Position numbers and translations under genes: made by a program
From: Candidatus Obscuribacterales bacterium
GTDB taxonomy: Bacteria; Cyanobacteriota; Vampirovibrionia; Obscuribacterales; Obscuribacteraceae
DNA: 64,000 nt
Assembly (NCBI GenBank): GCA_965228855.1
Contig: CBDDIJ010000002.1
Span: 1,984,001 to 2,048,000 of the forward strand
Reading direction: 5' to 3'
Shown here: piece after piece, positions 1 through 64,000 of the stretch
Numbering within the stretch: position 1 is the stretch's first letter
Layout of the letters: the number at the start of each line of letters is the position of its first letter
The notes under the pieces: model-generated
What the model saw: the letters and a program-made list of their open reading frames with translations, nothing else
Database searches by the model: none
What the model was told of the DNA's origin: nothing

Positions 1-505
1 CCATTCCCTGGTTGTTCAATTCCTTGTTGGCTTTGCTGTACTTACCGGATTTGATGTACTCCGGCATGATCGTGGCGACGACCGGATAGGTCATTCCATC
101 CGGAGTGACAAGCGACGTCAATTGAGTTCGCAGTTTGCCTATCGGTTTGGGCTGTCCCTTAATTTTCCGCTGTTTCCCTGAAGGAATCGCCTCCACGACT
201 TCGCCGATAATGCGTGAGCCATTTGGAATCACTACGTCGGTCGCATTGGCAAGGACCGGAGAAGTCACTTCGATGGAGAACTTCTGACCCTGTCTGGTTT
301 TCGATGAAATCGTCTCATTCATTCGACCTTCGAAATGCGAACCCATAGGGATCAGAACGGTTTTGCCGTGAATCGTATTAGGAGCTCGGTAGAACTTTTC
401 CGGATCGGTTTGTTTACCGCCCTGTGCACATGCACCGTCACTAAAAACCGTGATGCCTAGTCCTAGACTCAGGACTGACAAAACTAAAAGGTTTCGCTTC
501 TTCAT
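1..505 (-). CDS. Exported VirB10/TrbI-like beta-domain protein (3' end runs off window; absent from ORF track)
   Basis: Manual translation from ATG at 505: MKKRNLLVLSVLSLGLGITVFSDGACAQ (signal peptide), then VLIPMGSHFEGRMNETISS...FSIEVTSPVLANATDVVIPNGSRIIGEVV...LTSLVTPDGMTYPVVA, the IPxG / VIPxGSxxxG / L-TPDG pattern of TrbI/VirB10 C-terminal domains. Frame open to base 1. Confidence 0.6.
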   Translation of the reverse strand, partial: MKKRNLLVLSVLSLGLGITVFSDGACAQGGKQTDPEKFYRAPNTIHGKTVLIPMGSHFEGRMNETISSKTRQGQKFSIEVTSPVLANATDVVIPNGSRIIGEVVEAIPSGKQRKIKGQPKPIGKLRTQLTSLVTPDGMTYPVVATIMPEYIKSGKYSKANKELNNQGM

Positions 506-526
506 TGCTGGTTGATGTCCTGTGAC

Positions 527-772
527 TCAGTCGGCCGGCTCCACTGGCTCCGGCTCGGTTTCGGTTTGCTCTCTGCGTTTCATCGGTTTCAATCTGTTGT
601 AAACGTATACGATGAGGAACGCTACACTTAATATTGTAAGGATTAGCGTAATTAGCCGCCACAATCCCATGACGTAGCTTACCAGTCCAGGAGCCATAAT
701 CCCGAAAGCAACGGTGACAATGAGACCGCCGCCGATAAATTTTAGGAGCTGTTTTTTGTCGTAGTGAATCAT
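527..772 (-). CDS. Small two-TM membrane protein
   Basis: 81 aa, two hydrophobic helices, acidic tail; co-oriented and tightly packed with neighbours. Confidence 0.65.
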   Translation of the reverse strand: MIHYDKKQLLKFIGGGLIVTVAFGIMAPGLVSYVMGLWRLITLILTILSVAFLIVYVYNRLKPMKRREQTETEPEPVEPAD

Positions 773-827
773 ATCAAAGACCGCATGGTGAGCCTGGAGC
801 GGGTGACCGCACAGGATTCGAGTAAGC

Positions 828-1262
828 CTATTCCGGTGGATTCAGTTTTTCCTCGAACTGCGCAAGAATAATTGGAGCAACTACTTTTGTGGCGACGAAC
901 CAGGACCCGACTATAAATAGCGGCAATGCGAAAACGCGCACCAGGAGAGGAATGAATTGGTAAAAGAAAGTAGTTAGAACGATTGCGCAACCGACAGTGA
1001 CGATCTGGCAGCCGCGTGTAATTAGCTGTTCCTGATCTGGGCGACTCATTCCTTTGAAATAGCGGTCCAGAATGGCCATGTAGTTGGACCACATGTTGCC
1101 GACGCCGGTGACCCCTTGCTTGAAGCCTTTGGTCTCGGTGATGTTTTTCGGTTTCAGCCGATTGGACGGAACGTCACTATGATCCCCCGAGCCATTGCCA
1201 GATGGAGACGAAGGCGTATCCGTCTTTCCCTTTGCTCCTCTGAGTTTGCCCAGGTCCATCAT
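828..1262 (-). CDS. Small membrane protein, hydrophilic N-terminus and two C-terminal TM helices
   Basis: ORF 828..1286; GGAGGGG precedes ATGATG at 1262/1259, so start moved; two hydrophobic segments near C-terminus. Confidence 0.65.
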   Translation of the reverse strand: MMDLGKLRGAKGKTDTPSSPSGNGSGDHSDVPSNRLKPKNITETKGFKQGVTGVGNMWSNYMAILDRYFKGMSRPDQEQLITRGCQIVTVGCAIVLTTFFYQFIPLLVRVFALPLFIVGSWFVATKVVAPIILAQFEEKLNPPE

Positions 1263-1303
1263 CCCCTCCAAAATCTCTCCGCTCAACTATCTTACTTGGA
1301 ATT

Positions 1304-3769
1304 CTATTTGCGATCACGCTTTTTCAATCTGAACAGATCGTCTTCAACTTCTTTTCGCAGCGGATCGCTGTCTTCGGAAGCCTCCAGGAAATTGTTGGCG
1401 TAATCAATCGCCTTGGTGTCGTCCTTCTTCGTCCGGTAGTAGAGCTTGTAGAGCCCATAGTAGGCGTCCGGATGCTGCGGGTCCGCAATCAATGCCTGTC
1501 TGTAGTGGTCGATTGCTATTTCCGGAAGCTTCCAGGTTGCGTTACCGAGTTCGGTATGGCGCTTAGCTTCGTTCCTTTGACTAACTATTTTGCTTATGCC
1601 CTGTTCTGCTCTAGGTGCAACTTCGTTGATTTCTTTTGCGTACCCGTAAGCCTCCTCGGCTGACTTCAAATCACCATCGTTGTAGGCTTGTTCACCGAGG
1701 CTGAGCAATTCGTATGGCTCTTCCCTGTGAGAAGTAATCACTTGCGAAAATAGCTGACGAGCGTGACGAAAACGGGGCGGACTTTCAGAGAGCGCCTTTT
1801 CAGCTTCCGATAATTGGATCTTTTCGGTTAGATTTTTGGCACCTGATTTAACCAGGTTGCCCTGAACGCTTTGTTCGGTGACCACACGCTGAACTTTGTC
1901 GAGAAGGTCCGACCATCCCGAAGGGTATTGTCCCTCCTTGCGAGCTTTCTGGAAATACACGCGGGAAAGACCCAGCAGCGATTGAGGGTCGTTGTCTTTG
2001 GCACCGAGTATGGTTCTATATTCAGTTTCGGCTACTTCGAGTTTTCCCTGTCTGAGAGCCAGCTCTGCCAGATCCCCTCTCAGGCGCATGTCGTTAGGTA
2101 AAATCTCGAGCGCGTTATGCATTTCGGCAATAGCGAGTTCACCGTCGCCACGTGCACTGTAATACTTCGCCAGGTTTTTGTATGGCTCCGGATTCCTGGG
2201 ATCAAGGCGGTTAGCTTCCTTCCAACTTGCCAGAGCGGACGGACCATCGCCTTGAACTCTGTAGATATCGCCCTGGACTCTGTACCAATCAGAACCTCGC
2301 TGGTCACGAGGAATAGAGAGAAGCTCCGTGAATCCCTCTTCATGTTTACCTTTGTTGGTGAGGTAGATCGCTTTCTGGATTCTTGCCGGATGGAAGTTCT
2401 TATCCTGCGAAAGCGCATCATCGATGAGTGCTTTTGCGTCCTCATCATGTGGATCAACCTTCAAGAGAGCTTCGGCCAGTAACGAGCTAGTGTACGGATC
2501 TTCCGCCATTTTTGCCGCTTTTCGTAGCGGTGGAATTGCGCCCTCCGGGTCGTCTTGAGCAAGTTTTACCAGCCCGAGGGTCTGCTGTGCGATCACGGTT
2601 CCCGGATCGTCTTTGATTGCACGCTTTGCCAGTGACTCCGCTGCTTCCAAATAGAGATCGCGTTTAGCAGGAGAGGCGACCGACTTAGAGTGTATGTAGG
2701 AAACAAAACTTCCGGCGGCCTTTATATTAGGATTGTCGGAAAACTGCTCCTTGCCCTTTTTCATGATTTTCTCGGCTTCGATGACCTTCTTCGGCCACAT
2801 CTGTTTTGCAAGAGCTACAGCCAGACCTGCGTGAGCGTCTCCGGTATCGTCCTCGCCAATCAAGCTGCGATAGGCATCCTCAGCGGCCTCGAATTTATTT
2901 TTCAGCAAGAGCTCATCGGCTTCTATAAGGGAAGATGCTCTCTTTCGCTTGACTGGAACGGGCTCTCCCTCATCGTTTCCAGTGTCTACAGCCTTTTTAG
3001 GAGGTTGTCTTTTGATATCGGGAAGGTCGGAACCATCCGATTCATCTGAACTGTCTGCCTTCTGATCGCCTGATGATGATGGGCCGGTAGGTGGCGCTAC
3101 CTGTTCGCTTTCCGCCTGTTTCGGTGTCGGTTCTCCTGATGGAGAGCCCGTATCCGCTGGTTGCTCCGCAGATGGCGATGAAGTTTGTTCTTTTGCCGTC
3201 TCCGGCTCTGCACCACCAGTAGTGTCGGTTTCGGAATTCTTCGCTTTTGACTTCTTGGATTTTTTGCTGGTTTTTGTTGACTTTTGTGCCTTTGCGGGTT
3301 TATCCGAAGCCTCCTTGGGTTCCGCTTCAAGACTTTGCGGAGTCGGTTCGGACGTCGGTTCCGTCTTTGGCTCCGATGCGCTTTCAGTCTTAGACTCTGA
3401 TGCTGCTTCCCTCTCTTTTCTCTTGGAGCGAGAGGACGAGGATTTTTTCCTGGTCTTTGATGATTTCGTCTCAGTCTCCGTTGAAGTGGTGTCGCCAGCG
3501 GTGCCAGGAGAATCGGTCTGCTCCGCCGCTGGAGTGCCGTCTGCTGGTGTCGATACACCGGCAGGTGGCTCTAGCGAGCCGGTTGTGGCCGAAGCTGAAG
3601 CATCTTTTGAAGATGGAAGGTCCGCGCTCTCCGCGGTGTCCGCGGCAAGCGCTGTCGTATGCGCAGTTGCGCACGGACCAAGTAGCATGCACAACGACAT
3701 GGAGATGGCTATCAACGGATTCGACCCCGAGAAACCGGAGTCAGTCGAGGAGTTCCTTTTGCTAGTCAT
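1304..3769 (-). CDS. Exported TPR protein with long disordered S/T/E/K/P-rich N-terminal linker
   Basis: Hydrophobic N-terminal segment, ~230 aa low-complexity linker, many TPR-like helices (e.g. WYRVQGDIYRVQGDGPSALASWKEANRLDPRN); start probably ATG 3769. Confidence 0.8.
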   Translation of the reverse strand: MTSKRNSSTDSGFSGSNPLIAISMSLCMLLGPCATAHTTALAADTAESADLPSSKDASASATTGSLEPPAGVSTPADGTPAAEQTDSPGTAGDTTSTETETKSSKTRKKSSSSRSKRKEREAASESKTESASEPKTEPTSEPTPQSLEAEPKEASDKPAKAQKSTKTSKKSKKSKAKNSETDTTGGAEPETAKEQTSSPSAEQPADTGSPSGEPTPKQAESEQVAPPTGPSSSGDQKADSSDESDGSDLPDIKRQPPKKAVDTGNDEGEPVPVKRKRASSLIEADELLLKNKFEAAEDAYRSLIGEDDTGDAHAGLAVALAKQMWPKKVIEAEKIMKKGKEQFSDNPNIKAAGSFVSYIHSKSVASPAKRDLYLEAAESLAKRAIKDDPGTVIAQQTLGLVKLAQDDPEGAIPPLRKAAKMAEDPYTSSLLAEALLKVDPHDEDAKALIDDALSQDKNFHPARIQKAIYLTNKGKHEEGFTELLSIPRDQRGSDWYRVQGDIYRVQGDGPSALASWKEANRLDPRNPEPYKNLAKYYSARGDGELAIAEMHNALEILPNDMRLRGDLAELALRQGKLEVAETEYRTILGAKDNDPQSLLGLSRVYFQKARKEGQYPSGWSDLLDKVQRVVTEQSVQGNLVKSGAKNLTEKIQLSEAEKALSESPPRFRHARQLFSQVITSHREEPYELLSLGEQAYNDGDLKSAEEAYGYAKEINEVAPRAEQGISKIVSQRNEAKRHTELGNATWKLPEIAIDHYRQALIADPQHPDAYYGLYKLYYRTKKDDTKAIDYANNFLEASEDSDPLRKEVEDDLFRLKKRDRK

Positions 3770-3785
3770 AACAGGTTGTAAACCT

Positions 3786-5669
3786 TCAGTCCTTCTTTTG
3801 AAGATCATCGTACTTTTTCTTTTCTCGCTCAGATTCCTTTTTGTCGCCCATTTTGTCGAGCACTTCGGCCAACATTCTGTGTGGTTCCGGCAACTCGGCT
3901 GCCAGGCGGATAATTTGTTTCAACGAACTGGCGGCTAAAACCCAGTCGGAGTTAGCCATCGCCTCTTTGGCGGTGGTCATCAATCCATTCACTCTGGAGC
4001 TGTCCAACTGTCTTAAAGCATCATCGGCTCCAGGTGCTTTCAGTGAAGATCCCATCCGATAATCGACTTTGGCTCCGGCCATGTCTCCCGATTGCTCCTT
4101 GACACTGCCTCGCAAGAGATAGGCTTGTCCTTCTTCCGGATATTTATCAAGAATGCCTGAGAGATCAGCGATTGCGCCTTCTTTATCGCCGGAGGCGATC
4201 TTCTGCTCGATGGCGGCATACTGCTGAGGGCTGACTTTTGAGGCTGGCGGTGCTTTGGGATCTACTTTAGGTGCTTCTTGCGGCGTGCCACCGCCAGGAG
4301 TGGCGGCACCGCCTGCGGTACTTGCTGCGGTTCCGGAGGACGCGGCGCTCGTGCCGGCGCCGGCTGCGGAGGCGATCGCTGGCTGCCCAGTGAGTCTGGC
4401 TATGCCTTGCAGCAAATCTGGATTCACGTAGGCATTAATGGATTTCGCTTTCTCGTAAGCGCGAAGAGCGAGGTCGTTGTTTTTAAGAGACTCTTGCGCC
4501 TTTCCGTAGATGTATAGAAGTTCCGGGTCGTCCGGTCTCTTTTCCAATTCCTTCTCGATTTTCAGGCGTGACTCTTCCAGCAGCTTGGGCGTGGCAAGTG
4601 CCGATGAGACTACCATCAGGTGGAAAGATGTTCGGGCTTTGTGCAACGCCGGATTATTGGGCTGCAATTGCCAACACTTGTTGTAGCAGGCTTTGGCACG
4701 CTCGAAATCCCCGGAAAGAGAGTACGCGCCAGCAAGTGTTAGATTGTTGTCGAACGAGTCAGAAATTGCTACGGCTTCCTTTGCTGCGTTGACTAGCCCC
4801 CGCAGTGCATCCGCATTGTTAGGGTTGATTGTGGCTGCTCGGCGATAACATACCCCAACGTTCGCAAGACGTTTCAAATACAGAGGTCCGCGACCCTGTT
4901 CTTTTGCTTTTAGTGTCACGTCCCAGAGGATGTCTCCCATCAGGCAGTGGCAGTTTGACAATTCGTTCTGTTCTTGCGGACTCCAATCTTTATTGATCGC
5001 TGTTCTCAACTCCTCGTATGCTTCAACAATTTTTCCTTGCTTGTACATTACGCGAGCTAGACGGAATCGGCTTGGACCGTTATCTCTCATTTTTACGCAT
5101 TTGCGATATTCAACGATTGCCACTGGATAATTTCCGGCGATATCGGCTTCATCAGCCAATGCGGCTCGGACGTTATAGTCGTCGGGATTCTTGCCGATGG
5201 CACGCAAGCAGTTATCCAGATGCGAGTCGGCGGGCATGTTTGCCGGGTCCGCATAAAGTGCTTCTCTATAATGATTGATCGCTTCATACCATTTCTTTTT
5301 GGAAGCAAGTAAGTCCGCGTAGTGCAAATGGGCGCTGGATAGATTCATCCGGAAGGTCTGGTTCTCCGGATCTTGATTAAGCGCTTCTTCGTGTTCGCGG
5401 ATGGCGTCGTTCCACAATCCTTTGCTTCCCAGCTCCACGCCTCGATTATTGTGTTCCATCGGATTGCGCGGAGGTGGAGTTTGCAAGACCACTCCACTGC
5501 CACCGCCACCGCTGGAAGTGGCACCCGCGGCGCGCGCTCGTGTCTTCTTTGCCTCAAGTGGACCGGATAGTAAAAGGATTAGTGAAAGTGTCGATGTCAG
5601 AAGTAGTGGAATACTTCTTGCTAAATTGATTTTTGTTATCGGACGTGTAGTATCGGCTTGCCGAGTCAT
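3786..5669 (-). CDS. Exported TPR protein
   Basis: Signal peptide (LLLTSTLSLILLLSGPLEA), TPR motifs (HNNRGVELGSKGLWNDAIREHEEALNQDPEN), Ala/Gly/Pro linker, C-terminal TPRs. Confidence 0.85.
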   Translation of the reverse strand: MTRQADTTRPITKINLARSIPLLLTSTLSLILLLSGPLEAKKTRARAAGATSSGGGGSGVVLQTPPPRNPMEHNNRGVELGSKGLWNDAIREHEEALNQDPENQTFRMNLSSAHLHYADLLASKKKWYEAINHYREALYADPANMPADSHLDNCLRAIGKNPDDYNVRAALADEADIAGNYPVAIVEYRKCVKMRDNGPSRFRLARVMYKQGKIVEAYEELRTAINKDWSPQEQNELSNCHCLMGDILWDVTLKAKEQGRGPLYLKRLANVGVCYRRAATINPNNADALRGLVNAAKEAVAISDSFDNNLTLAGAYSLSGDFERAKACYNKCWQLQPNNPALHKARTSFHLMVVSSALATPKLLEESRLKIEKELEKRPDDPELLYIYGKAQESLKNNDLALRAYEKAKSINAYVNPDLLQGIARLTGQPAIASAAGAGTSAASSGTAASTAGGAATPGGGTPQEAPKVDPKAPPASKVSPQQYAAIEQKIASGDKEGAIADLSGILDKYPEEGQAYLLRGSVKEQSGDMAGAKVDYRMGSSLKAPGADDALRQLDSSRVNGLMTTAKEAMANSDWVLAASSLKQIIRLAAELPEPHRMLAEVLDKMGDKKESEREKKKYDDLQKKD

Positions 5670-6088
5670 TTGAACGCGATCTCCGCTGGACCCTAAAAAC
5701 TCTATGCACGATAGAAGGGGTTAATATCCATTCTATCGACCTTAAATTTTTACGCTGCAAAAAATGCGGCGACAATCGGGTTTTACCTGGGTTTTCAAGT
5801 GTTGTGGTGAAAATTGTTATCTACAATACAATTTTGCCCCGGAATTTTCTCTTCATATTGACAATCGCCTCCAAAAAGATTAAAAATTGGTAACTTCGCT
5901 TGCTGCCAGGTCGCAGTGTGCCCAATTTCGGAGGATGCAAGCCGGCTGATAAATTGTTAGACTGATCTTAAGCAGCATATAACTCTTCTACTTAGGGCAT
6001 TTTGTTTTTGAAGTTCTCTTACTAAGGCACAAAGAATTCACCGAGTCACGCTCTAGTCTCGATGATCGATTCCCCGGGAGGGATAAAG
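5670..6088. promoter_or_regulatory. AT-rich divergent promoter region; candidate sigma70 promoter on + strand
   Basis: Non-coding gap between divergent operons; TTGACA at 5858-5863, 17-bp spacer, TAAAAA at 5881-5886. Confidence 0.45.
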
Positions 6089-7132
6089 GTGAAAGCCTCT
6101 AAATATCAATTGCCGGCCGTTCTTGCAGTCTTCTCTGTACTTGTTTCGGCTATGCCATCTTCAGCTCAACTTCCGCCTGTCAACTGGGGCAAGTCTGTTC
6201 ACGGACCCGGTGATAACCAGTACGTAGGCGATCAACAAGGCATGAGACATCCGCCGAATACGACACCAACTCGCCCGCAGGTCGTGCCCATGATGGGTGG
6301 CGGCGGAGGCGGTGGTGGAGGTCCGGTCGCATACAGGCCTACTCCGAAGCGTCCGAAACCAGACATCTCCCTTCAGCCGATTCCAGCTGATGAACCTGTG
6401 GCTCCTCCAGGGTTTCCTCCTCTTCCCGATCGTCTTGATCTGCCCGGCGTAGATCAGGTTACATCCACCTTCTCCAGTTCTGGTGGTGGCGGCGCAGGCG
6501 GCGGCGGTTCGATGGGCGGCGGTGGTGGCGGCGGCGGACCGATGGGCGGTGGCTCAAACGTCAATCCATTTCAAGGCAAGAAGCAAGGCTATGCCCACTA
6601 TGAACCCGGCTCCTTCTCCGGCCAGTCCAGAGGCGGTGGTGGCGGTGCGTCGCCGATGAGTGGTGGTGGTGGCGGTGCTGTCGGAGACTTCCATCAGCAC
6701 TACAACCACAGTGCACCCGGCTCGTTTGCAGAGCCTCAACAGAAAGGTGTCGGTTATTACAAATGCCGTGAGGCCGCTCCACAAAGCAAACCAGTAGCAT
6801 TTGAAGAGTCATTCGGATCAGATTCGGCTAACAAACCGCCTGCATATGCAGGTGCCAGCGCGGCTGACCTGAAGAAGCTCGGTCGTGAGCCAAAGCTCAA
6901 CGATAGACAGAACGGCGGAGATTCTCAGCCCGAAGCTCCCACGCCAGTTTCCATCAACCAGGCTGCCACGCAAGACCTCTCTCTGCCGGACGATGAGTTC
7001 CGTTCGCGCAGACCGCCTAACAAGGCAGGCAAAGTGCTCGGCAGGATCGGACGTCGCATCGGCAATCGCGCCGGCGCAATGATGAACCAGGGGATGAACA
7101 TGGCAACCATGGGACTGACGAGCGGTAGATAA
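6089..7132 (+). CDS. Secreted Gly/Pro-rich low-complexity protein
   Basis: GGAGG upstream of GTG 6089; signal peptide ending SSA-Q; poly-Gly tracts; internal repeat HYEPGSF/HSAPGSF. Confidence 0.7.
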   Translation: MKASKYQLPAVLAVFSVLVSAMPSSAQLPPVNWGKSVHGPGDNQYVGDQQGMRHPPNTTPTRPQVVPMMGGGGGGGGGPVAYRPTPKRPKPDISLQPIPADEPVAPPGFPPLPDRLDLPGVDQVTSTFSSSGGGGAGGGGSMGGGGGGGGPMGGGSNVNPFQGKKQGYAHYEPGSFSGQSRGGGGGASPMSGGGGGAVGDFHQHYNHSAPGSFAEPQQKGVGYYKCREAAPQSKPVAFEESFGSDSANKPPAYAGASAADLKKLGREPKLNDRQNGGDSQPEAPTPVSINQAATQDLSLPDDEFRSRRPPNKAGKVLGRIGRRIGNRAGAMMNQGMNMATMGLTSGR

Positions 7133-7162
7133 CTCACTGGCTAGGCGAAGGAGATTTGAACT

Positions 7163-7867
7163 ATGAGGAAGACAATGAAGCACGGTTTACTAGCATTAAC
7201 CCTTTTAATCGGTACTGTATGCGGTGCCCAATCAGCTTCTGCGCAAGGTGGATTTTCAGGTCATATTCAGCAAAATAAGTTGGACAAAACCAAGTTTTTC
7301 AATGCACCAAGACAGATGCAAATCCTGGACGAGCGTCCTATTATCAAGGATTTCCGGGAAGCACCCGCTTCGTCTCCGATGATTGCGCTGCCTCCTGGTC
7401 CGCAGGGGAATATGGGCGGGTACGGCGGAAATGGCGCTGGCGCCCTCGGTGATGTTCCATCCGGTGGCGGTCCTGGCAGCGCTCCTGTACAGCTGGGCGG
7501 ACCCGGAGTACAACCCTATCGCAACGCTGACAGCGGCGGTCAACTTCCACTGCCCAAGTCCGGTTTCAACGGACCCTCAAACATTCCGGCTCGTGGACTC
7601 GGACCGAAAGGACCGTTAGCTGATGCAACCAGCACCAACCGTTTGATGGGCAAGATGATGAAACCGAAAGAGCAGATCGGCGGAACCTATCCGGCCGGTA
7701 GTCTCGGTGGCGGCCGCGGGCGTTCCATAAGTAAGGGACCAGCCGCGCCGGTCGCCGCTTCCTACGGAAGCAACTACGGAACGGGCTCGGGCAGCGGAAC
7801 TTCAAGCGGAAGCGCCGGACGCACCGATACTATGGTTCGCGGTACTCTGCTCGGCAAGACTAAATAA
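7163..7867 (+). CDS. Secreted Gly/Pro-rich protein
   Basis: AAGGAG RBS; signal peptide ending ASA-Q; low-complexity body. Confidence 0.75.
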   Translation: MRKTMKHGLLALTLLIGTVCGAQSASAQGGFSGHIQQNKLDKTKFFNAPRQMQILDERPIIKDFREAPASSPMIALPPGPQGNMGGYGGNGAGALGDVPSGGGPGSAPVQLGGPGVQPYRNADSGGQLPLPKSGFNGPSNIPARGLGPKGPLADATSTNRLMGKMMKPKEQIGGTYPAGSLGGGRGRSISKGPAAPVAASYGSNYGTGSGSGTSSGSAGRTDTMVRGTLLGKTK

Positions 7868-7894
7868 TAGAAACCCAGACCATTTAGAGGATAA

Positions 7895-9898
7895 ATGCGA
7901 CTAGTACAGACCACCCTCCTGATCCTTCTTAGCGGCTGCCTATGCAGCTGCGGAATGGGTTCCGGCTCTGACAAAGTAGCCGAAGGAAATCAGGGCGGTG
8001 GTCGTTCTGGCGTTCTCGGACGCATGCACCCCAAGGCGAGTGCCGAGACCGTCGAAGAGCTAAAGGCTGCCGAGGCGCAAGCACGCGAAGAACAAATGCG
8101 CCTGGCACAACAGAATCAGCAGGCCAGCATGAACGGCATGGGGCGAGTGCTTCCACCGGTGTCGACCGACCCGATCGCAGGGGGACTGAACGCCGCTCAA
8201 GCTGATGGGCCGATTGCCAACAATTACACACCGACTTCGAATCCGACGGCCAACGCTCTTGCTTCGGCTGCGGCTCAATCGAACAACGGTAACAGTTCCA
8301 CAATCAGTTCGAGCACCGTTACTCCTGCAAAGGATCTCGGAACTTCGATGGAAGCTCCGCCAGCGCAAATGGAAGCGGCAACATATTCCCAACACTATAT
8401 GTCGGGCAGCGTGCCACCACCGCCTCCTGGTGCTGTCGCCGGAGGCCTGGTTCCGCCACCACCGGCAGTGACGCTTTCGACTAACGCCGCGATGGCCTAT
8501 GGTGGCCAAGACAGCAATCCTTATGCGAATCCGTACATGAATCCATACGCGATTCCATATCCTCAGTATCAGCAGTTTCAACAGGCGCCACCGCCCATGA
8601 TGCAGCCGCCTCCGCAGGCGGAACCTCAGCAGCGTCCGCAAGGCTTGTTTGGAAGCGGTAAAAAACGTGTCGTCGATGAGGATGATGACGAAGACGCGTC
8701 GGAAACAAAAGCGGATAAGAAAGAAACTGAGTTTGTCCCAATTCGTCCAACCGGCATGGAAGCTCGATCGCCTTACAAGCAGAAGGATGATTTGAAACTT
8801 CTCTGGACCGGTGCTCTCAATACTTACCAGATGCAGAAGCTCCAGGAGCGTGATAAAGAGCTCAACTTCATCCTCAAAAAGGTTGATGTCGGTTTGCCTC
8901 CTGATTCATCAAAGGGCATGTTTACCGTCGCGCCGAGGCGCGTACAGTCTATTTTCCGTCCGATTGCATCGGAGAGGAAGTCCATAGAACAGGTTCGAAA
9001 AGTACAGTTCGACATCGTGCAGGCTTATTACCGTTACCTGTACGCGTACAACAAGTATGCGATTCAACAACAGACGGTTCAAGCAAGAAAGCAAGAGATC
9101 GAAGTAGCAAGTTCGCGCGCAGAGAAGCAACGTGCCGAAGCCGATATGGCACGTGCTCAGGATGCTGCGCAATCAGCGACTGAAGACATGCGTGCCGCTC
9201 AAGAAGAGTTGGCTGCAACGGCGGGCGCGCAATCTGCGCGTACAGTTATCGGCAGAATATCTGGTATCACTCCCAGCGTCCAGGCTCTGGCTCAAGCGGA
9301 GAAATCCGCCGAGCCAATCGAAGTTGATTCGAAGAAGACTGGCTCGGGCGGCGGTATGTTTGGCGGTATGGGGAACTTCCTCTGGGGTGGCAACAAGGAA
9401 TCGAAGACTGAGTCTGTAGAAACCGCGAAGGCACCCAAAGAAAAAAGTCCGAAAGTAAAACCGGACAAGAAAGGAAAAAAGAGCGCAGATCCAGCTGAGG
9501 AAAAAGAAGACCTCACTCCTTCACGCTCTGTTGCTATGAAAAACACCAAACGCGAACCCGAGAGGCAAGCGCCTCCGGAACGAGCGGTTTCAAACAGTCC
9601 AATCAACTTCGAGTTGAAGGACATTGAAATCACCGCCCGCAAGTCAATCTTGACTGTTGCTATTCGCAATACAGGCTCCGAAAACTTCAAGTTCACACCC
9701 GAAGCAATCTCGATTGCCGAAGGTGACAAGAAGATTGCCGAAGCCTCTATGCGAGCCGAGTTCGATTCAACATCCGTGAAGCCCAATGGGGAGGTACAAG
9801 GAAAAATAACTATCTTTGGACGTCCATGGAATGACCGACTTTCGGTCATCATGTCTGACGGTTCCAACAACATACAACTGAAGCGCAACCATAACTGA
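7895..9898 (+). CDS. Putative lipoprotein with TolC/OEP-like helical segment and C-terminal beta-sandwich
   Basis: Lipobox-like LSGC/LCSC; Pro/Gln-rich linker; DIVQAYYRYLYA...AEADMARAQ...AAQEELAATAG resembles outer-membrane efflux helices; C-terminal ILTVAIRNTG...VKPNGEVQGKITI Ig-like pattern. Confidence 0.65.
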   Translation: MRLVQTTLLILLSGCLCSCGMGSGSDKVAEGNQGGGRSGVLGRMHPKASAETVEELKAAEAQAREEQMRLAQQNQQASMNGMGRVLPPVSTDPIAGGLNAAQADGPIANNYTPTSNPTANALASAAAQSNNGNSSTISSSTVTPAKDLGTSMEAPPAQMEAATYSQHYMSGSVPPPPPGAVAGGLVPPPPAVTLSTNAAMAYGGQDSNPYANPYMNPYAIPYPQYQQFQQAPPPMMQPPPQAEPQQRPQGLFGSGKKRVVDEDDDEDASETKADKKETEFVPIRPTGMEARSPYKQKDDLKLLWTGALNTYQMQKLQERDKELNFILKKVDVGLPPDSSKGMFTVAPRRVQSIFRPIASERKSIEQVRKVQFDIVQAYYRYLYAYNKYAIQQQTVQARKQEIEVASSRAEKQRAEADMARAQDAAQSATEDMRAAQEELAATAGAQSARTVIGRISGITPSVQALAQAEKSAEPIEVDSKKTGSGGGMFGGMGNFLWGGNKESKTESVETAKAPKEKSPKVKPDKKGKKSADPAEEKEDLTPSRSVAMKNTKREPERQAPPERAVSNSPINFELKDIEITARKSILTVAIRNTGSENFKFTPEAISIAEGDKKIAEASMRAEFDSTSVKPNGEVQGKITIFGRPWNDRLSVIMSDGSNNIQLKRNHN

Positions 9899-9986
9899 AG
9901 GGGTCTTTGCTTATCGCTGCAAAGCCCGTAAGTTCACTCACATTTAAGCTGCACTAAAACCACTCCGCTCACTTCAGGTAAGAAGA

Positions 9987-12716
9987 ATGATCATACTGCG
10001 CCAAGCATTGGATCGCCGCGCCCGTATTTCGTCCGTGATACGTGCGTTGGTTTTGATGATATTTATGGTGACTCTGAGCACGGCAGATGCTCAGGCTCAA
10101 CAACAGGCCGGCGGTAATACCAACACCGGTAAAGACGAAGGCGCAGCAATCGATCCGAACACAAACAACATGACCGGTTGGTCGACCCGTGACAATTATT
10201 TCAAACGTTATCCTTTTGCTTCAAGCGCATATCAACACGATCAAAAATCGCTCCATCACAGAGGAACCGTAGAGAACGCAGGTAATACTTCGTTCCTAGA
10301 TGGGCTGTTCGGTGATGGTTCGGACAGCGACTTCAGCTCGTTGTTCGGAGGAAGCAGCAATCCGACTTCGCAGGCTCCGGTGGAAAGGCTTCAGCAGTCC
10401 GATCCGCCCGCTGCCGGTTCTCCAGTTACGGCCTACCCTTTCTACATCAAATTTTGCAATGACAATCCTTACCAGGGCGTCTGCTACTGGCAGATGGGTG
10501 AAGCTGTCGACACTCCAGCAGCCGCTCGAGATATGGAACTGTTCGAAAACGTTCTCACAACATTTGGTTATCCCGTATCCGACACTCAGTTTCAAATCAT
10601 CCAGCGCGAAAACTTTCAGCGCTTACTAGAACTGCTCTACGATCCGGAGCGCAATACCTGGATGATGACGAACACCGCGCAAATTGCCGGTGCGTCTGCG
10701 TCCAACAGTCTGGCATCAGCTTCTGAAAATGCCTGGAATACTTGTCTCGATTACATAATGGACGGCGCTGATGGAACCGGAGTTCTGATCAACGTTGCCA
10801 ACGAACGCTCCGCCACACCGATCGCCAATCCGAACGTACTTTACAAGCAGGTTTCGGAAGCCATCTATATGGTCCAACGGATGTATCGCGAAGTTTTTGT
10901 GCCGATGGCGATCCTGTTCCTTCTGCCCGGTGCAGTGGTCACACAGGTGAAGGCGACCGTCCGGCAGGGCTTCAACATCGAGCAAACTCCGAATCCGTTT
11001 GAAGGAATTCTTCGTTCAATTATCGCTGTATTTTTGATACCAGCCACCCAGGTCATCGTGAGCTACTCAATCGATGTCGGTAATTCGATGGCTGATGCGT
11101 GTAAGGAGTGGGTGGACATTCCTCTTATTCTCGACTGGTCGCACGAACTGACTTATAACGTTAAACCCGAGAATCATAAAAACGTGATCTCTCCGCCGGA
11201 GGCTCAAGGTGGCGTAGGTGGTGCGGCTGCAGGCGGTGGCGGTGCGACCGGCGGTGGTGGCGGCGGCGGACTCCTCGGTGGGCTCACTTCTGCTATAGGC
11301 GGGCTATTCGGTGGCTTAGGATCTTGGATCAGCGGCTTGTTTGGAGCACTGATGGCTCCATTTATTGCAGCGTTCGACGGACTATTCGGGTCGGGCGGTG
11401 ACGGTATCGCCGCGAACATTCCTGAGAACCAAACAATCCATGAAGACCAGCTTGCATTGTCGCAGTACTATCAGGGAATGGTGAACGGAACAGTATTTTT
11501 CGTTTCCCTGACGATCATCATGTTGACCGCGTTTCAGCTGGTCTACATTTGCTACCTTTACCTTCTCGGACCGCTCTCGGCAGCTCTCTTCGCCTGGCCA
11601 ATCGTAAGTTCCAGGAGTTATTTTCGAGCTGTGTTCGGAAAGTGGGTCGAGGCTATCATCTGTATCTCCCTCTGGCGATTCTACTGGGTGACAGCACTTG
11701 CGATTATGACCCAGCGCCTTGTTTACATAGGTGGTGGAAAATTCGGGACCGGCGACTTGCAATGGGAAGCAATCATATTCTGTTGCTCGCTCGGTCTCAT
11801 GCTCTGGTCCGCGATGAATCCGTTTATCTACGATCCAGCAAATGCAGCAGGTAACATCGACAGTACGGCCAAGACCGGTCAGAGCCTCGGTGGTGGTGCC
11901 GGTGGTGGCGGCGGCGGCGGTGATGCCGGTGGCGGTGGCGGTGGCGGTGGAGGTGACGGCGGCGGTGGCGGTGACAACACGCCGCAAGTACCGAGCCAGA
12001 CTGCACCATCAGCACCAAGTACCGCCGGCGGTGGCAGTACGACAAACAACACCACAACGTCTTCTTCCGGACCAGGCGGTGCCGAAAGTAATCAGACCGT
12101 GGCACTATCATCCAGCTCCTCTGGCGGACCTGACGGCGGTGGTGGAGGATCGGATTCCGATAATTCCAGCAGCAGTGGTGGACCGCAGGGCACTCAAGGT
12201 CCTGATTCTGCCAGCCCCGACACATCACTCCCGCCCTCGGCATCTTCTGATGGTGCCGGAGCGGGCGGCAGTGGCTCGGGCGACGCTGGTGGACCTGGCG
12301 GATCAGACGGTGGAGGTGCTCCGGATGTCGCCAACTTGCCACCATCCGCCGATGGCGGTGGCGGCGGCGGTGGTGATGCCGGCGGCGGTGGTGGAGAAGC
12401 TATGCAAGCTGGCGCGGATTGCGGTTTGCCGACCTCTGCTATGCCGTCTGACGGCCCGCCTGTAGGTCTTGGACCCTCATCCGCAGGACCGTCTGCCGTA
12501 TGCAATAGCAACGCAGATTACGCATCGGCTGCTGCTTCTGCGGCGGCGCAAGGAGCGACTGCAGCGGGTGGAGCTGCATCCGGTGCCGGTAGTGCCGGCG
12601 AGGTTGCGCTCAACATCGACGTATCGGGAACTGGCGGCGACGACTCCGGTGGCGGCTCGCCACCGCAGGCTGCACCACCTGTGCCACCACCTCCTAGCTT
12701 CGGCGAAGACGCGTAA
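9987..12716 (+). CDS. Extended VirB6/TrbL-like polytopic membrane protein with Gly/Ser-rich tail (paralog 1)
   Basis: Signal peptide, soluble domain, TM core (YLYLLGPLSAALFAWP...FGKWVEAIICISLWRFYW, similar to VirB6 LxxxGPxxxxxxxxP...FxxW), then ~280 aa Gly/Ser/Asp/Pro tail; upstream of PrgI/VirB4-like genes. Confidence 0.6.
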   Translation: MIILRQALDRRARISSVIRALVLMIFMVTLSTADAQAQQQAGGNTNTGKDEGAAIDPNTNNMTGWSTRDNYFKRYPFASSAYQHDQKSLHHRGTVENAGNTSFLDGLFGDGSDSDFSSLFGGSSNPTSQAPVERLQQSDPPAAGSPVTAYPFYIKFCNDNPYQGVCYWQMGEAVDTPAAARDMELFENVLTTFGYPVSDTQFQIIQRENFQRLLELLYDPERNTWMMTNTAQIAGASASNSLASASENAWNTCLDYIMDGADGTGVLINVANERSATPIANPNVLYKQVSEAIYMVQRMYREVFVPMAILFLLPGAVVTQVKATVRQGFNIEQTPNPFEGILRSIIAVFLIPATQVIVSYSIDVGNSMADACKEWVDIPLILDWSHELTYNVKPENHKNVISPPEAQGGVGGAAAGGGGATGGGGGGGLLGGLTSAIGGLFGGLGSWISGLFGALMAPFIAAFDGLFGSGGDGIAANIPENQTIHEDQLALSQYYQGMVNGTVFFVSLTIIMLTAFQLVYICYLYLLGPLSAALFAWPIVSSRSYFRAVFGKWVEAIICISLWRFYWVTALAIMTQRLVYIGGGKFGTGDLQWEAIIFCCSLGLMLWSAMNPFIYDPANAAGNIDSTAKTGQSLGGGAGGGGGGGDAGGGGGGGGGDGGGGGDNTPQVPSQTAPSAPSTAGGGSTTNNTTTSSSGPGGAESNQTVALSSSSSGGPDGGGGGSDSDNSSSSGGPQGTQGPDSASPDTSLPPSASSDGAGAGGSGSGDAGGPGGSDGGGAPDVANLPPSADGGGGGGGDAGGGGGEAMQAGADCGLPTSAMPSDGPPVGLGPSSAGPSAVCNSNADYASAAASAAAQGATAAGGAASGAGSAGEVALNIDVSGTGGDDSGGGSPPQAAPPVPPPPSFGEDA

Positions 12717-12729
12717 GGGGGGCGGAATA

Positions 12730-15700
12730 ATGAAAAACACAGAAAAGAAAACTGCCTTCGATACGCCAGAGCCAAAAGCCAATAAGGAAAACGAGACGAT
12801 GAAGACTAATTCAAAAGCAGAAACTTTGAGACCGGGACTCCTGGCTCTCTGTCTTCTGCTTGGTGCGTTTATGTTTTCCAACGTGCAGCAAGCATTCGCT
12901 GCCGGTCCGGACTCAAACCCATTGACCCACTGGGACACTCGCTACAACTACTTCCTGCGATTCCCGGCAGCTGCTCAGCACGGCATCCGGCACCAGTACA
13001 ACCCGCAGGGTGGACATGATGTGGTTGAGAACCAGAGATCAATGGGACCGGGCATGGTCACGCACTCCAAGTCCGGGCAGGTTTATGCGTGGCCTGTGAC
13101 AATCCCGACCGCTGAGTCGGCGGTGCCTACTTTCAGGGATGAAGCTATCCAGGAAAACCTGTTTCAAACATTCGGTTATCCAGTTTCCGATACTCAGTTC
13201 CAGGTGATCGAGCGATACAACCATAACCGTTTTCTCGAACAACTTTACGATCCTGAAAAGGCAATGTGGATGTCAACCTCGATGGCAGGCGTGATGGCAA
13301 ACTCAGCCGGTAACTCTGCTGCAAATATGGGTGTCAACCAGTGCGTCAACGCGATCGATTATGTGCGTCAACCGCTCGCTAACTTTACTGCTGAAGCTGG
13401 AAACATCTGGCAGCGGATAAGGTACGAACTGTTTATTCCGATGGCTGTTCTATTACTCCTCCCGGGAGCTGTGCTTGCGCAGGTGCGTTCGATTGTCGCA
13501 CAAGGCTCCGGAGTGCTAGGAGACGTCAGTCCATTTGAAGGCATCTTGCGTTCGGTAATCGCAATATTCTTGATACCGGGCTCCTTTCTTGTGATCAACT
13601 ACGGAATTGACGTTTCCAACTCGCTTACGTTCACAATTGCCGATGAGTATCATCGAATGTTCGGCAGTGATATGTATGAGGATGCGAAGTGCGCAATTCG
13701 TCGAGCTATGCCGATCAACGACCCTAATTCGAACAGAAATGCGATCGAGCCTCCAATGGAAGCACCGCTTGTCGAGCATGACGTATGGTCTCCTTACGAA
13801 TCATGGGACATAGCCACTCGCTTGTACGATCCATGCGTTGGAGTCGATGAGTCGAGACTTCCTGATGAAGACGTAAACGCTTCGATGATGATCAACCGTT
13901 TGCTGTTCAATACGACTTTGTCCAGCTTAGGCTTGACGTGGAACATTTACTGCGCATTCCAGATGGTCTTCCTTTATTACCTGTGGTGCATGGGACCAAT
14001 TGCCTCTGCATTGTGGGTTTGGCCGATAAACAGGCTGCGCAGTGCATTTGGAAACTGGGTTGAGGGTGTGGTGATCCTCTGTTTCTGGGCGCTGTTCTGG
14101 AACACGTCCATCTTCTTGCTTGCCGCATTCAAAGGAATCGGCGATACCGGTACGGTATACACCGCCGCACTCGTGTTCCTCTGCATCCAATCCGTTAAAT
14201 ACGCTTTTGACTTCGTCAGCCTGGTCGGCAGTGCCGCGGACGGTGCGAGCCAGATGGCTAAGGAAGCTATCGGTCAGCTCTCGCCGAAGAGTGGTGGCGC
14301 CGGTGGTGGCGGTGGCGGCGGAGGCGGTGGTGCGCCGAGCGGAGGATCACGCGGAGGCGGTGGTTCGCGCGGCGGTGGCGGCGGTGGCGGTGGTGGGTCT
14401 ACTCCCAGCGCGCCCAGCACCACGACGAATTCTACTGCCGGTGCTCTCTCGTCCGGCTCGCCAGTCGGTCGAAGCGGGCTGGGAGCCAATCTATCAACTA
14501 TGAGTCCCTCGCCGATGCCTATGCCAGGCGCTGGATCTGGTGGCGCAGGTGGTGGCGCCGGCGGCCCCGGCGGTGCGCCTGGAGGAGCTGCGGGTGCTGC
14601 AGGTCCTGAGGCCGGTCCAGACGGCGGCAAAGGTTCCGGTCCTCCTCCTGGCTCTGGTGACGGACCCGGCGGCGGCAAGGGTGCCGATGGAGAAGGTGGT
14701 TCAGGTACAGGAGCGGCCGCGGGTGCTGCGGCTGCAGCCATCGGTGGTCTGGCGCTTGGTGGTGGAAAAGGCGGCGACGGCGGCGGTGGTGCGCCACCTA
14801 TGTCGAGTGCGGCCTATTCGATGTCCAAGAGTGTGACCAACGTTGGCGGTGATGTGAATTCCGGCGATCTGTCGCAATTGGCCAATCGCAATCAGGACAA
14901 CTCGCTGTTCAACAACACCACTGGAGCGCCTGACGGTGCGGCTGGACCGATGGGTCTGCCTCCGATGGCAGGCGGAGACATGTTGAGCAATGCTGCGATC
15001 AATCAAGCTGGCAACGCTCTCTTCGGAGATGGACCGACAGCGGGTCTGGACAATAAGGCTCTGACCGCGGCGGCGATGCTCAGCGGTCCCGAAGCCTTCA
15101 TGGGCGGAAACAGCGGAATGACCGGACTGCCCAGTGCAGCCGATCGCAACCCGCTGGCAAAGGACCTGGCGCTCGACCAGATGCACACATCCGGTTCGCA
15201 GCATCATGTCATGGCAAACGGTATCGACGCCAGCATGGCAGGAAATCCGCAGGCCGAACTGGCACGCGCCACTACCCAGGATTTGATGAAGCAATCCGGT
15301 ATTGGTGACGAGACTCTCAACAGAGCTCTTGCCGGTGATACGAATGCCACACAGGCAATTCAAGATAAGCTTGGAGTTTCTCCAATGACTCTGGAATTGG
15401 CTCGGGGTGGCGATCCGGGAGCTACCGCTCTGGCTATGGAATCATCCATGCGGGCAAATGGTCATGTCGGCGCGTTGCCCCCGGGCGAGGCTCAGACTCA
15501 AAGAGATCAGCTCTTGCATGCGGCTGCGGTCAATAATGATCCGGTTGCTGCTCGTGAGTTGTTAGCCCGCAACGGAGAGCACACCGTCGCGGCGATGTCT
15601 GCCTCGCAGAGCGTCACGCAGGAGCTTCAGCAAGCCGGAGTAACTCAAGACCAATTCCGTCAGGCGCTCGGCGGTGATGCAAACATGCAGCACATGGTCT

Positions 15701-18456
15701 CCGAGAAGATGGGCGGAGCAAGTTTCGAACAGGTCCAGAGCGCATATTATGGAAACACGGGTGATGCGGCAGCCACTATGGTGGCGCGTGGAAACTCCGA
15801 AATTCAGGGTCTGCAAGCCATGGGCATGTCGAATCAGCAAATTCAACAAGAAGCGGTTAGAAATGGCGATGCTTCGATTCTGGCTGCTCAGGCTGCGCAA
15901 TCGGCTCCGCAAGGCACTCTCGAACGTGCAATGCAAGGAGATACGGGGGCTCAGCGCGAGTTGCAGCAGGCAATAGGTTCCAATCCAACAATGCTGGAAG
16001 CCGCTTATAACGGTTCTTCTCACGCTCGAAGCGCAATTGAAAGCGCTTCCGGCGGTCAGGATGCTATGGTAATGGCCTCCGCATCCCACAATACGCAGGC
16101 GGTTCTCAGCCAGATGACCGGCGACCCGCGCGCCGTCGAACAAGCTTTGAGCGGTTCTCCTCAACAGAGAGAAGCATTCGTTCAACAGATGTCTTCGGAG
16201 CTTGGTGTGAGCCCGCGTGTTCTGAATGAAGCCGTAAGTGGTGGCAGTATGGAAGCCAGCACGGTTATGGCTAGAGCTGGACAGGTAGCTGAAGCCGGCG
16301 TCAGTGGCGGCGGCAACTACCAGCTCTCCGAGATGCAGACCCGACTTTCTGAAGGGCTGCAATCCGGCAGCGGGTTGATGATGGCTGCGCAAGCGTCGTA
16401 CTCTGCTGCCACGCATGGTGGTCAGGACACGCAGACGCTGTCATACGCGGCGTCGGGCAGTCAGTCACACGCGATGGCGGTGTCAGGAGCGGTCCAATCG
16501 AGCCAGGAGCTACGCTCCATGGGTTCGCCAGAAGCCAGCTCTGTGATTTCCGCAAGCTCAAGTGTTACGCACAGTGCCGGTGAGGCTTTGCAAAGTTATG
16601 CTTCTGCCAATCCGACCGCTGCGCTCCACGATGCTTCAGTGACCGCCCAGACTACTCTGCGAGACGCCGGCATCGATCCGCAGGCGGTGGTCAGTGGAGT
16701 CAGGAGTGGTGACAATACCGAGCTGACCAGGGCTGCCACCACATTCGGTGTCGCTCCGGACGTGGTGCAGGGCGCGCTCATGCGTGGTGATGCCGGAGAC
16801 GCGATGACATTGGTCGGAGCAGCGGGACGTAACACCCTGGCTCAGGGACCGGAAGCGGTCCAGTACGCTTCTCAGACTCAGTCCGGGCAGCTGGCCTTGC
16901 ACGTGGCTCAGAGCGTTCCTCAGGAGGTCCTCAGTTCTGCGATGTCCGGAAATGATGTCGCCCAGGCGCAGCTGGCTCGCTCTGTCGCGTCCGACCCGCA
17001 AGTGTTGGGCTCGGCTGCTGGAAACGAAGTTTCGCTTCGAGCCGTTGGTGCCACTCTCGGTGATGGCGCTTACGCGGCTGTCGCGGCTTCCAGCGCTGCC
17101 CAAGACATGGTTCGCATGCACCCGGATCAGAATCTGGTGCAAAGCGCACTTTATGGTCAGGGTGGTGAACAACAAGCGGCAATGGTTCACCTTGCGAGGG
17201 ACATGAATGTCGCTCCGCAGGTGTTAGCTAATTCACTTTCAGGTTCAAGCCAGGACCTGTCAGCGATGGTTTCGGCTTCATCCGCCGGACTGCATCGCTC
17301 ACAAGAAGCGACTCCGAGTTCTCCGTATTTCTCTGAACTATCAAGGACTTCCGGTGAGCAAGCTCCGATTGCGCAAGCCGTCCAGGCTGCAGGTTACGGA
17401 CAGAGCTACGAGGCTTCAACCCTTGCCGGTCAAGGTGTACCTGGGGCCATGGAGGCTGTACGTGCCACTATGGAGGTGAATCCGCAGTTGAGTCGCCTCG
17501 CAAGTGAGGGCAATCAGACGGCCAGCGCCATCATGACTGCCGCCTCGTCTGCCGGTCACTACGGTCCTAGCAGCTTTGCCGAGGTGGTGCGCGACGTAGG
17601 ATTGGCGGTGGGTGCCGGTGGCGCTATCATGAGCAACCTCCGTCCGTCCGACCCTGTCCACGGCATCCAGCCTCATCACCATCACATGGATAGAGGTGCC
17701 ATAAGCGGTTACGAGCAATTCGTATCGCGTCCGGAACCTCAACACTATTCACAGCCGCAACAATATTCGGAATATCGTGGCGGCGGCATGGAAGGTCGTG
17801 GTGGAATGGCGCAGGCTCATCCTCCGGACTCCTTGAGTCACGGAGGCAGCGCAATGCACTCACGCGATTCCGGCGCTACTCCGACGGCTCATCATATGGA
17901 GCCTGGTCCAAGTGCTCGCTACGTGGAGGGCACGTCAGGTCCAGCTCCAACGCCTCAGCACCGGGAGCCAGGATCCGGCTCGATTCCGACTGCTCATCAC
18001 GAGTCAGGCTCTGTCTATCGCTCGGAACCTGCCCCCGGAATGAGTTCTGCCGGACATCATCCGGAGCCGGGTCTGAGTGGACCGCCGCCAGGCGTTGAGC
18101 CCGGTATCGATCCTCGAGGTCAGTACATCGCAGAACAGCAGCGTGCTGAAAGCACTCCAGCTGTGGGCTGGTTCTCGGAAGGTCGCAAGGACGAAAGCGG
18201 AGCCAGCGGTTCCAAGCTCGGCAACGTCACTTCCGGCGCGACACCGATCCCGACAGGCGGAGCGCAGAACCGCTCCCTGACGCCTCAGGCGTGGGGTGGC
18301 GCACAAAATCGCAAAGCACAGGAGGAGAAGCTCGCCAGACAGCGCATAGCTGACCTGGAAGCTCAAGCTCGCCGTGCCAAGGCGGCTAACGACCAGGCTG
18401 AGTACGAGAAGATCAAGCGTAGTCTCGAACAGTTCGGTCATAAGTTGGATGACTAA
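12730..18456 (+). CDS. Giant extended VirB6/TrbL-like protein with poly-Gly linker, helical repeat array and His/Pro repeats (paralog 2)
   Basis: Shares TFGYPVSDTQFQ, LYDPE, FEGILRS.IA.FLIP and GP..SAL..WP motifs with paralog 1. Real start ATG 12730 (or 12799), because the track start 12469 lies inside the upstream gene. Confidence 0.65.
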   Translation: MKNTEKKTAFDTPEPKANKENETMKTNSKAETLRPGLLALCLLLGAFMFSNVQQAFAAGPDSNPLTHWDTRYNYFLRFPAAAQHGIRHQYNPQGGHDVVENQRSMGPGMVTHSKSGQVYAWPVTIPTAESAVPTFRDEAIQENLFQTFGYPVSDTQFQVIERYNHNRFLEQLYDPEKAMWMSTSMAGVMANSAGNSAANMGVNQCVNAIDYVRQPLANFTAEAGNIWQRIRYELFIPMAVLLLLPGAVLAQVRSIVAQGSGVLGDVSPFEGILRSVIAIFLIPGSFLVINYGIDVSNSLTFTIADEYHRMFGSDMYEDAKCAIRRAMPINDPNSNRNAIEPPMEAPLVEHDVWSPYESWDIATRLYDPCVGVDESRLPDEDVNASMMINRLLFNTTLSSLGLTWNIYCAFQMVFLYYLWCMGPIASALWVWPINRLRSAFGNWVEGVVILCFWALFWNTSIFLLAAFKGIGDTGTVYTAALVFLCIQSVKYAFDFVSLVGSAADGASQMAKEAIGQLSPKSGGAGGGGGGGGGGAPSGGSRGGGGSRGGGGGGGGGSTPSAPSTTTNSTAGALSSGSPVGRSGLGANLSTMSPSPMPMPGAGSGGAGGGAGGPGGAPGGAAGAAGPEAGPDGGKGSGPPPGSGDGPGGGKGADGEGGSGTGAAAGAAAAAIGGLALGGGKGGDGGGGAPPMSSAAYSMSKSVTNVGGDVNSGDLSQLANRNQDNSLFNNTTGAPDGAAGPMGLPPMAGGDMLSNAAINQAGNALFGDGPTAGLDNKALTAAAMLSGPEAFMGGNSGMTGLPSAADRNPLAKDLALDQMHTSGSQHHVMANGIDASMAGNPQAELARATTQDLMKQSGIGDETLNRALAGDTNATQAIQDKLGVSPMTLELARGGDPGATALAMESSMRANGHVGALPPGEAQTQRDQLLHAAAVNNDPVAARELLARNGEHTVAAMSASQSVTQELQQAGVTQDQFRQALGGDANMQHMVSEKMGGASFEQVQSAYYGNTGDAAATMVARGNSEIQGLQAMGMSNQQIQQEAVRNGDASILAAQAAQSAPQGTLERAMQGDTGAQRELQQAIGSNPTMLEAAYNGSSHARSAIESASGGQDAMVMASASHNTQAVLSQMTGDPRAVEQALSGSPQQREAFVQQMSSELGVSPRVLNEAVSGGSMEASTVMARAGQVAEAGVSGGGNYQLSEMQTRLSEGLQSGSGLMMAAQASYSAATHGGQDTQTLSYAASGSQSHAMAVSGAVQSSQELRSMGSPEASSVISASSSVTHSAGEALQSYASANPTAALHDASVTAQTTLRDAGIDPQAVVSGVRSGDNTELTRAATTFGVAPDVVQGALMRGDAGDAMTLVGAAGRNTLAQGPEAVQYASQTQSGQLALHVAQSVPQEVLSSAMSGNDVAQAQLARSVASDPQVLGSAAGNEVSLRAVGATLGDGAYAAVAASSAAQDMVRMHPDQNLVQSALYGQGGEQQAAMVHLARDMNVAPQVLANSLSGSSQDLSAMVSASSAGLHRSQEATPSSPYFSELSRTSGEQAPIAQAVQAAGYGQSYEASTLAGQGVPGAMEAVRATMEVNPQLSRLASEGNQTASAIMTAASSAGHYGPSSFAEVVRDVGLAVGAGGAIMSNLRPSDPVHGIQPHHHHMDRGAISGYEQFVSRPEPQHYSQPQQYSEYRGGGMEGRGGMAQAHPPDSLSHGGSAMHSRDSGATPTAHHMEPGPSARYVEGTSGPAPTPQHREPGSGSIPTAHHESGSVYRSEPAPGMSSAGHHPEPGLSGPPPGVEPGIDPRGQYIAEQQRAESTPAVGWFSEGRKDESGASGSKLGNVTSGATPIPTGGAQNRSLTPQAWGGAQNRKAQEEKLARQRIADLEAQARRAKAANDQAEYEKIKRSLEQFGHKLDD
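15270..17550 (+). repeat. Degenerate protein-level helical repeat array (~45-60 aa units)
   Basis: At least seven units of the form L..A..G[DSN]..A......LG..P..L..A..G, e.g. LNRALAGDTNA..LGVSPMTLELARGGD, LERAMQGDTGA..IGSNPTMLEAAYNGS, VEQALSGSPQQ..LGVSPRVLNEAVSGG, LSSAMSGNDVA..VASDPQVLGSAAGN. Confidence 0.7.
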
Positions 18457-18474
18457 TCGTCATTCTGATAAATC

Positions 18475-18521
18475 CGCGGGTCTAGACCGGTAATTAAGTA
18501 GCAATCCCGGTCTAGATCGCG
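18475..18521. repeat. Inverted repeat (hairpin or operator) after the giant gene
   Basis: CGCGGGTCTAGACCGG-16 nt-CCGGTCTAGATCGCG; 10-bp perfect core, each arm centred on TCTAGA; no U-tract. Confidence 0.55.
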
Positions 18522-18650
18522 TAACATGAACTTATTGACAACTCCCGGAGGGCTTCCACGGCTATCGAGAAAAATTAGAATCAAACTTCACTGCTCAGAT
18601 TGGCATAATATCTGTGCGGGGCACATGTCCGGGTTCTTCAAGGAGACCAA

Positions 18651-19268
18651 ATGCATCTAGCGGACGTAGGAGTTAAGTGCCACAACTGTGGAGTTGTATT
18701 CAACACGAAACAAATTCCGCTCATCGTCGACACGGGAAATAGAAACAGCGAACTCAGGCTCTTCATCGGGGGCTCTAATGAGAATTTCGAGCAGTATGCT
18801 GTCTGCACCTGTCCGTCGTGCGGGCTTGCTGATTGGGCGACGGCCTTCAGGAAGTCCGACGAACCATCCGTGTTGAGTCAAGCAAACTCTACTCCTCATC
18901 TACAGTTTCGTTGGGCTGCATTGGCGGCTGAGCGAGGTGGGAAGAGCTTCTACGCTATTGGTTTACTGTACCTCTATGCCGCCTGGTGCGCCGACGACAT
19001 CAATGCCATTCCTCAAGCCCGAGAATATCGAAAACTGGCTATCGACGCCTTCGCAAAATCGCTTACGGACGGTTCCTGTCCTCATGCTCAGCGAGCGGAG
19101 ATTGAGTATTTGATAGGTGAGTTACTGAGACGAGCCGGAGATTTTTTGAACGCAGTCGAGTACATGAAGGAGGTCGCGCCGCGCTTGCCGGCTAAATATG
19201 CCATGATGGCGCGCAAGGTTATGCGAATGAGTCAGGAAGGTCGCCTTGACCCAATCGAATTCAACTGA
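18651..19268 (+). CDS. DUF2225-like Zn-ribbon plus TPR-like protein
   Basis: CHNC...CPSC; LYLYAAW..DD; YLIGELLRRAGDF; AAGGAG RBS. Confidence 0.75.
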   Translation: MHLADVGVKCHNCGVVFNTKQIPLIVDTGNRNSELRLFIGGSNENFEQYAVCTCPSCGLADWATAFRKSDEPSVLSQANSTPHLQFRWAALAAERGGKSFYAIGLLYLYAAWCADDINAIPQAREYRKLAIDAFAKSLTDGSCPHAQRAEIEYLIGELLRRAGDFLNAVEYMKEVAPRLPAKYAMMARKVMRMSQEGRLDPIEFN

Positions 19269-19297
19269 CGTGAATGAAGCCAAGTGAGGTCCAATAA

Positions 19298-19681
19298 ATG
19301 TCGCAAGTTCATCGCGTAATAAATTTGAGGGAGCCTTTCAAGCTCTTCGGCATGACGCTGCATCAGATAGGCTGGTTGGCTCTCGGCGTGATCCTGGCCT
19401 TTGCGGTCGGTTCTCGAGTTCCTGGCGAATGGAAAATGGGAAATGTGCCGGCTGGTATAGTTTTAGGCATCGTGATTGTCGGTGTCGCCATTGTTGCCGG
19501 CGGTTTTACCGAATTAAAACCGATGGTTTGGTGGCGAAATATGTTTATGTACAGGCTGGGATTGGTGCCAAAATTGTACATTCCAAAAGCGGAAATGGGG
19601 CGTGTGTATCCAGATCCGACGATTACCGAACGCTCTGACGCGGAAGAATTCTATGTGGAGAGAGAAGGGCGGATGGACTAA
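19298..19681 (+). CDS. PrgI/VirB3-like two-TM protein
   Basis: 127 aa; REPFKLFGMTLHQIGWL resembles the PrgI N-terminal motif; two TM helices; immediately upstream of VirB4-like gene. Confidence 0.7.
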   Translation: MSQVHRVINLREPFKLFGMTLHQIGWLALGVILAFAVGSRVPGEWKMGNVPAGIVLGIVIVGVAIVAGGFTELKPMVWWRNMFMYRLGLVPKLYIPKAEMGRVYPDPTITERSDAEEFYVEREGRMD

Positions 19682-19757
19682 CTGGGGTTAGAACGGTTGA
19701 TCTAACTCGAATTTTCGGATTACACTGAGAATCAGTACAGGAACAGGTTTTTACTGG

Positions 19758-22532
19758 ATGTCGAGAAGCGCAAGACAATCGCCGACCCGCGGAGTATCTA
19801 GCTCCCGGAGATTGGAGCGGTCCAGCGCGCAGAAAAAATCGCGTCGAGGACGCGATGAAGAGCAATCTCAGGGGAATAGCGGGCGGCTAATTCCAACGAC
19901 ATCATCGCCGTCACTTCAGAACATATTTGCCGGTTTTTACAATCAGCTGCCAGCGATGCTTCGCGACTCTCTGCCATTTGGAGAAACCAACGGTGGCGGC
20001 GGCGGAGATGACGGTGACGACGGACCGCCCAAAGACAAACGCGGTGAGGCAAGCTGGCAGGATGTTTGTTTTTTGCATTCGATTCCTGGCGAGGACGAGG
20101 AAGAAGGTCTTGTAGTACTCGCCGATGGCAGTATGCGCAAATATCTCGCCGTGAAAGGCATCAACGTTCTGCTGTTCGATGACGCCGACCGTGAGCTGAT
20201 GGCGCGGCAGTTCTCCAATTTCATCAACTCATGCGAAAGCGATATTCAAATCATCATAAAATCTCGTCACTTGTCAGTCGACGAGTACCTGTCCAGGTAC
20301 CAGAAAACAATTATCAGCGACAACGAGTACTTGAAATGGTACGCCGACTACACCGATAAATGGTTCCGCCGGATTCAGGATGTATCGTTCGTCCCGCAGC
20401 GCGATTTCTACGTCGTAATCAGCTATCAGCCTCCGGACTGCAAGAGCGGTCAGGTCTGGAGCGGAAGACGGTCTATACAGAAGCACGAGGAGTATCTGGA
20501 CACGTTGAACCGTCTTCTGAAGACGGCTTTTGAGCAATTGCGTCAAGGTAACTTGCGTCCGAGAATTCTTACGCGTAAAGAAGTGCGTAATTTGATTTAC
20601 TCGGATTTGAACCCGTCGCTGGCACACCGGGACCCGGAAGCGCCGCCATCGCATCCTCAGTTGTCGGAAGCGTCTTGCCTCGCCGGAAGCGCGCTCAAAG
20701 TTCAAAACGAATATCTCTGGCTCGATGGAAAGTACATCGGCACTCAGTACATGTTCCAATTGCCGCACGATACCTGGATGGGATGGCTTGTAGACCTACT
20801 CACTCTAGGTGTCGAGTATACGATGTCGGTTTTCATTCACCAGTGCAATCAGGACAAAGTACGAGCGGATTTGAAGCGCAAATATCACCTGGGCATGGTG
20901 ACCAGTACGCAGCTTGCTACTCCTGACCTGGAGGGGCTGGAAGGCACGAGGCGAGCCGCGGCCGCTATTCAGGAATTCTTGCGCAGTTCCAATAAAGCAT
21001 TCGATTGCAGTCTCTATATTTCCAGCCAGTGTGATACCGCTGAGCAGCTCAATCACAACATGGACGAGATTCGTCGCGTGTTTAAAAACCGTGGCGCGAA
21101 CATGGACCGCGGTCAATTGCTGCAGCTCGATGCCTGGCAATCAACGCTTGCTGTGGGCGTCGACAAGCTCGCGATTATTCACCGTGTCATGTCGCCGATT
21201 GTGGGGACGATGTGGCCTTTCTTCACAGCCTCCTGCGGAACACCTGATGGGGTGCCGTTCGGCTTCGCTCTGACTTCTCGGGAGCCGGTTCTGCTCAACC
21301 CGTTCTTCCGAGGTGCGGGCAAAGACGCTAACAATATGTTCGTTGTGGGAACGACCGGTGCGGGTAAATCTTTCGCCGTGTCCATGATGATTCTCAGGCT
21401 ACTACCTATGGGCGTACGGTTCGTTTTAATAGACAAAACCGTAGACAAATTTGGTGCCTATCGGTTTATCACAGAACTTTTGGGTCCCGATCTATGTGCT
21501 TATGTAGACCTGGGTCCGAACTCAGGTTTTATGCTCAATCCGTTTGATCTTGGACCAGACGATCAGCTCAAAGGCGAGCCATCGCACGACAAAATTTCCA
21601 GTTTGCTTACTCTTCTCGACCTGATGCTGGCGCCCGAGGGCAGCGAGGAATTGAGCGTTCAAGAGAAGTCTCTTCTGGACGGTTTGATTCGCCTCTGTTA
21701 TATGGAGGCACAGCTGTCCGGCAAAGTTCCAACGATGTCCGACCTTGCAAGAGTGACAGCTCAGGCTGCTACGACGGAAGTCGATAACGTTCAACGTGAT
21801 CGCCTCGCGACCTTTGCTCGCGGTTTAAACCTGTTTACCAGAACCGGTGCATTCGGCGGTCTCGTGGATGGTCACACGAACATTGACACCGAAAAATTGT
21901 TCATCGTATTTGATACCAGAGAAGTTAACGAGCCTCGTCTGGAAAGAATCGCGGTCTTCATTCTGGCTGATTTCATCAGGCGTCGTGCTGCTGAATCGAA
22001 AGAACGCATGGTGCGTTTTGCCGCGATCATAGACGAAGCTTCGACCTTGATGCGATTCAAAGCCGGGGCGCGTCTATTGGATGACTTGTCGAGACGAGCT
22101 CGTCACTATGGGATGATGCTGGTTTCCATCACTCAGCAGTTGAAGGACTTTTTCCGGCAATCGGAGCAGGCCGATTCAGTCGTGAAAAACGCGCACATGA
22201 AAATTTTGCTGCGACAAGATCCGTCTGATTTGAAACTACTCAAAGAAGTGCTCCGGCTGCGGGATGCCGAAGTGCTTGCCATCGAAGCTTTTTCCAAAGA
22301 CGAAGAGAAGCGGAAGGAGTCTCAAGCCCTTCTAATCGTCGGCGCTGTTCACGGAACGATCCGGTTGGTGCCCTCTCCTATGGACTACTGGATCTGTACA
22401 TCGGAGCCAATCAGGGACATTCCACGACGACTGAAAATGATTCAGGAGGTTAAGGCTAAGAATCCCAAGTTAAGTCACACCGACGCGTGTCGACAAGCCG
22501 TCTATTATCTCGGCTTGCAGCACGACGGTTAG
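19758..22532 (+). CDS. VirB4/TraC-family T4SS ATPase
   Basis: Walker A NMFVVGTTGAGKS, FVLID, LNPFD, Walker B AIIDEAS, RRARHYG..LVSITQ, ILLRQ; 924 aa. Confidence 0.9.
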   Translation: MSRSARQSPTRGVSSSRRLERSSAQKKSRRGRDEEQSQGNSGRLIPTTSSPSLQNIFAGFYNQLPAMLRDSLPFGETNGGGGGDDGDDGPPKDKRGEASWQDVCFLHSIPGEDEEEGLVVLADGSMRKYLAVKGINVLLFDDADRELMARQFSNFINSCESDIQIIIKSRHLSVDEYLSRYQKTIISDNEYLKWYADYTDKWFRRIQDVSFVPQRDFYVVISYQPPDCKSGQVWSGRRSIQKHEEYLDTLNRLLKTAFEQLRQGNLRPRILTRKEVRNLIYSDLNPSLAHRDPEAPPSHPQLSEASCLAGSALKVQNEYLWLDGKYIGTQYMFQLPHDTWMGWLVDLLTLGVEYTMSVFIHQCNQDKVRADLKRKYHLGMVTSTQLATPDLEGLEGTRRAAAAIQEFLRSSNKAFDCSLYISSQCDTAEQLNHNMDEIRRVFKNRGANMDRGQLLQLDAWQSTLAVGVDKLAIIHRVMSPIVGTMWPFFTASCGTPDGVPFGFALTSREPVLLNPFFRGAGKDANNMFVVGTTGAGKSFAVSMMILRLLPMGVRFVLIDKTVDKFGAYRFITELLGPDLCAYVDLGPNSGFMLNPFDLGPDDQLKGEPSHDKISSLLTLLDLMLAPEGSEELSVQEKSLLDGLIRLCYMEAQLSGKVPTMSDLARVTAQAATTEVDNVQRDRLATFARGLNLFTRTGAFGGLVDGHTNIDTEKLFIVFDTREVNEPRLERIAVFILADFIRRRAAESKERMVRFAAIIDEASTLMRFKAGARLLDDLSRRARHYGMMLVSITQQLKDFFRQSEQADSVVKNAHMKILLRQDPSDLKLLKEVLRLRDAEVLAIEAFSKDEEKRKESQALLIVGAVHGTIRLVPSPMDYWICTSEPIRDIPRRLKMIQEVKAKNPKLSHTDACRQAVYYLGLQHDG

Positions 22533-22563
22533 TGCAACAGCCAACTAGAGGAGAGACGATCAG

Positions 22564-22779
22564 ATGATAGACAGAGAATCGTTACGCCACGTTATGGCTG
22601 CGATTATCGTTGCAGAAGAGTTGCGGGTTCCAAGTATTCGCAGCGGCGATCAGCACTTGATTGACGACCTGCTGCGCAAACAGTTTGCGCCAATGGTTCA
22701 GAACACTTACATCATCGTCGATCTCATGTTTGAAATTGCTGAGTGGCAAGCCAATCAGCGTCAGTCTCGAAACGAATAG
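22564..22779 (+). CDS. Small hypothetical protein in the T4SS-like operon
   Basis: 71 aa, GAGGAG RBS, fills the operon gap. Confidence 0.55.
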   Translation: MIDRESLRHVMAAIIVAEELRVPSIRSGDQHLIDDLLRKQFAPMVQNTYIIVDLMFEIAEWQANQRQSRNE

Positions 22780-22789
22780 ACGCCTTTTC

Positions 22790-23155
22790 ATGGAAAAAAT
22801 CTTTACTCCAAACAAATGGTTCGTGGGGTTTTGCGCCCTTCTGATCGTTGTTGTGGCGACTCTTAAATTTGTTGGTGACATGCACCTTGCTGAACTCGCA
22901 AGCGAAGTCGGAAAAGATGTTTTTATCTGGGAGTGGCCCTCGATGGGACTTAGCTCAAGATGTATGTCCATGAAATCGCACGTGCTCCGAAGAGACGCTA
23001 ACGACGCGGTCGTTGAAGTGTCGGGTCGTCAGATCATTGCTAAACTTGGACAAGATAATAAAATGAAAGAGGAAGAGCAACCAGAAGCAAAGGCCGTTCT
23101 GACGTTTTACCGCCGCAGTAACAAGTGGGAATTAGGCAAGGTGGAGCTGAAATAG
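22790..23155 (+). CDS. Bitopic protein with NTF2/cystatin-like periplasmic domain
   Basis: Start ATG 22790; N-terminal TM, then beta pattern AVVEVSG...AVLTFYRRSNKWELGKVE; stop abuts next ATG (TAGATG). Confidence 0.6.
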   Translation: MEKIFTPNKWFVGFCALLIVVVATLKFVGDMHLAELASEVGKDVFIWEWPSMGLSSRCMSMKSHVLRRDANDAVVEVSGRQIIAKLGQDNKMKEEEQPEAKAVLTFYRRSNKWELGKVELK

Positions 23156-23731
23156 ATGTACTGGAAAGTAAGAAAAGTATCGCCTGAACAATTGATGCGT
23201 CAATACGGAGTCCACATCCTCCTCGCCTGCAGTCTGGTGGGCAATTTCATGCTGTTCATCACGCGTCCCAAAAAAGAGGTCGTGACGAAGGAGCAGAAAA
23301 ACGATTTCGGCAACTTTGCCAAGCAAGTCACCACGCACCTCCTTGATACCAGTTACATAAACTACATCGAGTCGACCGCGCGGCTGCAATCAGAGTTGTC
23401 TGATTCTGTGAAGCAAAGACTGCGTGCTGATGGAATTTTGCCGGCAACGGACCAGGATTTAAAGGCTAACCATATGGAATTCAGCAAGGCACGCCGCGTT
23501 TGTGCGATGCAGTTCAAGCAGGTCGACGTCAAAGATCCGAACCAGAACGGCATGATTCCTGTTGAAGTTCAAGGTGTGGTGGCAGTCCATTCCGCCGATG
23601 AATCGGCTCAACAACCGTTCCACTTAGCCTACATGGTGGGTCTACGCAAAGGCGAGCCACCCACGCCGGTTGTCGTAAGCATGCAAGATCTGCCTCCCGC
23701 GCCTGTCGTTGAAAACGCACCACAACAATAG
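23156..23731 (+). CDS. VirB8/DotI/TcpC-like bitopic protein
   Basis: Single TM, then FAKQVTTHLLDTSYINY helix and beta strands (IPVEVQGVV...FHLAYMV), consistent with the VirB8-like NTF2 fold; last gene of operon. Confidence 0.55.
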   Translation: MYWKVRKVSPEQLMRQYGVHILLACSLVGNFMLFITRPKKEVVTKEQKNDFGNFAKQVTTHLLDTSYINYIESTARLQSELSDSVKQRLRADGILPATDQDLKANHMEFSKARRVCAMQFKQVDVKDPNQNGMIPVEVQGVVAVHSADESAQQPFHLAYMVGLRKGEPPTPVVVSMQDLPPAPVVENAPQQ

Positions 23732-23772
23732 TGCTTTGCGTTTCTACTAAATAAGACTGCTGTAGGGTGTTC

Positions 23773-25491
23773 CTATTGCATGGAAGGCGGCTTGGCCAGA
23801 TTGATTCCGGCGCCGGATTTCTGCGCCCGATCGCGAGCCCGATCTGCTTCCGCCAGCAAAGCTCCCATGTCGCCGGCGTCATCCGGATAGCATGCGATGC
23901 CGATCGAGACTGAGAGACTGGTTGATTTGTCGCCGGATTGCAATCCAGTGCTGACTAAAGATTTCAACAAACGGTCTGCCCGCCGAGCGGTTTTATCTGC
24001 GACCATGCCAGGAAGAATCACGGCAAAGTCAAAATTGTCGTAGTGCGCGACAATTCCTTTGAAATTGCAGGCTTCATCGATACGCCAGGCCAGCTCTTGA
24101 ACTTGAGCCGGCGTCAATTCCTTTTTCTCTTTCTCTCCTGCCGGTTGAACTTCCATTACCATTACGGAGAGTGGCGTTTCATGCGAACATCGGACGAGTT
24201 CCGTCAATAGGAGAAGAAAGGCGGAGTAACTATAAATTCCGGTTCTCTTTTCAAGAAGCTCACTTTTAGCCGATTCTGCTAACGCGGGATCAAAAGCTTT
24301 GCCGTGCATGACACGATCTTTGCTCGGCTTTTTGATCGAGGCGAGTTTAATCAAGTTGCATCTGAGCAGATCCGCGACGATCGGAACCCACTGACTGCGG
24401 GTCAATCCAAGCGCGCTGATGATGTCTTCGAGTGTCTTTTGCCCATCAACGGCCAGGTAAAACTGTTTCAGTTTGTCCGGGCTCAACGTAGCGCCTTGAC
24501 TAATTTCGTGTTCGAATTCAGCCTCGCTCAAGCTCGGTCTGGAGCGCCCCAGAATGGTCGCCATGCGAATTCCGGCTTGAGTTAGGTATGTGGTGTTGTC
24601 GTGTAGTAAGACGCCCTCGAGGATTATTGTGTCGAGCGGCCTGATGATTGTTTTCTCGTCTGTCCGGAGCCGAGGTTCGAATTCAAAGTCGCCTTCCAGC
24701 CAGCAAATCACCTGCAGCAGACAATCTTCACCCGTCCCCCGCGTGCCGATCGCATGTACTGGGGCACCATTCTCGAAGTAGATGTCTGCCCAGATCGTAT
24801 GCCGTTTTACCTTCAGTCTGCCAGACATAGAGCCTAAGCCGATCGACTGAAGCAGATTCGTGATGTGAACTAGCGTGAGGTTGCCCTTAAGAGTTTCTTC
24901 TTGAGGAGTCAGGACTGCATCGCCGTCGAATCGAATGCTGATGCTATCGAATGTCTGAGCGAGCTGCTGTGCTCGCACGCGCTGTTTCTCTTTATGATCG
25001 TTGAAGCTTGGTATGGCGTTGAATGTGTTCATGCCATCAGCCATGGTGGCAGCTTCCAGATCCTCGCCGAGTGAAACCAGTATGGCGTCGTAAACCTTCA
25101 GAGTGTTATCGGTTATCTGAGTCCACAGTTCCCGAGATTTGCCCTCCGGACCGAGGAGCATCTGCCACTCACAAGACTTGCCGGTGGGAGAAACATGCTT
25201 GACCGCGAGCGTAAAGTATTTGCCTTCCGGTGAGGTCCACGCAAAGTTGAAACTGACGCCACTCTCCTTGGATGCCTGGGTCAGAAAGTTTTTTATGTCG
25301 TTTATGCTCGGTCTTTCGGAGAGCTGCCTCACCCTCTGTTGACCGCCCGAATTTGTCAGCATGCTGCTAACTGCTACGTCTGAAGGACTGTCATATGCAT
25401 TGTACCCGTAGGATTTAGTCCTAGTAACGCTTTTCCCTCTTTTCTTCCGGCTTTCTGACGCCTGGCGCCTGTGAGACTCGGTTGTGATCAA
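23773..25491 (-). CDS. DUF4388 plus degenerate GGDEF-like signalling protein
   Basis: LKGNLTLVHITNLLQSI...IYFENGAPVHA...WLEGDFEF (DUF4388/PATAN-like); C-terminal TGIYS...SVSIGIACYPDD...LLAEADRA GGDEF fold with HYDNFDF at the signature position; start uncertain. Confidence 0.75.
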   Translation of the reverse strand: MITTESHRRQASESRKKRGKSVTRTKSYGYNAYDSPSDVAVSSMLTNSGGQQRVRQLSERPSINDIKNFLTQASKESGVSFNFAWTSPEGKYFTLAVKHVSPTGKSCEWQMLLGPEGKSRELWTQITDNTLKVYDAILVSLGEDLEAATMADGMNTFNAIPSFNDHKEKQRVRAQQLAQTFDSISIRFDGDAVLTPQEETLKGNLTLVHITNLLQSIGLGSMSGRLKVKRHTIWADIYFENGAPVHAIGTRGTGEDCLLQVICWLEGDFEFEPRLRTDEKTIIRPLDTIILEGVLLHDNTTYLTQAGIRMATILGRSRPSLSEAEFEHEISQGATLSPDKLKQFYLAVDGQKTLEDIISALGLTRSQWVPIVADLLRCNLIKLASIKKPSKDRVMHGKAFDPALAESAKSELLEKRTGIYSYSAFLLLLTELVRCSHETPLSVMVMEVQPAGEKEKKELTPAQVQELAWRIDEACNFKGIVAHYDNFDFAVILPGMVADKTARRADRLLKSLVSTGLQSGDKSTSLSVSIGIACYPDDAGDMGALLAEADRARDRAQKSGAGINLAKPPSMQ

Positions 25492-26933
25492 GTTGTGATG
25501 GTTGATATCTTCTCGGGCACTGAGACTATTTCCTGCGACTTTCTCAGGCGCACATAGAATTGACTGCCGATGTTTTCTCTTGAGCTGAAACCGATTGCGC
25601 CCATTTGCGCGTCAATCAGTGACTTGCATATTGATAAGCCCAAGCCGCTGCCCTGCTGCTCAGCCTGGGTCTCGCCCTGACGGAACGGCTCGAATATTCG
25701 GGCTTGGTCCTGTTCGCTGATTCCACATCCCTTGTCAATCACGCGGATCTCAACATTTGTAGAACCCATTTCTCGAACTTCAATGTCAATGGAGGAGTTG
25801 GGCGATGAGAATTTGATTGCGTTTGACAGAAGATTGACGATGACCTGCACAAGCTTTTCTTCGTCAGCCATCACTGATAGCGCTGAATGACTAAATCGAA
25901 TCTCGAGTCCTTTGAAATCGGAAAAACCAGCTACACTTTCGACCGCGTTAGTGAGGACTTTGTGGACGGAGACTGGGACCAGTTGTAGCGAAACCGTTCC
26001 CGAAGAAAGTTTTTCAAAGTTTAGAAGGTCGTTTGTCAGTCGGTTTAAACGTTCGATCGCGAGCTCCGACTTCCGGACTCGCTGCATGCCCGTTTCACTA
26101 ATTGTTCCGTAGATTCCTTCCGACAACGAATTTAGAGTTGCCAGAACGGTATTCAATGGAGTCTTTAGATCGTGGCTTACCATGCTGAGAAACTGATGTT
26201 CGCGCTCGCGTGTCTTTTGAATTGCATCGGTCATGTCTCTAAAGACTTTGTCTACCTCATTTATCTCGTCATTGCCTGAAGGCGGTGGTAGAAGTTCTTT
26301 GCCTTCTGTAAAACGCTCTCCATTAGCCACTAAAACGCGCAGTCTCGATGCGAAGTGCAATGAGAAATAGTAGATTAGAAGAACGCAGACGAGAACGTTC
26401 AACGTCAGAGCAAATCCGATCATCCTGTGAATGTTTTGCTCGGCATCCTCGAAGCTTGGCGCCTTATCCGGCGCGAGGCTCGCTTCTTCCTCTGCTAGTA
26501 GACGTTGGACATACAGTTTCAGATCAATTCGTCGTTTATATTCGTTTGCATTGGCACCACCTGTGGTGGTTGCTGCTGTTGCTGCGAGTGCGGTTTCAAA
26601 CCGCTTCAAGTCTTCAATCTGCTCGTTGTATTTTGATGACGAGCGCATAGGTCTTTGGAGTTTTGCTGTGAGAAGCGCTAGCTCTTGAGAGGGAACGTTT
26701 TCCTGCTCCAGTTTTGAAATCAAGCGTTGGCCGCCAATCAATATGCGCGCCGTGCGTTCCGATGCACGTTTCAAGGTCCGCGTCTGTTGCCATAGTGATT
26801 CGAGCACTACTACAAACAGCACCTGAAACACGAGGGGAACCGCTACTAGCAGCAGCACTTTATGCACCATCTTTATTCGCGGCATCGTCATATGCCAGTT
26901 ATGCCCCGCCGCTGTTTTTTCTCTCTTCTGCAA
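25488..26933 (-). CDS. Membrane sensor histidine kinase (HAMP-HisKA-HATPase)
   Basis: Two TMs; H-box SHDLKTPL; N-box NLLSNAIKFS; DKGCGI; GSGLGLSI. Confidence 0.95.
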   Translation of the reverse strand: MQKREKTAAGHNWHMTMPRIKMVHKVLLLVAVPLVFQVLFVVVLESLWQQTRTLKRASERTARILIGGQRLISKLEQENVPSQELALLTAKLQRPMRSSSKYNEQIEDLKRFETALAATAATTTGGANANEYKRRIDLKLYVQRLLAEEEASLAPDKAPSFEDAEQNIHRMIGFALTLNVLVCVLLIYYFSLHFASRLRVLVANGERFTEGKELLPPPSGNDEINEVDKVFRDMTDAIQKTREREHQFLSMVSHDLKTPLNTVLATLNSLSEGIYGTISETGMQRVRKSELAIERLNRLTNDLLNFEKLSSGTVSLQLVPVSVHKVLTNAVESVAGFSDFKGLEIRFSHSALSVMADEEKLVQVIVNLLSNAIKFSSPNSSIDIEVREMGSTNVEIRVIDKGCGISEQDQARIFEPFRQGETQAEQQGSGLGLSICKSLIDAQMGAIGFSSRENIGSQFYVRLRKSQEIVSVPEKISTITT

Positions 26934-27018
26934 ATTTTCAACAATTGCTCAACACCGCTTATATACATTCCGCCTATCGTCGAAATTATTATCGCCAGCG
27001 GTTTTAGCGGGGTTTGCT

Positions 27019-27945
27019 ATGTCGATTCCAGTTGTTGCAATTCTTACTTTCGCTTGTATGACGGCAGCCGGTTTACTTATCTTGAAACCGCTGGTAGCTC
27101 AGTATGTGCATTCATATTCCGTTCGCATTCGCGCGCGTCGCGATGTCGATCTAGGCTCCGCGGAGCAGCCAAAAGATTCTCGACTACTGAGCATTCTAAA
27201 ACTGGCAGGGCAGCTCACTCTGAGCGCTTTTCCGAACCTTGCCGATCGGCGAGCAGTTGCCCTTCTAACGATGGCTAATTACAGGACGCCGGATCACCTA
27301 GCCATGTTCACCGGTGTTCGCGCTTCCAGTTCCCTCAGTATCCTTCTGCTGGGGTTGCTCGCTGCTACCGGTAATCCGATCAATCTGGTATTAGCTATTC
27401 CAGCCGCAGTAGTCGCATGGCTACTTCCAAATTTCTTTTTATCGATGCGCGTTACGAAGCGGAAAGACCAGATTTTGCGTGAACTTCCAATCATCATAGA
27501 TTTGATGATCGTCTGTGCGCAAGCCGGTCTTGGATTGCTTCAGGGGTTGGATCGCATATCAAGCGAGGTTGATGAATCGTGTCCGGCTCTGACGCAAGAA
27601 ATTAAACAGATGATCAACGATATAAAGTTGTTTGCCAAATCTGCGCCGTTTGCATTGCGTGAAATGGGAGAACGGTGCGGTGTCGATGAGTTGATTAATC
27701 TGGCTTCCGCACTCATTGCTGCCGAGGCTAAGGGAGCGGACATCAGTTATCCGTTGCAACAGCAAGGTGCCGCGTTGAGGGACCGGTTGAAGCGCAAAAA
27801 GGAAGAAGAGGCTGGGAAAGTGCCGGTGAAGATGGTACCTGTGATCATGATATTTATTATGCCGCTGATTCTAGCTCCGATGTTGGGACCCGCGGTCGTT
27901 GTAATCGTTGATACCATGAAGCCTATTCTGGAGAACTTAAAATGA
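27019..27945 (+). CDS. tadC: TadC-like type II secretion system F family protein
   Basis: ELPIIIDLMIVCAQAGLGL..., ALREMGERCGVDEL, AEAKGADIS, EEEAGKVPVKM.PV..FI.P. Confidence 0.85.
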   Translation: MSIPVVAILTFACMTAAGLLILKPLVAQYVHSYSVRIRARRDVDLGSAEQPKDSRLLSILKLAGQLTLSAFPNLADRRAVALLTMANYRTPDHLAMFTGVRASSSLSILLLGLLAATGNPINLVLAIPAAVVAWLLPNFFLSMRVTKRKDQILRELPIIIDLMIVCAQAGLGLLQGLDRISSEVDESCPALTQEIKQMINDIKLFAKSAPFALREMGERCGVDELINLASALIAAEAKGADISYPLQQQGAALRDRLKRKKEEEAGKVPVKMVPVIMIFIMPLILAPMLGPAVVVIVDTMKPILENLK

Positions 27946-27960
27946 GACATGAACTTGAAT

Positions 27961-28632
27961 CTACGGCTCGAATCTGTATCCGACACCATGGACGGTGACA
28001 ATCATATGTTTGTCACCGTTTTTCCCGAGTTTGTTTCGCAATCGCGTAATGTACGACCGAATCGTGTCCGGCGACGCTTCCGTATCACTTGCCCAAACCC
28101 GTTGAATCAGTGCTTCGGCACTGAATACCTTGCCCGGGTTTCGTGCAAAAAACAGGAGCAACGAAAATTCCTTTGGAAGAAACGACACCTCGGTATCATC
28201 CTTTAAAACTCTATGTTCGTCCGGGTATATTTTCAGATTACTGATTTCCAGACATCCATCATTGACTGACGAGTTTCTCCTGAGCTGTGCTTTTACACGC
28301 ATTGACAGTTCTCGCATGTTGAACGGTTTGGTCAGGTAGTCATCCGCCCCGGCATCAAAACCAAGTTCCTTGTCATCTATTGTTTTGTTTCCGGTAAGCA
28401 TTATGATTGGAGCTTTTCCACCCTGGCGGCGAAATGTTCGCGCCACATCTATTCCGCTCACTCCCGGCAGATTTAAATCTAGAATCAGCAAATCGTACTC
28501 GCCGCTGCGCAGATAGTGCAATGCCGAAGGACCATCGTTCGCGATGTCCACTAAATAGTTTTGCGCGACAAGCCAGTCCCTCACCGCATCCGCGAAATCT
28601 TGTTGGTCTTCGACTAGCAGCAGTTTCGTCAC
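27961..28632 (-). CDS. OmpR-family response regulator
   Basis: LLVED, ILDLNLP, GADDYLTKPF, winged helix ending VHGVGYRF; GGAGG RBS. Confidence 0.95.
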   Translation of the reverse strand: MTKLLLVEDQQDFADAVRDWLVAQNYLVDIANDGPSALHYLRSGEYDLLILDLNLPGVSGIDVARTFRRQGGKAPIIMLTGNKTIDDKELGFDAGADDYLTKPFNMRELSMRVKAQLRRNSSVNDGCLEISNLKIYPDEHRVLKDDTEVSFLPKEFSLLLFFARNPGKVFSAEALIQRVWASDTEASPDTIRSYITRLRNKLGKNGDKHMIVTVHGVGYRFEP

Positions 28633-28816
28633 GGCTCGCCTCCAGTTCTGAATACTTTATCACTCAACTCGAAAAATCACCGCTGCGGGTGATCGTTGAA
28701 TGCGTGCCGACAAAAGATTTTTCAAGAATTCACGCTCAGAACGTAGCAATTCTTGGTTCCATGACCCTAATTTCGCGCCGAGTTTGGGCCAATCCACACT
28801 TGGAAAACCTATTTTA

Positions 28817-28880
28817 GAGCCAGAACCACCGCTAAATCAGGCTCCTCTTTTGGAAGAGTAGCACTGCCAGCGGTGGCTCA
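28817..28880 (-). terminator. Possible stem-loop downstream of the LysM gene
   Basis: CCACCGCT...AGCGGTGG arms enclosing CTCTT-TTGG-AAGAG. Confidence 0.3.
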
Positions 28881-28903
28881 AAGTTTTTGATTCTGGTTGT
28901 CGA

Positions 28904-30328
28904 TTAGAAGCGGAGTGAGATGCCGAAACTGTTGCCTCTGCTACGATTTCCGCCCCAATTATTGCCGTATCCATAATCGTTCATGTATGGCATACGTCCG
29001 TTCATAAACCGTCTGCCCTGATTGAGCATCAAATCAATCGCAAATCTTCCATTGTTGTTGCGGCAGTTGCGATCGTAACGATCATAGCGGTCATAACGAT
29101 CGTAGCGGTCGTAGCGATCATAACGACCCGAGTTTCTGTAGTCGCCGAAGCATCCATCATTCACGTACGGCGGTAACTGCGGTCTATATTGAGGTTCGTA
29201 ACTGTCATAGCGATCTTGTCTGTACGGAGGGCGCGAATACCCCCAGTCGTCACCCCTCTCTATTACGACAACAGGTGGCTGATTCCGTTGCGGGATGTAT
29301 TCCGGCCGTCCTTCGTAGTAGGGCGGCGCTTCTGGTTGTCTGCGCACCACAGGTGGTGGTCCGTCTTGCCGGCCTTGATAGATATTTACCGTGTCCGCCT
29401 GGTTTATGTAAACACCATCGCGACCATGTGTATGTGCCGGTCTTCTTTGTTCCGGAGGAAGCACCTCAACTCTCGGCGGTGCCGGACGAGGCGGCTCGGC
29501 TGGTACCGGAGCTTCCGTTCTTGGTGGCGCTGGCGGAAGTGGTTCCGCCGGTGCTTCGCCAGGCTGATGGCGAGGAATTGTCAGAGTCCAGCCAGACTTA
29601 ATGAAGTGGTTGTTGCAGCTCAAAGATGGGTATCTGTTGCTGTTGAGCGAAACAATCTGTTGAACTTCGGCTTCGATAGCCTTTCTGTCGTGTGCCATGC
29701 CGGAGCCGCGCAGATTTCGTTCCGCAATTGCTGAGAGGCTGTCACCATACTCGACCTTGTATCGGCCGGTCTCATTGACTTCGATTCCCAGACCGCGACG
29801 CTGATCGGAAACTGCTTTCCACTGACGTCCTTGCTCGGTTTCGTATTTGAAATCCGGTCTGAAGTCGCAATTGCCCTTATCTTCGACGCCCTCGGCTGGG
29901 GCGGGAACTCCGGGCGGCACAATTTCTTGTGGCTTGCCCGATGTATCCGGTTGAACGGGCGCACCAGGCGCCACTGGAACCGTGCCTTCCGGCGGCACTG
30001 CCGCAGGGGCGGTCGGTTCATCGACTTTCCCAGTCGTATTATCGCCTACATCTATTGCTGATGATGGAGCTGCCGGAGGAGCGACGTCTGCTCCCGGAGG
30101 TAAGGCCTGGCGCTCTTGCGTCTGCGCAGGAGGTGTTACTTCAGCTGCGGGGGCTTGCGTTGTATCCGGAACCGCTACCGCGCCTGGCGGTGGAACGTCG
30201 GTTGAGACAGTTGGCTGGTCAGCGGTTTTAGCTGCCGGAGGTCCCGTCATGATCGAGTCATATAAGGAACTGTCTGGAGCCGGTGTTCCCTGATTCTTAG
30301 CTACTTCTACGTTGTTTTCCAAAGACAT
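28904..30328 (-). CDS. LysM-domain protein with Pro-rich regions and R/Y/D/G/N-rich tail
   Basis: YKVEYGDSLSAIA...IVSLN...IKSGWTLTIP LysM pattern; no obvious signal peptide. Confidence 0.8.
   Translation of the reverse strand: MSLENNVEVAKNQGTPAPDSSLYDSIMTGPPAAKTADQPTVSTDVPPPGAVAVPDTTQAPAAEVTPPAQTQERQALPPGADVAPPAAPSSAIDVGDNTTGKVDEPTAPAAVPPEGTVPVAPGAPVQPDTSGKPQEIVPPGVPAPAEGVEDKGNCDFRPDFKYETEQGRQWKAVSDQRRGLGIEVNETGRYKVEYGDSLSAIAERNLRGSGMAHDRKAIEAEVQQIVSLNSNRYPSLSCNNHFIKSGWTLTIPRHQPGEAPAEPLPPAPPRTEAPVPAEPPRPAPPRVEVLPPEQRRPAHTHGRDGVYINQADTVNIYQGRQDGPPPVVRRQPEAPPYYEGRPEYIPQRNQPPVVVIERGDDWGYSRPPYRQDRYDSYEPQYRPQLPPYVNDGCFGDYRNSGRYDRYDRYDRYDRYDRYDRNCRNNNGRFAIDLMLNQGRRFMNGRMPYMNDYGYGNNWGGNRSRGNSFGISLRF
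29069..29125 (-). repeat. 9-bp coding tandem repeat encoding (RYD)6R
   Basis: Six units with synonymous variation (CGT/CGC, TAT/TAC, GAT/GAC). Confidence 0.9.
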
Positions 30329-30570
30329 AATATCGATGAGCCCCGTGAGTGAGTCGGTGAGCAGTGCGCTTGCCTTGACAGTGCGTTGCGAGTGAATTTT
30401 TCAAGGCAATATCAGTAGTTTCCTGAGTGTAGCCAAGGGTGGCCGACTAGCCAATGGGGAAATTCCCATCCCCGCCGGATCTTTGCGGATGATTAAGAGA
30501 GTCGAATTGCTGAGCCGCCTCAGGGCGCAGGAGCGTATCATTTGAGACGCTGAAGTCCTGAGGTGTATTT

Positions 30571-31239
30571 ATGTTTTCCGGAATCGTTGAGGCCGTTGGA
30601 GTCGTAGATAAGGTTGTCGACGCGGGCGGCGGTTTGAAGTTCAGAATAAACTGCCCGCAGATCCTCGCCGATGCTCAGATGGGTGAGTCTATCGCCGTCA
30701 ACGGCACGTGCCTGACCGTGATCGAATATACAGAGGAATGGTTCGACGTTGAAGTTACTCAGGAGACGCTGCGGTGTACGACCCTGGGTACGCTCAAGGA
30801 AAAACAGAAGGTCAACCTCGAAAAGGCTCTTAAGGTATCAGACCGGCTGGGTGGACACATGGTAACCGGGCACGTCGATACGGTCGGTCACGTTGGAGAG
30901 ATTACTGAGGATGGCTTCTCGAAGATAATGAAGTTCACCCTTGATGGAAAGTGGGCGCCATTTTTTGTCAAAAAAGGCTCAGTAACGGTTGAAGGCGTCT
31001 CGCTCACCGTTGCTGACTGTGGCGGGCTTAGCAACAATTCATCTAATGCCGGCAAAGGTGGCGAGTTCTGGTTCACCGTTGCGCTGATTCCCCACACAAT
31101 GGACGTTACGACGCTGGGAACCATTCAGGTGGGCGACCCGGTCAATGTCGAAACCGATGTTATCGCTCGATATGTAGTCCGTTTGCTTGGAGATAGCTAT
31201 CTGGAAAACCTTAATAAAGAGAGAGAATCTGTACTCTAA
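30571..31239 (+). CDS. ribE: Riboflavin synthase (alpha chain)
   Basis: MFSGIVE start; GESIAVNGTCLTV; LGGHMVTGHVD; VNVETD. Confidence 0.97.
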   Translation: MFSGIVEAVGVVDKVVDAGGGLKFRINCPQILADAQMGESIAVNGTCLTVIEYTEEWFDVEVTQETLRCTTLGTLKEKQKVNLEKALKVSDRLGGHMVTGHVDTVGHVGEITEDGFSKIMKFTLDGKWAPFFVKKGSVTVEGVSLTVADCGGLSNNSSNAGKGGEFWFTVALIPHTMDVTTLGTIQVGDPVNVETDVIARYVVRLLGDSYLENLNKERESVL

Positions 31240-31331
31240 ATGGATATTCAAAGCTAGACTTTTGATGTCAAGTCGGCAAGCATCGCCGACGCGCTCAGCG
31301 CAGACTCGGATCCGCAAATAGAGGGAATCAC

Positions 31332-32645
31332 ATGGTCTCGGAATCGCAGGACAACAGCACTGATTTCAACACGGTAGAAGAGGCTCTCACCGACATAGCT
31401 CAGGGAAAGTTTGTAATCGTAGCCGATGATGAAGGGCGAGAGAACGAAGGCGACCTCATCTGTGCCGCAGAGCTTATCACCCCGGCGATGATGAACTTCA
31501 TGGTGAGCGAGGCAAAAGGATTCGTTTGCCTCACCATGACTAAAGACCACGCCAGGCGTCTCAACTTGCCGATGATGGTCGAGCATAACACCGAGGCCCT
31601 GAGCACAGCGTTTACAGTAACTATTGATGCTGACCCTAAATATGGTGTCACGACAGGAATCAGCGCTTACGATCGCGCAACGACGATTCGTGTTGCTGTG
31701 GATCCCAACGCTGTTGAGTCTGATTTGCGACGTCCCGGACACATCTCTCCTCTGGTTGCGCGGGAAGGCGGTGTTCTCCGCCGAGCCGGTCACACGGAGG
31801 CTGCTTGCGATCTGGCTCGCCTGGCTGGTCTGACTCCAGCTGGTGTAATTTGCGAAATTCTCCACACTGATGGAACCATGGCGCGAGTGCCGCAGCTGCG
31901 CGAGTTCGCTAAGAAACACGACATCAAGTTTATAACGATCGCTCAGTTGATTGCTTATCGGTTGGAACGCGAGCGTTTCGTGGTTCGAGAAGCCAAAGCT
32001 GTTTTCCCATCGGCTTTTGGCGAATTCACAGTTTACGGTTACAGAAACACACTCGACGGCCAGGAGCATATTGCCTTCGTCAAGGGCGATGTGGAAAACC
32101 AGGAAGACGTACTCATTCGCGTTCACTCCGAATGCTTGACCGGCGATGTCTTCGCCAGTCTGCGTTGCGATTGCGGACCGCAGCTTGAAGCAGCGATGGC
32201 GATGATTGCTAAAGAGGAGCGCGGTGTTCTCATTTATCTAAGACAAGAAGGTCGTGGTATTGGTTTGCTCAATAAAATCAAAGCCTACGCCTTGCAAGAT
32301 ACGGGACAAGACACTGTTCAAGCGAATGAATCATTAGGATTCAAACCCGATTTGAGAGACTATGGAGTCGGCGCTCAGATGCTTGCCGATCTCGGACTGA
32401 CTTCCGTCAGATTGATAACAAACAATCCGCGCAAAATTGTCGGACTGGAAGGATATGGTTTGATCGTCAAAGATCGAGTCACACTGCCGCCCGCCTGCAA
32501 TAGCCACAACCTCGGTTACTTGCTAACCAAGAAAGAGAAGATGGGTCACTGGCTCGAAAACCTGGAAGCGTCGTCAGTAAATGGGGGCGACGAACAACCC
32601 GAGGGAAAGCCCTCGAAGCACAAAATTAAGGCGGCCGCGAAATAG
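31332..32645 (+). CDS. ribBA: Bifunctional DHBP synthase / GTP cyclohydrolase II
   Basis: [52 protein letters not shown]. Confidence 0.97.
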
Positions 32646-32691
32646 TTTCCGCAAAATAGTTTCAGTAGTAGTAGACCGCGCTCGGCTGGCT

Positions 32692-34053
32692 CTACTCGAA
32701 ACGGATGCAGTTTTTTGTCGGGTCGATGGTGTATCTAAGTCCCGACAGAAACGACTGACCGAGCAGCGGTCGGTCGAAGTTCGCATCTATGAGTACACCG
32801 GCTCGCACGTGCTTGCGTTCGACGTTCCCAACTTTAACGGAATCGACCGTGAACCCAAACGCTTCTCTTTTGGCGCCAACGCCACCACCGTGCCCCTGGT
32901 ACGCGCTGGTTGGACGGTTCAATCCGCAGGCAGCCAGGTGTCTGTCTGCGAAACACAGTATGTCTGCGCCTGTATCAAAATACATCTCGCACTCGCGTCC
33001 ATTGACTAAAACGGTTACGACCATGTTGCCACCGTCTCTTCGGAAGGGAACTTCGTTATCCAGAAGTTTTGGCCGTTGAACCTGTGTTCGACGGCCGGTG
33101 CTGGCGTTTAAACTTGAACTTGAGCTATTGAGCGCGAAAGTGGTCTCCGCCGGTTTCGAGAAAACAATTACTTCGTGCGCGTCATCAACTGAGTAAGGTA
33201 AGTCTGAAAAGAAAGTCTGCCCGAGCAGAGGTAACGGAAAAGTGTCCGGCATGTTTCTGTTATCCTGCACAGTCAGCGGAATTTGACGTTTCAAATCTCC
33301 AACCCTTAAATCAACCATCGCCACAGTCGTCGGAATTTCTCCGCCCACTCCAAGAGCTCTGCCGTGGATATTCGTTCTTTTGACTTTGATGTTGTGACTG
33401 GCTAAAAAAGTCTCCGTGCAAGTCGTCGAAGATGCTCCCGTATCAAACACCATTGTGATTGGAACACCGCCCATTTCCGCGTTCACGATCATCCCGCCGC
33501 TTCCCTTTCTGAATGGAACGGCGACCTGTTCCGGTAGTCCGGACCAATCAATCGGACCGGTTCTGGGAATATCTACGTTTTTAATCGCAGCAGCAGCGGC
33601 GACGGGATCGAGCACGGCAAGCGTTTTCAACGAGTTCCTGGCGGCTGGACTCTGCGGATACTTCGAGAAGACGTATCGATACGCGGCAGCTGCTTCCTTC
33701 AGCCTGCCCAGCTGATGGTAGCAGAGAGCTCGATAATAGGCTGCATTCGCGGCTTGCGTCGAATCAATTTTTCCAGTCTCAAAGATTGCGAGCGCGTCTT
33801 TGAATTTCTTTGTGTTGTATAAACCGACTGCTTTTGAATAAGCGTTTTCAGTAGTTGGCGCTTGTGATTGAGCGGCTCCGGCGAGAATGCAGATTATTGC
33901 AAGGCAGATCAAGATCAATGCAATCAGATTTGAAAAACTGAAAACGTTTTCGCTCGTTCTTGTGCGGCTGAGAACGACTGACCTGCTCCACATGGCTACG
34001 ATGTGCTTATTTTGCTGTTGTTTTCGAGGCGGAATGTGAGGGTTTATAGACAT
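32692..34053 (-). CDS. Exported TPR plus two retropepsin-like aspartyl protease domains
   Basis: Hydrophobic N-terminus, TPRs, MVFDTGA...LLGQTF and MYFDTGA...LLGQSF. Confidence 0.85.
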   Translation of the reverse strand: MSINPHIPPRKQQQNKHIVAMWSRSVVLSRTRTSENVFSFSNLIALILICLAIICILAGAAQSQAPTTENAYSKAVGLYNTKKFKDALAIFETGKIDSTQAANAAYYRALCYHQLGRLKEAAAAYRYVFSKYPQSPAARNSLKTLAVLDPVAAAAAIKNVDIPRTGPIDWSGLPEQVAVPFRKGSGGMIVNAEMGGVPITMVFDTGASSTTCTETFLASHNIKVKRTNIHGRALGVGGEIPTTVAMVDLRVGDLKRQIPLTVQDNRNMPDTFPLPLLGQTFFSDLPYSVDDAHEVIVFSKPAETTFALNSSSSSLNASTGRRTQVQRPKLLDNEVPFRRDGGNMVVTVLVNGRECEMYFDTGADILCFADRHLAACGLNRPTSAYQGHGGGVGAKREAFGFTVDSVKVGNVERKHVRAGVLIDANFDRPLLGQSFLSGLRYTIDPTKNCIRFE

Positions 34054-34121
34054 GGATTTGTAAGGCTAAACGTTGGACCTATTCTTTTGCTTCCCATCTT
34101 GATTGTTTACTTCAAGGTTCT

Positions 34122-35399
34122 TCAGCGCTCGAACCTGATAACGTTTCTCGATGGATCGACCGTAAAATGCAACCCTTCAAAGAAGCTCTGACCGAGCAGC
34201 GGTCTTGAAAATTTAGTATTGAGAAGCACTGCGGCGCTGACTTCCTTTTTCTCAATCGGACCGAGCTTTATGTTGTCCACGGTGAAGGCATAGCTATCGC
34301 GTCTGCCGTCTACCGTTCTGCGCACGGTATTTGTCGCTTCAACCGGTCGGTTGAGACCACATTGCGCGAGATGACGGTCGGCAAACACAACCTGACTCGC
34401 GCCCGTGTCCACATACATTTCACATTCCCGGTTATTGACCCTGGCCTTCACTACGATATGATGTCCATCGCGAGTAAAAGGTACCTCACGGTCTGTAAGC
34501 TTGATTGGGGCGTCGTTTTTGGACTTAAACCGATTTGTCGGTTTTAACACAATCACTTTACGTCTTGTGTCGATTTCATAGGTCAAGTCGCCGAAAAAGC
34601 TCTGACCGACGATCGGGCAGTTGTCGTAAGATGCGTAAAGGCTATCCGGCGAATCTTGTTCCACATAAATTTTATCGTCTCGTACAAACGAGCCCAGGGC
34701 AATGCGAGCGACAGCGATGTTCGCGATCGTTTCCTTAAAAGCGCCGGGGACTATGGCGTTTTCCTTCGTCCAGTTGAACTGCCAGTTGTTTTTGTTCGCG
34801 AAACTCTGCCGGCAGAAGGTGACACCAGATCCGGTATCAAACAGAATTTTGCACTTTCTGCCGTCAATGGTGCCATCGATGTACATTCGACCGTCCATGG
34901 CCTCTTCCGTGTATCTGAGCACGTAGCCGTTTGAAGGTGTCGTGGCGAATGCGCTTTGTTTAACAATGGAAGAAGCCGTCACGAACGACTCAGGCACGCG
35001 ACCAGTCTCCTTAGCCGTTTCCAGTGCTTGCAAACGAGCACCCAGCTGTTTCATCATCTCGAAGGACTTGTCGCTGTAAGGAGAGTTTGGATAATTCGTG
35101 CATACCACCTTGTAAGAATCGTGCGCTTCTTGCATTTTGTTGAGCTGTTGATAGCTCATGGCCAGGTAGTAGACCGATGCCGCCGTGTTGATGTGGCGTT
35201 GGGCTGCTGAGCGAAAACATGATGCAGCCTCCTCGTAAAGCCCTTTCTTGTAAGCGGCGACTCCTTTGTCGAATGATGTTTCAGTCGCAAGTGCTGGAAG
35301 CGGTTTCATTGCGATTGCGCTGAGCCACAACAGCGTGATTAGGGGAAGCGATGTCAACGCGACTGAGATGCAGAGCGTGGTAATTCGGTTTGTTCGCAC
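34122..35399 (-). CDS. Exported TPR plus two retropepsin-like aspartyl protease domains (tandem paralog)
   Basis: ILFDTGS...IVGQSF and MYVDTGA...LLGQSF; shares EVPF.RDG, VN.RECEMY, FADRHLA.CGLNRP with neighbour. Confidence 0.85.
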   Translation of the reverse strand: MRTNRITTLCISVALTSLPLITLLWLSAIAMKPLPALATETSFDKGVAAYKKGLYEEAASCFRSAAQRHINTAASVYYLAMSYQQLNKMQEAHDSYKVVCTNYPNSPYSDKSFEMMKQLGARLQALETAKETGRVPESFVTASSIVKQSAFATTPSNGYVLRYTEEAMDGRMYIDGTIDGRKCKILFDTGSGVTFCRQSFANKNNWQFNWTKENAIVPGAFKETIANIAVARIALGSFVRDDKIYVEQDSPDSLYASYDNCPIVGQSFFGDLTYEIDTRRKVIVLKPTNRFKSKNDAPIKLTDREVPFTRDGHHIVVKARVNNRECEMYVDTGASQVVFADRHLAQCGLNRPVEATNTVRRTVDGRRDSYAFTVDNIKLGPIEKKEVSAAVLLNTKFSRPLLGQSFFEGLHFTVDPSRNVIRFER

Positions 35400-35414
35400 A
35401 GCTTCTCGCGTGTT

Positions 35415-36536
35415 TTAACGGCTCAGGAGAGTTTCGTAGAATTCGACTTTAGCTTTGTCTTTCCGGTGATTATACAAAGATATCAGCTTCTGGACGTCTT
35501 TCGGGTTTGCATCGGCACCGTCATGTTTGACTCGTGCTTCTATGCGTTTTAACGCCATAGTCGTGAGAAGCCCTCTTGGACCGAGAAGTAGAAAGGAGAG
35601 CGCGAACGAAACGGCGATTGAAAGCGGCACGAACCAGGGGTTGTCCACGCTCACATGAGCCTTTTGCCAGGCAATGATTGAAGCAATACTTTTATTCGTT
35701 TTGTCCGCATCTACAGTTCTCCCTGAGACACGAAAGCAGTACTCCAGGTCTTGAAGTGTTTTCAAAACGCGATCGCTGTTGGGACCAAACTCGCGTTGAC
35801 GCATCTTCAGCGCTTCTGAGTAAGCCTGTATCGCCTCTTCGTAGCGCTTTTGACTGGTCAAAGAGTTGCCTAGCTTTGTGAGCGCGTTGCCCAGGTGGTG
35901 GTAGCCGCTAGTTTCCTTCCATAGCGCGATCGACTGACGGCTGTATTTCTCTGCGTCGACTGGTCGGTTTCTCTTCAGTGCGATGAATGCGTAGTTGCCA
36001 AACATCTCTGCAATCATCGGATGTTTTTCGCCGTAGATTTCTTTTCGAATATCGAGAAGAAAGTCCGACAGATGTTCAGCTTCGTCGAGTTTGTCGACTT
36101 CGATGTACGCTCCTGCCAGAAGTTCCGCCGACAGCGCCGGATGAACCCCGGGAATTCTGTACAGCGGATTGAGTAGATACAGCTTCTTCGCGGCTGCGAG
36201 CTGATTCGCGCAGGTCAGGCTCAGGCAGCTGAAATCATAGGCGAGAAACAAAAGCACCACCAGCGCCACCACGTTGGAAACCGTTTTGACAGCCTTCCAA
36301 CCCTGTCTGGTTGCTTCTGTTTTATTGCTGAGTTCGTCAAGAACGGCTTGTTGCACTTCTCTTGCATTGCGCGCCTTCTTGCGACTGCGAAAAACGATTA
36401 CGGCTATGAACACAATTACTTCTACGGCAACAGCGGCAACAAGTTCCTTCGTCGGGCATGCGATCGCATAGACGACGAAGTACAAAAGCGTTATGAGCGC
36501 TATCGCGTAGCCGAGTTTCGCAGACAGAGTCGTCAA
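35415..36536 (-). CDS. Membrane protein with kinesin-light-chain-type TPRs
   Basis: Three N-terminal TMs; IYGEKHPMIA and ALKMRQREFGPNS TPR motifs; C-terminal TM. Confidence 0.75.
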   Translation of the reverse strand: MTTLSAKLGYAIALITLLYFVVYAIACPTKELVAAVAVEVIVFIAVIVFRSRKKARNAREVQQAVLDELSNKTEATRQGWKAVKTVSNVVALVVLLFLAYDFSCLSLTCANQLAAAKKLYLLNPLYRIPGVHPALSAELLAGAYIEVDKLDEAEHLSDFLLDIRKEIYGEKHPMIAEMFGNYAFIALKRNRPVDAEKYSRQSIALWKETSGYHHLGNALTKLGNSLTSQKRYEEAIQAYSEALKMRQREFGPNSDRVLKTLQDLEYCFRVSGRTVDADKTNKSIASIIAWQKAHVSVDNPWFVPLSIAVSFALSFLLLGPRGLLTTMALKRIEARVKHDGADANPKDVQKLISLYNHRKDKAKVEFYETLLSR

Positions 36537-36615
36537 CTTGTTTCTCCATGGACGGCATCATCATAATCGCCGCCGGCATGGAAACCAATGTTGTAATTAC
36601 CAGTGAAGCCGAACT

Positions 36616-38100
36616 CTACGAGAAGTTCTGCAGGCCTATTAGACGCTCGGCATGAACAGGATTTTCTTTCCAGAAGCGTTCTACCAGATTCGTCACTTTG
36701 AGCGTTTCCAGAATCGGACCTTCGACTTCGACAAGCCGGAGCATCAGCGCACGGTGAAGCGGAATCTTGCTTTGAATCAAGCTGATTAGACCCTTGCCGG
36801 TCAGCTTGAATGTGATATCCGGACGTTCATCGGAGGGCTCGTGACGGCGCAGGACAATCCGCCCCTCATCGCGCTTCAAATACCACCTGAGGTCCGACGC
36901 TTCTTTTATGAAGAAACCAATTGAGCGTCCTTGCGACATTGCCTTATCTAGCAGCGATCCGCAATTCAGCCACTCCGGAATAAACTCCTCGAAGTAGAAT
37001 CGGGCAATGCGATCGTTGTAGTTGACTATTTCATCTCGCCGTTCTTCTGTGGCATGACCGCCGAAGTGCTTGCCGCGAGCGGCATTTATCGATTTGCTGA
37101 AGTATCTTTCGTCCATCTGGACCGGGGGAATGTGATATCTCCCTGCGACTTCAAAGAGATTTCGATTTTTAACCTGAACATTGTCAGTCAAAAGCTTTCT
37201 CAGCACAGGCGGCAATGTAAGCCTGTCTTCGTCATCATCTCGAATCGTAACGCCGAGACTCTTACCTACGTAGCCCAGCAACTCGGAATTGAGAAGCGGA
37301 TTGGTTGGAATAATGTTCAAAATAGACGTGCGCTGTTCGTCTTCGAGGAAGCGCCAGAACATGTAAACTGCAGTGTCCACCGGCATCAACCACAGAAATG
37401 AATTCGGATGGAAGCGCATTTTAATTTCTTTGTTTTCGCGTTGCATCTGATTAATCTCGTCTGCTTTATTCGCGAGTTCCTTCAGCATCGGATAGATGCC
37501 TGTGTAGTTCAATGCAAAGCCGTCATCGGTTGCTCCTGCAAGCATCGGCATTCGCACCAGATACCACGGAAAGCCCCAATTCTTGAGCTTCTCGACCAAG
37601 CGCATTTCATATTGCTGGCAAGTGCTTTCCCATGTTGTTTGCGGTTTACGGCGCGTAAAATTTGTCTCTTCCGGAACCACACCATCTTGTTGCACTCCGC
37701 CGTACAGTGAGGAGATGATGTACAGAGGGGCTGATTTCGTGCCTCTCAAAACATCCTTCAGCTCCGCCGCTGACCACGGTGCTCGCGGCGCGCGCGACTC
37801 GTCAAAGTTGGGCGGCATGCCTGAGAAAATTACGGCATCATATGTGGTGCCTTTGGGAAACTCACCTTGTTCGACAATTTTGATCTTGTCCTGGAAAACT
37901 TTGGCTTTGCCGTGACCGCCGAATGATGTGTCGAGCTCCGCTTGTACCGACGATCTCAAGTCGAGTGGAGAGAGCGACAACAAGTTCAAAGAACTTTTGC
38001 AGGCGATATGGGTGTGCCAGCCTTTCTTCACGAGCCAGGCGACGAGCGGTCCGGTAAAGCTAGATATTGGACCCCAGATGTAGGCTGTCTTCTGTGCCAT
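36616..38100 (-). CDS. Degenerate extended SDR/thioester-reductase-like protein with C-terminal SCP2-like domain
   Basis: Rossmann-like start, YIISSLYG, WYLVRMPMLAG, LMPVD; C-terminal PDITFKL...ALMLRLVEVEGP resembles SCP2. Confidence 0.55.
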   Translation of the reverse strand: MAQKTAYIWGPISSFTGPLVAWLVKKGWHTHIACKSSLNLLSLSPLDLRSSVQAELDTSFGGHGKAKVFQDKIKIVEQGEFPKGTTYDAVIFSGMPPNFDESRAPRAPWSAAELKDVLRGTKSAPLYIISSLYGGVQQDGVVPEETNFTRRKPQTTWESTCQQYEMRLVEKLKNWGFPWYLVRMPMLAGATDDGFALNYTGIYPMLKELANKADEINQMQRENKEIKMRFHPNSFLWLMPVDTAVYMFWRFLEDEQRTSILNIIPTNPLLNSELLGYVGKSLGVTIRDDDEDRLTLPPVLRKLLTDNVQVKNRNLFEVAGRYHIPPVQMDERYFSKSINAARGKHFGGHATEERRDEIVNYNDRIARFYFEEFIPEWLNCGSLLDKAMSQGRSIGFFIKEASDLRWYLKRDEGRIVLRRHEPSDERPDITFKLTGKGLISLIQSKIPLHRALMLRLVEVEGPILETLKVTNLVERFWKENPVHAERLIGLQNFS

Positions 38101-38249
38101 TCAATGCGTCCCTTGACTTGCTGGTGCAATCTGTCAGCCTTCTTGCCCTGGCTGAGCTGGTTAACCAAACCACATATCTTACAACCAGTCGGCACGGATG
38201 CGGTCTCGACTCTAGTCAAGAATGGTCGTTTCGTAACATAGGTAAGAGT

Positions 38250-38945
38250 TTAAAGCGGTTTTGAGAAGTCCATAGGGGACTCTACGAGCATTGTGTTTGC
38301 GAATTTGTCGCCGATTCGGCGCCCGTCCGGTTTCGTATACGCCAGCCAGCACTCTGCTGGAATTAGCAGCATGAGATAAGCCGTGCAGATCCAGTTGACT
38401 ACTTGAAATATGAAGGAATTGATGCTGCCCCCAAAGGGCAGGAATTTAATCAGGGTCAAGATACCCAGGACTATCAACGGCAGGAAGAACAAAATGTTTC
38501 GCTTTACGGACTGGATAATCGTCGGCGGCGTACCGGTCGAGGCGTCTACCACTTGCATACCCATAAGGTTTTTGCCGAAGCCGTGTCCTTGATAAAAGTA
38601 GTCGCGAACCAACATTATCGAGATGATGATGGTTTGCTGTGTGATGAGCTTGGTGATGTGCGGAATCAGGTTACTGAGAACCACAAAGACTGGAATAATC
38701 AACAGGCTCAAACCGAACGCCAGAATGACATCCGCCATGAGCGCAATGCCGCGACGTTTTGGGTCGATTGCACTGGTTTCGATTTCATCGTCTGAAACGG
38801 CGCCGGCCTGCGTCGGACGGCTGCGGCTGTTTCCCGAGCCGTTACTGTCCGCGAAGGACTCGTCAGCCTCAAAATCTGCTTGGCCGTTGGGTTCTCTATA
38901 ACGTCTATTGGGTTGGCGCCCGGAGCCGCCGGATGACCTTGTCAT
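38250..38945 (-). CDS. RDD family membrane protein
   Basis: RRGIALMAD, GKNLMGMQVV, KRNIL, RRIGDKFANT. Confidence 0.9.
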   Translation of the reverse strand: MTRSSGGSGRQPNRRYREPNGQADFEADESFADSNGSGNSRSRPTQAGAVSDDEIETSAIDPKRRGIALMADVILAFGLSLLIIPVFVVLSNLIPHITKLITQQTIIISIMLVRDYFYQGHGFGKNLMGMQVVDASTGTPPTIIQSVKRNILFFLPLIVLGILTLIKFLPFGGSINSFIFQVVNWICTAYLMLLIPAECWLAYTKPDGRRIGDKFANTMLVESPMDFSKPL

Positions 38946-39132
38946 GAGTGTTTAAGTACCCGTTTCCTAACCTGTTCAAGCAGGCGTTACACCAAACTTT
39001 CTTTATGATAGTGCACCAGTTCCAAATCGGAACAAATAGTAAGAGGTGGGCGCTTCTTCGCAGAAGGCCGATAAGATCCAGGCAGGTGTTATTTAGCGCC
39101 TGAGAAACCTGATTCTAAGGGGAAGTTTAGTC

Positions 39133-42458
<3,326 letters not shown>

Positions 42459-42487
42459 GATTAATTTCAGCGTTTTAGATACAATCG

Positions 42488-42506
42488 AACTCAGGCACCT
42501 GAGTTT
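42488..42506 (+). terminator. Candidate terminator/palindrome after ligA
   Basis: AACTCAGG-CA-CCTGAGTT perfect inverted repeat with a short T run. Confidence 0.35.
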
Positions 42507-42540
42507 AAGCTTCAGTGTCCTTGAGGCAGAATCTTGATAG

Positions 42541-43773
42541 TTGATCGAATCGGTATCTGTGATTAGCACCAAGAAAATCTTTCCAGCGTTGATGATAGCG
42601 GTTGTTTTTTCGACCGCCTCACTTTCGTACATGCCTGATGGCAATCTTTCTTTCATTGCTTCGGCTAAGCAAGGGCGAAAGGGGAAGTATTCTGAGAAAC
42701 CGGCAGAAGAACATTTCATTCGCGGAAAACAACAACTGAAGGCCGAAGATTTGGATGGAGCTGTCGATTCTTTTCTTCAAGCTACCTATTTCGCGCGCAA
42801 TGGATATTATCCGGAAGCCTATTACTGGCTTGGTGTCTCTTACATGGACAAAAACGAGGATAAGAAGGCGGTTGAGGCGTTCGAGAAAAACGTTCAGCAA
42901 TCAATTGAGGAGCCGACTGACACCTACCTGGCGCTTGCTGAAATTCACTTGCGCAACAAACGCTGGGACGAATGCCAGGCGGCTTTGCGCAACATCAAAA
43001 AATACGATGAGAAGACGACGCAGAAGATCGAGTTCGTTTACGGGCTGATGGAAGATAAACGAGCGGACTCCGTAGAGTACAAAGAGCCTAAAGTTATGCT
43101 CGGTAAAGCATACGATAAAGGGAATCAGAAAAATCGCGAGATGGCGAAGCAAGCCATGGAGAATGAGCGCAAGCAGCACCTCATGAGTTCCGAATCGCAC
43201 TTCCTGCGCGCGCTGGGTCAGAAACCCTGGAATCAAACGCGAGTATGGTTGTATTACTGTGAATCGAAGATGAAGCAGCAGAAGTGGCAAGAAGCGCTCA
43301 GAGAGCTAAATGCGCTATTCGACTCGAAAGTTCTGGGCAATCAGGTGCGCATGCCATTGGCTCGGATGCATAAAGACATAGGCGTGTGTCGGCTTGCGAT
43401 AGGAGACCACCAGGGCGCCATGGACAATTGGCGAACCGCGCTCGACTATAACAAAAACGACTTTGAAGTCTGGCTTCAGATTGGAATGTTGCTGGAATCA
43501 GAAAGACATTTTTCATCAGCTGTAAGCTATTACAAGGAGTTCTTACGTCTTCGGGATGGCACAGACGACAATCGTCTTGGAGAAGTGCGGAATCGATTGA
43601 CCACGATTGAACACATGTTGAATCCGAATGAAACTACTCCGACTCATGCTAAGCCATCGCAATACATGCGCACCCAATATGATGGCATCGAGCAGCAGGA
43701 GAATCAGGTTAAGTATCAGCGGCAAAAACAGCAACAGCAGGTTCAACAAAACCTGGAGAATTCGCCGTTCTAA
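42541..43773 (+). CDS. Exported TPR protein
   Basis: Hydrophobic N-terminus; YPEAYYWLG and VWLQIGMLLE TPR motifs; Gln-rich end. Confidence 0.8.
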   Translation: MIESVSVISTKKIFPALMIAVVFSTASLSYMPDGNLSFIASAKQGRKGKYSEKPAEEHFIRGKQQLKAEDLDGAVDSFLQATYFARNGYYPEAYYWLGVSYMDKNEDKKAVEAFEKNVQQSIEEPTDTYLALAEIHLRNKRWDECQAALRNIKKYDEKTTQKIEFVYGLMEDKRADSVEYKEPKVMLGKAYDKGNQKNREMAKQAMENERKQHLMSSESHFLRALGQKPWNQTRVWLYYCESKMKQQKWQEALRELNALFDSKVLGNQVRMPLARMHKDIGVCRLAIGDHQGAMDNWRTALDYNKNDFEVWLQIGMLLESERHFSSAVSYYKEFLRLRDGTDDNRLGEVRNRLTTIEHMLNPNETTPTHAKPSQYMRTQYDGIEQQENQVKYQRQKQQQQVQQNLENSPF

Positions 43774-43890
43774 CCTATTCGAACCAGTACAACAGTTAAT
43801 GAAGTGTTGGTGCGGCACCTGGAAACATCTGGCAGTACGATATCCTGTGTTTTGAAGTTTCTTGCCAGGTATGTTGCGCTGCAGAAGTTT

Positions 43891-44742
43891 ATGCTCTTGC
43901 GGAAAATTTTGGTACTTTTTGTCGTCGCCTTGGGTCTTTATGTCGGGCTTTCCCCGACCGTCGCCTGGCCGATATATCACGCGATTATTTTTAAACCGGA
44001 CAAGCGCAAACACAAAGTCGATCAACATCTGCAGTTCATGGAGGAACACTATCACGTGCGGAAACGTGAGGTTACCTTTCCTTCGGCTAACGGAAAGACT
44101 TTGCACGGTTGGTTTTTCGAGGTGCCTGGAACGAAACGTGTTTTTCTCGCGAGTCAGGGACGCGGCGGTAACATGCGCAAGAAGCTGAACATCGCTCGCT
44201 CCTTACTGATGTGCGGCGGTTCCGTCCTCCTCTATGACTACGAGGGAAATGGTGACAGCGAGGGTGTCGCGACGTTGGAGAATGTTTGCGACGATGCTGT
44301 CGGCGCGTTTGATTTTCTTGTGAAAAATGAGAAGCGCGATGGCAGAGACATCGTAGCCTACGGTCAATCGTTTGGAACGGGTGTTACCGGTCAACTGGCG
44401 AAGCGAAGACCAGTTGGTGCCGTGATTCTGCATTCCGGCTATACATCGCTATTGAGCGCGGGGCGGGACACTCTACCCTGGCTCTGGCTTTACCCGGACA
44501 GCGTTTTCCCTGCGCAAGTACTGGATAACCAGGCCGTCTTTGAAAAGGAGCATCCACCGCTTCTGATAGTGCATGGAACTCGGGACCATCTTCTGGCATA
44601 CCGGCGATCCGAAGAGCTGTACGAGCACGCAAGGCAGCCGAAAACCATGCTCGCCATTCCCGGCGGCGATCATGGCTGCTTTGGGACGTCCAATCAATTT
44701 GTCACGGCCGTTGTTCAGTTTTTAAAAATAAACAGTCTCTGA
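43891..44742 (+). CDS. Alpha/beta hydrolase (ABHD/BEM46-like)
   Basis: LHGWF, YDYEGNGDSEG, nucleophile GQSFG, HGTRD, GGDH; N-terminal anchor from ATG 43891. Confidence 0.9.
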   Translation: MLLRKILVLFVVALGLYVGLSPTVAWPIYHAIIFKPDKRKHKVDQHLQFMEEHYHVRKREVTFPSANGKTLHGWFFEVPGTKRVFLASQGRGGNMRKKLNIARSLLMCGGSVLLYDYEGNGDSEGVATLENVCDDAVGAFDFLVKNEKRDGRDIVAYGQSFGTGVTGQLAKRRPVGAVILHSGYTSLLSAGRDTLPWLWLYPDSVFPAQVLDNQAVFEKEHPPLLIVHGTRDHLLAYRRSEELYEHARQPKTMLAIPGGDHGCFGTSNQFVTAVVQFLKINSL

Positions 44743-44797
44743 CTTGCCGATTCTAAAGTAAATACATTGGTTCTGTTTAACCAGCCAACCTGGCTGT

Positions 44798-45553
44798 ATG
44801 ATCGGACCATTGATGCCCTTTTGGGGATTGAAAGCAGTGGAACTCGAACTAGTCAAAAAACGAACAACCTATTCTCTGACAACATTTTTTGAAACCTGGA
44901 CGCTCACGTTTCGCAGATTTTTTCCGTTGTTTGGGGCATGGGCGGTGTCAGGTGCTCTGCCGGTAGCAGTCATGGTCGTCACCGTGATTTCAGGCGGCGT
45001 TTTGGATGTGCTGAATGGCGCAACGCATCCATCGTGGTGGACGCTGGTCGGAATTCTGATACCAGCTGTGGTGATGGGTTGGTTTTGGGCCGGCTGGCAT
45101 TTCGTTGCGCTGAAAGTCGCGCGGGGAATTCCTGTGCGCTTCTCTGATTTCTTTCGCCCGGCCAATCAGTCTATAAGCGCCCTTGTCGCGCTAGTCATCA
45201 CGAGTACGCTTATCGGATTAGGGATGCTTCTTATCATTCCCGGAGCTCTGCTCTTTTTGCGCTGGCAGCTGACGCCGTTCTACATCGTGGATCGTAACTA
45301 CGGTCCGATCAAGGCGATGAAGCAGAGCTGGCATGACACTGAGATGCTTTTCGTTCCGCTTGCGATGCTGGACCTGATGCTCTGGGGCGTGGCGTTGTTG
45401 ACTGCTCCTACATTAGTTGGTCCGCTGCTCCAACACATGTCATCGACCGTGACGTCGGCGCTTGTTTACAGCAAGTGGTTGACGGATGAGAACAACCCGG
45501 AGATGCCTCGCATCGATAGCGATCACTCGTTCGGTTCTGAAATGCTCGGCTAA
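44798..45553 (+). CDS. Polytopic membrane protein (DUF975/YciC-like)
   Basis: LLIIPG, PFYIVD..GPIKAMKQSW; several TMs. Confidence 0.7.
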   Translation: MIGPLMPFWGLKAVELELVKKRTTYSLTTFFETWTLTFRRFFPLFGAWAVSGALPVAVMVVTVISGGVLDVLNGATHPSWWTLVGILIPAVVMGWFWAGWHFVALKVARGIPVRFSDFFRPANQSISALVALVITSTLIGLGMLLIIPGALLFLRWQLTPFYIVDRNYGPIKAMKQSWHDTEMLFVPLAMLDLMLWGVALLTAPTLVGPLLQHMSSTVTSALVYSKWLTDENNPEMPRIDSDHSFGSEMLG

Positions 45554-46767
45554 ACACGTTTCAATTCCAGCATATCCTCGAAAAAATCCCAGAACGAATC
45601 ATAGAGAAGACCTTTGTCCTCGCTCTCGTCGAAGCCGTAAACTGGTGGGTCTTCGTTCTCGCCGTTAGCGATGAAATACAAATGCAGACCATCGTTGTTT
45701 TTGGCGAATACAAAAGCGCTCGGAGCCAGGTCGACAGGCGCAGCCTCTGTTCTCGTTCCAAGGTCTTTAGCTTGGTCGAAAAAGATCTCCCAGTCCTCGG
45801 CTAGAAATATTCCGGCGCCGCGTCCCATGTGCACGAGAAAGGTGATGTAACTTGAGGGCAGAATCACGCCGTGAACTCTTTCGAGTTCATCAATATCCGC
45901 CTCTGAGCAGCGTTTCAAATTCCACTTCCAAACCTTGCCGCCACTGACCAACCGCTTCATCAAATCTTCAGGTGATTCTCGAATTCTTGTTGGTCGTGCA
46001 GGGGGTGGAATGTCTTTTTTGTATGGGAGCAATAAGTCCAGAATCTCTGGCTTGTCGCTAGCGGCATCGAATGCGTTTTTTTGATAAGTATCAAACTTGT
46101 TTGGGTCGGCGCCATACGAAAGTAAGAGTTTCACAATCGAGGCAAGTCCGTGGCTACTGGCTGTGTGCAGGGCGCTTGTATCAAATATATTGACGGCGTT
46201 AGGATTCGCGCCGGCGTCCAAAAGTTTCTTTATCACTCGTTCTGCTCGCCGGCTATCATAGCCCCTAGTCGTTTCAGCTGACAGCGCCCACTGAATCATC
46301 GTGTGGAAGCATTCTGTTTTCGATTGATAATTGACATTGGCTCCGTGTGCAACGAGGACGTCTACGACCTCCTCGTTTAAGCTCTGGACAGCAAAGTCGA
46401 GTGGTATGCGTCGCTGCTTGGTGATTGCGTTGATCTCTGCTCCACTTTCTATTAGTGCTCTGGCGATATCACCTGTGGCGGCATAAAAAAGTGGTGTACT
46501 TCGATTTTCCAGGCAACGCGCGTTCACTTCTGCGCCGCACTGTATGAGGTATTGAACGCATTCTAGCGAGCCGCTACGGGCAGCATAGTGGAGCGGACGT
46601 AAACCGAACCAACCTCTGGCTTCCCGATGTCGTTTGTTCTGCTGAATTATCTTTTGCAGGTCCTTAAGGCGACCATGTTCCGCCGCGACGTGAATGTCGC
46701 GGTCTTCCAACCCTCGGTGGTCTTTCATGACGTGATACCATAAATTTTTATCCAGGAAAAGGCGCAA
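45550..46767 (-). CDS. Ankyrin-repeat protein with C-terminal SMI1/KNR4 (SUKH) domain
   Basis: PLHYAA, TPLFYA, ALHTAS ankyrins; CSEADIDELERVHGVILPSSYITFL..MG...EDPPVY SMI1 pattern. Confidence 0.85.
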   Translation of the reverse strand: MRLFLDKNLWYHVMKDHRGLEDRDIHVAAEHGRLKDLQKIIQQNKRHREARGWFGLRPLHYAARSGSLECVQYLIQCGAEVNARCLENRSTPLFYAATGDIARALIESGAEINAITKQRRIPLDFAVQSLNEEVVDVLVAHGANVNYQSKTECFHTMIQWALSAETTRGYDSRRAERVIKKLLDAGANPNAVNIFDTSALHTASSHGLASIVKLLLSYGADPNKFDTYQKNAFDAASDKPEILDLLLPYKKDIPPPARPTRIRESPEDLMKRLVSGGKVWKWNLKRCSEADIDELERVHGVILPSSYITFLVHMGRGAGIFLAEDWEIFFDQAKDLGTRTEAAPVDLAPSAFVFAKNNDGLHLYFIANGENEDPPVYGFDESEDKGLLYDSFWDFFEDMLELKRV

Positions 46768-46814
46768 GTGAGCGAAGCGCGTGGTGCCAGGGCAATGGCG
46801 TGAAGAACCCTTTT

Positions 46815-46859
46815 AAAGCATCGAAGTTCCGCTGCATGGGGAAGCGGAACTTCGGCTTT
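46815..46859 (-). terminator. Stem-loop after the MshEN-repeat gene
   Basis: CGAAGTTCCGCT-9 nt-AGCGGAACTTCG perfect 12-bp stem with AAAGC/GCTTT outer arms. Confidence 0.55.
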
Positions 46860-46880
46860 GCGGCTCCTTGTATAGCTGGG

Positions 46881-48029
46881 CTATGCTGCGTATTCGAGTT
46901 CTCTAACTACCTTGTCGGCGCCGAGAACGCGGAGCGCAACATCGTAAGACATCGTGCCGGATTGAATCTGGTGGACGCACATCAAAGCTTTTCTTGCTTG
47001 ATTGGCATTGATTGCGTGGTTGAGAATCAGCGCTTCTGACACGCTCATCTCGAAGTCTTTGATTTGAGCAGCCGTTTCGCGAAGGACTCCTTCGTCGAGT
47101 ACTTCTGCGGCTCTCAGCAAAGTGACAGCTTGTTCGATCACGTCGAGTTCAGCAAGGATATGCTCGAGTGATGCGTTCATGGAATTTACGAGATTAAGAA
47201 GCCGTGCGGCTCTTGCTCTGGTAAACATCGGGTTGCTGAACATTTTTTGCATCCGAACGGCGGCTTCAATCACGTTGGCACCAACGAGATTGTAGTTCTT
47301 AACCAGCTCACCAAACTGCATGTCGCGTTCTGTTCCCAGTTCTGCCAGGACCATTGAGTCTTCGTGCGAGAGCAGCTTAGCCGCGACCAGAAGTTCGCCA
47401 ACTTTCGGTGGTGGCAATGCGATACCAGCACCTCTAAGTCCGAGTGCGGAGAGAAGACCTTCAAATGTCTCACCATCTCTGACGATGTATTGAACCGCCT
47501 TGACTGCGTCGAAGAATGTGAGATGTTTATCGCGGAGAAGAATTTGAATGTTGATGCAAGTAGTAAGTGTTTTTTCCGAAATGTGATTGAGGTGAACAAG
47601 CGAGGTGCCAAGCGGGTAGCCGGTTTGCTCAGCGTAGCGCATTGCTTGCTTCAATTGATCTTCTTGAACGATGCTTGCTGCCAGGAGCAATTTACCGAGG
47701 CGGCTGAGTTGTCCAAGGTCGCGGCTGATGCCGTTCAACCGATAGGCTTCTTCGATGCTGCACTGATGAACGTGAGCGAAACGCAGCAGTTCTTTCGCCA
47801 TTTGAACTTCGATTGAACCGCTACGAATCGAGCGTTGCGCTTGTACTGCGCATTCGACATCGTGGTCGCTAACGTGACCTGACATGACCAGGACGCGCCC
47901 GATTGGAAGACTCATTCTTTTGGCGAGAAGAAGGCTGTTGTTCAAAATGACTGGTGAGATGATTCCGGCTTCGAGGAAAAGCTCGCCGAGGAGGTAGAGA
48001 GGGGTTCGATTTCGAGTGGACACAAACAT
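46881..48029 (-). CDS. Stand-alone protein built of MshEN-like repeats
   Basis: LLGELFLEAGII..PIGRVLVMSGHV..AVQAQ; RLGKLLLAASIV..PLGTSLV..CINIQ; KVGELLVAAKLL..FGELV..AVRMQ. Confidence 0.75.
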   Translation of the reverse strand: MFVSTRNRTPLYLLGELFLEAGIISPVILNNSLLLAKRMSLPIGRVLVMSGHVSDHDVECAVQAQRSIRSGSIEVQMAKELLRFAHVHQCSIEEAYRLNGISRDLGQLSRLGKLLLAASIVQEDQLKQAMRYAEQTGYPLGTSLVHLNHISEKTLTTCINIQILLRDKHLTFFDAVKAVQYIVRDGETFEGLLSALGLRGAGIALPPPKVGELLVAAKLLSHEDSMVLAELGTERDMQFGELVKNYNLVGANVIEAAVRMQKMFSNPMFTRARAARLLNLVNSMNASLEHILAELDVIEQAVTLLRAAEVLDEGVLRETAAQIKDFEMSVSEALILNHAINANQARKALMCVHQIQSGTMSYDVALRVLGADKVVRELEYAA

Positions 48030-48344
48030 CAGGAAATCTCCATAGTAAAACTGCGCCGCGAGAGCAGAAGGCTCTCAGAACGTAAACTCGCTGGGTTGTT
48101 AGTAAAAGGTAACCGCTTATGTCCCTATAGTATGGGAGCGAAGTTGAAAAGGGAATTCGCGAAAAACATATAGCAAAAGTGCGTATAAAACGATGGAGAC
48201 GTTCATGAGAAGCCGAGCTTCACTAGTTTTGTCCGAAGATTAAACGTGGATATCGCCAAATATCGGGAAATTCTTCACGTTCAATTCACGAAAAGTGCTT
48301 ATGGTCGGGTTTCGGATTTCTTTCAGATGAAGGAGCTCGATGCG

Positions 48345-50249
48345 CTAGAACTGTGATAAACGAACATCTGGCCGCTGGTCTGCGAACCGCTTCAGCTCTT
48401 CCGGCTTCAAGTGGTCGACCAACAGCAATCTGAGTTTGGACATCTTCGTCAGTTTCATCAAACCGTCGCTGGTGATTCGGGGATTATTCGTGATGTTCAA
48501 TACGATAAGGTTCCGAATGCCGGTAATTGAGTCAAGGTCAGCATCAGAAAGCTTAAGACCGGCAAGATCTAGCCCTTCCAGTCTCACGCTTTTCAGCTTC
48601 TTGAGGTTCTTATGCTCGGTGCTGGTGTACGGCAGAGCTATGCTCGTGTAAACGAGTGACCTGGACAGCGAATCAAGACACGAGCCTTTTATCTTACTGC
48701 AGAATTTCAGGGATATAGTGCTAATCTCCGGGCACGTGCTCAGAGACTTTATTGTTTCGTCCGTGACAGCAGTGTTGTCCAGGTGTATGTATGTCAGGTG
48801 CGGCAGGTTCTCCAGATTACGAATTCCGGCGTCTGTGACACGCGTTTTTACGAGATAGATTTCTTTGAGGGAGCCCTCGTCTCGAAGCGACTCAAGTCCC
48901 TTGTCGGTGATTAAGGTGCCGTTCAGACGAAGACCACCGATAGGAATGAAATCAATTGATCTTAGATCATCATCATTCAATCCGGTGTCATTGGCGTCTA
49001 TATACATAGGTAAGAGATTCATCTGCTTATATTCAAGTAGAGCCGTCTTTCGCAGCTCCTGGAATTTTTGCCGCCAATCCGGTCCCTGTATGGATTTCCA
49101 AGTAGCGCCCTCGTTGAAAGCTCGATCTATGCTTGGATCATCTTTATAGGTGGTAACTACCTTGTTTCCATCTTGGATTTTAAAATCTTCGGGTTTCGTG
49201 AGAGAGTTACTTACGAACCAACCGAACAATGCTAAGCCAATTATTGACACGAGGCTCATCCACAGGATCAGAGATCTCGAGGAAGTTTCAGGTACCGAGA
49301 CCGGAGTAATAGACTCCAGAAAAGCATTAGAGGGTCTGTAAATGCCACTGTTTTCAATTTCTGCCTGGTCATTTGTAAATAGACTCGAACGATAATTCAT
49401 GAGGTCCGTTCGAAGAGCGCCTACCGTTTGATAGCGCTTGTCCGCGTTCTTCTGAAGGCACCTGGCAATAATATCTTCGAGCTCATCTGAAAACGTTTTC
49501 TCCTGAGTCTTGTCAGATAGTTTTGGAACTGGTGAGTTGACGTGCATGAGGAGCGTTTGCGGAATGGTTTCGCCGAGGAACGGCGGTTCGCCCGTTAGCA
49601 TCTCGAACATCAAGCAACCCAAGCTGTAGATGTCCGATCGTTCATCCACAATTTGCCCGTTAGCCTGTTCTGGGCTCATGTACGGTGGACTTCCAATACC
49701 GACGCCTGTCTTGGTTAGGTGTTGATCTTCTGATAACAGTTTGGCCAGTCCGAAATCGGTGATGACCGGCTTTAAGTCACCACTAGCGGTGCGTTCCATG
49801 AATACGTTAGATGGCTTGATGTCTCGATGCAGAATGTCGCGCCCATGAGCATGAGCCAGTCCATCGCATAGCTGGATGAACGTCGACAGCGCCTCGTCCA
49901 GCGAAATCACTTCGCATGAAGCTATTAAGTCAGCGAGGTTCTCTCCGGAGAGCAATTCCAAAACAATATAAAGTTCGTTGGAGTCGGATTGCCCGAAATC
50001 GAGAATGGTCAGAATATTCGGGTGCTTCATCTTCGCAAGAGCGATAGCTTCTTTGTGAAAACGGACAGCGTCCTTCGAAGAGATATTCCAGCTTAGAATT
50101 TTAACAGCGACGTCTCTGAGAAGCTGATTGTCTCGGCATCTCAAAACAACACCCATTCCACCCCTGCCCAGTTCACCGAGCGTTTCATAGCGTTCGTGTT
50201 TAAAACTAGAGTTTTGATTCTGCACTGTTGCTTGCCTTTGATGCGTCAT
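48345..50249 (-). CDS. Ser/Thr kinase - TM - leucine-rich repeat protein
   Basis: GRGGMG, VAVK, HRDIKPSN, DFG, YMSPEQ; one TM; LxLxxTxITDxGL LRRs; start ATG 50249 or GTG 50225. Confidence 0.92.
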   Translation of the reverse strand: MTHQRQATVQNQNSSFKHERYETLGELGRGGMGVVLRCRDNQLLRDVAVKILSWNISSKDAVRFHKEAIALAKMKHPNILTILDFGQSDSNELYIVLELLSGENLADLIASCEVISLDEALSTFIQLCDGLAHAHGRDILHRDIKPSNVFMERTASGDLKPVITDFGLAKLLSEDQHLTKTGVGIGSPPYMSPEQANGQIVDERSDIYSLGCLMFEMLTGEPPFLGETIPQTLLMHVNSPVPKLSDKTQEKTFSDELEDIIARCLQKNADKRYQTVGALRTDLMNYRSSLFTNDQAEIENSGIYRPSNAFLESITPVSVPETSSRSLILWMSLVSIIGLALFGWFVSNSLTKPEDFKIQDGNKVVTTYKDDPSIDRAFNEGATWKSIQGPDWRQKFQELRKTALLEYKQMNLLPMYIDANDTGLNDDDLRSIDFIPIGGLRLNGTLITDKGLESLRDEGSLKEIYLVKTRVTDAGIRNLENLPHLTYIHLDNTAVTDETIKSLSTCPEISTISLKFCSKIKGSCLDSLSRSLVYTSIALPYTSTEHKNLKKLKSVRLEGLDLAGLKLSDADLDSITGIRNLIVLNITNNPRITSDGLMKLTKMSKLRLLLVDHLKPEELKRFADQRPDVRLSQF

Positions 50250-52494
50250 TTTGCTGAGGCTCGAACATCTTGGTCGGATCTGTCGATGTGGGGAATGCGG
50301 GTATTTTTGACGCGTCCGCTTCATCTGTTGGGAAGACGGTTGGTACTTTTGTTTTATCCGCTGTCGTTTGCTTCCTCAGATGTGAGGCATAAACTACCGC
50401 AGGTGGAAAAGTGTGAGCAATGTGAAATCGTTCGATACCATCGGCGGTGACTTTCTCGCAGCCGTTTAAATACAGATTGACCAGATGTTTAATCTTTGCC
50501 GTTGCGAGTACGCCCTTATCGGTGATGTTGGGGTTGCGATTGAGAATTAGAGTTTCCAGTCTTGGAATGCGGATGGCTACGATGTTTTCAATATCTTCAT
50601 CAGTCAGATTCAAATTGGAAAGATCTAGATTTGGGATTTCGACACTTTTCAGGTTTTCCAAGTTCGGAAGTCTCACCCCCGCGCCTCGCAAGCTCAGGTG
50701 AAACAGATCAGAGTTGTTATGCAAAAGTCCCAGAGTTGAGCCGTGGAAGTTTTTGCAGTTGTCCAGTTTCAAAAAGGAGAGCTTGCCGCAGGCTGATAGC
50801 GGTTTCAACGCGGCGTCTGTAACGGCAGTCCCTGACAGAGTAAGCATCTCCAGCTTTCTGAGATTTGCCAGGTGTTGTATTCCCGCATCCGTGATGTTGG
50901 TTCGGTCAAGATAAAGTTCTACCAGCGTAGAATTTTTTCCAAGTTCAGCGAGCCCCTTATCCGTGATTTTGGTGCCCGCCAATTTTAGTCCGCGAATTGG
51001 AATGCCTTCGAGCATTTTCAAATCTTCGTCAACTACGTCGCTGCCCGACAGATTGAGCCAATTCGGAATCATGTCGCTGCCTAGTAGTTTCGATGCCGTT
51101 TTCGAGCGGTCTGCTATCATTTTCAAACCTTCGGTCGCGTTCGTTCCCACTTCAATCCAGATAGTGTTGTCGCGCAATCGACCAGGTTCATTCCTTGTTC
51201 TGTTCTGCGCAAATTTCATGTGGAACATATCGTCTTCAACATCTTCGTCAGATGTTGTAGGTGCGGGATTAGTCAAATTCGCGCTTGCCTGTGGCTCCGT
51301 CATTGCCCATGTGTAAACGGATGGCGTGTATTTGAGCTCAAATTTTGCCGGCTTAGACTTGTATAGAGCGAGCGCACCAAGCACGCCAATGACGAGAACG
51401 ACCATGCCGATAGCAAGGGTGAATTTCTTTTCCTGCGAGGGGCGTACCAAGTTTTGATACCCGCTAATTATGAACGCTCCGGTTCTCAAAAATGATTTTG
51501 CCGGCGAGTAAACACCCGAGTCACCGGAGTCAAAGGTTACGTTTACAATCGAGTCTCTGAGCGACTTCAGGTCTGTTCGCAGGTCACGAACCTTTTGATA
51601 ACGAGCGCCGGGATCCTTAGCGAGGCATTTCTGAATAATTCGATCTATCTCTGGTGGAAAGTTCCGGTCCGGGCACAAATGGCTCAGTGTAGGCGGTTCC
51701 TCTTTGATATGCTGCATCATCAAGGCTGGTATCGAATCTGAATTGAACGGACGCTGACCGCTCAGTACTTCCATCATCAGGCAGCCAAGACTGTAAATAT
51801 CGGAGCGCTGATCGACAGCTTTGCCTGCGCATTGCTCGGGGCTCATGTATGGCGGGCTGCCCATTGCGATGTTTGTTTTGGTCTGGAACTGATCGTCGGT
51901 GAGCAGCTTCGCGAGTCCGAAGTCGGTTATCGTAACTTTGAATTCGCCGGCTTCGTAGCGAGCGACGAACACATTCGACGGTTTGATATCCCGATGCAAA
52001 ATATTTTTTCCATGCGCATGCGACAGTCCATCGCAAATTTGCATGAAGATATCGAGCGCATCTTCAAAAGGCGGATTTTTATCCGCATCGAGTAGCTCTG
52101 AAATACTTCGCCCGGTGAGCAGGTCCATAACAAGGAAGAGCGAGTCATCGTCGGAATGTCCGAAGTGTTGGACGCCGAGAATGTTGGGATGCTGCAGGCG
52201 TGCCAGCGCCTTGGCCTCTTTGTGAAACCGGATTACATCCTCGTTGGACATGTTCCAAGCAATTACTTTGACTGCAACATCTTTAAGCAGTTTGCGGTCG
52301 CGGCATCGGTATACGATACCCATGCCACCACGTCCGATTTCCTCAAGCACCATGTACTGCTCGTGGCTGAAAGATATATTGCTGAAAGGTGAAGACACTC
52401 TGAGCTCTGAACGTTCTGCTGACTCTGCGGCAAGCTCCAGTATAACAGCGACGTCAAGAAAGGAAAGGTTCGCAAGCAACAAAGCCAGCCGCAT
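50206..52494 (-). CDS. Ser/Thr kinase - TM - leucine-rich repeat protein (tandem paralog)
   Basis: Same motifs and architecture as neighbour; start uncertain. Confidence 0.92.
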   Translation of the reverse strand: MRLALLLANLSFLDVAVILELAAESAERSELRVSSPFSNISFSHEQYMVLEEIGRGGMGIVYRCRDRKLLKDVAVKVIAWNMSNEDVIRFHKEAKALARLQHPNILGVQHFGHSDDDSLFLVMDLLTGRSISELLDADKNPPFEDALDIFMQICDGLSHAHGKNILHRDIKPSNVFVARYEAGEFKVTITDFGLAKLLTDDQFQTKTNIAMGSPPYMSPEQCAGKAVDQRSDIYSLGCLMMEVLSGQRPFNSDSIPALMMQHIKEEPPTLSHLCPDRNFPPEIDRIIQKCLAKDPGARYQKVRDLRTDLKSLRDSIVNVTFDSGDSGVYSPAKSFLRTGAFIISGYQNLVRPSQEKKFTLAIGMVVLVIGVLGALALYKSKPAKFELKYTPSVYTWAMTEPQASANLTNPAPTTSDEDVEDDMFHMKFAQNRTRNEPGRLRDNTIWIEVGTNATEGLKMIADRSKTASKLLGSDMIPNWLNLSGSDVVDEDLKMLEGIPIRGLKLAGTKITDKGLAELGKNSTLVELYLDRTNITDAGIQHLANLRKLEMLTLSGTAVTDAALKPLSACGKLSFLKLDNCKNFHGSTLGLLHNNSDLFHLSLRGAGVRLPNLENLKSVEIPNLDLSNLNLTDEDIENIVAIRIPRLETLILNRNPNITDKGVLATAKIKHLVNLYLNGCEKVTADGIERFHIAHTFPPAVVYASHLRKQTTADKTKVPTVFPTDEADASKIPAFPTSTDPTKMFEPQQNDASKASNSAESKL

Positions 52495-52534
52495 GCTGTG
52501 GCTGGCTCAATTGGTTGGAGAACCGGGTGTCGCC

Positions 52535-53329
52535 CTATTTACCTGTGTATGCCGGAGTGCGCTTTTCTACAAACGCTTTCACGCCTTCGGCAAAATCATC
52601 GGAGCGTCCAGCGATCTCCTGCAGGTTTGCTTCGTATTCGAGCAGTTCTTCGAGGTCGTGGAACAACGCGCGGTTGACGGCTCTCTTTGTCAAACCGAAC
52701 GCCTTGGTCGGGCCGGCTGCTAGCTTCTCGGCAAGCGCCATCGTTTCCTTCATCACCTCTGCTTCTGGAACGACTTTGTTGACGAGGTTGAGCTTCAACG
52801 CCTCAGACGCGGGAAGTTTTTCAGCGGACAGCATTAGCTCGAAAGCCTTAGTCGCGCCGATCAAACGGGGAAGCATGAACGTGGAGCCCGAGTCCGGAAC
52901 GAGACCGACTTTCGTGAACGATTGAATGAAAGAAGCGTTTTCTGATACCACGCGGTAGTCGCAGGCGAAAGCGAGGCTTGCACCTGCACCAGCTGCGACA
53001 CCATTTACGGCAGCTATAATCGGTTTTTCCATGCGACGCAGTTTGATTACGATCGGATTGTAGCGGCGTCTGATTGAATCTCCAAGTGACGGACGTTCGG
53101 CGTCTTCACTGGCGATTCTGCTTTGCAGATCTTGTCCAGAGCAGAAACCACGACCAGCTCCGGTGAGAACAATGACGCGCACGTCTTTGTCTTTTTCCAT
53201 CTCCTTCAGTGCATCTTGGAGACGAAACGAGAGTTCGTCGTTAAATGCGTTCAACTTGTCCGGGCGGTTCAACGTGATTACTCCGATGTTGCCCTTTTTC
53301 TCAGTAAGGAGAATTTGTTCTTCGCTCAT
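52535..53329 (-). CDS. paaG: Crotonase-family enzyme, PaaG-like isomerase
   Basis: GRGFCSGQDL, NGVAAGAGASLAFACD, GLVPDSG; paaK/paaF context. Confidence 0.7.
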   Translation of the reverse strand: MSEEQILLTEKKGNIGVITLNRPDKLNAFNDELSFRLQDALKEMEKDKDVRVIVLTGAGRGFCSGQDLQSRIASEDAERPSLGDSIRRRYNPIVIKLRRMEKPIIAAVNGVAAGAGASLAFACDYRVVSENASFIQSFTKVGLVPDSGSTFMLPRLIGATKAFELMLSAEKLPASEALKLNLVNKVVPEAEVMKETMALAEKLAAGPTKAFGLTKRAVNRALFHDLEELLEYEANLQEIAGRSDDFAEGVKAFVEKRTPAYTGK

Positions 53330-53386
53330 CTCATTCCTCTTTATTTGGTTGCTGATGATTTGTCGTGTTTTGTCGATTTTTTGTGT

Positions 53387-54169
53387 CTAACGACCAGAGA
53401 AAGTTGGTTTGCGTTTCTCTAAGAACGCCTTCATCCCTTCCTTTTGATCTTCTGATGAGAAGAGCATGTAGAAATTCTTTCGCTCAAACTCAAGACCTTC
53501 ACTCATCGACATTTCATATGTTTTGAGAACCGCTTCTTTTGCGAGTTTCAATGCGATAGGTGATTTCTTGGCGATTTCGTGAGCGAGTTTTTTCGCTTCT
53601 TCCAGATAGAGTTCGACAGGGACGACTTTAACAACGAGCCCGTAGTGATAGGCTTCTTGAGCGGTCATCGGGCGCCCGGTCAGAATCATTTCCATGGCTT
53701 TGTGCTTGCCGACAACTCTGGTTAAGCGCTGGGTTCCACCAGCACCAGGGATGACACCAATGTTGATTTCCGGCTGACCGAATTGCGCGGTTTCAGAAGC
53801 AACGATAATGTCGCAGGTCATCATCAATTCACAACCGCCACCGAGGGCGAAACCGCTTACTGCAGCGATAATCGGTTTTTTGATCTTGCGAACTTTATCC
53901 CAGGTCGCGAATCTGTCCTTGAGCATGATGCTGACGGTCGTTTCTTCCGACATCTCGCCGATGTCGGCGCCAGCTGCGAATGCGCGTTCGCTGCCTGTGA
54001 GAACCATGACGCGAACGCTGTCGTCTGCATCGAAAGCTTCAAGGGCTTGAACGAGTTCGTCCATTAGTTCGTGGCTTAACGCGTTTAGAACTTTTGGACG
54101 GTTGAGAGTGACGATACCGACCGGTCCGTCTTGCTCAACCAGAATGTTTTTGTAATTCGCTTCTTTCAT
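53387..54169 (-). CDS. paaF: Enoyl-CoA hydratase, PaaF-like
   Basis: AFAAGADI, ALGGGCEL, FGQPEINIGVIPGAGGTQRL; GGGAG RBS before ATG 54169. Confidence 0.75.
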   Translation of the reverse strand: MKEANYKNILVEQDGPVGIVTLNRPKVLNALSHELMDELVQALEAFDADDSVRVMVLTGSERAFAAGADIGEMSEETTVSIMLKDRFATWDKVRKIKKPIIAAVSGFALGGGCELMMTCDIIVASETAQFGQPEINIGVIPGAGGTQRLTRVVGKHKAMEMILTGRPMTAQEAYHYGLVVKVVPVELYLEEAKKLAHEIAKKSPIALKLAKEAVLKTYEMSMSEGLEFERKNFYMLFSSEDQKEGMKAFLEKRKPTFSGR

Positions 54170-54234
54170 TGTCGTCTCCCTAACGAGTTCTTTCACATTG
54201 CTCATATTTGCGGACCTTTCTAAACTGAATACTT

Positions 54235-55206
54235 TTACTGAAACTGTTTCCCGCATTCGCAGCAGAATTTGAATGCTTGTGCATTCGGCGTGCTGCATTC
54301 GGGGCAGGGTTTCGAGCCTGCTGCCGGACTGAGGTTACCTGTAGGACCTGCTGCTTTGCAGCGAATCTTGTCGTAATCCATGTCGGTCTTTTTGCGGAAT
54401 GAATCCAAGCCTTGTGCAGTTTCGAACGAACCGGCATGCAGCGATAACCAGTCACGAGCGTGACCGATTGTCATGGACCAGGAGAAGTCTCTCCAGAAAT
54501 TGAGTTGTTGTTTTGTGTATCGCGAGCATTCAGGAAGTTTGTGGTACAACTTCGATGCCAGTTGCTCAACGGCTTCATCAAGCATGGAGTAAGGCACTAC
54601 CTGGTTTACAAGCCCCCAGTCAAGCGCTGTGTATGCGTCGATTGGTTCGCAGAGCAACAGCATTTCGCGAGCCCGGCGGTCGCCTATTATGAGAGGCAGC
54701 CATTGAGTCGCGCCACCGGCGGCGACACTACCGCGCGCTGCGCCTACCTGTTTAATAGTCACATGGTCCGCAGCTATGGCAAGATCACAAGCCATGTTGA
54801 GTTCATTTCCACCACCAACCACCATGCCGTTCAAGCGCGCAATCGTTGGTTTGCCGATATTGCGCAGCCGATCGTGCATCTCGATAAACTGATACATCCA
54901 TTTGTAGTAGTCGTTTGGTTTCTTAAGGATCGGATCCTCTTGTTCTTTTAAATCAGCACCGGTGCAGAATGCTTTATCGCCGACGCCGGTTACGACAACG
55001 ACTGCTATGGCGTCGTCACGGGAGGCGTCGAGAAATGCATTGGACAGTTCTAGAAGTGTGAGTTGGTCGAAACAGTTCAAAACATCAGGCCGATTTATTG
55101 CAACTGTGGCGATGAAGTTCTTCTTCGAGTAGACGATGCGTTTGAAGTTGAACAACTCCGGCGAAATGCCGGTCAGCATCGCATGTTCTTGTGTACTTTG
55201 CGCCAT
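54235..55206 (-). CDS. Crotonase resembling ring-opening hydrolase Oah/BamA, with C-terminal zinc ribbon
   Basis: DKAFCTG, GGGNEL, QVG..RGS...GGAT.WLPL.IG, LCEP, PEC, RDWLSLH; tail CPEC...FCCECG. Confidence 0.6.
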   Translation of the reverse strand: MAQSTQEHAMLTGISPELFNFKRIVYSKKNFIATVAINRPDVLNCFDQLTLLELSNAFLDASRDDAIAVVVVTGVGDKAFCTGADLKEQEDPILKKPNDYYKWMYQFIEMHDRLRNIGKPTIARLNGMVVGGGNELNMACDLAIAADHVTIKQVGAARGSVAAGGATQWLPLIIGDRRAREMLLLCEPIDAYTALDWGLVNQVVPYSMLDEAVEQLASKLYHKLPECSRYTKQQLNFWRDFSWSMTIGHARDWLSLHAGSFETAQGLDSFRKKTDMDYDKIRCKAAGPTGNLSPAAGSKPCPECSTPNAQAFKFCCECGKQFQ

Positions 55207-55248
55207 GTTTTTTCTCCGGTCAGGTCGGAATTAATGGTCCAGAATCTC

Positions 55249-55689
55249 TCAGCGAGAATTTGATGAAGTAAGCTCGGTCGCCGCAATATTTTGAATCACG
55301 CTGAGTTCCTTCATCCGGTTTTGCAACCAGGCTTTTTCGATGACAGCGTGGGTCACTGTTCCCCGGGCTATTCTGCCTCGAATATTTGATGCGACAATTT
55401 CAACTTCGACTTTGTTGTCTCTGATGTCTGCGACCCTTGTTTCAATTGTCACCTTCATTCCCGGAAGAGTCATAGCCAGGTGAGATACGTTTACGTGGCA
55501 GCCCATGCACTCTTCGGATTCATCGAGGTATGGCCAGATCATTTTTCTTGCGGAGAGCTCCATATGGTGCACGAGAGTTGAGGTGGAGTATAGTTCGTGC
55601 ACTAATTCGCCCTCATAGCGAACGGTCATGTCCCAGGAAACGTCAATTTCCATAGTGTGTGTTTGGCCAATTGCCAGACCAGGTTTCAT
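55249..55689 (-). CDS. Hotdog-fold thioesterase (FlK-like)
   Basis: MKPGL..G, YSTSTLVHHME, GCHVNVSHLA.T.PGM. Confidence 0.8.
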   Translation of the reverse strand: MKPGLAIGQTHTMEIDVSWDMTVRYEGELVHELYSTSTLVHHMELSARKMIWPYLDESEECMGCHVNVSHLAMTLPGMKVTIETRVADIRDNKVEVEIVASNIRGRIARGTVTHAVIEKAWLQNRMKELSVIQNIAATELTSSNSR

Positions 55690-55719
55690 CCCCGTTTCCT
55701 CCTGAAGAAAAGCCGTGGC

Positions 55720-57081
55720 TTACTTGGTTTCCTTGCGCCGGTCGACTACTCGAACCGCTTTGCCCTCGCTGCGTGGCACCGTCCGTGGTTGCATCAGCTT
55801 GACGTCGGCGGTCAGTCCGAGCATGTCTTTCATCAAGCATTGAATCTTCACCGTGAGAGCTTCGAATTCGACACCACAGCTGTTGAATTCGCCCCAGCGC
55901 TTCACCAAATCCTCTGTAACTTCGACTTGAACTTCCAGCACGTCGAGAGCTCTCTCTCGATTTACGACAAGCTGATAGTGAGGGCTCAAGTCCTCGATGG
56001 ATAGCAGGCACTTTTCAATTTCGGAAGGAAACAGATTGACACCTCTAATGATGAGCATATCGTCGATGCGCGCTTTCACTCGCTCCATGCGTGCCATGGT
56101 GCGACCGCAGACACAGGTTTCCGAAAAAAGCCTGGTGAGATCGCCTGTGCGATAACGTACGACTGGAAATGCTTGTTTCGTCAGACTGGTGAAAACGAGC
56201 TCGCCCTCTTCGCCATATGGCAATTTTTCACCTGTGTCCGGATTGACTATTTCCGGCAAGAAGTAGTCTTCCCAGATGTGAAGCCCATTTCGACCCTGCA
56301 GGCATTCCATTGAAACGCCGGGTCCCATAACCTCGCTCAGTCCGTATATGTCAAGCGCCTTGATTTCCAGGACCTTTTCAATCTGTGCGCGTAGCTCTTC
56401 AGTCCAGGGTTCGGCTCCGAAGATACCGATCTCCAGTTTTATCGAATCGCGCGGGATGCCGTGGTCTTGCATCTGGAAGGCCATATTCAACGCATACGAT
56501 GGCGTTGAGCAGAGTATCCGCGCGCCAAAATCTTGAAGCAGCAGAATTTGTTGTTGGGTACGTCCACCGGACGCAGGCACGACAGTGGCGCCGAAATTTT
56601 CTGCGCCGTAATGCATTCCGAGACCGCCGGTGAACAGACCATAGCCGTATGCGTTGTGAACGATATCGCCAGGTTTGGCTCCAGCTGCTGCAAGTGAACG
56701 AGCACAAACTTCTTTCCAGTCGTCAAGATCCGATTCCGTATAACCGACTACTGTGGGCTTGCCCTTCGTGCCTGAAGATGCGTGAATACGCCGGACATTA
56801 TCAAGTGGCTCGGCGAAAAGGCCGAACGGATAATTTTCGCGCAGGTCGGTTTTTTTCGTGAATGGCAGGCATTGAATGTCGTCAAGCGAGTTGAACGAGT
56901 CCAATTTGATCTTGGCTTCGTCGAACTTGCCGGTGTAGAACGGGACTTTGTTATAGACACGCTCCAGAGTGGACTTGAGGCGTTTAAGCTGAAGCTGTTC
57001 GAGCTCCACGCGTGGCAAGCATTCCGCTTGCTTATTCCAAATGAATGTATCTGATTTCGTGGGCACGGAAACGAATACCAC
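55720..57081 (-). CDS. paaK: Phenylacetate-CoA ligase
   Basis: [53 protein letters not shown]. Confidence 0.93.
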
Positions 57082-57292
57082 CCGAAAGCGTGCTGAAAAC
57101 GTGAATCGAGATCATAACTCTAATTGTTGCTTTGACTTGAATTGCTTATGAAGCTTGAATATTCCTGAGGTTGACGAGCGCACAGATGAGTGGTTGCTAA
57201 GCTAGATATTAAGCTGATAGGAAAAACAGGCGCCGCATGAACTAAAATCATTTTGAGAAGGCTTACCAACAGACCACTTTTGAGCTTAAGGC

Positions 57293-60200
57293 ATGATCGG
57301 CACTGACGAGCCTGGTGAACAGCCCGCCGTCAAACGCGAACGCATTTTTGACCACCAGATGTGGTGGATTCTTGTGTTGGGAATTTGCGGAATCGCTGTC
57401 TATCAGATGTTCAAATATCAGGCGTTTCCAGCTGCTTCCATCGAAATCAAAAAGCCGCGTATCGAAATTCAGGAGCAAGCGCGTTCTCTCGCCCCATCTC
57501 TGGGCTACAACAAAACGGGCACAATCGATTCGACCACGTTTAATTCCGAGGACAACGCCAAGTCTTTTCTCGAGCATGAATATCCGCAGGAAGATGCCAA
57601 CAAGCTTATGGCAACGGAGGTTCCGGTCTGGAGCTGGGTGACGCGGTTTTGCAAGGAGTACGACCAGGAAGAGTTTCAAACGTGGATTTCGCCACAGGGC
57701 AAGCTTCTTGCGTTTGAACACGACATTCCGAACGATCTTGCGTTGAATAGCGTTTCGCATGAGCAAGCGCAGAAAATCGCTCGTGCCTTCCTTGAGAAGA
57801 TGGAGCCGAATGCGGCGGATTTCAGCACGCTCATTCGAGACGACGCGAATACGAAACCAAAGCGCGAAGACCATTCATTTGTCTGGGAGAATCAAAAGAA
57901 GGATTACAAATCCGCGCATTTGCGCATTTATGTTTACGTCTCCGGCGATCAGGTAACGCTGTACAACAAGTATCTGCATGTGCCGGATGCCTGGCAGCGA
58001 GAGTACGACACCATGCGCTCTTACAACTATTTGCTAGGGCAGTTCTCGTTCTTCTTCATCTACATGTTCCAGACGATCGCTTTTTTGGTGCTGGTCTGGG
58101 GAGTGATAACCAGGAACATGAGATGGAAGCCGGCTATTGTCGGGGCTCTTCTCCTTGGTGGTATATCTGCCCTGGATTATTTAAACCATTTGCCGAGCTT
58201 GATTGCCTCGTATGGCCCGACAACTTCGTTTCAGAACTACTTGATACAGATCGTCGTGAACGCTCTGATGGGCTTCGTCGGAAACGCGCTTACAGGAGCC
58301 ACTTTGTTTGGAGGCGCTGAGATTTGTTATCGAAAACTATTTCCTCATAAGCTCTCATTCGAACGAATTTTGACCAAGCGAGGACTTACGCACGAGACAG
58401 TTGTGCGTGGGGTTATCGTTGGGCACATCCTGGTCGGGGTGCACCTCGGCTGGATTGTTCTTTACTATATTCTGGGGAAAAAATTTGGTTTCTGGTGCCC
58501 GCTTGGTATCGAGAGTCACGAAGTCTTAAGCAATGTCGTGCCGTTCATTTCAGCAGTTGCACTGGGCGTCAGTGCCTCGTTCGAAGAAGAGCTGGCGTGT
58601 CGGGTAGTCGGTATCGCCATTGGTACCAGACTGTTTAAGAACTTCTGGGTGGCAAATTTATTCCAGGCAATTGTCTGGGGATTCGCGCACAGTAGCTATC
58701 CGCAAGAACCCGCTTATGCCCGCGGTCTCGAGCTCACTGTAGTGGGAATATTGCAGGGCTGGATCTTATACAGGTACGGCATTATCGCCGTCATTACCGA
58801 ACACTATCTGCTCGATGCATTCATGTACGTGGAATCGTTCCTGTACTCTGACGTGCCTATTCTCAAGTTTTCCGTCTTGCCGGCTCTCATCCCGGCCTTG
58901 TTGATTGTCGGTTCGGCGCTCGTTTGGAACAAAATGAAGATGACGCGCGGCGCCGACCAGGATAACGACAAAATTCCGATGTTGAAACCGCCACCACCGC
59001 CGGTGGAAGATGCGCCACCGCCGATCGAGTATAAGCCGCTGTCAAAGCGGCTGAGGTTGAGCATGATCGCAATTTGTATCGCATCACTTTTGACCGCTAT
59101 TTATGTGCCCTGGAGTAGTGGTGTCAACTCTGATGCGAAGCTCAAAATCGGTCGAGCGGAGGCGATTGAGAAGGCGCGCGAAGTGATGAAGAGGCACGAC
59201 ATTGATCCCAAAGGCTGGATGGAAAGCGCGAGTTGCGGGATCAGCAGCGTCGGCGAAACCTTCCAGTATATGTTCGAAAAGACGAACGCCGAAGCTGTGC
59301 GGAAAATCTATAACGAAACCAGGCGAGGATATTACTGGTCGGTAAAGTTCTTTCGACCGCTCCAGTCCGAGGAGTACCAAGTCATACTTGATGGCGATGG
59401 GCGAGAGGATTCTTTCGGGATTTCGCGAGAGGAAAATGATGTCGGCGCAAACCTCTCTTCCGATGAGGCTCGCGAGAAAGCAGAGGCGTATCTGAAGGAG
59501 ACTCATCCGGAACTGCCGGATTACAAGTTTAAACAGATTTCGTCGCAAAAGCGCAAGAACCGAACCGATTACACCGTCGATTTCACCTATCCTAAGCTCG
59601 ATGTCGCTGACGCTAAGTGCCTCATAAGCGTCTCGCTGACTGGCGATCAGGTCGGCGATTTCTCGCAACGATGGGATGTTCCCGACTCATGGTCGTTTGA
59701 GCGCAATAAACGCACTGCCAAAGATGAGTGGTTATCGCATCTGCGAACAGCGACATTGTTTGGTTTGATTCTTCTGGGCATATTCTGGGCTTATTCGGTT
59801 TTGAAAACAGGCGCCATCAAGTTTCGGGCGCCGGTCATAATTTCGCTTGCATATCTGGGACTGGTGCTGCTTTCTTCTCTCAACAATCTGGTGACCTTTT
59901 TCTACGGCTACGACACTACCACTCCTTTGAACTCATACATAGTCGGTGAGATCGTCGGCGCCGGCCAGGGATTATTTATGTACGGAGCAGGCGTCTTTCT
60001 CCTGTCAGCCGTCGCTCTGGGCGCGTTTCGAATAATTTCGCCGCGCACGCATTTGATATCGTACTTTCAATTTGCACTCGGTAAAATGTCAGCTAATGCT
60101 GAACAGCGAAAGTCGCGACTGGCGCTGTGGTATGACGCCGCCTTGATCTCGTACACGACGCTGGCATTTTCCATAACCGTGAGCCAACTGCAAGGACTGG

Positions 60201-60730
60201 TATCACTGGCGATATCACCTTCCGTTCCGATCGGTGAGGTTGGAACGATCGCGAGCCTGACCGGAGTTTACGTTCCTGTCGTCGAGGCCATTCTCGACGC
60301 TCTTAAAACAGCCCCAAACGGTCTTGCTCTAATCGTAGTAGTGGTGGGGATGTCCGCGAGATTCGCTCCAGGGTTTTGGAGATTGTTCGCATTTGGTCTA
60401 GTTTTAAACCTGATTCTTCCAAGCGCTGAGCGATACTGGCAAGACTACCTCATCAGCGTTGTGCAGAACTTTTTGATGTGTCTATTCATGTATGTTCTGG
60501 TAGTGAAATTGGCTCGGAACAACATCCTTGCTTACCTGATGATATTCTCGCTCTACACGTTCGTTCCGTACTGCAAGGCTATTGCGTTGAATGGAGGCTC
60601 GCTCTACATCCCGGAGTTGATAACCTTTTTCCTTCTCTTGACCGTGCCGATCCTTTGTATCCTCTGGGTGCAGGTTCGCACTCTGCGGCATAAGGAGAAA
60701 CCGCTCAGCGAACTTGTCGAAGAGAGCTAG
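57293..60730 (+). CDS. Large CPBP/Abi intramembrane metalloprotease with internal duplication
   Basis: FEEELACR, WGFAH, EHYLLD motifs; two homologous extracytoplasmic domains. Confidence 0.85.
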   Translation: MIGTDEPGEQPAVKRERIFDHQMWWILVLGICGIAVYQMFKYQAFPAASIEIKKPRIEIQEQARSLAPSLGYNKTGTIDSTTFNSEDNAKSFLEHEYPQEDANKLMATEVPVWSWVTRFCKEYDQEEFQTWISPQGKLLAFEHDIPNDLALNSVSHEQAQKIARAFLEKMEPNAADFSTLIRDDANTKPKREDHSFVWENQKKDYKSAHLRIYVYVSGDQVTLYNKYLHVPDAWQREYDTMRSYNYLLGQFSFFFIYMFQTIAFLVLVWGVITRNMRWKPAIVGALLLGGISALDYLNHLPSLIASYGPTTSFQNYLIQIVVNALMGFVGNALTGATLFGGAEICYRKLFPHKLSFERILTKRGLTHETVVRGVIVGHILVGVHLGWIVLYYILGKKFGFWCPLGIESHEVLSNVVPFISAVALGVSASFEEELACRVVGIAIGTRLFKNFWVANLFQAIVWGFAHSSYPQEPAYARGLELTVVGILQGWILYRYGIIAVITEHYLLDAFMYVESFLYSDVPILKFSVLPALIPALLIVGSALVWNKMKMTRGADQDNDKIPMLKPPPPPVEDAPPPIEYKPLSKRLRLSMIAICIASLLTAIYVPWSSGVNSDAKLKIGRAEAIEKAREVMKRHDIDPKGWMESASCGISSVGETFQYMFEKTNAEAVRKIYNETRRGYYWSVKFFRPLQSEEYQVILDGDGREDSFGISREENDVGANLSSDEAREKAEAYLKETHPELPDYKFKQISSQKRKNRTDYTVDFTYPKLDVADAKCLISVSLTGDQVGDFSQRWDVPDSWSFERNKRTAKDEWLSHLRTATLFGLILLGIFWAYSVLKTGAIKFRAPVIISLAYLGLVLLSSLNNLVTFFYGYDTTTPLNSYIVGEIVGAGQGLFMYGAGVFLLSAVALGAFRIISPRTHLISYFQFALGKMSANAEQRKSRLALWYDAALISYTTLAFSITVSQLQGLVSLAISPSVPIGEVGTIASLTGVYVPVVEAILDALKTAPNGLALIVVVVGMSARFAPGFWRLFAFGLVLNLILPSAERYWQDYLISVVQNFLMCLFMYVLVVKLARNNILAYLMIFSLYTFVPYCKAIALNGGSLYIPELITFFLLLTVPILCILWVQVRTLRHKEKPLSELVEES

Positions 60731-60731
60731 C

Positions 60732-61856
60732 TTATCTTTCCGCTGACTCTTTGGGATCCGGAACAGCTTCACCGGAAGGTGGTTTATAGCTCGGCAACGG
60801 GAACTGAGTTCCGTCTGCCAGCGTCAAAACCGGTTCCAAAATACTCATGTGATAGACGGTCCAGCGCCGCAGTTTTTCACGGCGAACAATGTGTAAGCGC
60901 AATTTCGCCGAAGTCAATCTCGGCAGTTGTTTTTCGATTTCAATCGGCGACATGTTTTTGCCGTCGGCGAGTTTCACTGGTCCGGCATCACGAGGATGCA
61001 AATATCGAGCGACCTGTTCTCCAAGCGTCTCTTTAATCGCATCCTCGACGCTCGCATAGATGAATGAATCATCATTTTCGTCTTCAGTCGTTGCGTCTTG
61101 TTCTTCGCTGTCGAGAGGCTTCGAACTCGGTGTCTGTTCAACCTCTTTAGATGCCTCATCTAGTTTCCCGATTTTCTTTATCGCGGATACAGGTAACTGT
61201 TTGCCCTTGCTTTCGACGATGAGCAAATTGCGTTTATCTTCAATCGATAGAGATTCGCTGCGGTTTACCTCGATTTCTTTTTCAGTCGGTTTGTACTCGA
61301 TGCCTTTGCTGGCTTCCGGTCGTTCGATCGCTCCAGGCGCAATCGATGGACGTAATCTCAACGCAAAGCCTTTGCGGCTGTCCTTATCCGGATCTTTGAT
61401 GAAGGCTGCGAACTCGCTTGCTGTCATCGGAATTCCGTACGCCATGTTGAGGGGAAGAAACATCGGAGCGTATCTTGATTCTTCGAGCTGCAAGTCTACG
61501 TCAACGATCACGTCTTCCGGCTTTTGCCAGGGCAAAATGGTGACTGCATTCTTGTCGGGGTGTTTAATCGCGGTCTCGCGCATGTTTGAGTATTTAAATG
61601 GTCGGCCCATGAGAAATGCGAGGTTGGGTTCTTGAGCGCTTGCATAAACAAGGTATGAAACCCAACCGCCCTTCTTCGGGCAGCGGCAGGTGTTGCCGCC
61701 AAACATTTCAACAGTGCCCTTGTAATCTCCCTTTTGTACAGAGGTGAGAAATTGGTTCGCAGTGGTTTTCGGATCGGCTTCGGAACCACCCGACATCATC
61801 GTGTAGAGAACAATCGCCAGTATGACGAGAACCAGGAGTGGATAGAGGATTCGCAT
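60732..61856 (-). CDS. Membrane-anchored hypothetical protein
   Basis: N-terminal TM, then DPKTTANQFL...GDY; 374 aa. Confidence 0.7.
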   Translation of the reverse strand: MRILYPLLVLVILAIVLYTMMSGGSEADPKTTANQFLTSVQKGDYKGTVEMFGGNTCRCPKKGGWVSYLVYASAQEPNLAFLMGRPFKYSNMRETAIKHPDKNAVTILPWQKPEDVIVDVDLQLEESRYAPMFLPLNMAYGIPMTASEFAAFIKDPDKDSRKGFALRLRPSIAPGAIERPEASKGIEYKPTEKEIEVNRSESLSIEDKRNLLIVESKGKQLPVSAIKKIGKLDEASKEVEQTPSSKPLDSEEQDATTEDENDDSFIYASVEDAIKETLGEQVARYLHPRDAGPVKLADGKNMSPIEIEKQLPRLTSAKLRLHIVRREKLRRWTVYHMSILEPVLTLADGTQFPLPSYKPPSGEAVPDPKESAER

Positions 61857-61967
61857 AAGTGGATTCTAACAAGAAATTATCGTCACTTTTTCACGTTGGC
61901 CACGCAACGGTCTTCGTATGACGATATGCTAGTGACATCCAGTCTAGCACGTGGGGATAGTGACCTT

Positions 61968-63521
61968 ATGTCAGTGCTCAAAAACGAGTTACTCGTTATC
62001 TTTGGAATCCTTACTACGGCAGTTTTCTTGTGGCGATTCTCGCGCGATAAAATCGCGCCTCAACTGTCCGGGGCAAATTTAGTGCCCTCTTTGAAGGTGC
62101 TGCTTGCCATGGTGATTCCGGTTGCCGGATTGATGTGGTTGAGCAGTATGGCGGGGCTCGAGTTAGCTGTTGCTGCTCCGTATTTTGGAGCGGCCGCTCT
62201 TCTCCCGTACCTTTTTAGTTCGGTCGGTTTGCCACCATTTTTGAGAGCGTTGCTGCTTCTGGCAAGCGCTGTAGCGTTCACCAGTTTCGTTCCAACCGAT
62301 CATTATCAGGTCTGCGTCGAGTCTGCTATCGCCGGACTGATCTGTTGGAAATCTGTTGAAAACTTGCTGGTCAGCCCGGAAAAATCTACGCTTGAAGATT
62401 TCGTTCCACCATTCTTGTGGATGGCGACCACACTCTGGGTCAGAACAGTTGAAGCCGATAACTGGGTCGCACTGCACCACAACGTGATTCTTGCATCGTT
62501 CGTAGCCGCCATTTTTATGCGATGGATTCAGGATCCATTCCTCAAGATCGATAAGCTCTATGTGAAGCGCGTTTGCCTCGCTATTACAGGCGGGCTGGTT
62601 ATGCTCATTCTTGTCACCAAGGTCGTAGGCGCACTTGAATTGGCAAAACTGTGTGCACTGGCCGGTGGCGGTTATTTGCTTGCATACGTACTACAAGCGC
62701 TTGATGCAAGAAGAGAGCATGAATCGCTCGCTTTGAATTCGTTCAAACAACTGCTTTTCATCGGTATCTTCACACTGATAGCCACTCGTATGTTCTTTAC
62801 TCCCGGGTTGATTGTTCTTGCGATTTCAACAGTCATTGCAACCACATCCGGTGCCGCGTTGATGGCAGGTCTCTACTTCGGTTCTTACATCCTATTGCAG
62901 ACCTTTATCTTCAGATTCAACAGCAATATGACCGGCATCAATATCATGCATTCATACACGAGTGCGGCATTATATGCTGGTTTATTCATCGCGATTACCG
63001 CCTCTCTTCTCCTGCGCGAGCGCATGGATAATCGCGCCAGGGCACTGTTGTTTATCTCAGCTGGATTGATGGCGCCTGCAGCTACCAGCTATTTCTTGCA
63101 CGCAGAACCTGCGGCGAGCTTACTGGTCGCTGTCCTGGTCGGAACGATCATCATCGGCATCTTTTGCCGGGCACTTGCGAATGCCCATTGGAAAGGGTAT
63201 GAGAACGTCATGCTCACGCCTGCGATGATGATTGCTTTTGGTTTGCTCACCGGTGAATTGATCACAATTGGGAATTCGGCTGACGCACAGCAGCGCTACA
63301 CCGTTCTCATCGGTCTTGGCGTCGCTGCCACTGCTGTCCTTGGCATCGCCTCATTCCTGTCGAGGCAAAATCAAGATGGTCCGGAACTCACAGCTCCGAC
63401 CATTACGGTCGAGGACGCGTCACTGACGCCGAAAGATCCTAAAGTTATTGAGCCGTCCGACATGGAAGTGAAAGAACCGGCGTCCGACGAAGAGAAGAAA
63501 GAACAATCGACTGAGGCTTAA
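61968..63521 (+). CDS. Polytopic membrane protein of unknown function
   Basis: Well over ten hydrophobic segments, acidic tail; start moved to ATG 61968 to avoid overlap. Confidence 0.75.
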   Translation: MSVLKNELLVIFGILTTAVFLWRFSRDKIAPQLSGANLVPSLKVLLAMVIPVAGLMWLSSMAGLELAVAAPYFGAAALLPYLFSSVGLPPFLRALLLLASAVAFTSFVPTDHYQVCVESAIAGLICWKSVENLLVSPEKSTLEDFVPPFLWMATTLWVRTVEADNWVALHHNVILASFVAAIFMRWIQDPFLKIDKLYVKRVCLAITGGLVMLILVTKVVGALELAKLCALAGGGYLLAYVLQALDARREHESLALNSFKQLLFIGIFTLIATRMFFTPGLIVLAISTVIATTSGAALMAGLYFGSYILLQTFIFRFNSNMTGINIMHSYTSAALYAGLFIAITASLLLRERMDNRARALLFISAGLMAPAATSYFLHAEPAASLLVAVLVGTIIIGIFCRALANAHWKGYENVMLTPAMMIAFGLLTGELITIGNSADAQQRYTVLIGLGVAATAVLGIASFLSRQNQDGPELTAPTITVEDASLTPKDPKVIEPSDMEVKEPASDEEKKEQSTEA

Positions 63522-63634
63522 GTTTCAGCTCAGGCCGAATGCACGGGACTGAGGCATAATAGTAGTCAGCGAATCTATGATTCGTGTGGAATCACGGCGA
63601 CTCCGAAGGGAACGCCAATTGCAAAGGGCTGGCT

Positions 63635-64000
63635 ATGTCCGAAGACTTCTCAGATGAAGATATTCAGTGCCCCGGTTGGGACGCGATCGATAGTTCCACG
63701 AACGCTATTTATGGCGAGCAGGAGCCGCTTCACTTTGGAACGTTGGTAAAGTATGCACTCGGCGGTCCCGATCCGCTTGATGGCTTTTCCGTTTTCAAAT
63801 CCGAGAAAGACCGACCTCACTGGCACTATGTGACGTATGGTTTCAGCGAGCTCTACGAGAAAGAGAGCGAGGACCCGGCTTGCAGTGGATATGGATTCGA
63901 GCTGACCATGCGCGTTCCCATCGAATCAGATGAGCCACCGATGTGGGTAATGAATTTCTTTCAGAATATTGCCCGCTATGTTTTCGGCAGCGGCAATACT
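63635..64000 (+). CDS. Suppressor-of-fused (SUFU) domain protein, partial (absent from ORF track)
   Basis: Manual translation: MSEDFSDEDIQCPGWDAID...LGGPDPLDG...PHWHYVTYGFSELY...SGYGFELTMR...PPMW...QNIARYVF. Confidence 0.9.
   Translation, partial: MSEDFSDEDIQCPGWDAIDSSTNAIYGEQEPLHFGTLVKYALGGPDPLDGFSVFKSEKDRPHWHYVTYGFSELYEKESEDPACSGYGFELTMRVPIESDEPPMWVMNFFQNIARYVFGSGNT

Follow-up and report, generated by a model that had tools for sequence, protein, structure and literature searches.

Among the T4SSs described so far, those of the Patescibacteria resemble the system reported here in their features: they are lineage-wide and chromosomal, combine a FATA-related VirB4 with PrgI and VirB6, possess VirB2 arrays and a T4CP that is usually distant, and are not considered conjugative, as portrayed in PMC12102498. 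On the other hand, the same account presents their hosts as epibionts of monoderm type, in which outer-membrane parts are absent and the pilins vary strongly (~25% identity), whereas the Obscuribacterales have genomes of 3-9 Mb, near-identical pilin-like copies, and a second system with an order-wide relaxase. A precedent for scattered, co-regulated T4SS islets is provided by the Rickettsiales (PMC2653234). As outlined there, the rvh system consists of vertically inherited islets, with the pilin gene away from VirB4 and with duplicated VirB6 and VirB4, and in Ehrlichia a single regulator controls all islets; being vir (MPF_T)-like with VirB7/9/10/11, it resembles our locus in organisation only. 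The ComB, Ptl, and Trw loci likewise lack VirD4 (and ComB also VirB11), but all are presented in PMC12857230 as built around a canonical VirB9/VirB10 core and descended from MPF_T. Within the same class, a role in prey contact has been proposed for the T4SS of Vampirovibrio chlorellavorus, which PMC4451040 characterises as a T-type trb system, chiefly plasmid-borne; the VirB4 orthologue discussed below is, in contrast, confined to the Obscuribacterales among the genomes searched. The literature searched held no prior description of the present system; class-wide CONJscan supplementary tables could list its VirB4s.

The window analysed here is a stretch of 64,000 nucleotides from a member of the Obscuribacterales (Vampirovibrionia), non-photosynthetic relatives of the cyanobacteria that have not been cultured. 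Its positions 1 to 23,731 hold a T4SS-like cluster of two divergent operons, called locus A hereafter. The ORFs lie where the initial annotation had placed them, and the sequence left of base 1, checked as well, holds the remainder of the VirB10-like gene followed by ubiX and rimM. The features are as follows.

1 to 505, minus strand: 5' part of the gene for a TrbI/VirB10-like protein (383 aa in full, 646 bp outside the window) with an N-terminal signal-type segment
527 to 772, minus strand: 81-aa protein with two hydrophobic segments, no family; same place in relatives
828 to 1286, minus strand: 152-aa protein with two hydrophobic segments, no family; same place in relatives
1304 to 3808, minus strand: exported TPR protein, 834 aa, N-terminal part acidic and of low complexity; syntenic
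3786 to 5669, minus strand: exported TPR protein, 627 aa; syntenic
5810 to 5835, no strand: palindromic operator, TGT(A/T)-N8-(T/A)ACA with A/T flanks; conserved in 11/14 intergenic regions
5858 to 5887, plus strand: predicted, conserved sigma-70-type promoter toward the right operon (TTGACA, 17 bp, TAAAAAT), by sequence consensus
6062 to 7132, plus strand: signal-peptide protein, 356 aa, Gly/Pro-rich, no family; syntenic
7163 to 7867, plus strand: signal-peptide protein, 234 aa; C-terminal 39 residues similar to the protein at the corresponding place in locus B (hhalign)
7895 to 9898, plus strand: lipoprotein of 667 aa with conserved Cys19, a single TolC/OEP-like helical segment (365-441), and a C-terminal DUF4352 Ig-like domain
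9987 to 12716, plus strand: VirB6-like protein a, 909 aa, with a tail rich in Gly/Ser; homologue of B6b and of the locus B VirB6
12730 to 18456, plus strand: extended VirB6-like protein b (B6b), 1908 aa from ATG, with a ~1380-aa Ala/Gly/Ser tail; ESM Atlas TrbL_4/DUF8208, 0.90
18651 to 19268, plus strand: DUF2225 zinc-finger/TPR protein; precedes PrgI in locus B too
19298 to 19681, plus strand: PrgI/VirB3-like protein (Pfam E 0.08); in 72/80 VirB4 loci
19758 to 22532, plus strand: VirB4 ATPase, intact, FATA-like but below every family cut-off, by profiles and Walker motifs
22793 to 23155, plus strand: 120-aa bitopic protein; in 75/80 VirB4 loci
23156 to 23731, plus strand: VirB8-like bitopic protein, 191 aa, by Foldseek matches; in 72/80 VirB4 loci

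The DUF2225 protein was not detected at locus A in several relatives, and a 71-aa ORF (22564-22779), present in just 4/80 VirB4 loci, is excluded from the parts list. The conserved operator with its promoter, the TolC-like/Ig-like lipoprotein, and the in-trans parts described below go beyond the earlier observations.

The products of locus A include an inner-membrane core, VirB4-VirB6-VirB8 with a putative VirB3, that leans towards the monoderm (FATA-like) type. Its VirB4 (VirB4-A) does have the intact Walker motifs ascribed to it, with GTTGAGKS as Walker A and IIDE as Walker B; Pfam matches are P-loop_TraG (1e-19) and TraC_F_IV (2e-10), and 4AG5 is the sole PDB match. Its best profile is CD1110 (188 bits), next to a weak TrsD match, a likeness to MPF_FATA systems, but the score is below the cut-off (325 bits) and near that of TraC-F (178 bits); by profile scores, all below cut-off, the class leans towards FATA. 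Among the 20 VirB4 clusters nearest outside, one yielded an organism, a Baekduia record. For the two VirB6-like proteins, the Pfam TrbL profile gives no match, whereas a polytopic VirB6 subunit is supported by 5-7 hydrophobic segments and by the neighbours in the ESM Atlas (a language model), which for B6b are TrbL-clan clusters from Bacillota, another likeness to MPF_FATA systems, whose VirB6 is of PrgH/TrbL_4 type. Among relatives, these VirB6 pairs are duplicated and relocated. The PrgI-like call agrees with a conserved position ahead of VirB4, although its Pfam match is weak. Two VirB8-like genes had been proposed, and one of them holds: the AlphaFold model of the 191-aa protein (pLDDT 80.5) finds CagV, DotI, TraM, and VirB8 as top Foldseek matches, confirming a VirB8-fold bitopic subunit at the level of predicted structure. 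The 120-aa protein, on the other hand, has zero matches in Pfam, NCBIfam, and PDB. Unlike MPF_FATA systems, locus A sits fixed in the chromosome of a diderm host, lacks a relaxase, a T4CP, and VirB1 in cis, and carries extra lipoprotein, TrbI, and TPR genes.

These extra genes had been read as lineage-specific envelope parts added to a monoderm-type core; the core is supported as above, and we infer the envelope half, which is plausible. The VirB10-like call is weak: there is a partial TrbI match (E 1.3e-5), but it is below cut-off, NCBIfam gives 0.003, and PDB no match. With no CagX match beside it at locus A, the VirB9 and VirB10 outer-membrane core of diderm systems is not recognised there. 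A TrbI-like orthologue is found in 27/27 same-order genomes, and one profile detects 10 TrbI-like ORFs in the source genome; since these proteins form a large family here, the left operon may be tied to the machine by position only. The 667-aa lipoprotein is, judged by its sequence, a candidate envelope conduit. When alignments of the lipoprotein, VirB8, TrbI, the 120-aa protein, and the pilin-like protein were searched against PDB sequences, no meaningful match appeared. The C-terminal match of the 234-aa protein to its locus B counterpart reaches an hhalign probability of 91% (E 1e-6); its motif was also considered as the mark of a large substrate family and rejected, as merely a handful of paralogues carry it.

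Within the Obscuribacterales, locus A keeps its chromosomal site and is passed on vertically as a module. An orthologue of VirB4-A occurs in 25/25 genomes of the order with at least 80% identity, whereas none of 95 other genomes of the class has one (10/95 give weak 23-28% matches). Both operons stand head-to-head next to ubiX in all 16 relatives whose stretch spanned the junction, and the VirB4-A and RpoC1 trees have 8/12 splits in common (r 0.94) with no strongly supported conflict. The proposal that the locus is domesticated rather than an ICE is strongly supported because order-wide presence, fixed site, and vertical trees agree; the core has been kept on the chromosome since the origin of the group. 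As VirB4-A is present in every sampled genome, even those of 3 Mb, and is more conserved than its neighbours ubiX and rimM, the machine must do something central. Almost every Obscuribacterales record considered is a metagenome assembly.

The absence of relaxase, VirD4/T4CP, VirB11, integrase, and VirB9 was borne out for locus A, where no T4CP, relaxase, VirB11, or CagX/VirB9 was found. Beyond cis, however, the absence of a coupling protein, relaxase, and pilin does not hold: this genome, like almost all its relatives, contains locus B, a further VirD4-like ATPase (in islet D), and a pilin-like array. Because these parts exist in trans, the label 'non-conjugative' is limited to locus A, for which it is likely, and does not extend to the whole cell.

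The operator connects several of these parts. It precedes the -35 hexamer by 26-28 bp and was not found in three of the 14 locus A intergenic regions. Three held-out loci score 23-32 bits with the operator matrix, and with a matrix trained on locus A only, two array sites and one before a giant gene rank 2nd to 4th among all sites in 8.2 Mb. Of 28 loci with the pilin-like gene, 12 have a site of at least 14 bits upstream of it (0/127 control windows), and among 14 relatives, five have the operator ahead of the giant gene (0/42 controls), the positive loci being kin to one another; it was not found at 16 pilin loci and nine giant-gene regions. A short NtcA recognition-helix pattern matched no ORF. 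By these predicted sites, the operator of locus A also stands at an array of genes for small hairpin proteins that are secreted, and it points to a small, checkable regulon.

The array protein, encoded at 981113-981631 of contig C5, has 172 aa, is secreted, and carries a hairpin that is VirB2-like in anatomy. Its gene is multi-copy, with copies near-identical in the C-terminal half, and it gave a match in 40/40 genomes of the order (in a further comparison, 11/11 within the order versus 0/49 outside). In a second family, the array is a neighbour of locus A; it lies 3-4 kb from trbI/ubiX in genome G020 and from ubiX in G019. Searches of Pfam, NCBIfam, and PDB and an hhalign comparison to TrbC were blank or trivial, and we infer pilin identity from anatomy, linkage, and operator. 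In islet D, three giant proteins with a common C-terminal DUF7718 domain lie beside the VirD4-like ATPase; in some genera, the operator precedes a giant LysM-DUF7718 gene that adjoins this order-wide ATPase. The LysM-DUF7718 proteins have no signal peptide. The ATPase occurs in 29/30 genomes and the DUF7718 giants in 28/30; T4CP matches of the ATPase are weak (E 3e-7), and a motif pattern did not find its Walker B.

We favour, at about an even chance, a scattered, vertically inherited monoderm-type T4SS that is set in a diderm envelope, assembles a pilus for cell contact, and probably secretes large proteins. The array proteins would be the VirB2-type pilins of the locus A machine, pulled out of the inner membrane by VirB4 to build the pilus. 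Its passage across the periplasm and outer membrane would depend on the lipoprotein together with the TrbI-like and the two TPR proteins, in place of the usual VirB7/9/10 complex, while the VirD4-like ATPase in a third islet may recruit the giant LysM-DUF7718 proteins as cargo. All these islets would answer to a single regulator, and the role of the machine would be to contact other cells and deliver proteins to them; any DNA transfer would belong to the separate locus B. That probable pilus and cargo genes share the DNA switch of locus A suggests direct contact of these bacteria with other cells. The resistance of the Obscuribacterales to culture could stem from contact with a partner or prey, and with a monoderm-type core in a diderm lacking VirB9, how such a core crosses the outer membrane becomes testable.

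Locus B is a separate core locus, kept in 58/60 genomes. Besides another VirB4, it encodes a T4CP (E 4e-19) as coupling protein and a relaxase (PF13814, E 7e-11), a family assigned to MOB_C in the account of PMC5357655; an order-wide chromosomal relaxase is surprising in itself. A bolder version of the favoured reading, which has a modest chance, holds that two monoderm-type conjugation machines were domesticated as core genes. Locus A would cross the outer membrane by a new route (single-repeat TolC-like lipoprotein, free VirB10-type barrel, TPR scaffolds), display pilin-tagged VIT-vWA proteins, and pass the giant LysM-DUF7718 proteins on to the cells of a prey or host, so that members of the order would live as predators or epibionts that depend on contact; locus B would keep its relaxase for routine chromosomal conjugation.

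Alternatively, both loci could form one DNA-transfer machine for chromosomal conjugation, to which B gives relaxase, T4CP, and its own pilin and A the envelope channel. No envelope genes were recognised in B, gene order is parallel, and the two VirB4 trees are identical (8/8 splits), which would suit a joint machine. We nevertheless hold it unlikely: vertical descent alone yields identical trees, each locus carries its own VirB3/4/6/8, the VirB4s are just 28% identical, and the B stretches have no operator site. Grouping A and B as sister duplicates gives a p-AU of 0.29 (27 rows chosen from 130), which neither establishes nor rejects that relationship.

The T4CP missing in cis, the multi-copy pilin-like gene, and the duplicated, relocated VirB6 pairs would also fit a purely adhesive pilus that moves no substrate and whose pilins and extended VirB6 pairs tune attachment, with Bartonella Trw as precedent in the description of PMC12857230. 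This is quite unlikely, as the C-terminal halves of the copies are near-identical, unlike the variable Trw pilins, and the operator also marks giant cytoplasmic-type proteins next to a VirD4-like ATPase. Very unlikely, in turn, is a DNA-uptake machine feeding ComEC, like Helicobacter ComB: ComEC is present, and the in-cis set without VirD4, VirB11, and VirB5 matches ComB as summarised in PMC12857230, but PilB/PilT-type ATPases are present, so the usual uptake route exists, and comEC has no operator match.

Large VIT-vWA membrane proteins end in the pilin-like hairpin (A-type or B-type), as sorting tags do, and show a resemblance, in each case below cut-off, to VIT proteins of exosortase systems (TIGR04477, TIGR04286, and TIGR02921). 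The hairpin might then be a C-terminal tag, and the T4SS-derived machine would anchor or polymerise tagged proteins into a coat instead of a pilus. We deem this highly improbable, given that most tagged proteins are scarcely more than the hairpin, that the B-type hairpin, when compared by eye, lines up in register with TrbC, and that these loci hold no recognisable sorting enzyme.

That the locus is just an ICE, intact or decayed, has virtually no chance: the core genes do derive from conjugation genes and the GC of locus A is 54% versus about 50% in the flanks, but Gly/Ala-rich genes can explain this offset, the closest tyrosine integrases lie ~170 and ~190 kb away and the closest MOB-TraG pair ~150 kb, no tRNA was found within 100 kb, and given the universal presence, fixed site, and vertical trees we count it as already refuted. 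A canonical trb system on contig C4 adjoins eukaryote-like sequence and was set aside as probable contamination.

The T4SS-like cluster in the window (locus A, about 1-23731) is a real, order-defining system of the Obscuribacterales that apparently has not been described before. Its two divergent operons contain the open reading frames where the initial annotation had placed them, namely:

Left operon, in order: TPR627, TPR834, two small membrane proteins and a TrbI-like gene
Right operon, start: signal-peptide proteins of 356 aa and 234 aa, then a 667-aa lipoprotein and two VirB6-like genes (B6a and B6b)
Right operon, rest: DUF2225, PrgI-like, VirB4 (VirB4-A, 19758-22532, + strand), a 120-aa bitopic and a 191-aa bitopic protein

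VirB4-A is intact, as had been read from its motifs, and appears FATA-like by profile scores that are all far under cut-off (the FATA-type CD1110 model leads with 188 bits, ahead of TraC-F with 178 and Mbov with 174). 4AG5 is its sole PDB match, and its plasmid matches show less than 30% identity. The other component calls fared unevenly. The 191-aa protein has a predicted fold of the VirB8 type, its top Foldseek matches being CagV, DotI, TraM and Brucella VirB8. VirB6 is also supported: the B6b membrane region is placed among TrbL_4/DUF8208 clusters (0.90, ESM Atlas), with no match to Pfam TrbL; the PrgI, TrbI (proposed as VirB10-like) and 120-aa protein assignments are weak or unverified. 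The 667-aa lipoprotein has a conserved Cys19 and ends, at its C-terminus, in an Ig-like DUF4352 (E 1e-5); a single helical stretch in it is TolC-like (E 1e-4). Further along the window lies a lone TadC-like (T2SSF) gene (27019-27945).

Using the C-terminal 436 residues of VirB4-A as query, an orthologue with at least 80% identity was found in 25/25 same-order genomes of at least 85% completeness (counting G123, whose copy has internal stops); 10 of the 95 other genomes of the class gave only matches of 23-28% identity. A looser sample yielded the orthologue in 20/21 order genomes, G010 having a paralogue alone. All 16 relatives whose examined stretch spans the operon junction, the second family of the order among them, share the head-to-head operons and trbI adjoining ubiX, and 14 keep the VirB6 pair in place (it is relocated in G001 and G096). 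Trees of VirB4-A and RpoC1 from 15 genomes have 8 of 12 splits in common (r 0.94) and no strongly supported conflict. Left of the window, the TrbI-like gene ends after 646 bp, followed by ubiX and rimM; no tRNA occurs within 100 kb of locus A, and the nearest tyrosine integrase is about 170 kb away. Given this order-wide orthologue, fixed site, absence of strongly supported tree conflict and neighborhood, locus A belongs to the core genome of the order and is no ICE, and the proposed domestication is upheld.

No published description of an Obscuribacterales T4SS appeared in the literature listings searched, which cover few subscription journals. The nearest analogues are the Patescibacteria T4SS (PMC12102498), the Rickettsia T4SS islets (PMC2653234) and T4CP-less systems (PMC12857230); the Vampirovibrio system is described as T-type and mostly plasmid-borne (PMC4451040).

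The system reaches beyond the window, and related loci lie on other contigs of the same genome (G000):

G000:C3:3042915-3065575, locus B: secreted proteins, two VirB2-like hairpins, extended VirB6, DUF2225, PrgI, VirB4, VirB8-like, T4CP, MOB_C relaxase
G000:C5:981113-984848, the array: four tandem genes for a 172-aa secreted hairpin protein, operator upstream
G000:C3:743627-744145: a lone gene for the same protein, operator upstream
G000:C3:2524960-2564026, islet D: giant proteins of 1457, 1835 and 5941 aa, a HerA/CedD-like ATPase and a 1503-aa VirD4-like ATPase
G000:C3:209114-212530, C3:1276092-1279195, C3:868465-871377 and C5:128288-131584: VIT-vWA membrane proteins with an A-type or B-type hairpin at the end

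The operator is a palindrome, TGT(A/T)-N8-(T/A)ACA, found in 11 of 14 regions 26-28 bp upstream of a conserved promoter (TTGACA-17-TAAAAAT) in the gap between the locus A operons. Its form is close to that of the cyanobacterial NtcA box; a search of the G000 ORFs with a short NtcA recognition-helix pattern found no regulator. With a matrix built from locus A only, genome ranks 2nd to 4th go to two array sites and one before the 5941-aa gene. Sites of at least 14 bits precede the 172-aa protein gene in 12/28 loci (vs 0/127 control windows) and, by a second matrix built from the sites of both locus A and the array, the giant gene in 5/14 relatives (vs 0/42 controls; six further stretches stopped at contig edges), counts that express conservation and not probability since kin genomes are not independent. 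Three locus A regions outside training score 23-32 bits.

Besides its signal peptide, the array protein has a pair of Gly-rich hydrophobic helices with a short lysine loop between them, an anatomy that fits VirB2; profile searches gave no confirmation of this. Its final 80 residues are nearly invariant. It is matched in 40/40 order genomes, often arrayed (some fragmented assemblies give a partial match or fused form only), and in 0/49 genomes outside the order. G020 has three copies about 4 kb from trbI, and G019 has copies about 3 kb from ubiX.

Core identity, vertical inheritance and the shared operator are demonstrated; the function built on them we infer. VirB4-A would use the array's subunits to assemble a pilus, the VirB7/9/10 complex would be replaced by the lipoprotein together with the TrbI-like and TPR proteins, and the islet D ATPase would pass the giants on to the channel, in the service of contact with other cells. 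To this whole we give an even chance.

Locus B repeats the layout of A (secreted proteins, VirB6, DUF2225, PrgI, VirB4, VirB8-like). VirB2-like hairpins take the position that the lipoprotein has in A, and a T4CP and a PF13814 relaxase (MOB_C in PMC5357655) come in addition. The absence of relaxase and T4CP holds in cis, and the missing parts exist in trans. Locus B is itself core to the order (VirB4 in 23/25 same-order genomes, relaxase in 58/60 genomes); the A and B VirB4 trees are identical over 11 genomes, and A and B may be sister duplicates (p-AU 0.29). The locus B stretches gave no operator site. A repetitive, non-coding-looking stretch separates its VirB6 and DUF2225 (G000:C3:3052847-3053690).

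The largest islet D giant (5941 aa) has LysM and a zinc ribbon, and all three giants share a DUF7718-like C-terminal domain (in 28/30 genomes) and lack a signal peptide; the VirD4-like ATPase beside them contains a Walker A, has a single membrane segment and was found in 29/30 genomes. G000 also encodes about twenty signal-peptide proteins of 2000-9500 aa with a common conserved C-terminal domain.

As an alternative, joint DNA transfer by loci A and B is unlikely, and adhesion as the only role is distinctly unlikely. ComB-like DNA uptake, beside which the ComEC and PilB/PilT-type genes of G000 are to be noted, is very improbable, and surface sorting ranks just behind it. The large VIT-vWA proteins terminate in the array hairpin or the B-type hairpin, with one of them split close to the end and another having short pieces of both motifs; they could be pilus-borne cargo or the hairpin could be a sorting tag. 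An ICE retains practically no probability at the fixed site of locus A.

Related genes and elements were also seen elsewhere. To the left of the window, at a distance of about 150 kb, there is an ordinary mobilisable element with an integrase, a relaxase-like gene and TraG (G000:C2:1815090-1837611). G000 has a second VirB6a+VirB6b pair (C3:87870-95287), and such pairs are duplicated and away from locus A in G001, G031, G046 and G096. A lone 736-aa VirB4 with neither Walker A nor partner genes occurs at G000:C2:642113-644323, and several relatives have full-length lone copies (62-70% identical), likewise partnerless. In another family of the class, G029, G023 and G085 carry a different chromosomal locus amid housekeeping genes, comprising a small membrane protein, a long VirB4-like gene whose hydrophobic N-terminus is a possible VirB3 fusion, a VirB8-like gene and a secreted protein. 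Finally, the G000 assembly may be partly contaminated, since C4 has eukaryote-like genes joined to a trb ICE and the GC content of C2 drops from 63% (first 1.1 Mb) to 50%, the part that holds the window.
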